From positions 178,894,057 through 178,958,056 of the forward strand of contig NC_092374.1 in NCBI RefSeq assembly GCF_030028105.1: a stretch of DNA of 64,000 nucleotides. Direction: 5' to 3'. Source of the stretch: Mobula birostris (taxonomy: Eukaryota). A model generated the notes under the pieces. It searched no databases, was not told the origin of the DNA, and saw nothing but the letters and a program-made list of their open reading frames with translations. Positions 1 to 64,000 of this stretch are shown here, piece by piece; position 1 is the stretch's first letter; each line of letters starts with the position of its first letter. A program made the position numbers and the translations under genes.

Positions 1-61
1 GAAGGAGCGCAGTATGCCTGCAGGGTGCTGCACAATGGCGATACTAAAATTGTTAAACTTG
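1..61 (+). CDS. B2M: Beta-2-microglobulin, 3' end of exon 2 (Ig C1 domain; gene starts upstream of the window)
   Basis: Frame 1 reads EGAQYACRVLHNGDTKIVKL, compared with human [20 protein letters not shown]. It ends at a phase-1 donor G|GTGAGT at 61/62, the standard B2M exon 2 boundary. Confidence 0.93.
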
Positions 62-96
62 GTGAGTAAAACATGTGATCCTCATCAATCATATGA

Positions 97-900
97 CAAT
101 GGATCCCCGTTACTTGGGAGACTTTGGGACCAGTACATTCTAGCCCAATTAAGCTATTGCCCCAATTAGCTGAAGTTTCATGGAAATATTTAATAAGATA
201 TTTAAAAAAGTCAAACTACCATTTAACTGAGTAACAAATTATGTATTTAAATGAAATATAGAACAAATTAGAACACTACCAAAACTACTATAAAACTCTG
301 TATTAGTTCCTAATAGTTATTGTGAATCTTAGTGTACGGCACATGTTCTCTTGATTGACTGTACATGAACAAAATTAGTGCAGACAGTTCGTGTAGATAA
401 TGGATGCCTTCAGACAATGTTTTCGAGGATGCCATCCTCCAAATCATCATTGTCATTGTAACATTCAAAATGATTGTCAATACCTTCAAATTCTTAGTAG
501 TTTCTAACTTGTTAAAGTAGTGAAATCATTTCATTTTCACTCCTAGCGATTTCTGGTGTCTTCAAGCCTGAATGCTTGAAACTGCAGTCATTCGTTCCCC
601 TCCCCCCCCCCACCATCCCTTCCCACCGATCTCCCTCCCGGCACTCATCCTTGTAAGCGGAACAAGTGCTACACATGCCCTTACACTTACTATTTAAAAA
701 CTACAGTGTAGTGTCTAAAGGCAACATGACATGCATGCCACTGATGTTAGTTAGAAACTGTTCTGTAACAGTTTCCCGTCCCAATTAAGTGGCAGGGGAC
801 TACCAGCAATTTTCTTGATTTGATTTTGTTCTTCAAAGAGTTGTCCCGAATAAGCTGCAGTCCTGAATAACCGATGGCCCCGATTAACCTGAATCCGCTA
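97..900. mobile_element. Old Tc1/mariner (pogo/Tigger-like) non-autonomous element in B2M intron 2
   Basis: Degenerate 22-bp TIRs caatggatccccgttacttggg (97-118) and cccgattaacctgaatccgcta (879-900), about 14/22 matching. TA follows the right TIR. Confidence 0.55.
590..690 (+). mobile_element. Penelope-like ORF fragment nested in the MITE
   Basis: Sequence cccaccgatctccctcccggcactcatccttgtaagcggaacaagtgctacacatgccc matches the PTDLPPGTYPCKWNKCHTCPY segment of the PLE at 31.8-31.9 kb. Confidence 0.75.
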
Positions 901-2431
901 TAAGTCTCCGATTATCTGACACACTCAGGACTTCGATGGTGTTGGACTGCCAGGTTTTCTTGACAATTGAAAGTTGTCGTATTCGCAAAGCAGTTTAGAT
1001 TCATTTTTTTTGTATGTTACATGGTATTGCAATACGTTTTCGGTGAACACAGTAAGTGCAACAGGAACTTGAGGCCCAGGGCACCTGTGAATTCTAGAGG
1101 ATCCCAAGGAACTGGGATCCTAGTAAGTTTTATGGGAGTGCAGGTAGTATCATTGATGAGATAGATAATAAACCTACTGCCTAATCTAATAAAAATAGCA
1201 GATTATTACAGCTGAACTGTATATAAGCATACATTCTTTACTCCAATATGCACAATTAAGCTTTAATAACAAGTTCTTCTCCACCTAATATCAAAACTTA
1301 ATTAGATTCTACCCTGGAAAATTCCCAGGTATCGTTTAATCCTTAAATAATCACCTGAATTCCTGCTTAGACCTCATTTCCAGGTACCATGTGTAGGTGT
1401 CTGGCCTAAAGTTCAGTAATGTAACGTACCTATAACTAACATATACTGACCATTTTTCTCCCCTAAAATAAAGCAAATTCAAATGAGATGTTAACAAGGC
1501 AATGTGGAGGGTGGCCAAGATACCCAAAGGAAATATTTTTTTTAATGAAGCTGTGAAAATTTTTATGATGGGAAGTGGATTTAAGGCCCCATCCACAATC
1601 CAAACCTGTGACTCTGCTCAAGACTGTATGAAATGTCAGTGTAGTTTCTGTGGTCATGTGTTTGAAATGAGCCTCAACCCTTAACCTGTGATTTGGCTGA
1701 GTGTCTTACAATGGAGCTATGCTACTCCCTGAAATCGGGCTGTAGGATACGGTATCGATGCAACAATTTTCTCGATACAGGCCCGGAGCATGTTTTCCAA
1801 AACCTGTCTGACTTAGCCAATTGTCAGCACTCAGCAAATAGAACACTTCAACACTGGAGGTAGCCCTTCATTTCACCATGTCCATGCCAACAATCAGAAG
1901 AATCTGACTAATTTCACCTCAAACTTCAAAGTAAATTCATTATTAAAGTACAGATATGTCACTATATACAACCCTCAAATTCATTTTCTTGCAGACCTAC
2001 TCATTAAATTCAATAGCCATAATCAATGAAAGACCACACAAGCGGAGAGGACAACCAGTGTATTTGACATTTCCAGACAGGATTTTATCTGCCTCGTAGA
2101 TGCCTCTCATAGTTTTATATACCAAAAATTGTACTTTGAGGTGCACTGTGTGAATAATTTGAGACACAACTTGATAATGGTGACAGGAAGCTTTAGGTCC
2201 CTGGTTCCCAGATCATCCTTCCACTGTGGACATACTCAAGTTGTGGATTCACGTATGATTTGGTTGATCGTTGCTATTAGTCAGCGGCTCCATTAGCAGT
2301 GGATCTTGCAGTTGACATGATGGTGTATGGAAACTTCAACAGACTTTGGTCACTTAGTCCACTAATATCTATGCATCGTTCTCATCTCTTCTGTTCACTA
2401 ATCATGTGTTTTTCCCTGCTTTCACTTACAG

Positions 2432-2439
2432 AATCCTAA
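2432..2439 (+). CDS. B2M: Beta-2-microglobulin exon 3 coding part (G|AA TCC TAA = E-S-stop); whole exon 2432-2454
   Basis: Acceptor tttccctgctttcacttacag| and donor CAG|GTAAGC at 2454/2455. A tiny exon carrying the stop codon followed by a non-coding exon is the hallmark B2M layout. The frame joins exon 2 correctly. Confidence 0.9.
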
Positions 2440-2825
2440 GCTGTTGCGCCACAGGTAAGCAAACTCTGACACTTCTTGTTTTTACTGATGATAATATTCT
2501 GGCCTAATGTTCAGCTTCTTCACTCTCTTTTGTCTTGCAGGCCTGACAGGAATGGATTGACTTCAACATTTTATCTTTTCAACATTATAGCATGTTTTGA
2601 TCTGGCTGTTAAAGCGGGAAAAAAATATTACAGTCTGTCTTGAAATAACATTGAAGAATTATTCGATCAATATAAACTTGTAATTAATGTTTGCTCCTTA
2701 TTAATTTTGCTGATGACCAGTCAATATGTTTCTTACAATAGTCCATTCGAAATTAAATTTTCCTTCCATTTGCTGCAGAGGACTGGCCTGTAAATCATGG
2801 CTTATAGAAGCAACTAGTAATATTC

Positions 2826-2852
2826 TTCCTCCTCCTCCTCCTCCCCCTCCAC
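2826..2852 (+). repeat. (CCT)n microsatellite in the B2M 3' UTR
   Basis: ttcctcctcctcctcctccccctccacct seen directly. Confidence 0.85.
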
Positions 2853-3232
2853 CTCATTCAATAGTACTTGACCCATCGACCCATCCTATGGATTGTTGTA
2901 CTCATTCGCACACAGCATGATTTACAGCAACTCTAACCTGTGCCAGCCCACCCAGACCAATTTAGTTTAGAATCCAGGTGTGATGCTGCTTTTGGAACAT
3001 CTCTGGCCAACCCTACTTGTGCATCTTTCCTACGGTTCCCATTCCACTTTGGTGACTTGCAGGACCGAGTTCCATTTCTAGCTGTTGGGTTTTGTTATTG
3101 ATTGAAGCAACGCGGGTGCAATATGTCAAAAATGCTTTTTTTAAAATCATAGTTGCATTAACTGCTCAGTTTTGTGGGGGGATTTATCATTAATGTTAAT
3201 TGGCTTTTTATGTGTAAATCACTGGATAAGTG

Positions 3233-3238
3233 AATAAA
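3233..3238 (+). terminator. B2M polyadenylation signal AATAAA
   Basis: First AATAAA in exon 4, with downstream T-rich sequence. Confidence 0.7.
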
Positions 3239-3372
3239 ATACATTTTACCTTATCTCCTTGTTTTCTCATTTGTGACTCCAAGAACAAAGAACCAATCAA
3301 TGTCAGTGTTTGTATCAAGAATACAAAAAACAGCAACTACCACTTACATAATGTTTTCAATTTCTGAAGCAG

Positions 3373-3735
3373 TTACAAACAAGAGAAAATCTGCAGATGT
3401 TGGAAGTCCAAGCAATACACACAAAATGCTGGAGGAGCTCAGCAGGTCAAACAGCATCTATGGAAAAGGGTATCATCAATGTTTTGGGCCAAGATCCTTC
3501 ATCAGGACTGGAGAGAAAAAAAGATAAGTCAGAGTTAGAAGGTGGGGGAAGGGAAGGAAGAAACAGAAGGCGATAGGTGAAACTGGAAGGGGTGAAGTAA
3601 AGAGCTGGGAAGTTGATTGGTGAAAGAGATACAGGGCTGGAGAAGTGGTTATCTGATGGGAGAGGATAGAAACCCATGGAAGAAAGAAAAGGGGGCGGAG
3701 CACCGGCGGGAAGTTTGCCATGTGAGGTGACATTA
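3373..3735 (-). mobile_element. Penelope-like terminal (pLTR) fragment with a degenerate hammerhead at 3476-3510
   Basis: Terminal motif tctgcagatgttgg...acacaaaatgctggaggagctcagcagg is shared with the other PLE ends. The minus strand has CTGATGA...ccc-AAAAC (GAAA mutated). Confidence 0.8.
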
Positions 3736-4169
3736 AGCAGGTTAGGTAGCTTTTGAGGAAAGGGAGCTTTGAGATTTCCATACAATGGTGTCAAATTTAT
3801 TGTCATATGTACAACTGCTATGAAAAATTTGCAGCAGGGTCACAGGCACATAGCATTAGAGACATAACATTGACAAGAAGAATATAAATTAGACAAGAAG
3901 GAAAACAATCACGACAAACAAAAATCCATCGTAGTACAAAGTTCTCACAGTGTTGCCATACAGAGGGAGTGATTAAGGTCGTCATTAGGGAAAAAAGGAC
4001 TTTCATGTCATCAAATGACCTGGGGTTGATTGACCTTGTGTTTTGATATGTGTAGTTTGCACATTTTCCTGGTGAGTGTTTGGGTGCTTGATGGTTGGCA
4101 TGAATGTGATGGGCCAAAGGGCCTGTTGTGTGACTCCACCAGCAGCTCTGCTGTGAACTGCCCAAGAGC

Positions 4170-4450
4170 TGTTTGTGCTGACCATAAAGCAGCCATCTGC
4201 ATGAGCCATATCTACATGAACACCATGCTTCATTCTCCCCATCCTCCCCAGGTTGTACAGTACCATTTTCCATACACTCGGGGCAACTTACAGTTACATC
4301 TTTGCGACGTGGGAGGAAACAGGAGAATGCTGGGGAATTCTGCACGGTCACAGGGAGAACTTGCAAACTCCACATCAACAGCACCTGTGTTCAGGATTGT
4401 ACTAGAGTCACTGGAGCTATGAGGTAGTGACACTATGCTGCTGCTGGTTT
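4170..4450 (-). mobile_element. tRNA-derived V-SINE (HE1-like)
   Basis: Reverse strand matches the SINE body (gtttgc...ttctccc...cctcc...cccacgtcgcaaagatg) seen again at about 11755-12000(+), 28470-28640(-), 48040-48310(-), 52865-53115(+) and 53960-54190(-). The family name comes from recalled shark SINE structure. Confidence 0.65.
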
Positions 4451-4934
4451 GCAATGATAATTGAGGAGGAGGATCTGAACGGATTCAGGTTAATATGTTG
4501 TGGTAGCGGTCGATAGATAATTGGGTAAGGAGCCAGAGAAATATTTCAGTTTCCCTGAGGAGTGGCACAACACAGCAATGTGGTGCACGCCTAGCTGCCC
4601 CCTCAGGAATGATAAAGAATAATTAATAGGAACAATGGTAGGGATAGCCACATCCTATGTGAGAGGGTTCAGATGAACCAGCAGGGAAAGTTTTATCACA
4701 ATGCACAAAGTTTACAAAATGGGTAAATTTCATCCTGTACTGCAAGATAACATTAGCACTTCAGTCACACACAATAATGAGAGATACTAGATACTGAGTC
4801 CCAGCACAGTGAACAACATACTACTAGTGAACTATGGGGAATAGGGATGAGTACATGAGCATTTTGTCACTGTGGAGTATCACAAGCCAGTACTGTCTGG
4901 GTGGGTGGGTATTCATTCTGAAACTCCGGATTAA

Positions 4935-5107
4935 TTTTTGATACTGTGTGACTGTAGCTTGGTCTTTGATACCATGAGAATAGGGGTTGGGTATTTAATA
5001 TCACAGGACTGGGGTTGGGTCTTTGAAACTGTGAAACTGGCAAGTGGGTCTTTAATACTGGGATCTTAAGTTTGGGTCTTTACTCTGAAACTGTGGACCG
5101 GGGTTTG
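4935..5107 (+). repeat. Degenerate ~28-29-nt minisatellite, about 6 units
   Basis: Recurring tcttt(g/a)a(t/a)actg...ggggttggg units. Confidence 0.6.
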
Positions 5108-5399
5108 TTATAATTTTGTGCGACACTGAACCCCAACAATTATCCATTGCCCCACGCCACTCATTTAAGTTTGAAAATAAGGAGCTGAAGAGAAAGGGAG
5201 CTCGGAGAGAAGCAACGTGGGAATAGGCTCTTTGGCTCACCCAGTACATAAGCACCCATTTACGTTCATACTAAATTCATCTGTAGTTTTATTTTCCCCA
5301 CATTGTCAGCAGTTCCCCTCTTTCTGTCACTCACCTACACAGTTGAAGTGATTTACAGAACGTGTGCCATACGATTGTTCATTGCACTATAGTTTACTG

Positions 5400-6400
5400 A
5401 CCACAGGTTCACTTCAATTAAATATATTTCCAAGCAAACTAGTCACAAAATTCTGGACCCTGGGAACCAATGCTTCACTCTGCAACTGGGTCCTTGACCT
5501 ACTGACTAACAGACCACAACCTGTAAGCTTAAGTGGCAATATGTCTGTCATGATTATTCTGAACAATGGTGCTCCACAAGGTTACGTTCTCAGCCCCCTG
5601 CTCTGCCCCTTGTACACTCATGACTGTGTGGCTGGACTCTGCTCTACAGGTTTGCAGATGATAGAACATTAGTGGGCCATACCTCCTATAACAATGAGTC
5701 AAAGAACAGGAAAGAGATAGGGGCTTAGGAGCTTAGCAACATGGTATCACGACAACATCAATACCAGCAAAACAAAATAGCTGGTTATTAATTTCAGGAA
5801 GGGGGTGAGGTGGTGCACATGCTCCTGTCTACATCAACAGTGTTGAGGTTGAGAGGATTGAGAGTTTCAAGTTCTAGGAGTGAATATCACAAACAGCCTG
5901 TCTTGGTCCAATGACATTGATATCACAGCCAAGAAACCTCTTCAATGCCTCAGGAAGCTAAAAGAAATTTGGCACTTCCCTGTCGACGTGACCAATTTTA
6001 TTGATGCACCATAGAAAGTATCCTATCTGGATGTATAACAGCTAGGTATGGCAATTACTTTGCACACGACTAGAGAAGAACTGCAAAGACTTGTGGATGC
6101 AGTTCAGCACACCATGGAAGCCAGCCCCACATCTATAGACTCTGACTGTACTTCTTTCTGCCTCACTAAAGCAGTCAGCTTAATCAAAGACCACATCTAC
6201 CCCAGATTTCTCTCTATCCCACTCTCCCTTTGGACAGAAGATACAAAAGAATGAAAGCATGTCCCACCAGGCTTAAGTTCAGCTGCTACCCACCATTAAA
6301 TAATACCCCCACACAATAAGTTGGACCCTTGACCTCACAATTTACCCAATTATAATCTTGCACTTTATTTACTTGCAGTGCACGATCTCTGTAAAATGTT
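5400..6400 (+). mobile_element. Rex1/Babar-like non-LTR retrotransposon, decayed RT/3' portion
   Basis: ORF 5364-5672 contains CNWVLDLLTNRPQ...GAPQGYVLSPLLCPLYTHDCVA; ORF 6048-6254 continues the C-terminus. Multiple frameshifts. Confidence 0.8.
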
Positions 6401-7326
6401 TCAGTTCATCCTCCATTGTGCAAAGATTTCAGCTTGATGAATCAAATGCAAAACAAGACTTTGCGTTTGTATTTTGGTACAATTGACATAATAAAGCAAT
6501 TCAAATTTCAATTTTTCCATTGTAAATTCCATCAGGTCTGTAGGAAAGTGGTAGAAGCTGCTGAGCGGAGAGCTGCTGACAATGTAAAAATTGGGATTAA
6601 TGGAGAATTAGTGTAAATGGATGTTGATGTCAGTGCAGACTGGATGGTCTGAGGGGCTGTTTCCGTGCTATCCCTGTCCATGACAACCCTGAAGTCAGGA
6701 ATCAACCTAGCGATCTCTGAAATGGACCTTAATCTCCTTCCCTAAAATGAACCAAAACTGTGCTCCAGGTGTGGCATGTGAAACAAGACTTACCTAATTT
6801 TTTGTCTTCCTTGTAATAAAGGCCAAAGTCAGTTGACCTCCATGTTTATGTGCTGCACCCGATCCTAACTCTATTTATACAAGGACACCCAAATCTTTTT
6901 GAAATCTCCCGCACCATTTAATTTACATCGCTGGGAGATCACTAAAGGCTCCCAGACGGGGAGAGGGGGAGAAATACCTGCAAGAATACTGAGATATTAA
7001 TAGCAGGGGATTTCAACTATCTTCATATAAACTGTTTACAGCATATACATAACAGTGGTTCATAATCACTGGTGGAGTGGGAAGTATGGACAATACAACC
7101 CCTTCGAAAGGCCTTGCATTGGAAGTACTTAACTTCAACCACAGTGGTTCAACACTGAGGTGAGAGAAGTCTGTCCAGGAGCTCAATGGCTTCCAAATCT
7201 AGCGGCATGGGAGTCAAGACATCTGCACCTCCTGCCTGATGGTAGTGGCAAGTAGAGAGGGATACTGGTCAAATATGGGCAGATGGTGCTGAACACCTGC
7301 TTATTTTCTGCTCTTGGCCTCAATAA

Positions 7327-9700
7327 TTTCTTCTTGTAAGGTTTCATGGTGGTTGGCTACCAATAAGGTGCAGTATCTCGACATATTGAATTGGAGTGTG
7401 GAGCAAAGAGACAGGAGGTAAACCCACTAAATTCCCCCCTCCCCAAAAATAACTCAAATCATATCAAAAAGTCTAATGCGTTTCAGGAAGTCAAATACAA
7501 AAACTTTCCATGTTAAGCAGTGTCCCAAAAATCACAATTTAGCAATGAGATGTTTCCTTTGCACCTCATTGGAACTGCATTCAAACAATGCATGCTGCAC
7601 CATTTCTGAAGAAGTGCACTCACTACAAATGCCAGTATTATGCACATTAATTCTGAACAAGGAATTATTTAGCCTAGTATGCCCAATACAGGAATGTGTA
7701 AGTGTAACCTCTTCTCTCCTTTTGTACCCATCTCCCAAATGAGTTCCCACTATACCGTGCATGTTATATAAATGATGCCCTTTCTTTTCCTTGACCCAAC
7801 TTTGCTGCCACATTGATTGAATAGACTTTTTAATTATGGCTTTCACCACCTTCCCCCCCCCCCAACTTTTATGCAAAGGCATCACTGGATTTATAAGGTT
7901 AAAATGATTGCTTGGCTAGAATGTCTGCCATCCTATATCCTTCAACCCCAACATGGGAAGGGACCTATGTTCTCTCTAAGCTGTGCACGTGTGCATGCGC
8001 ACACACGTTTTTCAACCAGCGCACAAAGGAAATTAATGTGTGCACAATAGATTAATTACCTAAAATGATTTAGTAATTAATAATTATACTTACTGAAAAT
8101 AATCTTTTAGCTAAATGTTTCTGTTAACTAGTTAGTCGGTTTTTCAAATACCACAATGCGCCTCACCTTTCCTTTTCCGGTTTGTACAGCTGCATCACAG
8201 CGGCAGCCATCTTTGGCAGACAGTGTTCATATCGTAATGTTTACAAAGATCTGTTTGAAATCCTATAGATAGCTGGTAAATAGATATTTGGTAAATCTTT
8301 AATAAATGCCTTAAATTCTTGTCCATTAGATAATGGGCTTCTGGTATTACAGTAATATTAGAAAAACATTTACAACCCTCCTTTGAAGTCTAAACATTAT
8401 TTACTCCTCCTGTAAGGCATCATTAATAACTTACAGAGTTACGGTAAGTGTTTTGTTTCTGGATGTTCTTCTGCAGCTTTTAATATAATTTTTTTCTGTC
8501 CTATTTTCTGTTTGTCCTATATAATTTACCACATCTACCATGAAAGTGACAAATTTTAGCTTATAAGTTAATCCTTTGTTATAAAATCATGCATTTTACG
8601 CACTGTCCCTAAACTATCTCGATATTAGTAGGTCCCTTTGACACTGTCTTCTATACTTCCTGCAGAGCCTCTGCATATGATATGCCCACTTTCACCTGAA
8701 CATATTGCACTTCCTCAGCTTTCTGATATACAGGACACCAGGCATAAGCTGAGCTATGCTCTCTTCCACAGTTACTACATATTAGCCAACACCTTCTGCA
8801 TAATTGCCATAATCATGCTCTTCACCACCTCTAGCACACCGCTTTTTATGCTTGCATACAGCTGCTACATGACCAAACTTCTGGTCTTGAAAATATCTCA
8901 AGACCATGGACTTGAACCATAACTCATGTAACCTCAATATAACCTAAAACTCTCTGCAACTTTTTTCCCATCATCGTTAATCAACACCAATAAGATATCT
9001 GTTCATACTCTATTATGAAACCTTTTCAAACATTTAACCCCAAAGCTTTTTCACATTGCTTACTATCTTTACAAAATACTGAGAGTGTCCCATCTTTTAA
9101 AAGTTTTGTGTCCACACTATCTTCAAATGCTTTTTTTTTTCAAATCCTTAGGTAGTCTATTTGGATTGATGCTAGAAACATGTCCACATTCAAAACTTAA
9201 CAAAACCTTTAAACCTTCCTGCCTTATTTTAATTAAATCCTGACCACTGCCTTCATCATGAGACGGTAAGCACTACAATCCTCAACCAGCTGTTTATTCT
9301 TCCATTTCTCAGAAACCTTGCCATTTACCTTCCTCCATACAACTCCTATCATTCAATATCACCTCCCGTTCATTACCTCCATCTCCTCCAGCATTTCCTC
9401 CCATCTCTACCACCAACGCCCCCATCCCCCCACAACCACTTACACCCTGACAGCTACTCACAACACCAGGTTCAGTCGTTTGCTCCAACCCCAATGAGGA
9501 CTCCAGAATGAGTGCTCCCCAATCGAGTCACCCACTGCCCTCTATCCCCCATTCCTTGACAATTTTAATCTTGCTTGATGTTTTAAATGTCACAGAATAA
9601 TGGAGCCGAGCACAGGTTCATCTTCTGTTATCTGGCCTTTTCGCAGCATCCTCAGCCAGCGGTTTGCTGTCCCGGATGTAGAAGCACTCTCTAGAGTCTA
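7327..9700 (-). mobile_element. Nimb/I-clade LINE: decayed ORF1 (three CCHC knuckles), ORF2 N-terminal stub and ORF2 C-terminus
   Basis: Minus strand 8650-8900 reads FGHVAAVCKHKKRCAR.GEEH...CSNCGREHSSAY. About 8290-8378 resembles the ILQWNARSL..NGQEF endonuclease start. ORF 7532-7885 has REEVTLT..IGHTRLN..LFRI...C..C...E.VQH.LFEC. An (AAG)n-like tail lies at about 7328-7336. Confidence 0.75.
7967..8270. mobile_element. hAT-type transposon end fragment
   Basis: Begins tgttctctctaagctgtgcacgtgtgcatgcgcac, resembling CAGTGTTCCCTCTAAG-type hAT termini. No partner TIR was found. Confidence 0.5.
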
Positions 9701-10874
9701 ATTTGCCGAATCCCCTGGAGAATACAAAAGCGCCAGTTCATTTAGTCAGGCTGCGAACCGCAGCAATAGCATTTCAGAAGAAGTGTGTCTACTAGGGTAT
9801 CTCGAAGTTTGGTGAGCTGCCTGCAAAACAACATTGTTGGTCACTGGATACATTTTGCAATGGGTGTGATTACACCGGAAAGGGTGCAGGAGAGTTATCA
9901 GGATGTGGTCTGGGATAGAGCATCATGGATAAGCTGGGTTTATTTTCATTGGAGTAGAGAAGCTTGATATGTACAAACCTATCAGGGGCATTGATTGGAT
10001 AGATAGTGCACAGACGGAGAACTGTGTGCAGTTCTGACCTCCCGACTACAGCAGTCTAGAGGATACTTACAGAGATATTAGCATGTCTGGATAGCTGGAT
10101 AGGAGAGTCTGACTAGGCTGGGGTTGCCTGATACACTGAGCAGAGTTATAGCTTAATTGTATAAAGTCCTGAAGCCCAGACACATTTAAGAGAGGAGGCC
10201 CTTGCTGGAGGTTGAGAACTAGGACACATGCATTTTATGTTGGTTTTGACTTCCCTTGTCAGCCATGGTTGCATCATTCTGCCTTTAGTATACTTCTTCT
10301 TGGTATGTATCTATCCTGGTCCTTCTGAATTAATCACAGAAACTCCAGCCATTCCTTGACTCTAATTGATCCACCTGTTGCTTGCCAGCTCCTGTCTCAG
10401 CCCACCCTCTCCCATCTTTATACTGGTTATCTTTTGGCCCTGATGGATGATCTTGGCCCAAAACAATGTCCACCCCCTTTCCTCCACTCACGTTGCCTGA
10501 CATGCTGAGTTCCTCCAGCAGCTTGTTTATTCCAGAATCTGCAGTCTCTTGTGTCTTTAGGGTTTATGGGGACTTGCACCCAAATGCTTCCTCATGACCC
10601 AGGTATGTGCAAGTTAGCTTCACCACAGGCAAATAAATGTCATGCTCTCATTGTCAAGGTCAAGGTTGCCTTCGCACTCACACCTTCAGAATCATTCTGG
10701 GCCGTAACTGCTAGTGGATGCCATGGTCACTGGATTGAGGGATTAGGCAACACAATGACACAGCTAGTGGAAACCTGCCTGACAGCACTGGAGACCCAAG
10801 TTCAATGCTGCTCTCAGACTCTATCTGTGTGGAGTTTGTACTGTGACTATATAGGTAAATTGATAATAGAAGCT

Positions 10875-11350
10875 TAGAAACATAGAAATCTACAGCACAT
10901 TACAGGCCCTTCGGCCCACAATGTTGTGCCGACCATACAACCTACTCTAGAAACTGTCTAGAATTTCCTTACCGCAGAGCCCTCTATTTCTCTCAGCTCC
11001 ATGTACGCATCTCAGAGTCTCTTAAAAGACCCTATTGTATCTGCCCCTACCACTGTCGCTGGCAGTGCATTCCAAGCACCCACCACTCTTTGTGTGAAAA
11101 ACTTACCCCTGACATCCCCCGTGTACCTACTTCCAAGCATCTTAAAATGATGCCCGCTCATGTTAGCCATTTCAGCCCTGAGAAAAAGTCCCTGGCTATA
11201 CACACGATCAATGCCTCTCATCACCTCTATCAGGTCACCTCTCATACTTCATTGTTCCAAGGAGAAAAGGCCAAGTTCACTCAACCTATTCTCATAAGGC
11301 ATGCTCCCCAATCCAGGCAACATCCTTGTAAATCTCCACTGTGCTCTCTC
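10875..11350 (-). mobile_element. CR1 LINE 3' fragment
   Basis: ORF 11012-11245 MRGDLIEV...FFTQRVVGAWNALP; (ctatgttt)-type tail at about 10875-10887. Confidence 0.9.
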
Positions 11351-12737
11351 TATAGTGTCCCCACCAATATAGTAACCAAACCAATAATAAATTGGTTTAT
11401 TATTGTCACATGTATTGAGATACAATGAAAAACTGAACTGAGAACATTCAGGCATGACTGGTATGTGGTCAGTAATGTTCATGCCAGCCGTACAGAGATC
11501 ATTTTGTTACAACAGTACACTGAGGCAGTAGAAGGGAAAACTGTAATAACAGAGTGCAGAATAAAACGGTACAGTTACAGTACTGAGAAAGTGTGGTGCA
11601 TGCAGATAATCAGATGCAAGAGTCCATCTTATTATTCTAGGTGACCATTCAATAGTCCTATAACAGCACAGCAGAAACTGTCTTTGCACCTGGAGATATG
11701 CGACTTTAGGCTTTTGTGGTGGGGGTGGGGGAGGGGATTGCAGAAGACAGAACATTAGGTGTGGTTTTTCCCCTGGTGCTCCAATTTCCTCCACGTCCCA
11801 AAGACGTGTGGGTTAGTAGGTTAAGTTGTCATTATAAGTTGCCTCTTCTCTTCAGGTGAGAATGTGTGGTGTATTAACAACACTAGAATTAATACAGGAT
11901 TAGTGTAAATGGGTAGTTGGTGGACAGTATGGACGCACAGGGCCAAAGGGCCAGTGCATCCAAACTGACCGTCATGCTTCCATTGCTGTATCTTTCCATA
12001 ACTCTTAAGGTAGGTGTGTGAAAAGAATAAGGATAGTATATGTAATTTGTCTGGAGGCAGAGGCAACGGGAGAATTTGAATGCAGATGCTTCAGAGGCTG
12101 TTGATGCCTCAAGAAAGACACATGCACTCATGTATTCAGCAATAACCAGCATCCTGAAGCTCAGCAGGTTCCAGATCAGATAAGAATCTCAGTCTAATAT
12201 TACTTCCATCGCAAGATCAATTTGGGATGTCCACTGATAATCTCGTAATGTTCAATTCCATTTGCAACCACTAAGAACGATGAAGCAGTCTGAGCCTGTG
12301 CACAGAAAAATACAGGGAACATACAAGCATGACTGGTACGTAATACCTATATGCTCAGTGATGTTCATGCTACGTAAGTGTAACATGATCAACAAAAGAA
12401 ATATTAACAACTCCTCTATTAACACAATATTAAAGCAAGATATTCCATAGTGAAAGTGTCTAAAGGTAGAGGGGTCCTGCAGTTCTGGTGGGCACACTGC
12501 AGGAAGGATGTGATTGCACACAGGAGGGAGCAGAGGGGATTCACAAGGAAGTTGTTAGTTATGAGGAGAGACTGGATAGGCTGAACTTGTTTTCCTTGGA
12601 GAGGAAGAGGCTGAGGTGATACCTGAATTTGAAGGGCATAGATAGGATAAGGAGGAGGGAATATTTTTTATAGAGGAGATGCTTATGACTGGAAGACATG
12701 GGCTTAGGGCAAGGGGTAAGAGATTTAGAGATACAAG

Positions 12738-13100
12738 AGATTCTGCCAACACTGGAAATCTTGAGAAACACACACAAAATACTGGAGGGACTCAGCAAGT
12801 CAGGCAGCATCTAAGGAGGGGAATGAACAATTGATGTTTCGGGCTGAAACCCTTCATCGTGACTGGAAAGAGGCCAGAGACCAGAATAAGATGTTGGGGG
12901 GTGGGGGGAGAGGGGGAGTTGTACAAGCTGGAAGGTAAGACCAAGTGAGGGGGAGGGTGGAAGGTGGGTCTGGACGATAAAGTGAGAAGCTTGGAGGTGG
13001 TAAGTGGAAGAGGTAAAGGGCTGAAGAAGAGGGAATTGAATAGGAGAGGATAGTGGACCATGGAATAAAGGAAGGAAGAAGGGAACCAGAAGGAGGGTCT
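12738..13100 (-). mobile_element. Penelope-like pLTR fragment with a degenerate hammerhead at 12829-12865
   Basis: Same terminal motif; minus strand reads gtcacgatgaagggtttcagcccgaaacatcaa. Confidence 0.8.
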
Positions 13101-14275
13101 GAGAAATAACTTTTACCATCAAAACTGTGCAGAATACCTCAAGCATGTCTAACAAATGTTTTAGAAAACTGTAATGTGACATCCCTGATGACATATTCTA
13201 TGCCACAGCAAATAAAGATAGCCGAACAGTGGCATATCTAAGGTATGGCAGATATGCCACGTGCCTTGGGCACCACTTGAAGGGGGTGATAAGCACTAGG
13301 ATGGCCTTATTTCAGAGCATTGTGCAAGAAGACCTTGAAATGTTTCTTCACAAAGAGAAGCAAAGTGGAGCTGAAGGATGGAAGAGACGAAAGTTGGAGG
13401 CGGAGGAAGCCAAGAAGTCAAGCAAGTTCTTCATGCCCTTCTTTGAAAAGCCCGGAACAAGTAGTTCGACACGTTCCTTGGACTCGCCTGCACCTGCTAC
13501 AAGTTTGTTAGAATCCGAAGGTGGATCAAGTACAAATGCATCACAAGCCGAGGAGGAAGTCAAGTCAGTTAAATCCGAGTATGACGAAATTAAGAGTGAG
13601 GCTGCCACAGAAGACGTGGACATGACAGGAGGGGAAGACAATGGTGGTGATGATAATGTTGAGTTTATTGACGAGATTTTACCTGATGAGATTGAACCTG
13701 ATGACACTGAATCCAGTGAACTGGATGGTGTCAAAGAGCCTAGAACTGTCATACCAGAAGTGATTGAACAGCCTGACATTGGACTTCTGAAGTTCGACGA
13801 GGATACTGGAAAAGCAATTCTGCCTGACGTGTTGAGAACAAAAATAATAAAGCTGGGTTTGAAGTATTTCCAAGATAGTGAGGGACCTTTCCTACCAACA
13901 AATAACCACTCAATGAACAAAACTTGGTTCAAGAGGAAATTAGGAAATGGTCATGGTGAGGAAGTGACTCACTCATGACTGGTCTATTCCCCTTTTTAAA
14001 AAGTCTGCATTTTGTATCTGTTGTCTTCTCTATTCCTGGTCAGACCATCAATCCTCATTGGAGCAGGAAAGTGGATTCAACCAGTGGAAAGCACCTGAAA
14101 GGAGTGGTGTTCATGAAAATGCCAAGAATCATCGGGAATGCTTCACACAGTGGAAAGAAATGGAAAGAAATTTAGCTGGAAACAGAGGAGCTATTGATGC
14201 GGTATTTCAGTCACAGATTGAGAAGGAGAAGCAGAAGTGGCGTGATATCTTGATGAGAAACCTTCACTGCATAAA

Positions 14276-14862
14276 CACAAAATACTCTGCAGATGCTGGG
14301 GTCAAAGCAACACTCACAACACGCTGGAGGAACTCAGCAGGTCGGGCAGCATCCGTGGAAATGATGAGTTGATGTTTCGGACCAGAACCCTTCATCAGGA
14401 CTGTAGAGGGAAGGGGCAGAGGCCCTATAAAGAAGGTGGGGGGAGGGTGGGAAGGAGAAGGCTGGTAGGTACCAGGTGAAATACCAGTAAGGGGAAAGAT
14501 AAAGGGGTGGGGGAGGGGAAGCAAGAAGGTGATAGGCAGGAAAGGTGAAGAAAGAATAGGGGAAAACACAATCGGTAGTAGAAGGAGGCGGAACCATGAG
14601 GGAGGTGATAGGCAGCTGGGGGAGGGGGCAGAGTGACATTGGGATTTCCGGTAATTCCCTCCCCCTCCCTTCTTTCCCCTTACTGGTTTTTCACCTGGTA
14701 CCTACCAGCCTTCTCCTTCCCACCCTCCCCCCACCTTCTTTATACGGCCTCTGCCCCTTCCCTCTACAGTCGTGACAAAGGGTTCCGGCTCGAAACGTCG
14801 ACTCATCGTTTCCACGGATGCTGCCCGACCTGCTGAGTTCCTCCAGCGTGTTGTGAGTGTTG
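14276..14862 (-). mobile_element. Penelope-derived fold-back element with a 14-bp TSD
   Basis: CTTCACTGCATAAA at 14262-14275 and 14863-14876. Inverted arms at 14308-14499 and 14671-14862. Removing it rejoins the hAT frame (MRNLHC-IKFLRTQ). Confidence 0.92.
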
Positions 14863-15641
14863 CTTCACTGCATAAAATTCCTTAGGACTCAGAACCCGGC
14901 TTTGCGAGGACACAGGGATTCTCTTCAGCTAGACGATGACTCCAACATGGGAAATTTCCTTGGCTTACTGAAACTACTGGCCATCTTTGACCCTGTCATA
15001 AAAAGAACACCTCACTCATCTGAAAGGTTATCCTGGATCCACGTCTTATCTTTCACCCGGCGTCCAAAACAAATTCATCCACATGGTGGCATCCACTGTT
15101 CGCCAGAGTTTACTGAGAAGCATTCGTAAAGCCAAGTACTTTGTACTATGGTCTCATGTTCTACTCGACTCCAGATCAGGCACACCTTGAGCAGATGTTA
15201 AAAGTAGTGAGGTATGTGGAAGTTGATTTTGAGAGGAAAACAGTCCGTGTTAGAGTGTCCTTCCTTGGTTTTATCCAAATAAGCCAGAAGGATGCTGAGG
15301 GCTTGGTTGAAGACATCTTGAAACAGCTAGAGAAGGATGAAATGGAGCTACAAGATTGTCGGCCACTGTGCGATGACAATGCTGATGTGATGGCTGGACA
15401 CGAAGTGGTGTTCATCAAAGAATAACTGAGAAAAACAACCTGGCAGTGTTTGCGAATTGCGGCAATCACTCACTCAACTTGGTGTGTGCACATGCAGTCA
15501 AGCAGGATACAACGATGGTCACGTTTTTTGGAACCATCGAAGCTCTCTACGTGTTTTTCCCCTCGTTCAACACAGCGCTGGGAAAAACTCAAAAACGCCG
15601 TACCTGTGGTCGTTAAGTCAGAGTCCGAAACCAGGTGGAGT

Positions 15642-16489
15642 TGTGACAAGAATACACATAGATTAAGATGTTAGCTGTCCTGTGTGATCAGCAGTTGGTC
15701 TGCCACCTGCCTTCAGGAGAGAGAGAGATAAGGAAAACAATGGAGCAGCATTTGGAGATGTGTAATGAAGGGGAAGGAGAGCTGTCAAGAGCGGCTCCCC
15801 TTTGAACCCTGAACTGTTTGAAGTGATGGACAGGCGATACCCCAGCAGGAGGATAAAAAGGGACAGGTTCGCTAAGGCAGGACACACACGACACCCGAGG
15901 TAACAAGACCCTGGAAGCGGTGCGTCTCTCACAAGTCGGTGGGAAGTACCGGGCCATAAACGCACAGGGTGGAAAAGCACGATCGGCGGGAACCTGGTGT
16001 GTGTCCACCCTTGCCTGGGTGCCAGGTTCACCGCAGGGAAACGATCGCATCTGGAAATGGAGGGGTCACGGTCGGTGACCTCAGATGACATCACAAAGGA
16101 CTCGCCCGACAGCTGACTGCGAAGGTCTGTGTGTGGAAGCCGTTTGAATATTCATTCGTTTTTGCTCTCTCTCTCCTTCCTCCCCCCCCCCCCCCCCCCC
16201 CCACTGTCCATCTCCCACGGCAGCGATTACTGCGAACTGAACTGAACTTTGCGTCACTTTGAAACTGGTCATTTGCCCCTAGACAACGATAGAGCTTGAT
16301 TAATCCTGTTATCCGAATTCTGTGTACATGTGTGTTTATCATTGCTGAACTGTTGCGTTTATTATCCTTTTGATTAGAGTACTGTGTTGCTTGTTTCTTT
16401 AATAAAACTTTCTTAATTCTAGTAATCCAGACTCCAACTGAGTGATCCATTTCTGCTGGTTTGGCAACCCAGTTACGGGGTACGTAACA
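15642..16489 (+). mobile_element. Solo LTR (848 bp, Gypsy- or ERV-type)
   Basis: TGTGACA...CGTAACA termini, 4-bp TSD GAGT (15638-15641 / 16490-16493), TATA-like GATAAAAAG at about 15852 and AATAAA at 16401-16406. Removing it restores the transposase frame TRWS-VRTEAVTSVNK. Confidence 0.92.
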
Positions 16490-17555
16490 GAGTGTAAGGA
16501 CAGAAGCAGTGACGTCTGTCAACAAGTACCTCGGGGAGACTCTTCAAGTTCTCCAGGACATGATAGACAATGAAAACAAGATCAGTGAAACAAGAAGTGA
16601 AGCAACGCAGCTGAACAACCGCATGTTGAGTTACGATTTTCTGATTTTGCTAGAATTTTGGAACAAAGTACTCATTCGCATTGACCGTATTCAAAAGAGG
16701 CTGCAGGATCCTCGCATGATCTTCCACAATACTGCCCTGGATTTGAAAGCCTTCCGAGATCATTTTTATGATGAAAGAGAAGTGTTGGTCAGTAAATCAC
16801 TCGAAGAAGGAGTCGGTCTCGTCAAGAATGGAATAAGTTGAAAGACGTCAGAGACGAAAGAAATGAATGGCTGATGCGAACTCGAGAGACGCTGGGTTAA
16901 CAGCTAAAGAGGACATGGAAAGAGTCACGAAGGGAACACTTGACCGTCTTCACAGATAAATGGACGAAAGGTTCGCTCGTTTGCACGACACTGCGGCCAA
17001 GTTCGGGTTCCTTTTCGATATCGAGGGACTGCGTTACGGCGCCGACAGTAACGACCGAAAGAAGAAGTGCGAAGATTTGGGCGATTTGTACAGATCTGAT
17101 GTTGATGGACAGCAGCTATATGAAGAAATTTTGGATTGCAGAATGTTGCTATCAAGGCAGGTCAACATGAAAATATCAAGACCTGAAGAGCTTCTTGAAT
17201 TTATTGTTCAGTATGGAGATGACAGCGTCTTCCCCAATCCTCGCGTTGCTATTCAGATAATGCTAACCATCGCAGTTTCCATCGCCAGCTGTGAGAGATC
17301 ATTCAGCAAGTTAGGACCAATACTTTCATATTTGAGAGCCTCCATGGGTCAAGGCAGACTCTGTGATCTTGCTCTGCTGAGTGTAGAAAGAGAAGAAACT
17401 GAAAAAAACTGACTTTGATCACGTCATAGACCAATTTGCATCAGTGAAAGCAAGGAAGGTGCGGTTATAATTTTCATGTAGTGCCATAATTTGCTAATTA
17501 AAAGATTAATGAGCTTGACGTATTTTTGAGCTGATATTATGGTAAAGTTATCTAA

Positions 17556-17896
17556 AGGATGGGTGTAGTACATTCAGCCAGAGACTCATTCCTCCGAGAT
17601 GCAGCACAGAGCGTCATAGAAGGTCATTCCTGCCTGTGGCCATCAAACTTTACAACTCCTCGGAGAGTCAGACACCCTGAGCCAATAGGTTGGTCCTGGA
17701 CTTATTTTATAATTTACTGGCATAATTTACATATTACTATTTAACTATTTATTACTATTTTTCTATTACTATTTATTATTTCCATGACTATTACTATTAA
17801 TATTACTATTACGATTTCTATTACTATTTATTATTTATGGTGCAACTGTAACGAAAACCAATTTCCCCCAAGATCAATAAAGTATGACTATGACTA
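17556..17896 (+). mobile_element. Rex1-like LINE 3' end inserted in the hAT 3' subterminal region
   Basis: RCSTERHRRSFLPVAIKLYNS C-terminus, AT-rich 3' UTR and caataaagtatgactatgact tail. Confidence 0.75.
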
Positions 17897-18449
17897 TTGT
17901 TCAGGGGCACAATTTCAGTGCTTGCCATAGGCGCTATTTTCCATAGATACCTCCCTGCAGTCAAAAGACATTGACCTCCCTCAACACCCTATCAATCAGT
18001 GATGCCATGTTCAAAGATTCCTGGAAATATCCCAAGCTTTCTTTGTCAACCAACCAACCATAGTCTTACAATTTACTTTCCATGCCCTACTTTTGTTTGC
18101 CCTCCATAGATGTTACATGACTTTATGAGTTCCTCCAGCATTTTGTGCATGTTGCTCAATATTTCCAACACCTGCAGAACCTCGTGTATCTGTCCAAATG
18201 TCTTATAAATGTAATGTGCACCACTGCCTCTGGCAGTTCATTTTAGATAGCCCTACCCATTTGAATGGAAAATCTTGACCCTCAAATCCCATTTAACATT
18301 CCCCACTCTCACCTTAAATATACGCTCTCAGGTTCTAAACTGCCCTGTCCTGGGAAAGGGACTCTGTCTATTATCTAAATAGGACTATCTGTCCTATTTT
18401 TGTATCTCACAAACTTATAAACCATACAATGTTCCTCCTATGTTTTAGT

Positions 18450-19420
18450 GAGAGTCAGAATCAGGTTTATTATCAGCAAAGTATGTCATGAAATTTGAGC
18501 AGTCGTACTCTGCAAGACATAGAAGTAATTAAATTTTTACAAAAAATACAATAAATAGTGCGGAAGAGGAATAGCAAAGTAGTGTTCATAGACCATTCAG
18601 AAATCTGATGGTGGGGGACTGAATAAGTTTTAAAAACATTGACTGTGGGTCTTCAAGCTCCTGTACCTCCTCCCTGATAGCAGTAATCAGAAGAAGGCAT
18701 GTCGCCCTTAATAATGAATGCCGCCTTTCTTGAGGCACTGACTTTTGAGGGTGTACTCGATGGTAGGGAGGCATGTGGCCATGCTGGAGCTGGGTGAGTC
18801 TCCAACCTCCTGCAGCATCTTTTCATCCTGTACATTGGATCCTCCATACCAACCGATAATGCAAATAGTCTGAATGCTGTCCATGATACATCTGTAGAGA
18901 TCTGCAGATGATACACCAAATCTCCTCAAATCCTTAATGGAGTGTAGTTACTGCTGTGCCTTCTACATGATTGCATCAATATTTTTGGCTCAGGATAGAT
19001 CCCCTGAGATGTTGATGTTCAGTAAGTTGAAGCTGTTCACCCTTTCTAACACTGACTTCTCAATGGGGATTGGTATGTGTTCTCGTGACTTCAGCTTCCT
19101 GAAGTCTGCAATCAACTCCTTGTTCTTGCTGAATTTGAGTGCGAGATTGTTATTGTGACACCACTCAACCAGCTGATCCATCTCATTTTGTCTGCCTCTT
19201 TGTCACCATTTGGAATTCTGCCCACAATAGTGGTGTCATTGATGAATTTATTGATGGTGTTTGAGCTGTCTCAACAAACAGTCATGATGTAGAAACAGTA
19301 GAGTAGTGGGCTAAGCACCCATCCTTGAGGTTGTGCCAGTGAGAAGGAGATTTTATTACCAATCCAAACTGACTGTGGTTTCCTGTAAGGAGTCATGAAT
19401 CTGGTTGCAGGAAGAGGTAC
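18450..19420 (-). mobile_element. Rex1/Babar-like LINE fragment
   Basis: ORFs QPQGWVLSPLLY, MDQLVEWCHNNNLALKFSKNKELIADFRK and C-terminal IKD..H.......RRYR-like pieces; tail gattctgactc at about 18455. Confidence 0.85.
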
Positions 19421-20590
19421 AGAGACCCAGGTTTCAATAGGTACATTTAATGTTAGAGAAATGTATACAATATACATCCTGAAATTCTTTTTCTTCGCAG
19501 ACATCCCCGAAAACAGAGGAGTGTCCCAAAGAATTAATGACAATTAAATCTTAGAACCCCAAAGCCCCCCATCTCCCCCTCCCACACATAAGCAGCAGCA
19601 AAGCGATGGTCCCCCCACTAGCAAAAAGGCATCTGCACCTCCCACTAAGCACTCAAACATGCAGCAAAGCTTCAATGAAGCCACAAACTTGCAGTACACC
19701 AAAGACTACTTGTTCATCTGGTAATTTGACATACTACAGCAGCCTGATGTAAGTATTGTCATTGATCAGGTGCTCCAAAGTCAAATGGAGAGCCAGTGAG
19801 ATTGTGTCTGCTGCAGATCTGTTGTGGTGATAGGCAATTGCATGTCCTTGCTCATATATGAGTTAATTCTAGTCATAACCAAAGTTCAAAATTCAAAGTA
19901 AATTTATTATCAAAGAACATACATGTCACCAAATAAAAGATTGAGTTGGTGTTCACTTTAAGACCATAAGCTATGGGAGCAGAATTAGGCCATTTAGCTC
20001 ATTGAGTCTTCTCCACAATTTCATCATGGCTAATTCTTTTCCCTCTCAGCCCCAATCTCTTGACTTCTCCCCGTATCTTATCCCTTCATGCTCTGACCAG
20101 TCAAGAATCTGTCAATCTCTGCTTTAAATATACATAAAGACTTGGCCTCCACAGCTACCTGTAACAATGAATTCCACAGATTCACCATTCTCTGGCTCAA
20201 GAAATTCCTCCTCATCTCCATTCTAAAAGGATGCTCAGTTATTCCTCTGCTCCTAGACTCCACCATAGAAAACATCCGCTCCACATCTACTCTATTAGGG
20301 CCTTTCATCATTCAGTAAGTTTCAATTAGGTCAGCTCTCATTCTTCTGAATTCCAGTGAATAAAGGCCCAGGGCCTTCAAACGCTCTTCATATGACAAGC
20401 CAATCAGTCTTGGAATCACTTTCATGAATCTCCTTTAATCCATCTCCAGTGTTAGCACATCTTTTCATAAGGGGCCCAAGTCTGTTCACAATAATCCAAG
20501 TGAGGCCTCACCAGTGCCTTATAAAGCCTCAACATTACATCCTTGTTTTTATATTCTAATCCTTTCAAAATAAATGCTAACATTGCATTC

Positions 20591-22324
20591 ATAGAACATA
20601 GAACATAGAATAGTACAGCACAGTACAGGCCCTTCGGCCCACAATGTTGTGCTGACCCTCAAACCCTGCCTCCCATATAAGCCCCCACCTTAAATTCCTT
20701 CAGATACCTGTCTAGTAGTCTTTTAAACTTCACTAGTGTATCTGCCTCCGCCACTGACTCAGGCAGTGCGTTCCACGCACCAACCACTCTCTGAGTAAAA
20801 AAACTTCCTCTAATATACCCCTTGAACTTCCCACCCCTTACCTTAAAGCCATGTCCTCTTGTATTGAGCAGTGCTGCCCTGGGGAAGAGGCACTGGCTAT
20901 CCACTCTATCTAATCCTCTTATTATCTTGTACACCTCTATCATGTCTCCTCTTATCCTCCTTCTCTCCAAAGAGTAAAGCCCTAGCTCCCTTAATCTCTG
21001 ATCATAATGCATACTCTCTAAACCAGGCAGCATCCTGGTAAATCTCCTCTGTACCCTTTCCAATGCTAACACATCCTTCCTATAGTGAGGCGACCAGAAC
21101 CGGACACAGTACTCCAAGTGTGGCCTAACCAGAGTTTTATAGAGCTGCGTCATTACACCGCGACTCTTAAACTCTATCCCTCGACTTATGAAAGCTAACA
21201 CCTCATAAGCTTTCTTAACTACCCTATCCACCTGTGAGGCAACTTTCAGGGATCTGCGGACATGTACCCTGAGATCCCTCTGTTCCTCCACACTACCAAG
21301 TATCCTGCCATTTACTTTGTGCTCTGCCTTGGAGTTTGTCCTTCCAAAGTGTACCACCTCACACTTCTCCGGGTTGAACTCCATCTGCCACTTCTCAGCC
21401 CACTTCTGCATCCTATCAATGTCTCTCTGCAATCTTCGACAATCCTCTACACTATCTACAACACCACCAACCTTTCTGTCGTCTGCAAACTTGCCAACCC
21501 ACCCCTCTACCCCCACATCCAGGTCATTAATAAAAATCACGAGAAGTAGAGTACCCAGAACAGATCCTTGTGGGACATCACGAGTCACAATCCTCTAATC
21601 TGAATGTACTCCCTCCGCCATGACCCTCCGCCTTCTGCAGGCAAGCCAATTCTGAATCCACCTGGCCAAACTTTGCTGGATCCCATTCCATAAGCCTACT
21701 GTGTGGAACCTTGTCAAATGCCTTACTAAAATCCATACAGATCACATCCACTGCACTACCTTCATCTATATGCCTGGTCCCCTCCTCAAAGAACTCTATC
21801 AGGCTTGTTAGACATGATCTGTCCTTCACAAAGCCATGCTGACTGTCCCTGATCAGACCATGATTCTCTAAATGCCCAGAGATCCTATCTCTAAGAATCT
21901 TTTCCAACAGTTTTCCCACCACAAACGTAAGGTTCACTGGTCTATAGTTACCCGGACTATCCCTATGACCTTTTTTGAACAAAGGGACAACACTCACCTC
22001 CCTCCACTCCTCCGGTACCATTCCCGTGGACAACGAGGACATAAAGATCCTAGCCAGAGGCTCAGCAATCTCTTCCCTCGCCTCGTGGAGCAGCCTGGGG
22101 AATATTCCGTCAGGCCCCGGGGACTTATCCGTCCTAATGTATTTTAACAACTCCAACACCTCCTCTCCCTTAATATCAACATGCTCCAGAACATCAACCT
22201 CACTCATATTGTCCTCACCATCATCAAGTTCCCGCTCATTGGTGAATACTGAAGAGAAGTGTTCATTGAGGATCTTGCTCACTTAATACCGAAGAGAAGT
22301 ATTCATTGAGGACTTCGCTCACTT
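20591..22324 (-). mobile_element. Younger 5'-truncated CR1 LINE
   Basis: Long ORFs 21578-22282 (234 aa) and 20659-21588 (309 aa; VPQGSVLG, FADD motif) with one frameshift; (ctatgtt)n tail at 20591-20612. Confidence 0.95.
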
Positions 22325-23363
22325 ACTCAACTTGTAAATTAACCTTTAGAGAATTCTGTACGAGGACTCCCACATCCCTTTGCACATCAGATTTTTGAAT
22401 TTTCTCTCCATTTAGAATTTCTGTCCTTTTATTTCCTGTACCAAAGTGCATAGCCATACACTTCCTGACAATGTATTCCATTTGCCACTTCTTTCTGCAT
22501 TCTCTTAATCTGTCTGAGTCCTTCTGCAGCCTCTCTACTTCCTCAGAACTACATGCCCCACCACCTATCTTCATATCATCCACTAACTTTGCAACAAAGC
22601 CATTAATTTTGTCATCTAAGTCATTGACATATGACATAAAAAGAAGCAGTCCCAACTCACAGACCCCTGTGGAACACCACTAGTCACCAGCAGCCAGCTA
22701 GAAAGGCTCCCTTTAGTTCCACTCTCTGCCTCCTGCCAATCAGCCACTAACTTATCCATGCTATTATCTTTCCTGTAATACCATGAGCTCTTAACTTGTT
22801 AAGCAGCCGCATGTATGGCACCTTGTCAAAGACCTTCTGAAAATCCAAGTACACAACAACAACTGATTCAAATTTATCTATCCTGCTTGATGGTTCTTCA
22901 AAGAATTCCAACAGATTTGCAGATTTCCAGATTTCCTTGAGGAAACCATGCTGACTACAGCTTATTTTACCATGTGCCTCCAAGTGCTCCAAAACCACAA
23001 CCTTAATAATCAACACCAGCATTTTCCCAACCACTGCGGTCAGGATAACTGGCCTATAATTTCCTTTCTTCTCCTATTTCTGGAAGAGTGGAGGGACATT
23101 TGCAATTTTTCAGTTTTCCGGAACCATTCCAGAGTCTCCAGTTCTTCAAAAGATCATTACTAATGCCTCCGCAGTCTCTTCAGCCACCTTTTTCAACCTT
23201 GGGGTGTACAGCATCTGGTCCAGGTGACTTATCTACCTTCAGACCTTTCAGTTTCCCAAGAACCTTCTCCCTAGTAATAGCAACTTCAAACACTACTGAC
23301 CTTTGACACTCTCAAACTTCCGGCATACTGCTCGTGTCTTCCACAGTGAAGACTGATGCAAAA

Positions 23364-23611
23364 TTATTCACTCAGAGAGTGGTGAATTTGTGGAATTCTC
23401 TGCCACAGGAAACAGTTGAGGCCAGTTCATTGGCTATATTTAAGAGGGAGTTAGATATGGCCCTTGTGGCTACGGGGGTCAGGGGGTATGGAGGGAAGGC
23501 TGGGGCGGGGTTCTGAGTTGGATGATCAGCCATGATCATAATAAATGGCGGTGCAGGCTTGAAGGGCCGAATGGCCTACTCCTGCACCTATTTTCTATGT
23601 TTCTATGTTTC
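23364..23611 (+). mobile_element. Short CR1 3' end inserted in opposite orientation in the older CR1
   Basis: LFTQRVVNLWNSLPQ...; tail ttctatgtttctatgtttct. Confidence 0.9.
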
Positions 23612-24094
23612 TAAAATATTTATACAGTTTATCCGTCACTTTCTTGTTCTACATCACTACCTCTCCAGTATCATTTTCCAATGGTCCAATATCCACTCTT
23701 GCACCTATTTTACACTTTTTGTATCGGAAGAAACTTTGGTATTTTCTTTGATTAGCTAGCTTACTTTTATATTCCATCTTTTCATTCCGAATGACTTTTT
23801 CAGTTGGTTTCTCAAAGCTTCCGAATTCTCTAACTTCCTGCTAATTTTTTGACCTATTATACACCCTTTCTGGCTTTTATGTTGGCTTTGACTTCTCTTG
23901 TTAGCCATGGTTGAGTCTTGACTTTCAGGTACTAATTCTCTTTGGGATGCATATATCCTGTGCCTTCTAAATAGCTTCCAGAAATTCCAGCCATTGCAGT
24001 TCTGCTGTCATCCCTGCCAGTGTTCTTTTCTAATCAATTCAGGGAACCTAGGGTTCCTCTCCTGTGTGATGTCTGAACCGGTCTCCCTCGCTTC

Positions 24095-24740
24095 GGACAG
24101 AGCGCAGTTGTTCAGCAAAACGATCTCCCAGTCTGCGTCGGGTCTCGCCAGGAAAAAGCAGGATCTCCCAGTGGCCACACATTTTAATCCCACATCCCAT
24201 TCCCATTCTGACATGTCTATCCACAGCCTACTGTAAAGATGAAGCCACACTCAGGTTGGAGGAACAACACCTTATATTCCATCTGGGTAGCCTCCAACCT
24301 GATGGCATGAACATTGACTTCTCAAACTTCCGCTAATGCCCCACCTCCCCCTTGTACCCCATCCATTATTTATTTATATACATACATTCTTTCTCTCTCT
24401 CTCCTTTTTCTCCCTCTCATGCCCATCCTCTGGGCCCCCCCTCCCCCTTTTCCTTCTCCCTGGGCCTCCTGTCCTATGATCCTCTCATATCCCTTTTGCC
24501 AATCACCTGCCCAGCTCTTGGCTCCATCCCTCCCCCTCCTGTCTTCTCCTATCATTTTGGATCTCCCCCTCCCCCTCCCACTTTCAAATCTCTTCCTTCA
24601 GTTAGTCCTGACGAAGGGTCTTGGCCCGAAACGTCGACTGTACCTCTTCCTAGAGATGCTGCCTGGCCTGCTGCGTTCACCAGCAACTTTGACGTGTGTT
24701 GCTTGAATTTCCAGCATCTGCAGAATTCCTCGTGTTTGCG
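24095..24740 (+). mobile_element. 5'-truncated Penelope-like element (GIY-YIG C-terminus plus pLTR) with a short 5' inversion
   Basis: KQDLPVATHFN..SHSHSDMSIH..KDEATLRLEEQHLIF matches the 31.5-31.7 kb PLE. About 24095-24141 is antisense ORF sequence. Confidence 0.9.
24604..24639 (+). ncRNA. Minimal type-I hammerhead ribozyme motif, intact core
   Basis: agtc CTGACGA a GGGT-cttg-GCCC GAAAC GTC gact: stem I agtc/gact, stem II, GAAA and GUC triplet (predicted cleavage after 24635). Activity not demonstrated. Confidence 0.85.
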
Positions 24741-26833
24741 TTCTCCACTGCAGTTGGTAGCCATAAGTGACAGATAGATGCGCAAGGCATTTTCTACATT
24801 TGGAAAACATGACTCCAAAGAATTGTCAGTTATCAAACAGTACAACTGTAACTCTACAAGGTCTTGTTTGGTGCCAATATGAGAAGCAAGATCAGTTTTC
24901 AAGATCAGTTCAGTAAACTGCATAAATTCTTCATCAAGAATTTCTTCCAGATCTTCTGGATATGATTTAATAAGATTTGATGACCTTTTTTACAATCTCT
25001 TCAGGTGTAAATGACTGTAACTGATGAAGGAATCCAAAAACACCATTCACCTTTAGATCAGCTTTCTGCCTTTTTGACAGGGCGGAAAGTAAGCTGTCAA
25101 TAATGGCAAGAAATGTTCGGCTTTTAAAATTCTGAGAAGGTGTTTGAGATTCAACAAGTGGATCCAGAGTGCTGGAACCACTGAAATCATCACATGCGTG
25201 ATTTTGCTTGTGTTTTCTTTGAGTTTGCTGTTGATAATCTTCACTCTTAGTCAGATCGTTGGCTTTTTGCTCAATGTCTGAAAAAGTAGACTGCATAGCT
25301 TGAATATATCCATGCAAGGATTCATAGAGTGCACAAGCTGTGTTCAAGTCTTGGCCAGAAGATTGCAAAGCACTGGTCATTTGAAAACACTGTAATACTT
25401 GATCCCACAATATGACCATTATTCCTGTTTCCAACTTCATCATGGTGGAAAGTAGACCACGAGCCTGTTGTCGACACTCTGCCTTCTGATCATTGTTATT
25501 TGAAATGTCATCCAAGACTTGTTTTATTGCAGAAAAGCTGTGTAAAAGTGCCTTTGTTGCATCTGCATGAGCTGACCACCTGGTATCTGACATTCTTTTC
25601 ACAATGGGCAAATGAGCACCACCATCAGATAATGCAGCAGAAAGGAGATCCCACCGATAAGTAGAAGCATAAAAAAATGTGTACAGGCTTTCTACAAATT
25701 GGAAGAAAATTAATGTTTCTTGACAACATTCAGCAGCATATTTTCCAACCAAGTTTAGTGAATGTGCAAAACATGGAATGTAATCTGCAATCTCATTCAG
25801 CTCTTTAATTCGTGCTTGTAACTCATGTTGCTGGCATTGTGATAACTTTGGCCATGGAGTCTTTTATATCAATGTCATTTTCCTTTAAAAAGTCAAGTAA
25901 ACTTTGAGCAAGCTGTTCAGCACTATGACCTGCCACATCCAAAATCTTCACAAATCTTTCAACTGGTCCAGATGGCAAAACATAGCGCACAGTCAAAGTC
26001 AGCTGGTCCACATTAGATATATCTGGAGTAGAATCCAATGAAACAGAATAATACTTGTATTTCTTCACTTCACCAATATTGTGATCCAGTATGCTGGATC
26101 CAATCAGATTGATGAATTCCTCACATGCTGTTTTAGATAGGTATGATTTATGTCCCCTTCCTTTGTATTGCATGAGCATTTATATCCTCTGCCAAAAAAG
26201 GGTCAAACTTGGCCGGTAATTCAAACAACCCCAAGTAATTTCCATTATGAGGAGAGCCAACAGTTTCATCACTACCACGAAATGAAAGGCCTCGTTCTGT
26301 TAAAAACTTTACAACTTTAATTATTTGCTCTAGAAGTGTGTGCCAATACTTTTGTTCAGTCTCCATTTCTTTCACAAGGTGGGGACCAACATGTTTAGCG
26401 ACACAAAACTCACAGTCTAATCTGATCGTGTATGTTCCTGAGCTGGTTCGGACTACCTAAAATCAGGAAAAAAATGAGGAATCATGAACTGGGTCACATA
26501 AAACTGTTGAGTTGCACATTCTTTGTTGCAGGCTCACCGTGGTGGCGCATCCTCCAGCGGCGTAACAGCGCAGGCTGCAGCAGCTTGAGAGCATGGGAGA
26601 TAGCACAAAGGTCACCACAACACAGCAAGGAGCCAACACAAGCCTGCACACACATACCATGCAGCGTGCTGCTCCCCCGACATGAAAACAACAGCGTTGC
26701 CAGATCATTGTGAGAATACGGTGAGAGATGCCGTTTTCACCAGACTGCAACTTGCAAGCATTTAGTGCGGGGCCCTCGAAACTGCGGTGCCCGTAGCATA
26801 TGCTGCTTTTGCTATTAGGTTAATCTGGCCCTG
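24741..26833 (-). mobile_element. Second hAT transposon (ZMYM1-like transposase), N-terminus deleted and 3' end lost
   Basis: ORFs FLTERGLSFRGSDE..GNYLGL, YYSVSLDSTPDISNVDQL, SDTRWS and FPNVENALRIYLSLMATNCSGER (cut by the PLE). Terminus CAGGGCCAGATTAA at 26833. Confidence 0.9.
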
Positions 26834-27378
26834 ATTATCTGGATTCCAAATCCGCTTGTTGCCAAACCACTTCAAAGAGAAATGCATCTTCCCTCTTTGA
26901 AAATTCTATACCTCTCATAATTTTATGTACACAAAGTAAATTGCTCTTCAGTGTCCAAAGGAACCCTTGTCTCTCCTCAGCACTATAATTCTTTAGCCCC
27001 AGCAACATTTTCTTTAATCTCGTTTTCTCTCTGGTAGTGTGATGTCCAGAACTTCACACAGTGTTCCATCTGTGGTCTCACTGATGTTTCAGATTGTCCC
27101 ACCATGCTTCTGTATGCTACACCTTAATCAATAAATGCATGTACCTCATATATAGAAACCCCATTATTCTGGGGTTAGCATTCCTAGGAAATGGTCCTTA
27201 TCGTGATTTTCCACAACACAAAGCTGGATTATTTATATGTGCATCAAGAAACAAGTGCTGAAAAAGAAAGTTGTGCTTATTGCTTTTTTCACATTAATCC
27301 TATGAGACCAAATTGTATTCCGTATATTGGATTTTTGGGTAATAATTTGTGAGGGTAAATTTTCTTTACCCAAGTGAC

Positions 27379-28066
27379 TGTAACATGGAAGTTCCTGTGC
27401 CTACTGTTGGCCAGAAAGAACTACAATCTACAAATCAGTGAACAGGTATGAGGCAATGACGGTGGAAACAGATAAAGCAAAAGTCTTTGTTCTCGTCATG
27501 TGGTTGCAAGAATGGAGGTGGCCATTTTGTAAGACTGTTCTTGCAGCTGCCATTTTGTGGACTGTTTGGTGAACTGGTTCTTGCTCAGGGATAACTTAAT
27601 CAGAGGAATTGAAAATGGACACGATGAATATTTGGCTGATCTGCTAAACTGAGACCACTTTCAGATGAGAAGCTCTTTATTATGTAAAACTGCAAGCTTG
27701 CAGAAGGAGCAGCCTGTAATCTGGTCATCTAGGCCCAGTGTTTGTCTGACTTGGATGGACTGGTTTGAACCAGTCTGCTCTGGAAATAATAAAAGAAATT
27801 ACCTATGGCTCAAGTCTGAGGGAAACAGCCACAAAGCAATACTGCTTGCAGCCTAAGGCCACATCCAATGAGAAGGTGTCAGATGAGTTTGAACCAATGA
27901 AATTGAAACATCATAGATTGATCTGATAAGGATAAGAGTGAAGAATTTTGGGAGCACAGCTCTATGGAGACCAACTGTTGCATGGCCCCAAATCAGAAAC
28001 ATGAAGATCACATCAGAATCAAGATGAATGCCTGGCCAGCAGAGATGCCTCTTCCCAGGCATTACA
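27379..28066 (+). mobile_element. Possible decayed LTR-like segment
   Basis: Begins TGTAACA, ends ATTACA, with an internal AATAAAA at about 27790. No matching TSD was found. Confidence 0.3.
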
Positions 28067-31000
28067 TTTTCTCTTTGACTGTTTACGGAGGGTTATGGAT
28101 ACTGATAGGTGTACAAACAAGTATTTAGTTTATAATTTCACATGTACATTAGTTGAGACAGCAGATGTAGTTGTAAGCAAATATAGATTCTCTCTGTGCC
28201 TAATTGATCATTATTATTGAAGAAAAATGGTTGTAACACTACATAACCTTCATGTGTCCCTCTCCCACTACCTTGACGGATATCTGGATATGGCAGTCCA
28301 ATGTTTCTCTGTGCCACTTTGCATCCTCCATTTATCCGAAGTGCTTTTGCACTCCATTAACTACCCTGCGCTAAATTCTGTCTCTCACATTTCAGAGAAT
28401 CATACAAACATAAACAGGTCCTTCGGCCATGCCAAACATCAACTTCCCATTTTCCACTGCCCATATACCCATCATCTGCCCCTGCCTACACTAACGGGTA
28501 ATTTACATTGCCCAGTTAATCTACCAAATTGCAAGTCTTTGGATGTGGGAGAAGACAGGAACACCTGGGAAGACCCACATGGGCACAGTGATAACATGAA
28601 ATTTTTACACCGACAGTGTCAGAAGTCAGGATTGGACTCTAGGCCACTGCAAAACTGGTGGCTCTACCAGCTCTGCTAAAGGTTCCTTCTCGTGACATTG
28701 AACTTTCACCCTCACTATCAACCATATTGCTACTTTTGATATCACTGGGAAACTTAACAGTGGCTCTGACATTAATATCTACCATGAAAAACAGGGGAAT
28801 TAATAGCCTGGTGCACCAAGTCCTCCCGCAGCTAAAGTATTGCCTTTTGCTCTCTCTCTGTGAGCCAATTTTTCATCTGACATTATACTTTTCTTGAAAC
28901 CTCTGCTCTACTACTTCCTGATCTATCTGCCAAATGCCTTCCCAAAAATCTCATAGACTACATCAAATACACCACTGTCATCACCTTCAAAGAATCTTTA
29001 AATTCTGCAATCGTTCGTGCAGATTAGAGAATAACAAACATAAATGGAAGGAGAGAGCATGACTACAGCTTGTTAGCCCAATGTCACAGAAGGAAAATGC
29101 TGGAATCTATACTGAATCCCAAGTTAACATAAAGCTTGAAAGGAATATTAGAACTGAGCAGAGTCAGGGTGGATTTGGAAGGGAGAATCAATTTTGACTA
29201 ACCCGTTGGAGTCCTTTAAGATACCACTAGTAGAGTAGAGAAGGGAGAACCAACGGATATGATCTATTTAGGAATATCATACAGCTCTCAATGAGGTTGT
29301 ACACAAGATCACTTTTTATATGAGGGATATAGATAGGGTGAATGTTTGCAGGCTTTCTGCACTCAGATTGTGTGAGACTAGAAACATAGAAAACCTCCAG
29401 CACAATACAGGCCCTTCAGCCCACAAAGCTGTGCTGAACATGTCCTCACCTTAGAACTACCAAGACTTACTCATAGTCCTCTATTTTTCTAAGCGCCATG
29501 TATCCATCTGTGAGGATCTTAAGAGACCCTATCATTTCCGCCTCCACCACAGCCGCCGGAAGCCCATTCCACACACTTACCACTCTCTGCATAAAAAGCT
29601 TACCCCTGATATCTCCTCTGTACCTACTTCTAAGCAGCTTAAAAATATGCCCTCTTGTGCTAGCCATTTCAGCCCTGGGAAAAAGCCTCTGAGTATCCAC
29701 ACGATCAATGCCTCTCATTATTTTGTACACCTCTATCAGGTTACTTCTCATCCTCTGTCGCTCCAAGGAGAAAAAGTTGAGTTCACTCGACCTATTCTCA
29801 TGAGGCATGCTCCCCAATTCAGGCAACATCCTTGTAAATCTCCTCTGCACCCTTTCTATGGTTTTCACATTCTTCCTGTAGTGAGCGACCAGAGTTGAGC
29901 ACAGTACTCTAAGTGGGGACTGATCAGAGTCCTATATAGGTGCAACATTACCTCTCGGCTCCTAAAATCAATCCTGCGATTGATGAAGGCCAATACCCCA
30001 TGTGCCTTCTTAACTACAGAGTCAACCTGCGTAGCAGCTTTGAGTGTCCTCTGGACTTGGACCCCAAGATCCCTCTGATCCTCCACACTGCCTAGAGTCT
30101 TACCATTAATACTATATTCTGCCATCATATTTGAGCCACCTCACACTTATCTGAGTTGAGCTCCATCTGTTACTTTTCAGCCCAGTTCTGGATCCTATCA
30201 ATGTCCCGCTGTAACCTCTGACAGGCCTCCACACCATCCACAACACCCCCAACCTTTGTGTCATCAGCAGATTGACTAACCCATGCCTCCACTTCCTCAT
30301 CCAGGTCATTTATAAAACTCACAAAGGTAGGGGTCCCAGAACAGATCCCTGAGGCACACCACTGGTCATCGGCCTCCATACAGAATATGACCTGTCTACA
30401 ACCACTCCTTACCTTCTGTGGGAAAGCCAGTTCTGGATCCACAAAGCGATGTCCTCTTGGATCCCATGCCTGCTTACTTTCTCAATAAGCCTTGCATGGG
30501 GTACCTTATCAAATGCCTTGCTAAAATCCATACACACTACATCGATGGTTCTACCTTCATCAATGTGTTTAGTCACATCCTCAAAAAATTCAATCAGGCT
30601 CGGAAGGCATGACTTGCCTTTGACAAAGCCAATGCTGACTATTCCTAATCATATTATGCCTCTCCAAATGTTCATAAATTCTGCCTCTCAGGATCTTCTC
30701 CATCAACTAACCAACCACTGAAGTAAGACCCACTGGCCTATAATTTTGCTGGGCTATCCTTACTCCCTTTCTTGAATACTGGAACAACATCCGCAACCCT
30801 CCAATCCTCCGGAACCTCTCCCGTCCTCATTGATGAAGCGAAGATCATCCCCAGGACCTCAGCAATCTCCTCCCTCGCTTCCCTCAGTAGCCTGGGGTAC
30901 ATCCCGTCTGGTCTTGGTGAATTATCCAAATTCATGCTTTCCAAGATCTCCAGCACAACCTCTTCCTTAATAGCTACATGCTCAAGCTTTTCAGTCCGTT

Positions 31001-31074
31001 GCTAGTCATCCCTACAATCACCGAGATTCTTTTCCACAGTGAGTACCGAAGCAAAGTATTCATTAAGTACTTCT

Positions 31075-32866
31075 CAAACAACAGGAATTCTGCAGATGCT
31101 GGAAATTCAAGCAACAGACACCAAAGTTGCTGGTGAACGCAGCAGGCCAGGCAGCATCTCTAGGAAGAGGTACAGCCGACGTTTCAGGCCGAGACCCTTC
31201 ATCAGGACTAACTGAAAGAAGAGTTAGTAAGAGATTTGAAAGTGGGAGGAGGAGGGGGAGATCGAAAATGATAGGAGAAGACAGGAGGGGGAGGGATGGA
31301 GCCAAGAGCTGGACAGGTGATTGGCAAAGGGGATATGAGAGGATCATGGGACAGGAGGCCCCGGGGAGAAAGACAAGGTGGGGGAAAATGCAGAGGATGG
31401 GCAAGGGGTATAGTCAGAGGGACAGAGGGAGAAAAAGGAGAGTGAGAGAAAGAATGTGTGTATAAAAATAAATAACGGATGGGGTACGAGGGGGAGGTGG
31501 GGCATTAGTGGAAGTTAGAGAAGTTGATGTTCATGCCATCAGGTTGGAGGCTACCCAGACGGAATATAAGGTGTTGTTCCTCCAACCTGAGTGTGGCTTC
31601 ATCTTTACAGTAGGCTGTGGATAGACATGTCAGAATGGGAATGGGATGTGGGATTAAAATGTGTGGCCACTGGGAGATCCTGCTTTCACTGGCAGACAGA
31701 GCGTAGGTGTTCAGCAAAGCGGTCTCACAGTCTGCATCGGGTCTCGCCAATATATAAAAGGCCACATCGGGAGCACCGGACGCAGTATATCACCCCAGCC
31801 GACTCACAGGCGAAGTGTTGCCTCACCTGGAAGGACTGTCTGGGGCCCTGAATGGTGGTAAGGGAGGAAGTGTAAGGGCATGTGTGGCACTTGTTCCACT
31901 TACAAGGATAAGTGCCAGGAGGGAGATCAGTGGGGAGGGATGGGGGGAATGAATGGACAAGGGAGTCGCGTAGAGAGTGATCCCTGCGGAAAGCAGAGGG
32001 GTGGGGGGAGGGAAAGATATGCTTAGTGGTGGGATCCCATTGGAGGTGGCGGAAGTTACAGAGAATAATATGTTGGACCCCGAGGCTGGTGGGGTGGTAG
32101 GTGAGGACCAGGGGAATCCTATTCCTAGTGGGGTGGCGGGAGAATGGAGTGAGAGCAGATGTACGTGAAATAGGAGAGATGCATTTGAGAGCAGAGTTGA
32201 TAGCGGAGGAAGGGAAGCCCCTTTCTTTAAAAAAGGAGGACATCTCCCTCGTCCTGGAATGAAAAGCCTCATCCTGAGAGCAGATGCGGTGAAGACGGAG
32301 GAATTGTGAGAAGGGGATGGCATTTTTGCAAGAGACAGGTTGAGAAGAGGAATAGTCCAGATAGCTGTGAGAGTCAGTAGGCTTATAGTAGACATCAGTG
32401 GATAAGCTGTCTCCAGAGACAGAGACAGAAAGATCTAGAAAGGAGAGGGAGGTGTCGGAAATGGACCAGGTAAACTTGAGGGCAGGGTGAAAGTTGGAGG
32501 CAAAGTTAATAAAGTCAACGAGCTCAGCATGTGTGCAGGAAGCAGCGCCAATGCAGTCGTCGATGTAGCGAAGGAAAAGTGGGGGACAGATACCAGAATA
32601 GGCATGGAACATAGATTGTTCCACAAAGCCAACAAAAAGGCAGGCATAGCTAGGACCCATACGGGTGCCCATAGCTACACCTTTAGTCTGGAGGAAGTGA
32701 GAGGAGCCAAAGGAGAAATTATTAAGAGTAAGGACTAATTCCGCTAGACGGAGCAGAGTGGTGGTAGAGGGGAACTGATTAGGTCTGGAATCCAAAAAGA
32801 AGCGTAGAGCTTTGAGACCTTCCTGATGGGGGATGGAAGTACATCGGGACTGGACATCCAGACCAG
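31075..32866 (-). mobile_element. Penelope-like element (RT plus GIY-YIG), 5'-truncated, 12-bp TSD
   Basis: 397-aa ORF with GVAMGT..GPSYACLFVG, LRYIDD and VIYCVRCSRCGLLYIGET (stop TGA where G is expected). TTAAGTACTTCT at 31063-31074 and 32867-32878. Removing it rejoins CR1 AEVLN-EYFAS. Confidence 0.95.
31174..31209 (-). ncRNA. Minimal type-I hammerhead ribozyme motif in the PLE pLTR, intact core
   Basis: Minus strand agtc CTGATGA a gggtctcggcct GAAAC GTC ggct. Confidence 0.82.
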
Positions 32867-35289
32867 TTAAGTACTTCTGCCATCTCTTCCGGTTCCATAC
32901 ACACTTTTCCACTGTCACACTTGATTGGTCCTATTCTCTGATGTCTTATCCTCTTGCTTTTTGCATACTTGTAGAATGCCTTGGGGTTTTCCTTAATCCT
33001 TCTCATGGTCCCTTCTGGCTCTCATAATTTCATTCTTAAGCTCCTTCCTGCTAGCCTTATAGTCTTCTAGATCGCTATCATTACCTAGATTTTTGAACTT
33101 TTCATAAGCTCTTCTTTGCTTCTTGACTAGATTTAGAACAGCCTTTATACACCATGGTTCCTGTACCCTACCATCCCTTCCCTGTCTCATTGGGACTTAC
33201 TTGCAGAACCCCACACAAATATCCCCTGAACATTTGCCATATTTCTTCCCTACGTTTCCCTGAGAATATCTGTTTCCAATTTATGCTTCCATGTTTCTGC
33301 TTGATAGCCTCATATTTTCCCTTACTCCAATTAAACGTTTCCCTAATTTGTCTATCCCTCTCCAAAGCTATGGTAAAGGAGATAGAATTGTGATCACTAT
33401 CTCCAGAATGATCCCCGACCGAGAGACCTGACACCTGACCAGGTTCATTTCCCAATACCAGATCACGTACAGCCTCTCCTCTTGTAGGCTTATCAACATA
33501 TTGTATCAAGAAACCTTCCTGAACACGCCTAACAAACTCCACCACATCTAAACCCTTCCCAATCAATATTTGGGAAATTAAAATCTCCCATCGCAACAAC
33601 GCTGTTATTATTACTCCTTTCCAGAATCTGTCTCCTTATCTGCTCCTCGATGTCCCTGTTTCTATTGGGCGGCCTATAAAAAACACGCAGTGAAGTTATT
33701 CACCCCTTCCTATTCCTAACTTCCACCCACAGAGACTCCGTAGACAACCCCTCCATGACTTCCTCCTTTTCTGCAGCCTTGACACTATCTCTAATCAACA
33801 GTGCCACACCCATCTCTTTTGCCTCCCTCCCTATCCTTTCTGAAACATCTAAAGTCTGGCACTTGAAGTAGCCATTCCTGCCCCTGCACCATCCAAGTCT
33901 CTGTAATGGCCACAACATCATAGCACCAAGTGCTGATGCATGCTCTAAGCTCAACCGCTTTGTTTAAAACTCCTTGCATTAAAATAGACACATCTCAAAC
34001 CATTGGACTGGGTGCATCCCTTCTCTTTCACCTGCTTATCCTCCCTTTTACACTGTCTCCAAGCTTTCTCCATTTGTGAGCCAACCTCCCTTTCCTCCAT
34101 CACCTCAGTTCGTTCCCCCCCCCCAGTAATTCTAGTTTAAACTCTCCCCAATAGCCTTAGCAAACCTCCCAGCCAGGATATTGGTCCCCCTCAGAATCAA
34201 GTGCAACCTGTCCTTTTTGTACAGATCACACCTGCCCCAGAAGAGGTCCCAATGATCCAGAAATCTGAATCCCTGCCTCCTGCTCCAATCCCTCAGCCTC
34301 GCATTTATCCTCCATCTCCTTCTATTCATATTCTCACTGTCACGTGGTCCAGGCAGTAGTCCTGAAATTACTACCTTTGAGGTTCTGCTTCTCAACTTCC
34401 TTCCTAACTCCCTGTAGTTTGCTTTCAGGAGCTCCGCCCTTTTCCTACCTATGTCGTCAGTACCAATATGTACCACGACCTCTGGCTCGTCTCCTTCCCA
34501 CTTCAAGGTATCGTGGACGTGACCAGAAACATCCTGGACCCTGGCATCTGGGAGGCAAACTACCATTTGTGTTCCTTTGCTGCGTCCACAGAATCGCCTG
34601 TCTGACCCCCTAACCACAGAGACCCCCTAACTACTACCATCTCCTTCCTTTCCCTACCCTTCTAAGCTACAGGGCCAGACTCTGTGCCAGAGCCGCAACC
34701 ACTGTTGCTTTCCCCTGGTTGGCCATCTCCCCCAACAGTACTCAATCAGGAGTAGTTATTGTTAAGGGGGACAGCCACTGGGGTACTCTCTAGCACCTGC
34801 TTCTTGCCCTTCCCTCTCCTGACTGTTACCCACTTATCTGTCTCCCCAGGCCTCAGACCTATAGCTCCTCTCTGTCACCTCCTCAGTCTCCCTGACCAGA
34901 CGAAGGTCACCGAGCTGCATCTCTAGCTCCCTAACGCAGTCCCTAAGGAGCTGCAGCTCGACACACCTGGTGCAGATGTGGCCATCTGGGAGGCTGGGAG
35001 TCTCCAGGACCTCCCACATCTGACACCAAGCACAGAAAACTAGAACTGGAAGTTTAAGGGTTGGAGTGAATGGCAAAATATTTAATGCAAATCAAAGGGG
35101 GAAATTCTTCAATCAGAGGGTAGTGAGAGTGTGGAATGAGCTGCCAGTGGAAATGGTAGATGTGATCAGTTGTAACATACTGTATAAGCAGTTAATACTG
35201 GTAGGACAGGACACTTCGAGAGAGAGGAAACTAGTTCTGCCATTCCTTAGATGGAACACTAACAGTATGTCTACAGCATGTAGGTTATT

Positions 35290-35540
35290 GTTTTTTATAG
35301 GCATCCGTTAGTCTCGAGAGACCATGGATTTGCGCCTTGGAAAGTTTCCAGGGTGCAGGCCTGGGCAAGGTTGTATGGAAGACCGGCAGTTACCCATGCT
35401 GCAAGTCTCCCCTCTCCACGCCACTGATGTTGTCCAAGTGAAGGGCAAGGGCCGATACAGCTTGGCACCGGTGTTGTCGCAGAACAATGTGTGGTTAAGT
35501 GCCTTGCTCAGGCTATTGAATTTAATAATATTATGGAAAC
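35290..35540 (-). mobile_element. SINE or RTE-related fragment
   Basis: Contains gtggttaagtgccttgctca, shared with the tRNA-headed SINE at 45080-45335(-). The family assignment is tentative. Confidence 0.5.
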
Positions 35541-35849
35541 CAATCGTAATCCAGGTACAGCCTGTATTTGGTTGTTGCACAGTAGTATATTAAGTTTACT
35601 CGGAAACTGAGTGCAGGAAAAGGGGTCACAGTGTCTATGAAAGGAACATGGGAAACAGAGACCCAGTATGGAAACTGAGCCCTGCTGAGCCAGTTGCTGT
35701 ACCATTACAGTTTCTGATCAATTGGACACTAAATTATTGGAGTTTTACTGCATTGAGAGTCCATTTGATTACAGGAGTAAGGAAATGTGATGGCATTTGC
35801 TACTCCTGGACCTAATGTTCTCTAGGTAACCTTGTGAATTAACTTGATT

Positions 35850-37080
35850 GAGTTAATCAATTAACCTCCTCATCTCTAAATGAAAGTTATTACTGGTTGA
35901 AGATTTTTCAATGTCAGTGTTGTTAACATAGAACTTTACAGCACAGTGAAGGTCTTTTGAATCAAGATATTGTACCAACCTTTCAGCCACTCTAAGATCA
36001 ATCAAACCCTTCCCTCCCATGTAGCCCACTATTTTTCTATTATCCATGTGTCTTTGTAACAGTCTCTTAAATATCCTTAATGTATCTGTCTCTACCACCA
36101 CTCCTGGCATCATGTTCCATGTACACATCACTCTTTGTGTCATAAACCTGTTCTGACAACCCTCCCCCTCCCCCATACTTTCCAACAATCACCTTAAAAT
36201 CATGCCCGTTCATATTAGCCATTGCTGCCTTGGGAAAAAGTCTCTGCCTGTCTACTCTATCTATCCCTCTTAACATCTTGCACACACCCATCAAATCACT
36301 TTTCAATAGACAGTAGATGCAGGAGTAGGCTATTTGGCCCTTCCAGCCAGCACTGCCATTCACTGTGATCATCCACAATCGCTACCCTGTCCCTGCCTTC
36401 TCCCTATATCCCCTGACTCCACTATCTTTAAGAGCTCTATTTAACTTTCTTGAAAGCATCCAGAGAATTGGCCTCCACTGCCTTCTGAGGCAGAGCATTC
36501 CACAGCATTCTCACCCTCCTACACTCACTGACCTCCAGGCAGGATATGTTCCATCTACAACCAACCTCTGCCTTCTATGTGCAAACCACTTCTGAATCCA
36601 CATGGAGAGGTTTCCCTGGATCCCATGACTCCCGACTTTCTGAATGGGCCTACCATTGGGAAGCTTATCAAATGCCTTACTAAAATTCATATACACCACA
36701 TCCAGCGCTCTCCCTTCATCAACCTGTTTTGAAACATCCTCAAATAATTCAGTGAGGCTCGTGGGACATAATCTGTGCCTCTCAGAGTCATGCTGACCAT
36801 CCCTGATCAGAGTATGCTTCTCCAAATGCTTGCATTGGAAAAGATCCTTTCCAATAATTTGCCGCCAGTGAAATGAGACTTACTGGTCTATAATTTCCAG
36901 GGTTATCCCCACTCCCTTTGTTGAACAAAGGAATAATATTTGCCACCCTCCAATCATCTGAAACTATTCCTGAGGATAGTGAGGATGCAAAGATTATTAC
37001 TAAAGAACATTAATCTTTTCACTCACTTCCTGTAGTAAACTGGGATATAGCCTCTGTCGAGCCAATTTAGCTGGATTTCT
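35850..37080 (-). mobile_element. Decayed CR1 fragments
   Basis: ORFs LIRDGQH..VVYMNFSKAFDKLP and RFMTQRVMCTWN. Confidence 0.85.
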
Positions 37081-37789
37081 CTTACATATTGGCAGTAAGG
37101 ACATTATGAGCTAAACTGACTGCTTCCATGCTGTAACCATTTTCTGGTTCTAAACTACTGATTGCCCCACTTTTGTGTTCACATATAAACCTAATCTCAA
37201 GATGAGCATTCATTAGCAACCAAATCTATTATTCTGTAAGTACTCTGAGTTTACATTTAGAAATTAGACCTTGGTAGGGGAACTTTCCAGTGACTTTAGT
37301 TCCCTTCTTAATTCTCTTGACATGTTTGCAGCTGCTGTCGCACGACTAACTGAATGACTTTGGGAAAGGGAAAATACATGTACGCCTTTGGCTTGACTGT
37401 TACTGATTTATTTAGCACAGACATTAAACATGTGGGCTGCTTTTAATGTTGCACAATTTACTCAGATACTGAGTATTTCAAGTTAATCAGGTACTAGAAT
37501 AAAGTTAAATTTTGGTTACGAAGCAGCATCGAGCGTGTGGGCTTTGATATCAAAATATCAGTTTTACCCTTGCTGAACAGCTGTTGCTGTCAGACATTTT
37601 AATATTTTTGGCACTGCAGATACTGAATGTGTCATTTACCTTGTGTACAGCTTTTATAAGTTATGCTCAGTTGTGCGCTAAATTTGATTTTTGTCCTGCT
37701 CCTAATTTTGCACCAAAGGTTTGCTGCAGAGCCCTAAACCTTGCTAAACATAGAAACAAAGATGTGAGGTGCAAATCCATGAGGACAAG

Positions 37790-39800
37790 GGAATTGGTAC
37801 TACGCGTGCGCACAGCCTGTCCGCTCCCTTCCCCCACTCTCTGCGCACGCGCAGTACGGTGCCAAGCGGTAGCACGCCGACATTAACCCGAAGCCGCCAT
37901 CACAGTCGAGACACCCGAGAGGGTTAAAGAGCATGTAAACGCCGCCGCTACAGAACTGATATTCACGGGAATCGATGCATTGTGATGTTACTGTTGCATT
38001 TCGAGGGGAGAATGCCGGAAAAAGACCGACGGGGACAAAGAAAAAAGTGGTTAAACGCCGACTGTTCGTCACGTGACCGGAGGTGGCCAATGGGCGGGCG
38101 CCTGCGGGGCGAGCGCTGACGTAGCCGGAGCTTTTCTTTGTTAACATTTTGTGGAAAATGGAGGAAAAAGGGCGGTTAAAAATGAGCGGCCGTACTCGAG
38201 CACGACGCAGGGGACAGGAGAGGAGACGGCCGAGGCGAAGGCAGCGCGGCCGCGGGGCACAAGGTGAGGAACGAGTTTGATTTCGGGGTGAATTGTCGGC
38301 GAGGGGAGGCTGCTGTGTCATGTGACCGGCGGGAGCCAATTAGCCGTCGAGCTGCCGAAGTAGTGGCCGTTAGTAAATGGAAGCTGGGACAAGATTTCGA
38401 ACTAAATTTAAAATTAATCGCTGGCTAAACGGCCTCCAGCGCACGGCTTTAATGTATATCGGATAGGGCCCGGCCGTTCACCTCAGGAAAAATTACACGA
38501 ATATATAAATGTTAAAAAAAATCTCCATTCTCCTTTGGTAACTGTCAAGCTAATTTATATTGCCTATTTTAAAACATTGTGGATGTTAAAGTGAAAGAAT
38601 TGGGACACAATTACTTAGTGTCCTGGGGCTAAAAGCACGGAGGCGACTGCCCGCTGTTGGGGAGGCGTAGCAAACGCAGTTCCTTCTGTTACATCATATT
38701 TGTGGCCCTTGATTCACCCTTTCGGCTTCAGCTTGTTTTTTTAACAAATTCAGGCAGTGGGTGGAAAACGGGCACCGTTGCTGAGGTGGCAATTTAGGTG
38801 GGAAGGGGAGGGGGCGGGTTGTTGCACCCGAGTCTCTGCGGGTTAGGCGGTGGGCTGGTTATCCTCTACCTATCCTATTTTTGCTGTGTAATGCTGCCAA
38901 AGATGGCGGCCTCACCCAGCCGCCGGATCACAGGCAGCTTCCTCGGGCAACAGCGGCTTTAGTAGTACACCACCGCCTTTCTTCCTCCCCGTTATAATCC
39001 CTGCTCCCCTTTACTGCCCTCACCCCGCAACCTGACGGGGAGTCTACTGTAGGAACTCAGCTGCCACGATTGGATGCCTCCCTCCCACTCCCGGGTGCAG
39101 TCCCCGCTTGAGGAGTCACAATTGGGCTGTTACCCCTTGTTATTACATCCGTCTCTGTTTAACCTCCCTTCCCCTCTTTTGCCTAACCATCTGATTATTT
39201 TTCCCCTACCCCTCCCTGTTGTGTAATGGCTGACTTATCCCCGCTCCCCCTCGCCCCCGCCGCCGGGCCGGCCGCGTGACTCGGTCGCGCTTTCCAATCC
39301 CAGCCCGCTGCGCCCCGGGCTCCCTGCTCACATGACATTTACCGCCCAATGGCCGTGCGCGGCGTGTGATGGACGGGCGGACTGTCTGCCGCGCTCGGCC
39401 AATCGGCGGCGGCCGCCGGGAAGCGCTGGGTATAAAATGGCGTGCTCGAGCGCTGCGGCGCCATTTGCTTTTTGCTGAAACCGGAGCGGGAGAGACGTCG
39501 AGAGAGGCGAGTGGACGCGCAATCAGGCGGCATCTGATGGACACGGCCACTCATCCGGGGCTCGACAGGTACGGCAGAGCAGTGCAGATCCTCGGCCGTG
39601 TAATGGAAGGAGTATTGAAGAGAATTGGAAGGGCAAACAGGCAGAAATTGCCAGACGCGGAGAGAGTACCCGGGGAGCTGGAGCAGGCCCGGCAGCCGGG
39701 GCCGCCATTTTCTGCCATTCACAAACAGTATATACATACAGTACACATCCGGGCTGGGTTGCAGGGGAGTGCGCTCACTCAACCAGGGCCGATACCACAA
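37790..39800. promoter_or_regulatory. BRD2 CpG island / multi-TSS bidirectional promoter
   Basis: CpG-dense. NRF1 TGCGCACGCGCA at 37842-37853; E-box-N9-CCAAT at 38068-38091, 38317-38340 and 39328-39350; CRE-like TGACGT at 38117; YY1 AAGATGGCGGC at 38900-38910; TATAAAA at 39431-39437 overlapping YY1-like AAAATGGCG. Confidence 0.9.
39537..39568 (+). CDS. BRD2: BRD2 exon 1 coding part (MDTATHPGLD-R)
   Basis: ATG about 100 nt after TATA. Donor CAG|GTACGG is phase 2, matching the exon 2 acceptor and the phase of the short first coding exon of BRD2 in other vertebrates. Confidence 0.8.
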
Positions 39801-42800
39801 TCAATAAATTGTAGCAATCATTTCCATGACTATTTCGATTTATCTGAACAGCGTTCTGACCAAAAGGATAATATTTCTCTGTTCTGCATGTGTAGTTTTA
39901 TCCGTTTTCTTTTTAACCACATTTCCAAAATGCTGCGGCTTTTAAGTTCAGAGGATATGTATACAGTATATTTTATATAAACTATTCGGATAATGCATTC
40001 GGTCAACAATATTTTTCATATGCAATTCTCAGTATTTATTGCGTCCCAAAACTTAAAAGCCACTGAAGTTCTGTCCGATGTTCGATAATGATTTTCAGTT
40101 TGAAAGCTACCATGAAAACTGGCAAAAATTCGGAACAGCTACTGTCTTGTTGGAAAAAAATTTGCTAGCCCTGCATGTAATTTGTTTAACATTAATTTGA
40201 CTCCGTATCTCTATACATTATTCTAGTACAACACATGGGTTCATGTTCACAAATTTCAGTCTGATGGGGTCAATGAATTGGAAATAATACGGTGGTATAT
40301 TATTGTTAACTATTTGCACTGTACTGATATTTGTCAAATTAAAAATTATCAAACTGTCATCTTACGCTTTGTTTTTATTTGGATTTCTTTAAAATTTCAG
40401 CACTAAAGAGTCATTTGTGTTGTTTGTAAATGCCATTGTTCCTATAGTGTAGGTATTGAACAGACTTTTTAGCTCTGGAAATCAAATATGATTTTATTGA
40501 GGCAGCGAGGGAGGGGCTCCTGGACAAGTAGCCATGTGGAAAAGTGTCATTGTAGCATAGTGGGCGTGTGCTGGTACATCAAATGTCATTGCTAAGGAAT
40601 ACTATCTGAAGTGTGGACTGTATGTGTTTTTGCTGTGGATTTTTTTTGTATGCCAGTATTCCTATAACTACTTAAACTGAGGTCACACGTGGTGCCCAAA
40701 TATCCTTTAATTTTATTTTTAATCTCTCCTCCCCTCCCCCCCCCCAAACAATTTTTTTTCAGGTGCTTATCGCTATTTCTCATTTCTGAAAACAGAACAG
40801 GGATTGGGAATTGATACAAGCCTATTTAGATAAGTGAGTTTCAGGCCACCTTGTATATTTTTCAAGCATTATTTACTCTTGAGTTTGCAGTTTCAGTGAA
40901 TGATATTGGCTGGCAATTACTACTTTATCCCAGGGTGTCCCTCAGGGATTTGATGATTCATGTTGTGTTTGACTATGGAAATCAAAAGTTTAGTTCACCT
41001 TTGCGGTATTTCATTGTTTACATTTTTTAGTCATGCCTTTCTGCTGTTAAATTTGTATTCTTGCCTTCATGCATACTCACCAGTTGAGCTCCAGAAGTTT
41101 GTTCCTTTCGTAAAGAGAAATGGGATTGAGGGTTAGCTTTAGCATTTAGTGGGAAGCTTGAATTGTTGGGAGTGTGTGTGGTCACAAACTGCACTAACCT
41201 CTTGGTTTTGGTGAAAATTTCCTCCTTTGCTTAAGTGGTTGTTAGGTGAAGTTTTGTATTGGGCTAAGTCAATTGGGGTTATTCACTAGCCACTAAGTTA
41301 AAGATGTTGCGCATTGGCTGATGGTGACCTTTGGTGAGGATGCATGTTGGCAGTACTATTTCATAGGCCTTGAGTGGGTTGGAATATGGTCCCTACTTTT
41401 CCAGAGGACACGATTGTTCCAAGTTAATACAAACTGGTTTGATATAATCCATGTACTGTATAAAAACTGTAAAGCGTGTTCAGATTGTTCCATTGTCTTG
41501 TTCAACCTTTTTAAATCAAATCCCACAAGTCTGCACTGAGTGAAATCTCTTGTGTTATATGGTTTTAAGTGTTTCAGTGTACTCCTAATGGTATTTCTAT
41601 ATCTTCAAGCTACTTGGAGCCTACTGCGCCTGTTAGCTACAATATCTTCTCTCCTAACTGCACACAGTTGCTGTAACTTTTAACCTGGATGTGTTGCTCC
41701 TGATCTGATTCTCAAGTTCTGGTAGGGTTAGTTACCTGCTGATATTATTGGCTGTTAGTGACTGGATAATTTGGAAATGTTATGTGCTTTTACCACTTTA
41801 CATGCCACTGCACATGATACTATTGTACTATTTATGGTGTGACTATTGAATTGTTGATTGTAATTAGAAACAGGTTTAAATTCAAAAAGACCCTTTAAAA
41901 TAGCGTAATAATGTAAACAATAATCGGATAGATATGCTTGCCAATGGGCTTTTTTGGAGTTCAGGGCAATTTATAGCCATAAATATGGCCTTAATCTGCT
42001 TTTAAACCCATCCTTGTTTGTAGTTGAAACGTTAGCATTGACAATATATAGAGTCAGGAATTATTAGATTGTACAAGTTAATGTTTTTTGACTAACTTTT
42101 TACATAAGGCATTTTGTATTTACTGTGAGAATCTACTGAGGTGGTGAGAAATTGGTACAAGGTAATTCATGCTGGAGTACAGTTGTAAGCTTTTTGTGGG
42201 ATTACGTGGTGATCATGTGACACTAATATGGATGGTTTGAAGTGTGGAGTTTCTGATTTTGTGCTTTGGATCTTGAGCAGCATTTTATCTGCTTTGGCCA
42301 GTATTTATTAATTTGAAGTTTTGGAAATGGGTTCTGTTTCTGGGTGTAAGTGACAAATTGAATGCTGCTATTTTTTTTTAAGCACTTGAACTTTGTATAC
42401 CCTTTTTTGCTTTTTGTTTCTTATAGCAAAATTCCCCATGATGAACTTAGAATTATCAGGACTGAACAGTACTGACGACAAAGAAGACGATCTACAGCCA
42501 GGCCTTTAAGTAGTTGCCTCTATAGGGGATTCTCAGCAAACGAGCAACTGTTAGCCTGGTTTCCTAGTGGTTGGTATTTTTTATTTTATTTTATTATTTT
42601 TGTAAATTACACTATACAGTTAGTAAGGTTTGAGTGTTTATAGGATAATAGTGGATAACTGTGATGATGGGAGGGCATGTCTGGGTACTCTTCACTATAA
42701 TGGGTCTCAAATGTTCAGGTGTCAATTGTCCTGCTGCAGAATACCAAAAAAAATCTACCATATAAACATAGCAAAGGAATAGTCTGGAGACTTTAAGCCA

Positions 42801-42929
42801 CCATCTGAACACAGTGCTCTGTGGATTAAATATACCATAGAACCCATGTGTTGTGTAGATGCATTTCTGTAACATTGGGGTATTTGGTGTGGTGAGTGTT
42901 AAGTTTATTTTCTTTTTTTTAAATCAAAG

Positions 42930-43239
42930 GTTACAGGGGGACGCTGGTAATGGGATAACTGGGCTGTCTGGTGATCCAGCATCTGGGAAGCGCATCCGCA
43001 AACCATCTATGCTTTATGAAGATTTTGAGAGTCCCACGGTGGCCATGTCTACTTCCGTTCATTCTCAGAACAATTTTGTTGTTAGTCCTCCTCCACCAGA
43101 GGTTTCAAATCCTAAGAAACCTGGGCGAATGACCAACCAGGTCCAGTACATGCAGAAAGTGCTCATGAAAGCCCTTTGGAAGCATCAGTTTGCATGGCCA
43201 TTCTACCAGCCAGTGGATGCAGTAAAACTCAGTCTCCCG
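42930..43239 (+). CDS. BRD2: BRD2 exon 2 (N-terminus and start of bromodomain 1)
   Basis: [18 protein letters not shown] is BRD2-diagnostic; [26 protein letters not shown]. Flanked by AAG| and |GTGAGT. Confidence 0.97.
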
Positions 43240-45079
43240 GTGAGTGAGAAGTCCTTCTGTGGAAGCTGTGAATTATGTGTGGTGTATGGTGAATTCCTAT
43301 ACAGTGCACTAACAACTGCAATATTTTGAATGGATGGAGAATCATTCATAATGCATCTATAGGGAATGGGGAATTAAATAGAGGCAAGTATCTCTCACTG
43401 GAACTTGAGACTGTGTTAAGTGTCAAGCCAGCAATTTGGCATCATTTTTTTAAAAAAAGCTAAAGAAATACAGGGTGCGGAGAGGAACACAACAACATGG
43501 GTAAGATACTATTTCATAAATGTAGAAAGGGTCTTAGAAAATTTCCAGCCTAGGAGGTGGCCATTTGGCTGGTTAAGTTTATGTCAGCTCACATGATTCC
43601 CACCAACCCTATTATCCCCATTTATTTTCCGCTGATGATTTCCCTCTCATTTTATGTTCATATTGGTTGAAAAGGGGCTAAGCAGACTAATCCTGTCTTT
43701 GGGCCTGTAACCTTGCAGGTTATGACTCCTAAGTACACTACATACAAGCTACTTTTTAAATGACCTGACTGCTGTCCTAACTCAAATGTTCATTTAACTT
43801 TTATCCTCTTTCTTGGAGGCCCACTAGTGTTATGGTGGTGGGCAGTGATGTGAAGGAGAGTGGGTGATGTGGTAAAGGAAGCCTTCCAGACTAACTCTCT
43901 TAACTTTTGTTGGCCTGGTAGTCACGCAGTTGTCTTCTGCCCTCACTCTTGGATTGCAGAATAATAGCTTCCTGAATTGTGCTATATTTAAACCAGCTAA
44001 AATGCCAAAAAATAGTCAACTCTTGTTGGCAATAATTAACAGGTAACTATTTGCAGCAAGCCACTTAAATAGCTATTGGAATCAGAATCAGGTTTATTAT
44101 CACCTGCATGTCGTGAAATTTGGAGAATATAGTTTGGAGATTATGCCCCTTAGCCAGACTTTTGCATATTTACCATAAAAGCTTTAAATTCCTTGCCATA
44201 GGGTCAGCAAACAACTACTTCCTGGTAATGTGTGTCAACTGACCCCAAAACTCATCATTTACCTGGTTGCTTTGTTAGTGATGTTTGTTCCTGGAGCATG
44301 ATGGTTGTGTGATGCTGTCTTATGAGAATAGCTGCTGTCAACATAGTTGAAAGGAACCATATATTGTATTGCATTACTGTAATTGGCTGAAGGCTTTGGA
44401 TACATTGGGTTTGCTTTGAAAATGCATCAGTAATACTGAGTCTGTGCAGATTTGCTATAGGTAAGATTGTGATTGAACCCAGATCAAGTTCAATTCCTGG
44501 CTTGTTCCATTATTTATCTTGGGAAATGCTGTTCTGCTCCTGCAATGCTGAATAGTCAGTTACCATTTAATTATGACTCGGGTTTCACTTGGTCAATAAA
44601 AGCCATACGTGAAAGAATAAGCAATACAGGGAAAGTTGTGTGTTATTCATCATACTCATTCAGGTTAACAGGCAATTTGAATTAGATGGAAAGGCTGTTT
44701 CTAGTGAGGCATATTTCAAGTATTTTGCAGAAGAAATAAAATTTATACCAATATTGTAGACAAAAGCACCAGTTTAAGACTAGAGATGTGAGGTTTATCA
44801 ATGATTTTTGGCATATCACTATGACTAGGCCATGGGAAACAGTTCCCCTGTCTTTGAATAAGCATCATTCTGATGTCCACGCCTTGAACAGTTCTTCATA
44901 ATGCTGCACATGGGTAATGTATTGCATTGTTTGGGATTGTGCCGAAATACATAGGCGATATCGCTGAACCAGTTTCTTGGAGTCAACATTTTGTGAAGCC
45001 TAGGAGGGATTTTCATAATTTTTTTCCTTAAACATTGGGCCACCGCTGCGATTTTGTGATTTAATTAAGATTAAAGTCT

Positions 45080-45335
45080 GTCATGAGCCTTGTGGCCCAT
45101 CAGGCTGGTGCTCATGCTGGTTTCCGTGGTGTGAGGTGACTGAGAGTACGAGACTCTTCCACCCCCCAGATAGGACATCAGTCTATTGTGAGGTTAACCC
45201 CTCAGTTGGGTAGACTGGAGCATTGTGTGGTTAAGTGCCTTGCTCAAGGACACACTCACTGCTCTGGCTAAGACTCAAACTATGACCTTCAGATCGCTAG
45301 TCCAATGCCCTGACCACTTAGCCATGTGTCACACT
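45080..45335 (-). mobile_element. tRNA-headed SINE in BRD2 intron 2
   Basis: Minus strand tggctaagtggtcagggcattggactagcgatctgaaggtc...gtgtccttgagcaaggcacttaacc. Confidence 0.7.
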
Positions 45336-45577
45336 ATTTTTAATCAATTTAAGCTAATTTATTAAGTCTATGAAATAGCTGAACCCAGAGAGGCAGTTTA
45401 AAACATCCCACTATGGAAACTGGGTAATTAGATTAAATTGATAAGTAAATTTGATAATCATGAATCTACTGTCTAAAACAGTATGACTTTCTTTAGCTGT
45501 TTCCTCATTTGGGATGAGAAAATGCTAATGTCGGTATGAGAGTCTCTGCTCAATGAACTAATGGATAATATAAATAA

Positions 45578-45817
<240 letters not shown>

Positions 45818-45915
45818 TAGAATTTTAAATTTAGTTTGATTATGTTTTGAATATGGTGTGATATTAATGAACAGATTTCCTGGGAGGTGTAATTTTTGTT
45901 ACCTATTGTTCACAG

Positions 45916-46051
45916 CCTACAGATGATATTGTGCTGATGGCTCAGACTCTGGAGAAACTTTTTCTACAGAAAGTGGCACAGATGCCCCAGGAGGAAGTGG
46001 AACTAACACCAGCTCCAAAATCAAAACATTCTAAAGGCCGCAAGACCGGGG
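45916..46051 (+). CDS. BRD2: BRD2 exon 4 (end of BD1)
   Basis: [27 protein letters not shown]...; phase-1 donor GTAAGG. Confidence 0.97.
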
Positions 46052-46319
46052 GTAAGGGCAAGCATTGGCATCAGAATGTACCTTTTTTTTGTTACTTAAA
46101 TTTGGAAACAGTGGCAGCTGAGAACCTTCAACTCAAAATGTTATCTGTTCCGTCTTCCACAGATCTCTGTTTCCGACATTTTGGTTTTATTGGCACCCAT
46201 TCTTTTATTATCTTAAACTTTAATTAGCTTTTCCCTTAAACATCTGTATCTTAAATGCATTCCTGATTTGTATAATTTTCCTTTATAATTAAACAATTAA
46301 AGTTAGTGTGCCGTTCTGA

Positions 46320-46900
46320 TAAATCTTTTGCACTTCCCTTCAAGGCCAATATGTCCATCTTAAAGTGTGGTGCCCAGAACTACTCGCAGTACTCCGGTTG
46401 TGGTGTAGCCAGGGATTTGCGTAGCTTCTACCCGCTTGTGTTCCAGTCCTGTAAGGCCAGCCTTCTATTGGCTTATTTGATTATTTTCTGGACCTGTAAC
46501 ATTTTAATCTGTACCTTGACCCCCGAATCACAACTGAATCTAGCTTCTTCACGCTTTAGAAACTACAGATGTAGCCATTTCCACTGTGGGTTCATTTGTC
46601 ATAGCTTTGTCAATTTGTATATTTGTGTCTTCGCCTCTTCGCTATTCGACTTTCATCTATACTTCAAATGTCTCCTGATTGAAATTCGAACCTGCATATG
46701 TGGCTTCCTGTTCCATCCAATTCTTCAGTGTTTGTCATTCTTTAACAACAACATTCCTATTTCTTGATGTCTGGAATCTTTGCTTGTAAAATTTGCAGCA
46801 GAATAATCAGTCAACATGTCTGTTGCAACGTCCATATTTTAATTTGCATCATCAAGAGTTCTGTTTTCAAGGGATCGTTTTGATGTTCCTAATCTAAACA
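46320..46900 (-). mobile_element. Old CR1 fragment in BRD2 intron 4
   Basis: gtggtgcccagaactactcgcagtactcc is the reverse of the CR1 LEYC.QFW motif. Confidence 0.7.
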
Positions 46901-47304
46901 AAGCACTGTGCTCCTTGGAAGTTTTTTTGTATTCTTACTGCTTTTGAGTTTCTAATTGTCAGCATCTGCTACTCTTTTTAAATTTGTGTTTCTTGGTTAT
47001 AGGTTGGGAGTCTGGAACTCTTGCTTCAATTATATAAACTGAGCACTAATGCATGTCCATGCATTGCCTAGCTAATAATGAAATTTTGCTTTCTTGGTAT
47101 CACATTGCTTCATACTATCAATCTATAAAACTTAAATTTGCCCAGAACTAGGCTTTTGATATCTGCAGGCCTTGAATCTGCAGTTGGAGGCCTTCATGTT
47201 ACATCTGCTACTAGGAGAGTTACCTGCATTAACCTTCTAACCATGTTTTCCCTTGAATACTTGTACCTCAAATTACCTCTAGTAAGAGAACATAATCGAA
47301 TTAG

Positions 47305-47507
47305 TGCAACACACACAAAATGCTGGTGGAACGCAGCAGGCCTGGCAGCATCTATAGGAAGTACAGTCAAAGTTCCTGACGAAGGGTCTCGGCCCGAAAC
47401 GTCAACTGTACCTCTTCCTATAGATTCTGCCTGGCCTGCTGCGTTCCACCAGCATTTTGTGTGTGTTGGTTGAATTTCCAGCATCTGCAGATTTCCTTGT
47501 GTTTGTG
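47305..47507 (+). mobile_element. 203-bp Penelope-derived fold-back mini-element carrying a hammerhead core (47376-47403) in BRD2 intron 4
   Basis: Arms 47307-47368 / 47404-47468, tail 47469-47507, flanks TAATCGAATTAG / TAATCTAATTAG (12-bp TSD, 1 mismatch). Core CTGACGA a GGGT-ctcg-GCCC GAAAC GTC. Confidence 0.88.
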
Positions 47508-49143
47508 TAATCTAATTAGAGGCTACTTCTACACAACTATTTCCTACCACCTGCCTCATTCACCGTTTCTCTTTTTGTTGTTAATTCAGTCTTGACAAAA
47601 CCAGTATCAGAGCAAAGAACTAAGGCCCCTTCAGCTATCCATTACTAATGGCTGCTTTGTTATATTCTCCAAGTTTGTTGGTTTGGAACTGGCTATTTAG
47701 TTTACTGCATGTACTCTGTATAAAGTGTTTCCAATAGTTGGGTCACACTTGCCCTGCTCTGTTTTGTTTAGGTTTTTCTATTCTTATATTAACTTTATCA
47801 CTACATCATTTTGTTTGTGGCTTGGGTAGTCCAGGTTCCATCTTTTGGTCCTGTTCTTTAAGTTAACTCCTTGAACTTGATACCTCTTAGCTATTCACAT
47901 TTTATTGATCTTGAGAGGGATAGTGACTAGATCTTGCCTTCAATACCATTTCAATTTGATCTGAAATTCCCTTCCCCTAGCATAATATAGGCATAGTTCC
48001 TTACTGGTTTGTGTGCATTGCTTGTGGATGATAATCATTCATTAGTTTATTTAGTTATACGGTGCACAGTAGGACCTTCTGGCCCTTCGAGCAGCACTGC
48101 CCCAGCAACCCCATTTAACCCTAACCTACTCACAAGACACTATACAATAACCAGTTCACCTACCTGGTGTGTTTTTATACTGTGTGAGGAAACCAGAGCA
48201 TCTGGGGAAAACCCACGCAGTCCATGGGGAGGATGTACAGGCTCCTTGCAGATGACACTGAATTAAACTCCAATGCCCTGAGCTGTAATAGCGTTGATCT
48301 AACTGCTACGCTGCCTTCTCGTTTACATTTCCCCTGAGGTGTACATTTTTGCACATGACAGTCCTATGCTGCCACCACACTCCTGAATTCTGCCTGTAGG
48401 ATGAAGTAAACTGTCCAATTACTGCATCCATGAATATCAAATGCCTTAATTTCCACTCTAGTGACTGTTATTTTTGCCATTTTTATTTTCAAGTAAAGTA
48501 AACACCCACTGAATGACTATTTTAAATGCAGTTTTAAGCATGCATGAGCTGGTGCAGGAGTCAAAGGCAGAACCTTAGTACATCTTGTCTGTGACCAGAT
48601 TCTCATCTGTCATCTATTTAAGATAGTTTTAATTGAAATTTATGTTGACTACATGCCACATTGATTTGTAGTCCAGTAGTAATTCTCTTTGATCTGCTCC
48701 TTTTTTGTTTTCTTTGTGAATAAATAGACTTCACAATAAACATCCTGATATGCCAAATGTGGTCAGTTGTACAGTTTTACTATCCTCTTATCCATACCCA
48801 AGATTTGCATTTAATCCATCGTAGAATTATACTTGAATGAAAATGGGAAGGGAGTTGATGCTGTGCCATTTCATGATGAACACATGCGTGTCAACTGATC
48901 CTAGAGTTTTATCTTGTAACTGTCTCCTTGCTGACGTTTTGTCACCGAGTGATGTTGGTTACTAGAAGATTCTAGGAACATGATCATGCCTTGAATTCTG
49001 AAAATGGATGTTGCCCATTTTAGGGTTTGAATACATTTATTATTTGGGGGGGGGGAAGGATTGAAGTCCATTTAAAATATAGTATACCAAATAGTTACCT
49101 GTGTTGAGTGAGTTTTTAAATACTTATTGGTGCTTTTCTACAG

Positions 49144-49364
49144 GTGTGCCTTCTGCTCCTGGAGGAGTGACTGTATCTCAAGTCCCAATGGTATCGTCAG
49201 CGTCTCAACCAACTGCCTACTCTCCTCCAACACCAGAGGTACCCACACCTGTGCTTGAAGTGTCTCAGACTTCAGTTATATCTACACCAACTGTACACAA
49301 GTCTTCGCATTCTCCACCTCAGTCTGCTTTGGCAGTACCACCTCCTGCACAACCTGTCACAAAG
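49144..49364 (+). CDS. BRD2: BRD2 exon 5 (inter-bromodomain linker)
   Basis: SQVPMVSS..YSPPTPEVPT..PPAQPVTK; phases 1 and 0 fit; donor GTAAGC. Confidence 0.95.
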
Positions 49365-49934
49365 GTAAGCAGGTCTCATAATTGAGGGTGGAGGATCAGG
49401 TTGGGGGGGGGGGTGTAGCTGGAGAAAAGAGAGTACTTTGAAAGAAAGTAGCTTTCGACATATATAATGTGATCTAATGTCTTGTTAAGAAAGAGGAATG
49501 TTGGTTAATGAGCTTCCAGTAGTAGTTCAGTGGTTATTTATAATATTGTAATAATTAAAATATTAGCAGAATGTTACATTATTTTGTAGTTCCTTCTCAG
49601 TGACTATCATGGGGCACTTGAAACAACCTGCTTCCCAAAAAGAAAGTATTAGCTCTGCTTTTGAGTTCATTGTTGTCTGTCATCCCTTGCTGAATAATTT
49701 TACTCCAGATAAGTTGTCCTAATGTGTGCTTTTATGCTTTGTGGCAGATGGGTGTTTGGTCTTGTATATGATGCTTTCATTTACCTATTTCAGTTATTGT
49801 TTTCCATACTTTGCAAGTAATAGATTGACATGCCAGAGGAAGATTATCAGCCCTTTTTAAGTGATGGCAGTGGTTACTTTGCTATAATCGTGTTCCTAAC
49901 TGGGTGGAGGCTTTAGAAATTTTCATTTGATCTT

Positions 49935-50390
49935 TATAAGACCTTAAGTTATATTAGGCCATTTGGTTCATCAGGTCTGCTCCATTCCATCATCCCTCTC
50001 ATTATCCCTATCAATACCACACTCCTGCTGTCTCTTTGTCTTCATTACCTTTAATGCCCCTACTAATCCAGAACCTGGACCTGTCAGCCTCCACTTTAAA
50101 TATGATTGTGCAGATTCAGCATCCTCTGGCTAAAGAAATTCCTCCTCATTTCTGTTCTAAAGGGATGTCACTCTATTCTGATGCTGTGCCCTCTGGTCCT
50201 AGTATCGCCCACTGTAGAAAATATCCTCTCTCCATCCACTCTATCTCGGAGTTTCAAATTTCATTGAGATCTCCCCTCGTTTTTCTAAACATGGTCAAAT
50301 GCTTTTCACGTGTTAACCCTTTAATTCCTGTAATCTTTTGGATAAGGGACTCAAAACTATTTGCAGTACTCCATGTGCGGCATCGTTGAT
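49935..50390 (-). mobile_element. Old CR1 3' fragment in BRD2 intron 5
   Basis: aagaccttaag...ggccatttggttcatcagg tail-side sequence as in the other CR1 copies. Confidence 0.65.
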
Positions 50391-50645
50391 GGACCATTTT
50401 TTAAAAAAAAATTGTAAATCTTCAGATTTGGAGGCTCTTGGGGAAATGCGTAGTGGGTTCTTTATAGAATGTGTTCCATGGGGTTTGTAAGCTTGTGACT
50501 GCAAAGCGTAGGCTGGTATCTTAAAATGTCTGTTAATAGCTTGTAGTTTTATTTTTAGTGTTGACTTGGTGGAGAAAAGTTTGCTACTTTATTCATTGTG
50601 AGCAATAATGCAATTACTATGAGTAATAGATTCTGTTCTTTACAG

Positions 50646-51008
50646 AAGAAAGGAGTGAAGAGGAAAGCAGATACAACAACTCCAACCACCTCAGTTGTCA
50701 CTACAAGTGGCGAGTCATCTCCTTCGGTAACTGAAAGCAAAGCTGCAAAGATTCCAGTTAGGCGTGAGAGTGGCAGACCAATCAAACCACCAAAGAAAGA
50801 CTTGCCAGATTCCCAGCAGCATCAGAGTTCGAAAAAAGGCAAACTGAGTGAACAGCTGAAGTACTGCAATGGCATCTTGAAGGAGCTTCTGTCAAAGAAA
50901 CATGCAGCATATGCTTGGCCCTTTTATAAACCTGTGGATGCCAAAGCTCTTGGGCTTCATGACTACCATGATATTATCAAGCATCCCATGGACCTGAGTA
51001 CTATAAAA
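50646..51008 (+). CDS. BRD2: BRD2 exon 6 (motif A and start of BD2)
   Basis: [13 protein letters not shown]...[55 protein letters not shown]. Confidence 0.98.
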
Positions 51009-52166
51009 GTATGTTGCATCCAAGCAACACATTCTCAAATCATCATATTGTTTATACTTGGATACAGTGAAACCTGTACGCTCAACTGGTTCCTATCTTC
51101 ATGGTTCTGTTTCTCAGCCAAGGGCTTTTCTCACAAAATTAATTGTCTAGCTCCCACTGTAAGCAATTCTCTACCATTGAGGTAACATTTTTTGTTTCTT
51201 TAAAACAAAAAGAAACTAGTAATTTTTCATGGGATGAACTTCAAGTTTAATCAACCTTTTTTCCCTTCAGTCTCAAAGATGACTACTGAATGCAGGTTTC
51301 ACTGTACCTTTATAACTGAATTTCTTGGCACACTGTTGTGCTGTTGGCTACATACTCTTGCTTGGAAATGGGTGTATGCACATTTGTTTACTCGTGCAGA
51401 TATGTGGAAACATTTCAAGTTCTTACTCAGATCCTTCTGTGCCTTTGGACATTGCAACTTTTCCAAGCTGAATGAACTGCTAACAGCTCAGAAAAGTCTG
51501 AGCTATGATTCATAAATTCAAGTAGCAGTATTAGAAGATGCAGTTAGCCTGAACATTGAAACTAGAGTATTTCCAGTGTTAACTTTTTTCAAAAAAAAAA
51601 GAGTACAGATAACGCTGAACTTCTAGACAGGAATAATTAAAGTGTACTGTGAACAAAATTCAGCCACATGCTAGATACGCAGAACTACCTGCTGTTTGCC
51701 ATGGTGGAATCTTAGTGCCGTGGCATGGTACTGGTGTTCCTTGAAATTGAGATTCACCCTCGTTCCTTTTGTCTTTTACAGAAGGCCTGACATCCTAGTT
51801 CTAGGCCTTCTCTATACATCTGAACATAACTAAGAGTTGTGTAATTTTTAGTGCCATTTTCCCTGTTTAGTAACTTCTAATTGCTGAAGCTTGAGAATAA
51901 TTGTGGAAATAATGTGTATTTGGTACTTTAAATTATAAGTTATACTATTTGGTTAATTGGAATTTTACTTCTAAAGTGGTAAGATTGTGGCTTTCTGTGT
52001 AGAATGACCTAAAGTTGCCCACCGTCATGTCTAATTGTACATAAAATGGCTAAGTGCCTGATAAACTACTTTTTGATACATATTTTAATGATGAATATAA
52101 TTATTACGTAAAGCTGCAAAATAGAACTTCCACGTAAACGTTCATAATAAATGTGGGTGTTGGCCT

Positions 52167-52260
52167 CGCAACACACTCAAAATGCTGGAGGAACTCGACA
52201 GGCCAGGCAGCACCTAGGAAAAGAGTACAATCGACGTTTTGGGCTGAAGCCCTTCAGCAG
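52167..52260 (-). mobile_element. Short PLE terminal fragment with a degenerate hammerhead in BRD2 intron 6
   Basis: gcaacacactcaaaatgctggaggaactc...tcgacgttttgggctgaagcccttcagcag. Confidence 0.8.
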
Positions 52261-52496
52261 ATCTTAAATGTAGCAAATTTTGCTTTGTTGACGTACTTGA
52301 TGGAAGGAATAAATTCAATGTGAAATTTATCCTGTCATAGAAGCTACTTAAAGTTAAGAGTGCTAATAAAATGCTTAGATTTGAATGAAGAGATGAGTGT
52401 TCCAGTCAGTTTCTACTTTAATGTGCTGTTGGCAGATAAAGTTGCACTCTATTCCTGTGGTGCAGCTTGTTAAATATCTTTTGTCTTTCCTCTTAG

Positions 52497-52643
<147 letters not shown>

Positions 52644-53611
52644 TAAGAGGAATGTGTGTTTTAATAAGCTGATTTTTTTTTTTGCTACTGTGTAATGCAG
52701 ATTGCCTGCTTTTTATTTTGAATAGTGGCCTGTTTTAGAGCATAAAATGACACTAATTAGAGGCAAAATGTTCTATATCTTGGAATGCAGAGATGGAAAT
52801 GGCTGGAAATGTGTAGACAGCCAGTTACAAACACTTAAGTGTTTTTTTTTGTTTGTTGCTATGGGTGCTACATAGCTGTTGGTGCAATGCTATTAGAGCT
52901 CAGGGTGTTGAGTTCAATTCCTAAGGAGTTTCTGTGTTCTCACAGTGACCATGTAAATTTCCTCTGGGTGCTTTAGAGTCCTCCTACTGTCCAAAGATGG
53001 AGGTTAATTGGCCATTGTAAATTGTCCTGTGATTAGGCTAGTGTTAAATAGGTGGGTTGCTGGGCGGTGCGGCTTGTTGGACTTGAAGAATCTTCTGTGC
53101 TGTACCTCTAAATAGGTTCATCTTTTTGACTAGTTTAGCCCAACATTTACAGGTTTAGATTCAGCTGGTAAAATTTAAATATCCATGCCAATGAGGTAGC
53201 ATCGATCTGATGAATTCTGCTGTGTGTTTTGTTGATTGATCATAATTTTGCAGCCAAAGTGGACTTTCTCACCACCCTTTTGTTACTTAGTTCTGATTTG
53301 AAGTCTTGGCAATGTTCAGCTATACTTTGTGTCTCGACCTGTGCATTCTTATGCATTTGTATTTACTTGCCCAACCAACACAACTACCTTTTTGGTTTAC
53401 CAGCCAGCTTGATGGGATTTTAGTCATCGGCATTTGTTTCCCTTCGCCCTCCTTTTATCTTTTTACTCTTGTTAGGCTGGCTCTCTATAGGTTTTTTTTT
53501 AACCTTGTAGACATCTTGTATGTTCTTGGCATTTGAAGCTGTCATTACTGAATTACATCATGGTGTGCACCAGTCACTTGGCTAAAGAAGTTCCATTTAT
53601 TCTCATTTCAG

Positions 53612-53818
53612 GATGTCTTTGAATTCCGCTTTGCCAAGATGCCAGATGAGCCTCTGGACTTCACACCTCCACCTGCACCAACTACTCTCCCTCCTGTTGT
53701 GTCAAAATCATCATCTGATTCTTCCAGTAACAGTAGTAGTGGGAGCTCGTCAGACACTGAGAGCTCAGATGATTCTGAAGAAGAGCGAGCTAACCGTTTG
53801 GCAGAACTACAGGAGCAG
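53612..53818 (+). CDS. BRD2: BRD2 exon 8 (end of BD2, Ser-rich region)
   Basis: [14 protein letters not shown]...[18 protein letters not shown]. Confidence 0.97.
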
Positions 53819-54523
53819 GTTTGAACTAATACTATTGACTTATTTGTTGGGACTTGTTTTAACAATGAAACTATATGTGACAGATATAACTAATTCCTTT
53901 GAAAAGATATGTTCATTGGAACATACAGTGAAGTGCATTGTTTTGCATCAATGACAAACTGTCGGAGGATTTGTTGGGAACAGCCCACAGGTGTCTCTGT
54001 TTCTAGCATCAGCATAGCATGCCCACAACTTACTAACCTGTGCACCTTTGGAATGAGAGAGGAAACTGGAGTACCTGGAGAAAATCCATGAATATGGGAA
54101 AAAAGTACAAATTTTTTTTACTGTGTTGGGAATTGAACCTCAATCTCTGACACAGTAAAATGTTTCATTAACCACTACGCTACTGTGCTGTCTCTTATGC
54201 CAAATCTCTACATGCATAATGTGGTTAGGTTCATGTGCCTCACTTCTTTTACAAATGAGGGTAGTTGGTCTTCTAGCTATAAGAATGACTTGCTATTTCA
54301 AGCAGAAACAGGAAAAAGTCCAGTTTCCTTAATGTTGCCCCACACTTTCATTTTAAGGGCTAATTTGAGAAATTTATTCTTTTGCAAATATTTTTCAATT
54401 CAGCACTTTTGTCTTGGGCCAATAGGAAATAACTTTGTTGCATTCTTAATGCAGCTTCTTCCAGGAGAAAGGTAGAGCTGTATTTTAGGATGGGTTGTAA
54501 TTAAATGATGTTTTCTGTTGTAG

Positions 54524-54747
54524 CTAAGAGCCGTTCATGAGCAGTTAGCAGCACTATCACAGGCTCCTATGTCCAAACCAAAGAAAAAACGGGACAAGAA
54601 AGAAAAGAGAGATAAAAAGAAGAAGAAAGAGAAGCACAAGATGAAAGATGAAGATGACAAACTGCTTAAGCCATCCAAGTCAAAAGCAGCACCGAAAAAA
54701 CAGTCAAAAAAGGCGTCTGGAGGCAGCAGTTCGGGTGGTAACAATAA
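54524..54747 (+). CDS. BRD2: BRD2 exon 9 (motif B coiled coil, basic region)
   Basis: [28 protein letters not shown]...; phase-2 donor GTGAGT. Confidence 0.97.
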
Positions 54748-55115
54748 GTGAGTGTTACTTGACTGGCATTAACACTAGACTGAATTGTGTTGAAATTTCA
54801 ATGTTACCTTTGGATCTAGTTTTAAAAATCTGCAAATATTTAAAAATTAACGTTGGATTGCTTTATACAGAGGTATGATGCAGCATATACTTTTGTGCAC
54901 CATGTTAAGTGAGTGCTTGTTCTGGGAACATATGGGTGATATCAGCATTTGGTGACTGGACTTGGGTTCCCTTTTAATATTGCTGTTCTATATTTTGGTG
55001 CCAGAGTTTGAACTGCCATTCCTTTGTCAATGACTGGTCCAATTCAGGAATTGGGTACTTGGTTACTTGCTAGAGAAGATTTTATTTAATGTTGCATTTT
55101 TGGGCTTGTTTATAG

Positions 55116-55426
55116 GCAGTCTAAGAAGGCAAAGCAGCCTCCTCCACCGCCACCACCACCACCACCTGGTTATGATTCCGAAGAGGAAGATAACTGCAGA
55201 CCCATGACATATGATGAAAAACGGCAGTTAAGTTTGGACATTAACAAACTGCCAGGTGACAAGCTTGGTCGTGTGGTACACATCATTCAGTCAAGGGAAC
55301 CGTCACTTCGAGACTCTAATCCTGATGAGATTGAGATAGACTTTGAAACTCTTAAACCATCCACTCTTCGGGAGCTTGAACGCTATGTAATGTCCTGTTT
55401 ACGGAAGAAACCTCGAAAACCTTACT
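55116..55426 (+). CDS. BRD2: BRD2 exon 10 (ET domain)
   Basis: [70 protein letters not shown]. Confidence 0.98.
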
Positions 55427-56417
55427 GTAAGTTTGAAGTGTGTTACAGTTTGGGCATTTCTGATATTGAGACCAGTATTCAGCCTGTCCTTATGTGTAGA
55501 CACTGTTACTATTCTGAAAAATTGCATTTGCTGGTCACATCAACAGTAGTTGTGCAATTTGGGAAGTGCACATGTTTCCCATGTTAAAGGAAGGTTCTAC
55601 ATTGCTGTAAAAAGCTCGGTTCAAAAGTTATGGGAAGGTGGAATGTCTGTGCATCTGTCAGGAAATGAAAGGTGATTTTAAAAACAATGCGACATTATTT
55701 TGTTGTGTATCTGCTATTTGGGAACTAATTTATAAATATGTATTGACAAACTTCTGTTGCCCATGTGCTATAATTTGGGGACTGCCTTTAGTGTCCTTCT
55801 AGCATTAGCGTTTAAAGTTAAATTGAGGGTGTCAAAAAGGAGATTCTGAGGGATTGGCTAGTCTAGGGTATAAAAATGTTCATGTCAGTTGGAAAGTTTA
55901 CATATTCTCTAGTGCTGTATGTTCAAGGAGAATGGTAGCTTAAATGACTTGGGAGAATGGTGTGGAAGAAAAAGAAATCTCATAAGTGAAGAGGGTGAGC
56001 AGATTCTTGACTGGTGCATTTTAACATATATGGGCTGGAGAGATGCATGTATCTTCTGAAGGAACAGTTTTGTTCTTTCCTCGTTGCTTGTATTATGCTC
56101 CAAAGGTCAGATACTGGCTCCCAACTTTCCAATGTCTGTTGTGTGTGTAGTACTTCAAAATTGTGATTTACTTAACGTGGATGAGTGTGTTTTCAACAGC
56201 ATTGTGTCAGTGCCATATGGGACAAAGTAACCCTCTTAATAAATCTCCTCCCCTACTGCATAAATACTTCCTTCAGTATGGGGCTACATTCTGTGCCATC
56301 TACAACAGAGGCCTTTCTAGGGCGTTTATTGCAGAGCACTTGCCAGACTGATGGTCTCTTGAGGCCTTCCCTTGATCGGGGTTAACCATGCATTCCAGCT
56401 GTCTGCATGGCATGTAA

Positions 56418-56833
56418 AGCCTGATTTATACTTCTGCGTCAAAAGTACGCCGTAGTTACCACGTTCCCTATGCCGTAGGGTGACATGCATCTCCCCAAAA
56501 AAGTAACTCGCTCATCACAGTGATGCAGACTGCAACAACTGTGATTGGTCCGCTTGGTAGCATCGCATTTCCAGTTGTTTTTCTCTGCCATGTCTGTACA
56601 CTGATGCGAAATAAGTGGTTGGAGACGATGAACCAAATCGTCAAATCTACCTGCTGACATCCGAAAATACTTGAAATGCATTTCCTTGTCTGTGTCTCTC
56701 ACGAAGAAACTCAACACAGTGGCTTAGAAACCCCACCGCCAACTAGCATTTTGGCGGTGAATTGCAGAGTGATGCAGACAGAACAACGCATGCTCGCCAC
56801 GGCCTAGGGCTACGCAGAAGTATAAATCAGGCT
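56418..56833 (-). mobile_element. PIF/Harbinger non-autonomous element in BRD2 intron 10
   Basis: Perfect 22-bp TIRs AGCCTGATTTATACTTCTGCGT. Internal remnant [28 protein letters not shown] resembles the Harbinger transposase N-terminus. Flanks TAA / ATA give an imperfect TSD. Confidence 0.85.
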
Positions 56834-57664
56834 ATAAATAAGTATTAAGCCAGTACGCAAACTAGGACTATACGATACGGAGAGCAAGCTATTGCGCATA
56901 AAGTTGATAATCCAAAGGAATGCCAGAGACTAATACAGTTTGGCACCAGCAGCATTGCAGAAGCTGCTAGTCAGTGTTAAACTCAGTATAGGACTGCCTT
57001 ACAAGACTCCCAACTCCTGATTTCTTTCACTCTCCCTCCCCTTTCAGGGTTTATTCCTGAAGCCTTCCCTATGAATTGGTATAGCTGCTTTTGAGATCAA
57101 TTTTCTTTCAAGATGAGCTGCCAACCATGACTGACTAGCTTAATCTACCCAAAGCGACTGGTTTTAAGGTGCCAGTTACCTGCCTTTAACCCTCCTGTCA
57201 GTAGAAACTGTTCCACCAGGCTTAGTAGCTAAGCCTCACTTGAAGACTGGAAGATGGACTTGGTTGTCAGAGACTATTTGAGATGCACACCATTGGGAGC
57301 ATTTAATGGGTAGTGGGAGCTTATCCCCTCTGGATTCCCTGGCCATAACAACCTTAAACAAATCTGGTCATCTCTAATCCCTGGGATAAAGATGGCAGGC
57401 TTGTGAGGATGAGAATGCTATTGCCTATAATACTATTCTCTTCCTTGGTTGTATATGTTTCTCACTTTACCCACTTCGTTGCATTGAAATTGAAACTGGA
57501 ACTTACTACCCGATAGTAGCGTAGGACAAGAACTCAGTTTTTCAGCACCATTTAAGTGTGATTTAGGATGGAATACGTTTTCCTTGTGAAAGGTGTTCCT
57601 GTACTTAGAATTGAAAGGCCTTTTACCCGATTGTTGCTTTCAACTATTGCATTTGATATTCCAG

Positions 57665-57784
57665 CCAAAAAACAAGCAGGAAAGACCAAGGAGGAGCTGG
57701 CCATGGAGAAGAAGAAAGAGTTAGAAAAGCGCCTACAGGATGTTAGTGGCCAGCTGAATCCAAGTAAAAAACCTCCTAAGAAAG
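57665..57784 (+). CDS. BRD2: BRD2 exon 11
   Basis: [39 protein letters not shown]; phase 1/1. Confidence 0.97.
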
Positions 57785-58307
57785 GTATGCCTGATAATTG
57801 AGAATTCATCTGATGTTCCTTTTTAGTCCCTCTTGTTCTTGGGTAACCTACAGTAATGTAATCTTAATTCAAAATATGCATTTGGGGTTTAATTAGATGT
57901 GGGTTGTGAGCAGGCTGCAGTCAATGTACAGATTTGTTTGGAATTAGCGATAATAAGCTGACCACAGCCGTAAAATATTTCAAGTAGTTCCCACACTGCA
58001 AGTCTTGAACAATGTTGACAGCTCAAAAAGGGGTTGGGTGTTAGAGGGCCATTGGGCAGCATTTAAGTATGTCATAACCACATAGAATTCAGCCCACTGA
58101 GTTGTGTGACAAGGCATTGACCACCCATATAAATCCTACATCAATCCCATTTTTATTTCTTACATTAATTCTCTCCAGATTCATGAGGTGAGAAATTACG
58201 TATTTTAGAGGTCACATAATGTGCCCATTGGCCGCAGAGTTCATTGTGATTGATTATATTGAATACTTGGTAAGAGGAGTTGTTTTAAATGAGATTTCTT
58301 TTTGTAG

Positions 58308-58447
58308 CAACTGAGAAGCCGGATCCAGTTCAGCCAGCGGGTCCTTCACGGCTCAGTGCCAGCAGCAGCAGTTCATCGGGATCTGACACCAGTAGCACTT
58401 CCAGCGGATCAAGTTCATCAGACACTAGTGATTCTGACTCTGGTTAG
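58308..58447 (+). CDS. BRD2: BRD2 exon 12 coding part (SEED-like tail, stop TAG)
   Basis: ATEKPDPVQPAGPSRLSASSSSSSGSDTSSTSSGSSSSDTSDSDSG*. The 12 exons sum to 2331 nt = 776 aa + stop. There is no long C-terminal domain, unlike BRD4-L or BRDT. Confidence 0.97.
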
Positions 58448-59890
58448 AGTTGGCGAATGCTTCGGCACGTTTCTTTTTGTGGAAATTAGATTAGGGTTGG
58501 TTCGAACTAATCTGCGGGGTCAGAAGAAGTATGAACCAAACTTGGGAGGTATCCTGTCCCCATGTGCCCATCGTTACTGGCTGCAGTGTACATGGTTTGA
58601 TGTGATTATTTTTTTTACAAAAAAAGGAAAGGATAAAAAAATACATGTGATGCATCACAAGGACAGACCTGACAGAGAATTATCCACTCCTTAACACATG
58701 AACTAGATCTCATAACTCATCTGTCTCCAAAATGTGTGCTGTTTTTGGGGCCAAGTGGGGACTGGAGTTGGGGTGTGGGAGGGTGCTATGGGGTGCTTAA
58801 GCCTGTTGCTTGGTTCCTCTTCCATCTTCAGTTGAGGCATCTTGGCCAGGTCAAAGGAGACTGCAGCCTCTAAACAGAGTCCTCCTTGCGCAAAATCATG
58901 GAGCATTCAGTATGCGGGGTGAGCAGTTTTGAACCTACCTGTGTAGAGTTGCTGTAAGCAGTTTTGTTTTGGAAGGTGTTTTTCCATTTTGAAAACGTTT
59001 TAAGCTGTTGGTCTCTGAACTGTCAATCTGAAACCCATGTAATGCAGCAGTCTTCAGAGGAAGTATTTTGAAGTTTTTGAGATTTTAGTTCTTTGCATCT
59101 TTTAATGTGGCTCGAAGATGAAGCTCCATCTTGGCTGTGAATGGTCACAGTAACAAACTGAGTTTCTGGTTTGGTTGAAAAGCATGTGGGAGCAGTAATC
59201 AACTGAACATGATGAGCAGAAGGGCTTGTGCTCTGCCCATTTTTATTCTTTCCACATCCAGTACTTGAATGCAGAGCAGTAATGCTGTACCAAGGTGGTG
59301 TTGGTCTGTGCACAGTGTGTAAGCAATTGCTTTGTGCCTATCTTATTTCCCCTCTTTTGGTTTGGAGTAGGCTGATTGGATAGTCTTGCTGGGTTATCCT
59401 CCTACTTGGTGCCATCTTGGTGCACGCACAACCTAGTTTGGAGGGGCGATTTTGTTCTTAATGTGTACAGTTTAGTTGTAGTTTTCACTTCTGCAAAGGT
59501 TACATGAAAAGCTGACAGCTAAATTTAATCTTTTTTTCATCCAGTTATGTGGTGTTTTATTTATTTTGTTACAAAATAATTATGTTTTATATTGTAAAGA
59601 CTGAACCAATGTGCCTGTTGATGCAGGTATAAGAGTGTAGAGTGAGATTTTAACAAGTATTGTATATATAAAGATGCACAATTGAGAAGCATGTTTCTTA
59701 ATGTAAAGGTGATTTTTATTTTTTATCTTAATCTGTAAAGTTTTTTTTCTACAGTCCGTTCTTGTTTTTTTTTGTTATTTGTAGAATTGGACCTCATGTA
59801 GCAGTTAACAACTTGTATGTGACAATGTATTTGTTAAACCTTGAGTTCTCAATGCTGTACAGTAAAAATGTTCTTTAAAACTGTCAGTTT

Positions 59891-59896
59891 ATTAAA
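59891..59896 (+). terminator. BRD2 poly(A) signal ATTAAA (3' UTR about 58448-59915)
   Basis: Upstream TGTA elements and a downstream GT-rich tract ttgatttgttggtttaggtg. A Pumilio-type TGTATATA lies at 59661-59668. Confidence 0.7.
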
Positions 59897-60214
59897 TTGA
59901 TTTGTTGGTTTAGGTGCTTTTCATTTGACAAGTTGTTAAGATGAGCACTATTTCCATAGAATTGGGTGAGAATAAGAGTAACCTTAAAGAAGGGATACTG
60001 TGTACACCTGAGGGAAATGGATCTAATTTGCTTTTATTTTTCAAATCACATTAGTTTCCAAAGTCATGAATTTAAGTGTTGTTACAGGTTAATTTAACCA
60101 ATTGTTAGTTTATTTTCAAACAACATATGTAAAGTGTAAGAAATACCCTCAGCAGAATCTGACCCCAAATTAAAGTGAAGAACCAAAAAGGTGATGATGT
60201 GGCATGTTATCTGA

Positions 60215-61240
60215 GGCTACATCCACACTACGCCGGATAATTTTGAAAACTAAGCCATTTCTCCGTTTTGACCCTCTGTCCACACTAAAACGGCAGTTTC
60301 ATCCCCTGCAAAGAGATTTTCAGAAACAGTCTCCAGAGTGAATAAAACTGGAAGGGCCTAATATCCCTTGCAGTGTGGACATGGTAAACTGAGCTTTTTA
60401 AAACGGCTGTCATGACGTGCCACAACAGATGGCGGCAGCGTGGCATTTCATTGTTTTCTTTTTCTTCTTATTACTTTATTGTCGCCAAACAATTGATACT
60501 AGAGCGTACAATCATCACAGCGATATTTGATTCTGCGCTTCGCAGAACCTAACAATTTCAGAACAGATGGCAACAAGACTGAAGCCAGAAGAGTTAGAAA
60601 TGTACTCAACAAATGCTTTGACCCATAGCTTACTGAATAAATAAGTGTACTCACTTTGCCCTGTTTTCTGTACTTGTATGAAGGTAAGGACAGAAAACAC
60701 CCTCCGCCACCTCCAGTTTAAATTCCATGCGAAATATTTTGGAGGATCGAGAACCAAGGTGGTTTATCTATTTATGCAAGTACTTCTCTGACAATAGATG
60801 TGTAACAGCTTAATGTAACATTGTATGGAAATACAAGATAACACTGATGCAGACATGTTTTATACATTTAACAAGGTGCTTTATTAATGCAACAGTTAGT
60901 CAGTTTTTGCATGTTTGTTGTCAGCCAGGTCATTCTGTCCGTGAACTCCCTGTTGGTTGCCTCCATACACTCCAGTTTTTTTTTAAGTTTTAAGTCCTGC
61001 GCAAGAGCCAAGAGCAATTCCTTTTAAGTTTTTCTGCTCTGTAACTGGACAAAGGTGCACCAAGTATACCATTTCCTCTTCGCTGGTTTTCTGTGTCCTG
61101 CGCATGCCCAGTAGGAGGAGATTCCCCTAAATATCCGTCTAATGTAGACAGAAATATTTTGAAAAACACGGTGTGGACGCCTGTAGTTTTTACTCGAAAC
61201 CAGTGTTTTCAAAATTATCCGGCATAGTGTGGACGTAGCC
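60215..61240. mobile_element. PIF/Harbinger MITE just downstream of BRD2
   Basis: 36-bp TIRs ggctacatccacactacgccggataattttgaaaac (2 CpG-type mismatches) and a 3-bp TSD TGA (60212-60214 / 61241-61243). Confidence 0.9.
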
Positions 61241-61399
61241 TGAGCCACGTGCATGGCACAGGTTAAGACCAGAGAGCTAATTATGTGTCTCAAAGATTGC
61301 TGTAGGAGAAATGAGTTTGATTTCTTGGGCCATTGGCACCAGTGTTGGGGAAGAAAGTTGTTCCATTTGGACAGGCTCCACCTCAGTCATGCTATACAT

Positions 61400-62150
61400 T
61401 CCTGTCATAATTTCCTTTTTTCAATACTCTGTCAACCTTACTTTCTAATGGTAGATGACCAAAACTGCAAACAATACTTCAAATTAGGCCTCAGCACTGT
61501 CTTGTACACCTTCAACATGACATACAATGTGCCAAAAGCTTTCTTTAAGATCCTATCAATGTGCAGTGCAACTAATCTTGGACCTGTATTACCAGATGTT
61601 TGTGATACCACACTCAGTTCCCTGCTAGTCACTGTGTAGGACCTACCCTGATTGGGCCCGTTGAAGTGCAACACCATGAACTTGTGTGCATCAAATTTTA
61701 TCTGTCATTTTCAGCTTATTTATCCATGATCACCTTCCTTGCTTCCCACTACACCCCCAGTCTTCGTTTCAGCTGCAAATGTGCTGTTCCATCTAACCAT
61801 GTTATCATTCAGATTGTTGAGACAGATGACAAATAATGGACGCAACTCAGATCCCTTTGGCACACAACTAGTCACAGGCCTCCAGTCAGAGAGGCAACAA
61901 TCTTTGACCACTCTGGCTTCTCCCATAAAGGCAGTCTCTAATCCAATTTACTATCTCATCTTGAACGCTCAGCAACTGAACCTTGTCCAACTTCCCGTGG
62001 GATCTTGTGAGATGCCCTTACGTAAATCCATGTAGATAACCTCCACTGCCTTGCCTTCAATAACTTCCCTGGTAACTTACTTGAAAAGCTATGACATTGG
62101 TTGGACATAACCTGTCATGCTATGGTTAATCAGTCTATGTCTATCCAAAT
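61400..62150 (-). mobile_element. Old CR1 fragment
   Basis: SDWRPVTSCVPKGSELRPLF and YKTVLRPNLKYCLQFWS. Confidence 0.85.
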
Positions 62151-62177
62151 ACTTAAACTAATTTCTTAAGTGCTCTT

Positions 62178-64000
62178 CATAGAAAACCTACAGCACAATA
62201 CAGGCCCTTTGGCCCACAGAGTTGTGCTGAACATGTCCCTACTTTAGGAATTACTAGGCTTACTTATAGCCTTCTATTTTACTGAACTCCATGTGCCTAT
62301 CTAAAAGTCTCTTAAAAGACCCATCGTATCCACCACCTCCACCGTTGTCAGCAGCCCATTCCATGCACTCACCACTCTTGAGTAAAAAAAAAACACCCTG
62401 ACATCTCTACCTACGCCCCAGCACCTTAAACCTGTGTCCTTTTGTGGCAACCATTTCAGCCTCTGACTATCCACATGATCAATGCCTGTTATCTTATACA
62501 CCTCTATCAGGTCAAGGGGAAAAGGCAGAGTTAACTCAACTTATTCTCATAAGGCATACTCCCCAATCGGGGCAACATTCTTGTGCATCTGCTCTGCACC
62601 ATTTCTATGGTTTCCACATCCTTCTCGTAGCGAGGTGACCAAAACTGAGTACAGTACTCCGTGGGGTTTGGCTAGGGTCCTATATAGCTGCAACATTACC
62701 TTGGCTCCTGAATTCAATTCTGCGATTGATGAAGGCCAATACACCGTAGGCTTTCTCAACCACAGTGTCAACCTGCACAGCTGCTTTGAGAGTCCTATGG
62801 ACTTGGACCCCAAGATCCCTCTGATCCTCCACACTGCCAAGAGACTTACCATTAATGTTATATTTTGCCATCATACTTGACCTACCAAAATGAGCCACTT
62901 CACACTTATTTGGATTGAACTCCATCTGCCACTGCTCAGGCCAGTTTTGCATCCTATCAAATGTTCTGCTGTAACCTGTGACAGGCCTCCACACTATCCA
63001 CAACACCTCCAACCTTTGTGTCATCAGCAAACTTACTGGCCCATCCCTCCACTTCATCCAGGTCACATAAAAATCATGAAGAGCAAGGGTCCCAGAACAG
63101 ATCCCTGAGGCACTCCAGAGGTCCATGCAGAATATGAACTCTACAAACCACTCTTTACCTTCTGTGGCCAAGCCAGTCCTGGATTCACAAAGCAATGTCC
63201 CCTTGGATCCCCTGCCTCCTTACTTTCTCAATAAGCCTTGAATAGGGTACCTTATCAAATGCCTTACTGAAATCCATATATGCTATATATATACTGCTAT
63301 ACCTTTATCAATGTGTTTAGTCACATCCTCAAAAAATACAATCAGGTTCATAAGGCACGACCTGCCCTTGACAAAGCCATACTGACCACTCCTAATCATA
63401 TTATACCTTTCTACATGTTCATAAATCCTGCCTCCCAGGATCTTCTCCACCAATCACTGAGGTAAGACTCAATGGTCTATAACTTCCTGGGCTATCTCTA
63501 CTCCCTTTCTTGAATAAAGGAACAACATCTGCTACCCTCCAATCCTCCAGAACCTCTCCCGTCCCCTTTGGTGATGCAAAGATCGCCAGAGGCTCAGCAA
63601 TCTCCTCCCTCGCCTCCCACAGTAGCCTGGGGCACATCTCATTCGGTCCCAGTGATTTATCCAACTTGATGCCTTCGAAAAGCTCCAGCACATCCTCCTC
63701 CTCAATATCTCCATAATCAAGCTTTTCAGTCTGCTGCAAGTCATCACTACAATCACAGCGATCCTTTTCCATAGTGGATACTGAAGTAAAGTATTCATTA
63801 AGTACCTCTGATATTTCCTCCATTTCCATACACCCTTTCCCACACTTGATAGGTCCTATTCTTTCACATCTTATCCTCTTGCTCTTCAAATACTTGTAGA
63901 ATGCCTTGGGGTTTTCCTTAATCTTGTCCGTCAAGGCCTTCTCATGGTCTCTTCTGGCTCTCCTAATTTCATTCTTAAGCTCCTTCCTATTAGCGTTATA
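62178..64000 (-). mobile_element. CR1 LINE ORF2, decayed, running off the window end
   Basis: IKENPKAFYKYLKSKR, DKSLGPNEMCPRLL, QMEFNPNKCEV; tail catagaaaacctacagc at 62178. Confidence 0.92.

Follow-up and report, generated by a model that had tools for sequence, protein, structure and literature searches.

Minimal hammerhead ribozyme motifs on Penelope-like element ends in a 64-kb window of the Mobula birostris genome

Metazoan Penelope-like elements (PLEs) are known to encode minimal hammerhead ribozymes (min-HHR), as described by Cervera and De la Pena (2014) (PMC4209133) and by Lunse, Weinberg and Breaker (RNA Biol; cited in PMC6765202). They are of type I and have a short helix I, an unpaired base between A9 and 10.1, a G10.1-C11.1 pair and a palindrome at 15.2-16.2 (ACGU), while loop III is missing (PMC4209133). 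Some PLE clades thrive without hammerheads (PMC8557442), and the hammerhead of an Anolis PLE is dispensable for insertion in vitro, with no RNA-seq ends at its cut site (PMC11167929). An expansion of PLEs in elasmobranchs has been published (bioRxiv 10.1101/443036).

We analyzed a 64-kb stretch of contig NC_092374.1 of Mobula birostris, referred to below as the window. With high confidence we interpret nine motifs in it as the 3′-terminal modules of one family of endonuclease-bearing (EN+) PLEs of Neptune/Nematis type, that is, as minimal hammerheads in mostly dead, shortened copies.

Nine hammerhead motifs and their decay

An initial annotation of the window had reported nine dispersed hammerhead motifs. 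The motif or a decayed form of it is present at all nine coordinates (Table 1). A strict 32-nt pattern has three matches in the window against none expected from shuffles, and a structural min-HHR descriptor has two against 0.013 expected per window. Every descriptor feature is satisfied by the 24604 copy only; the 31174 copy passes with G-U pairs, and the 47371 copy fails on helix I. An nhmmer profile built from the window copies returned exactly nine hammerhead sites plus two ribozyme-less tail fragments, one listed in Table 1 and the other at 47299-47376(-). The covariance model, R1, was trained only on metagenomic hammerheads of distantly related PLEs and contains no ray sequence. Searched with R1, the window gives the nine sites at ranks 1-8 and 10, with E from 1.5e-10 to about 1; apart from these, E falls below 1 only for a weak match at 2479-2497.

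Table 1. Hammerhead copies, tail fragments and carrier elements in the window
Feature	Positions	Strand	Remarks
Minimal type-I hammerhead	24604-24639	+	R1 44.3 bits, E 1.5e-10
Hammerhead, core boxes intact	31174-31209	-	G10.1-U11.1, G-U in helix I; C17 31178; R1 34.9 bits
Hammerhead, core boxes intact	47371-47408	+	C17 47403; R1 31.8 bits, non-standard pairs marked
Decayed hammerhead	14366-14403	-	16.2 G to A, helix I and helix II changes; R1 22.3 bits
Decayed hammerhead	14767-14803	+	C3 to G, G8 to A; R1 20.7 bits
Decayed hammerhead	12829-12865	-	C3 to A, U4 to C, 16.2 G to A; tail stub 12719-12877
Decayed hammerhead	3476-3510	-	G12 to A, 16.2 G to A, C17 to U; stub 3361-3631
Most decayed hammerhead	10436-10470	+	12 of 36 positions changed; stub 10418-10566
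Decayed hammerhead, copy begins at hammerhead 5′ edge	52231-52260	-	A6 to C, G12 to A; stub 52143-52279
Tail-only fragment, no hammerhead	18101-18193	+	starts ~12 nt past cleavage-site position
5′-truncated PLE, ~1.8 kb	31075-32880	-	RT C-terminal part, CX4CXXC linker, GIY-YIG (in-frame stops), 3′ UTR, hammerhead, tail
5′-truncated PLE copy	24155-24741	+	GIY-YIG C-terminal coding end (stop near 24337), C-rich 3′ UTR, hammerhead, ~100-nt tail
Short inverted GIY-YIG-region piece	24080-24150	-	adjoins 5′ end of 24155 copy
Head-to-head pair of 5′-truncated copies	14265-14897		junction near 14655; right arm lacks last ~40 nt of tail
Fold-back insertion, hammerhead at apex	47305-47507		imperfect ~12-nt target-site duplication; left (inverted) arm lacks last ~40 nt

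The window motif shows all the published sequence traits of PLE minimal type-I hammerheads. In the 24604 copy, helix I (24604-24607 with 24636-24639; 5 bp) is followed by the core CUGACGA (24608-24614), the extra A (24615), helix II (24616-24627; 4 bp plus tetraloop), GAAA (24628-24631), ACGU (24631-24634) and C17 at 24635, which is the cleavage position that had been predicted for this best copy. The core boxes C3-U4-G5-A6-N7-G8-A9, G12-A13-A14 and A15.1-U16.1, with a residue other than G at 17, are found at 24604, 31174 and 47371; the remaining six copies have one to four core changes apiece. The initial annotation had called the core intact at 24604, 31174 and 47376, which stands for the core boxes of all three, but the 31174 copy has G10.1-U11.1 and helix I of the 47371 copy is broken, two of its pairs being lost to one inserted base and a CpG change. 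The unpaired nucleotide after A9 is an A in nine of nine copies, in agreement with the earlier description. G10.1-C11.1 occurs in seven of the nine, the exceptions being G-U at 31174 and U-C at 10436. Stem III had been described as reduced to the palindrome ACGT, and 15.2-16.2 indeed reads ACGU in five copies and its CpG-decayed form ACAU in the other four.

Relative to the majority base, the 36-nt motif has 54 substitutions: 19 CpG transitions (35%), 26 other transitions and 9 transversions. CpG decay is enriched in the motif, which has four CpG dinucleotides, yet it makes up a minority of the changes, contrary to the earlier claim that decay was mostly by CpG transition. Column identity among window copies is 0.83 in the motif vs. 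0.81-0.83 in the tail. The motif is thus conserved no better than the tail, so that these local copies give no sign of selection on the ribozyme.

The carrier element and its relatives

Upstream of the 31174 hammerhead is an ORF remnant, 31725-32918(-), truncated and with stop codons, that has a weak RVT_1 match. It has 658 homologues, of which the top ones are from Mobula hypostoma (86-91% identity); its best protein matches are from Mobula, other rays and sharks. Relatives bear PF00078 and PF01541 (GIY-YIG). GIY-YIG residues can be made out in the translation of the remnant, as can the CX4CXXC linker and a pair of cysteines between GIY and YIG; linker and cysteines are also retained in the alignment consensus. 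By the linker and cysteine criteria of PMC8557442, the carrier appears to be an endonuclease-bearing PLE of Neptune/Nematis type, a clade assignment that comes from motifs rather than from a tree. The 24155-24741(+) copy is 89% identical to 31075-31686(-). In both long copies the GIY-YIG coding end is upstream of the hammerhead, which lies ~270 nt 3′ of that end and 100-140 nt short of the 3′ end of the repeat. The proposal that Penelope-like ends carry the motif is borne out by the PLE identity of the upstream remnant and by this position.

A metagenome scan with an alignment as query yielded 80 loci; with a single-protein query it yielded none. A hammerhead is found 322-384 nt past the end of the homologous ORF match in 16 of 39 metagenomic PLE loci. 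Descriptor matches in these loci number 16 on the ORF strand and three on the opposite strand, and in all 19 the extra A is present along with G10.1-C11.1 and the CG palindrome, although the descriptor demanded none of the three and after A9 accepted any base or no base. One metagenomic locus (L007) has two hammerheads 3,066 nt apart, one on either side of the ORF. Helix covariation was examined among sequences picked by core boxes only: 89.5% of cells are paired, vs. 60% after shuffling and 20-47% with slid partners, and seven of the eight helix pairs vary on both sides while the core is fixed. This is deep conservation with covariation. Searched with a profile of the ray tail, the metagenomic PLE loci gave no significant match, and the ribozyme is the sole non-coding sequence common to the ray PLEs and these relatives of ~50% amino-acid identity, which argues that the ribozyme matters to the element.

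Rfam hammerhead models include a closed helix III. Those for Hammerhead_1, Hammerhead_3, HH9, HH10 and II had no match at the gathering score in the whole window, nor any over 24560-24760 when E was relaxed to 10, as expected for a motif without closed helix III. Free-energy folding of monomers and dimers predicted a rod-like hairpin, which pairs up part of the hammerhead core, or an extended duplex, with the hammerhead junction not formed; we regard these predictions as uninformative. Both results would suit a reading of the motifs as chance look-alikes of the hammerhead core in an ordinary repeat, with no ribozyme ancestry. That reading, to which we give next to no probability, is refuted by the excess of descriptor matches over expectation, by the recovery of all nine sites with a model from unrelated PLEs, and by helices that covary around a fixed core among relatives.

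Truncated copies, fold-backs and proposed workings

Most window copies are cut at the 5′ end to 130-600 nt, and overall the copies grade in length from 130 nt up to 1.8 kb with a common 3′ end. Two insertions are fold-backs with one arm shorter (Table 1), a form described for PLEs (PMC8557442, PMC11167929). We considered the cleavage site as the exact starting point of the inverted arm in the 47305 fold-back and rejected this, the junction being ambiguous by ~8 nt because helix I is self-complementary. For the tail, RNAalifold predicted only a weak fold (-4.4 kcal/mol), with hardly any covarying pairs.

The short copies could be read as a separate non-autonomous family, retrozyme- or SINE-like, whose RNA would start from the hammerhead and be cut and circularized, with the PLE enzyme copying it in trans. 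Of the nine copies, two (47371 and 52231) do begin at the hammerhead 5′ edge, and a 2026 preprint derives animal non-LTR retrozymes from PLE pseudo-LTRs and records their presence in one cartilaginous fish. We nevertheless consider a separate family quite unlikely: the graded length series with a common 3′ end is the product expected of 5′ truncation, hammerhead cutting would strip the tail that all copies keep, and no tandem direct hammerhead copies were found in the window. The closest same-strand copies, both mutated, are 1.5 kb apart. The initial annotation had raised the possibility of retrozyme-like circular RNAs; with no tandem arrays and same-strand copies at least 1.5 kb apart, the window lends such circles no support. 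It is likewise quite unlikely that the hammerhead-headed stubs of ~140-200 nt and the hammerhead-apex fold-backs are more than truncation products and make up a non-autonomous lineage in its own right. In such a lineage the ribozyme would fix the 5′ end of the RNA, through dimer cleavage or because the RT stops or snaps back at its hairpin. Were there such a lineage, there would be hundreds of thousands of potentially trans-dimerizing ribozyme units, some of them sense-oriented in introns.

The 47305-47507 fold-back and the 52143-52279 stub lie in introns of a BET-family gene, the former, with the 47371 hammerhead, in the sense direction and the latter antisense. Sense copies in host introns might have been co-opted, with pairing in trans cutting pre-mRNA as a means of regulation. 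We hold this to be highly improbable, given the broken helix I of the 47371 copy, a nearest same-strand neighbor more than 20 kb off, and copies that decay about as fast as their flanks.

Our preferred reading remains that of 3′-terminal PLE modules. The PLE family would be abundant in the ray genome, its module consisting of the minimal hammerhead followed by a conserved 100-140-nt tail. Each copy would be an independent insertion, mostly 5′-truncated, and the ~40-nt-shorter arm of the two fold-backs would be the ‘tail’ signature of PLEs. The hammerhead of a live element would sit in a pseudo-LTR, where a lone copy would be unable to close helix III. Following published work, two copies on a tandem or read-through transcript may dimerize via the ACGU palindrome. 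The dimer would cut after C17 (GUC^G), probably aided by the element's own protein, and cleavage would serve RNA processing by releasing the element RNA from longer transcripts. No full-length element copy and no pseudo-LTR or direct tandem of the terminal region occur in the window, so that the dimer context was not observed in the M. birostris genome; because all window copies are truncated, the absence of a pseudo-LTR says little about the family. The window copies are all solo and mostly mutated, so none would be expected to cut or to serve the host.

Comparison with described systems

With this finding a ray joins the hosts of PLE minimal hammerheads, while the known workings and roles of these ribozymes are unchanged. 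A very large genomic load of hammerheads in this lineage is plausible, since PLE expansion in elasmobranchs is on record. If the local density holds genome-wide, the ray genome would amount to a large natural store of ribozymes in decay, in which motif erosion could be studied. The local density of nine in 64 kb looks to be above that of the coelacanth (~4,000 in the genome) and Xenopus (~9,000) in PMC4209133, the ray figure being that of one window.

Among Neptune/Nematis EN+ PLEs (Arkhipova, 2006; Craig et al., 2021, PMC8557442) we find the same order of RT then C-terminal GIY-YIG, two cysteines between GIY and YIG and a CX2-5CxxC linker. Truncation at the 5′ end is heavy in both, a truncated copy may sit inverted next to another, and the tail is extended by 30-40 nt on just one side; unlike in those elements, there is no full-length copy or pseudo-LTR tandem in the window. 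The Poseidon element PAc of Anolis carolinensis (PMC11167929) is also a PLE with a hammerhead, and RT start inside its 3′ region leaves a tail signature comparable to the ray fold-backs. However, the PAc hammerhead overlaps the ORF start whereas that of the ray lies ~270 nt after the stop codon, and PAc belongs to the Penelope/Poseidon clade, in which the CxxC linker is absent. Animal non-LTR retrozymes (PMC7229834; bioRxiv 10.64898/2026.07.22.740005) are short non-coding units with type-I hammerheads related to PLE pseudo-LTRs, but they are tandem direct repeats that give rise to circular RNAs and have canonical hammerheads with closed helix III, whereas the ray copies are dispersed and solo and have the minimal form.

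The ray motifs also resemble the min-HHRs of metazoan PLEs. Shared with these are the type-I topology, a helix I of 4-5 bp, the unpaired A9/10.1 base, G10.1-C11.1 and the loop-less ACGU palindrome, together with placement on the ORF strand within the terminal repeat region and a mostly solo occurrence on truncated elements, with some nearby opposite-strand pairs. They differ in helix II, which has 3-4 bp and a tetraloop in the ray vs. 7-8 bp in Schistosoma families, and in the host, a batoid ray, which is not named in PMC4209133. The ray motifs match the min-HHR class that Cervera and De la Pena (2014) described, and are a clear if ordinary example of a published kind of element.

Hammerhead motifs of the window

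By direct reading of the window, we found the hammerhead motif, intact or decayed, at all nine sites listed in the initial annotation, in the order helix I, CUGAYGA, one extra A, a GGG-N6-CCC hairpin, GAAA, CGUC, helix I. Three matches to a strict 32-nt pattern occur in the window, and none in 100 shuffles. A structural descriptor patterned after the published one for minimal type-I hammerheads without closed helix III (min-HHR) matches fully at two places, against a chance level of 0.013 per window from 300 first-order Markov simulations. An nhmmer profile of the copies recovers the nine sites and two ribozyme-less fragments of the tail (the 3′ part of a copy beyond the hammerhead), and no further window match with E below 0.1. 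On this evidence the nine sites are real and the list is complete. Rfam hammerhead families gave no match, neither at gathering score nor at E up to 10, consistent with the lack of a closed helix III.

Features of the window
Feature	Position (strand)	Remarks
Hammerhead	3476 (-)	
Hammerhead	10436 (+)	
Hammerhead	12829 (-)	
Hammerhead	14366 (-)	
Hammerhead	14767 (+)	
Hammerhead	24604 (+)	descriptor match 24603-24640
Hammerhead	31174 (-)	descriptor match 31173-31210
Hammerhead	47371 (+)	
Hammerhead	52231 (-)	
Tail fragment	18101-18193 (+)	no ribozyme
Tail fragment	47299-47376 (-)	no ribozyme
Head-to-head copy pair	14265-14897	one arm ends about 40 nt before the other's 3′ end
Head-to-head copy pair	47305-47507	flanked by an imperfect ~12-nt target-site duplication; one arm ~40 nt shorter at 3′ end
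~120-nt repeat	10233-10353; 23875-23995	77% identical
RVT_1 retroelement family	20659-22282 (-); 29798-30986; 62547-63709	69–71% identity among three copies
GDSL/SGNH esterase frame	34132-34617 (-)	PF13472, E 1e-10
SNORD10	48867-49006 (+)	70.7 bits vs gathering score 37
BET-family gene		bromodomain near 50.9 kb; ET domain 55204-55390

The core had been described as intact at 24604, 31174 and 47371. The full min-HHR feature set stands only at 24604; at 31174 the 10.1-11.1 pair is G-U, having arisen by CpG transition, and at 47371 two helix I pairs are disrupted by a base insertion together with a CpG change. Relative to the majority base, 54 substitutions fall in the 36-nt motif, of which 19 are CpG transitions, 26 are non-CpG transitions and 9 are transversions. 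Considering that the motif has just four CpG dinucleotides, CpG decay is strongly over-represented; it makes up about one third of the substitutions, not most of them as had been proposed.

Carrier element and neighboring features

The hammerheads at 24604 and 31174 sit on two elements, 89% identical across about 610 nt, in both of which the ribozyme is preceded by the end of a GIY-YIG endonuclease coding region and by a C-rich 3′ UTR. The 31174 element extends to about 32880 and encodes an open frame of 397 aa that matches RVT_1 weakly; its translation has a CX4CXXC linker, a GIY-YIG start and two cysteines between GIY and YIG. The frame has 658 homologues, the best from Mobula hypostoma (86–91% identity), Hypanus sabinus and Rhincodon typus, while more distant ones combine PF00078 and PF01541. 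The Penelope-like element (PLE) proposed as carrier is borne out by these RT, linker and GIY-YIG remnants and by the homologues of the frame; judged by its motifs on published criteria (PMC8557442), it is a Neptune/Nematis-type PLE with an endonuclease. The remaining seven copies are stubs (short and 5′-truncated) of 130–400 nt that have 3′ UTR, hammerhead and tail in common, and tblastn with PLE proteins found no additional PLE coding remnant of appreciable size elsewhere in the window. Two of the nine copies (47371, 52260) start at the hammerhead's 5′ edge, a sample too small to test clustering.

Published signatures of PLE insertion are a truncated copy lying inverted alongside and a 30–40-nt tail on a single side (PMC8557442), together attributed to internal initiation of reverse transcription (PMC11167929). 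Both head-to-head pairs of the window match these signatures, each in having one shorter arm.

The ~120-nt repeat lies 40–160 nt 5′ of two different PLE stubs; it may mark a favoured target, belong to a composite element, or be there by coincidence. The second retroelement family, with RVT_1 frames, was ruled out as PLE by tblastn with PLE proteins. Some LINE first ORFs bear a GDSL/SGNH-type esterase domain, and the esterase frame is probably part of another retroelement. The Rfam match to the box C/D snoRNA SNORD10 is sense-oriented within the BET-family gene; human SNORD10 is located in an EIF4A1 intron, and the host gene here may be a different one.

Conservation among metagenomic relatives and window copies

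For comparison we used 80 metagenomic loci (296 kb scanned) whose encoded PLE relatives mostly have 40–55% amino-acid identity. The descriptor found 19 hammerheads, 16 of them in the orientation of the ORF and 3 in the opposite one. Each carries the extra A, a G10.1-C11.1 pair and the CG palindrome, none of which the descriptor demanded. Of 39 loci that extend far enough downstream, 16 have the core 322–384 nt past the protein-match end. One locus (L007) has hammerheads at 1022-1063 and 4088-4129, 3,066 nt apart on either side of the ORF, as in a classic pseudo-LTR arrangement. Its repeat-to-repeat similarity stops about 50 nt past the ribozyme, which puts the 3′ terminus of this element near the cut site.

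Nineteen distinct metagenomic sequences, selected on core boxes alone, were aligned. Helices I and II have 89.5% paired cells, vs 60% in shuffles and 20–47% with slid partners, and both-sided changes occur in 7 of 8 helix pairs; the hammerhead helices are under selection across the PLE clade. A covariance model (R1) built from this alignment, with no ray sequence inside, was run on the window without filters and ranked the nine sites 1–8 and 10 among its matches (E-values 1.5e-10, 9e-8, 8e-7, 5e-4, 1.5e-3, 1.5e-3, 7e-3, 0.17 and 0.94). The motif is present, and is placed in the PLE 3′ end. The ray tail had no significant match in the metagenomic loci, leaving the ribozyme as the sole non-coding part conserved at such divergence.

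Among window copies, mean column identity is 0.61 in the 40 nt upstream, 0.83 in the motif, 0.81–0.83 across the tail's initial 80 nt and 0.56 past the element. On these values the local copies show a conserved ~150-nt 3′ module from which the ribozyme does not stand out, a pattern that fits neutral decay of dead copies from several subfamilies. We found no convincing conserved fold in the tail.

Expected activity and known systems

Judging from the literature, helix III would be unable to form in a single copy, and two copies on the same transcript would pair through the palindromic helix III remnant (ACGU-ACGU) and cut after C17, the cleavage-site nucleotide. In-vitro activity of PLE hammerheads is low, and protein may be needed (PMC4209133; PMC6765202; PMC11167929). 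The tail 3′ of the cut site is present in every window copy; the reverse-copied RNAs were thus still uncut at that ribozyme. The copies are all solo, with nearest same-strand neighbours at least 1.5 kb apart and mutated, and therefore none is predicted to be active.

Locally the copies are dense, at nine in 64 kb. A large genome-wide hammerhead load in the ray would be an expected corollary and no surprise, since each PLE 3′ end bears the motif; PLE expansion in elasmobranch introns has been published for whale shark (bioRxiv 10.1101/443036). The window has no motif-bearing tandem repeat, and there the suggested retrozyme-like reading fails this defining test. The initial annotation's observation was correct and carefully made, and its interpretation as PLE min-HHRs was right. 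Four of the metagenomic PLE loci (L002, L014, L042 and L066) have, within 0.5–2.5 kb, another hammerhead in opposite orientation, and the inverted copies of the ray window show the same habit. The ray hammerheads add a new host to a class that was described in 2014.
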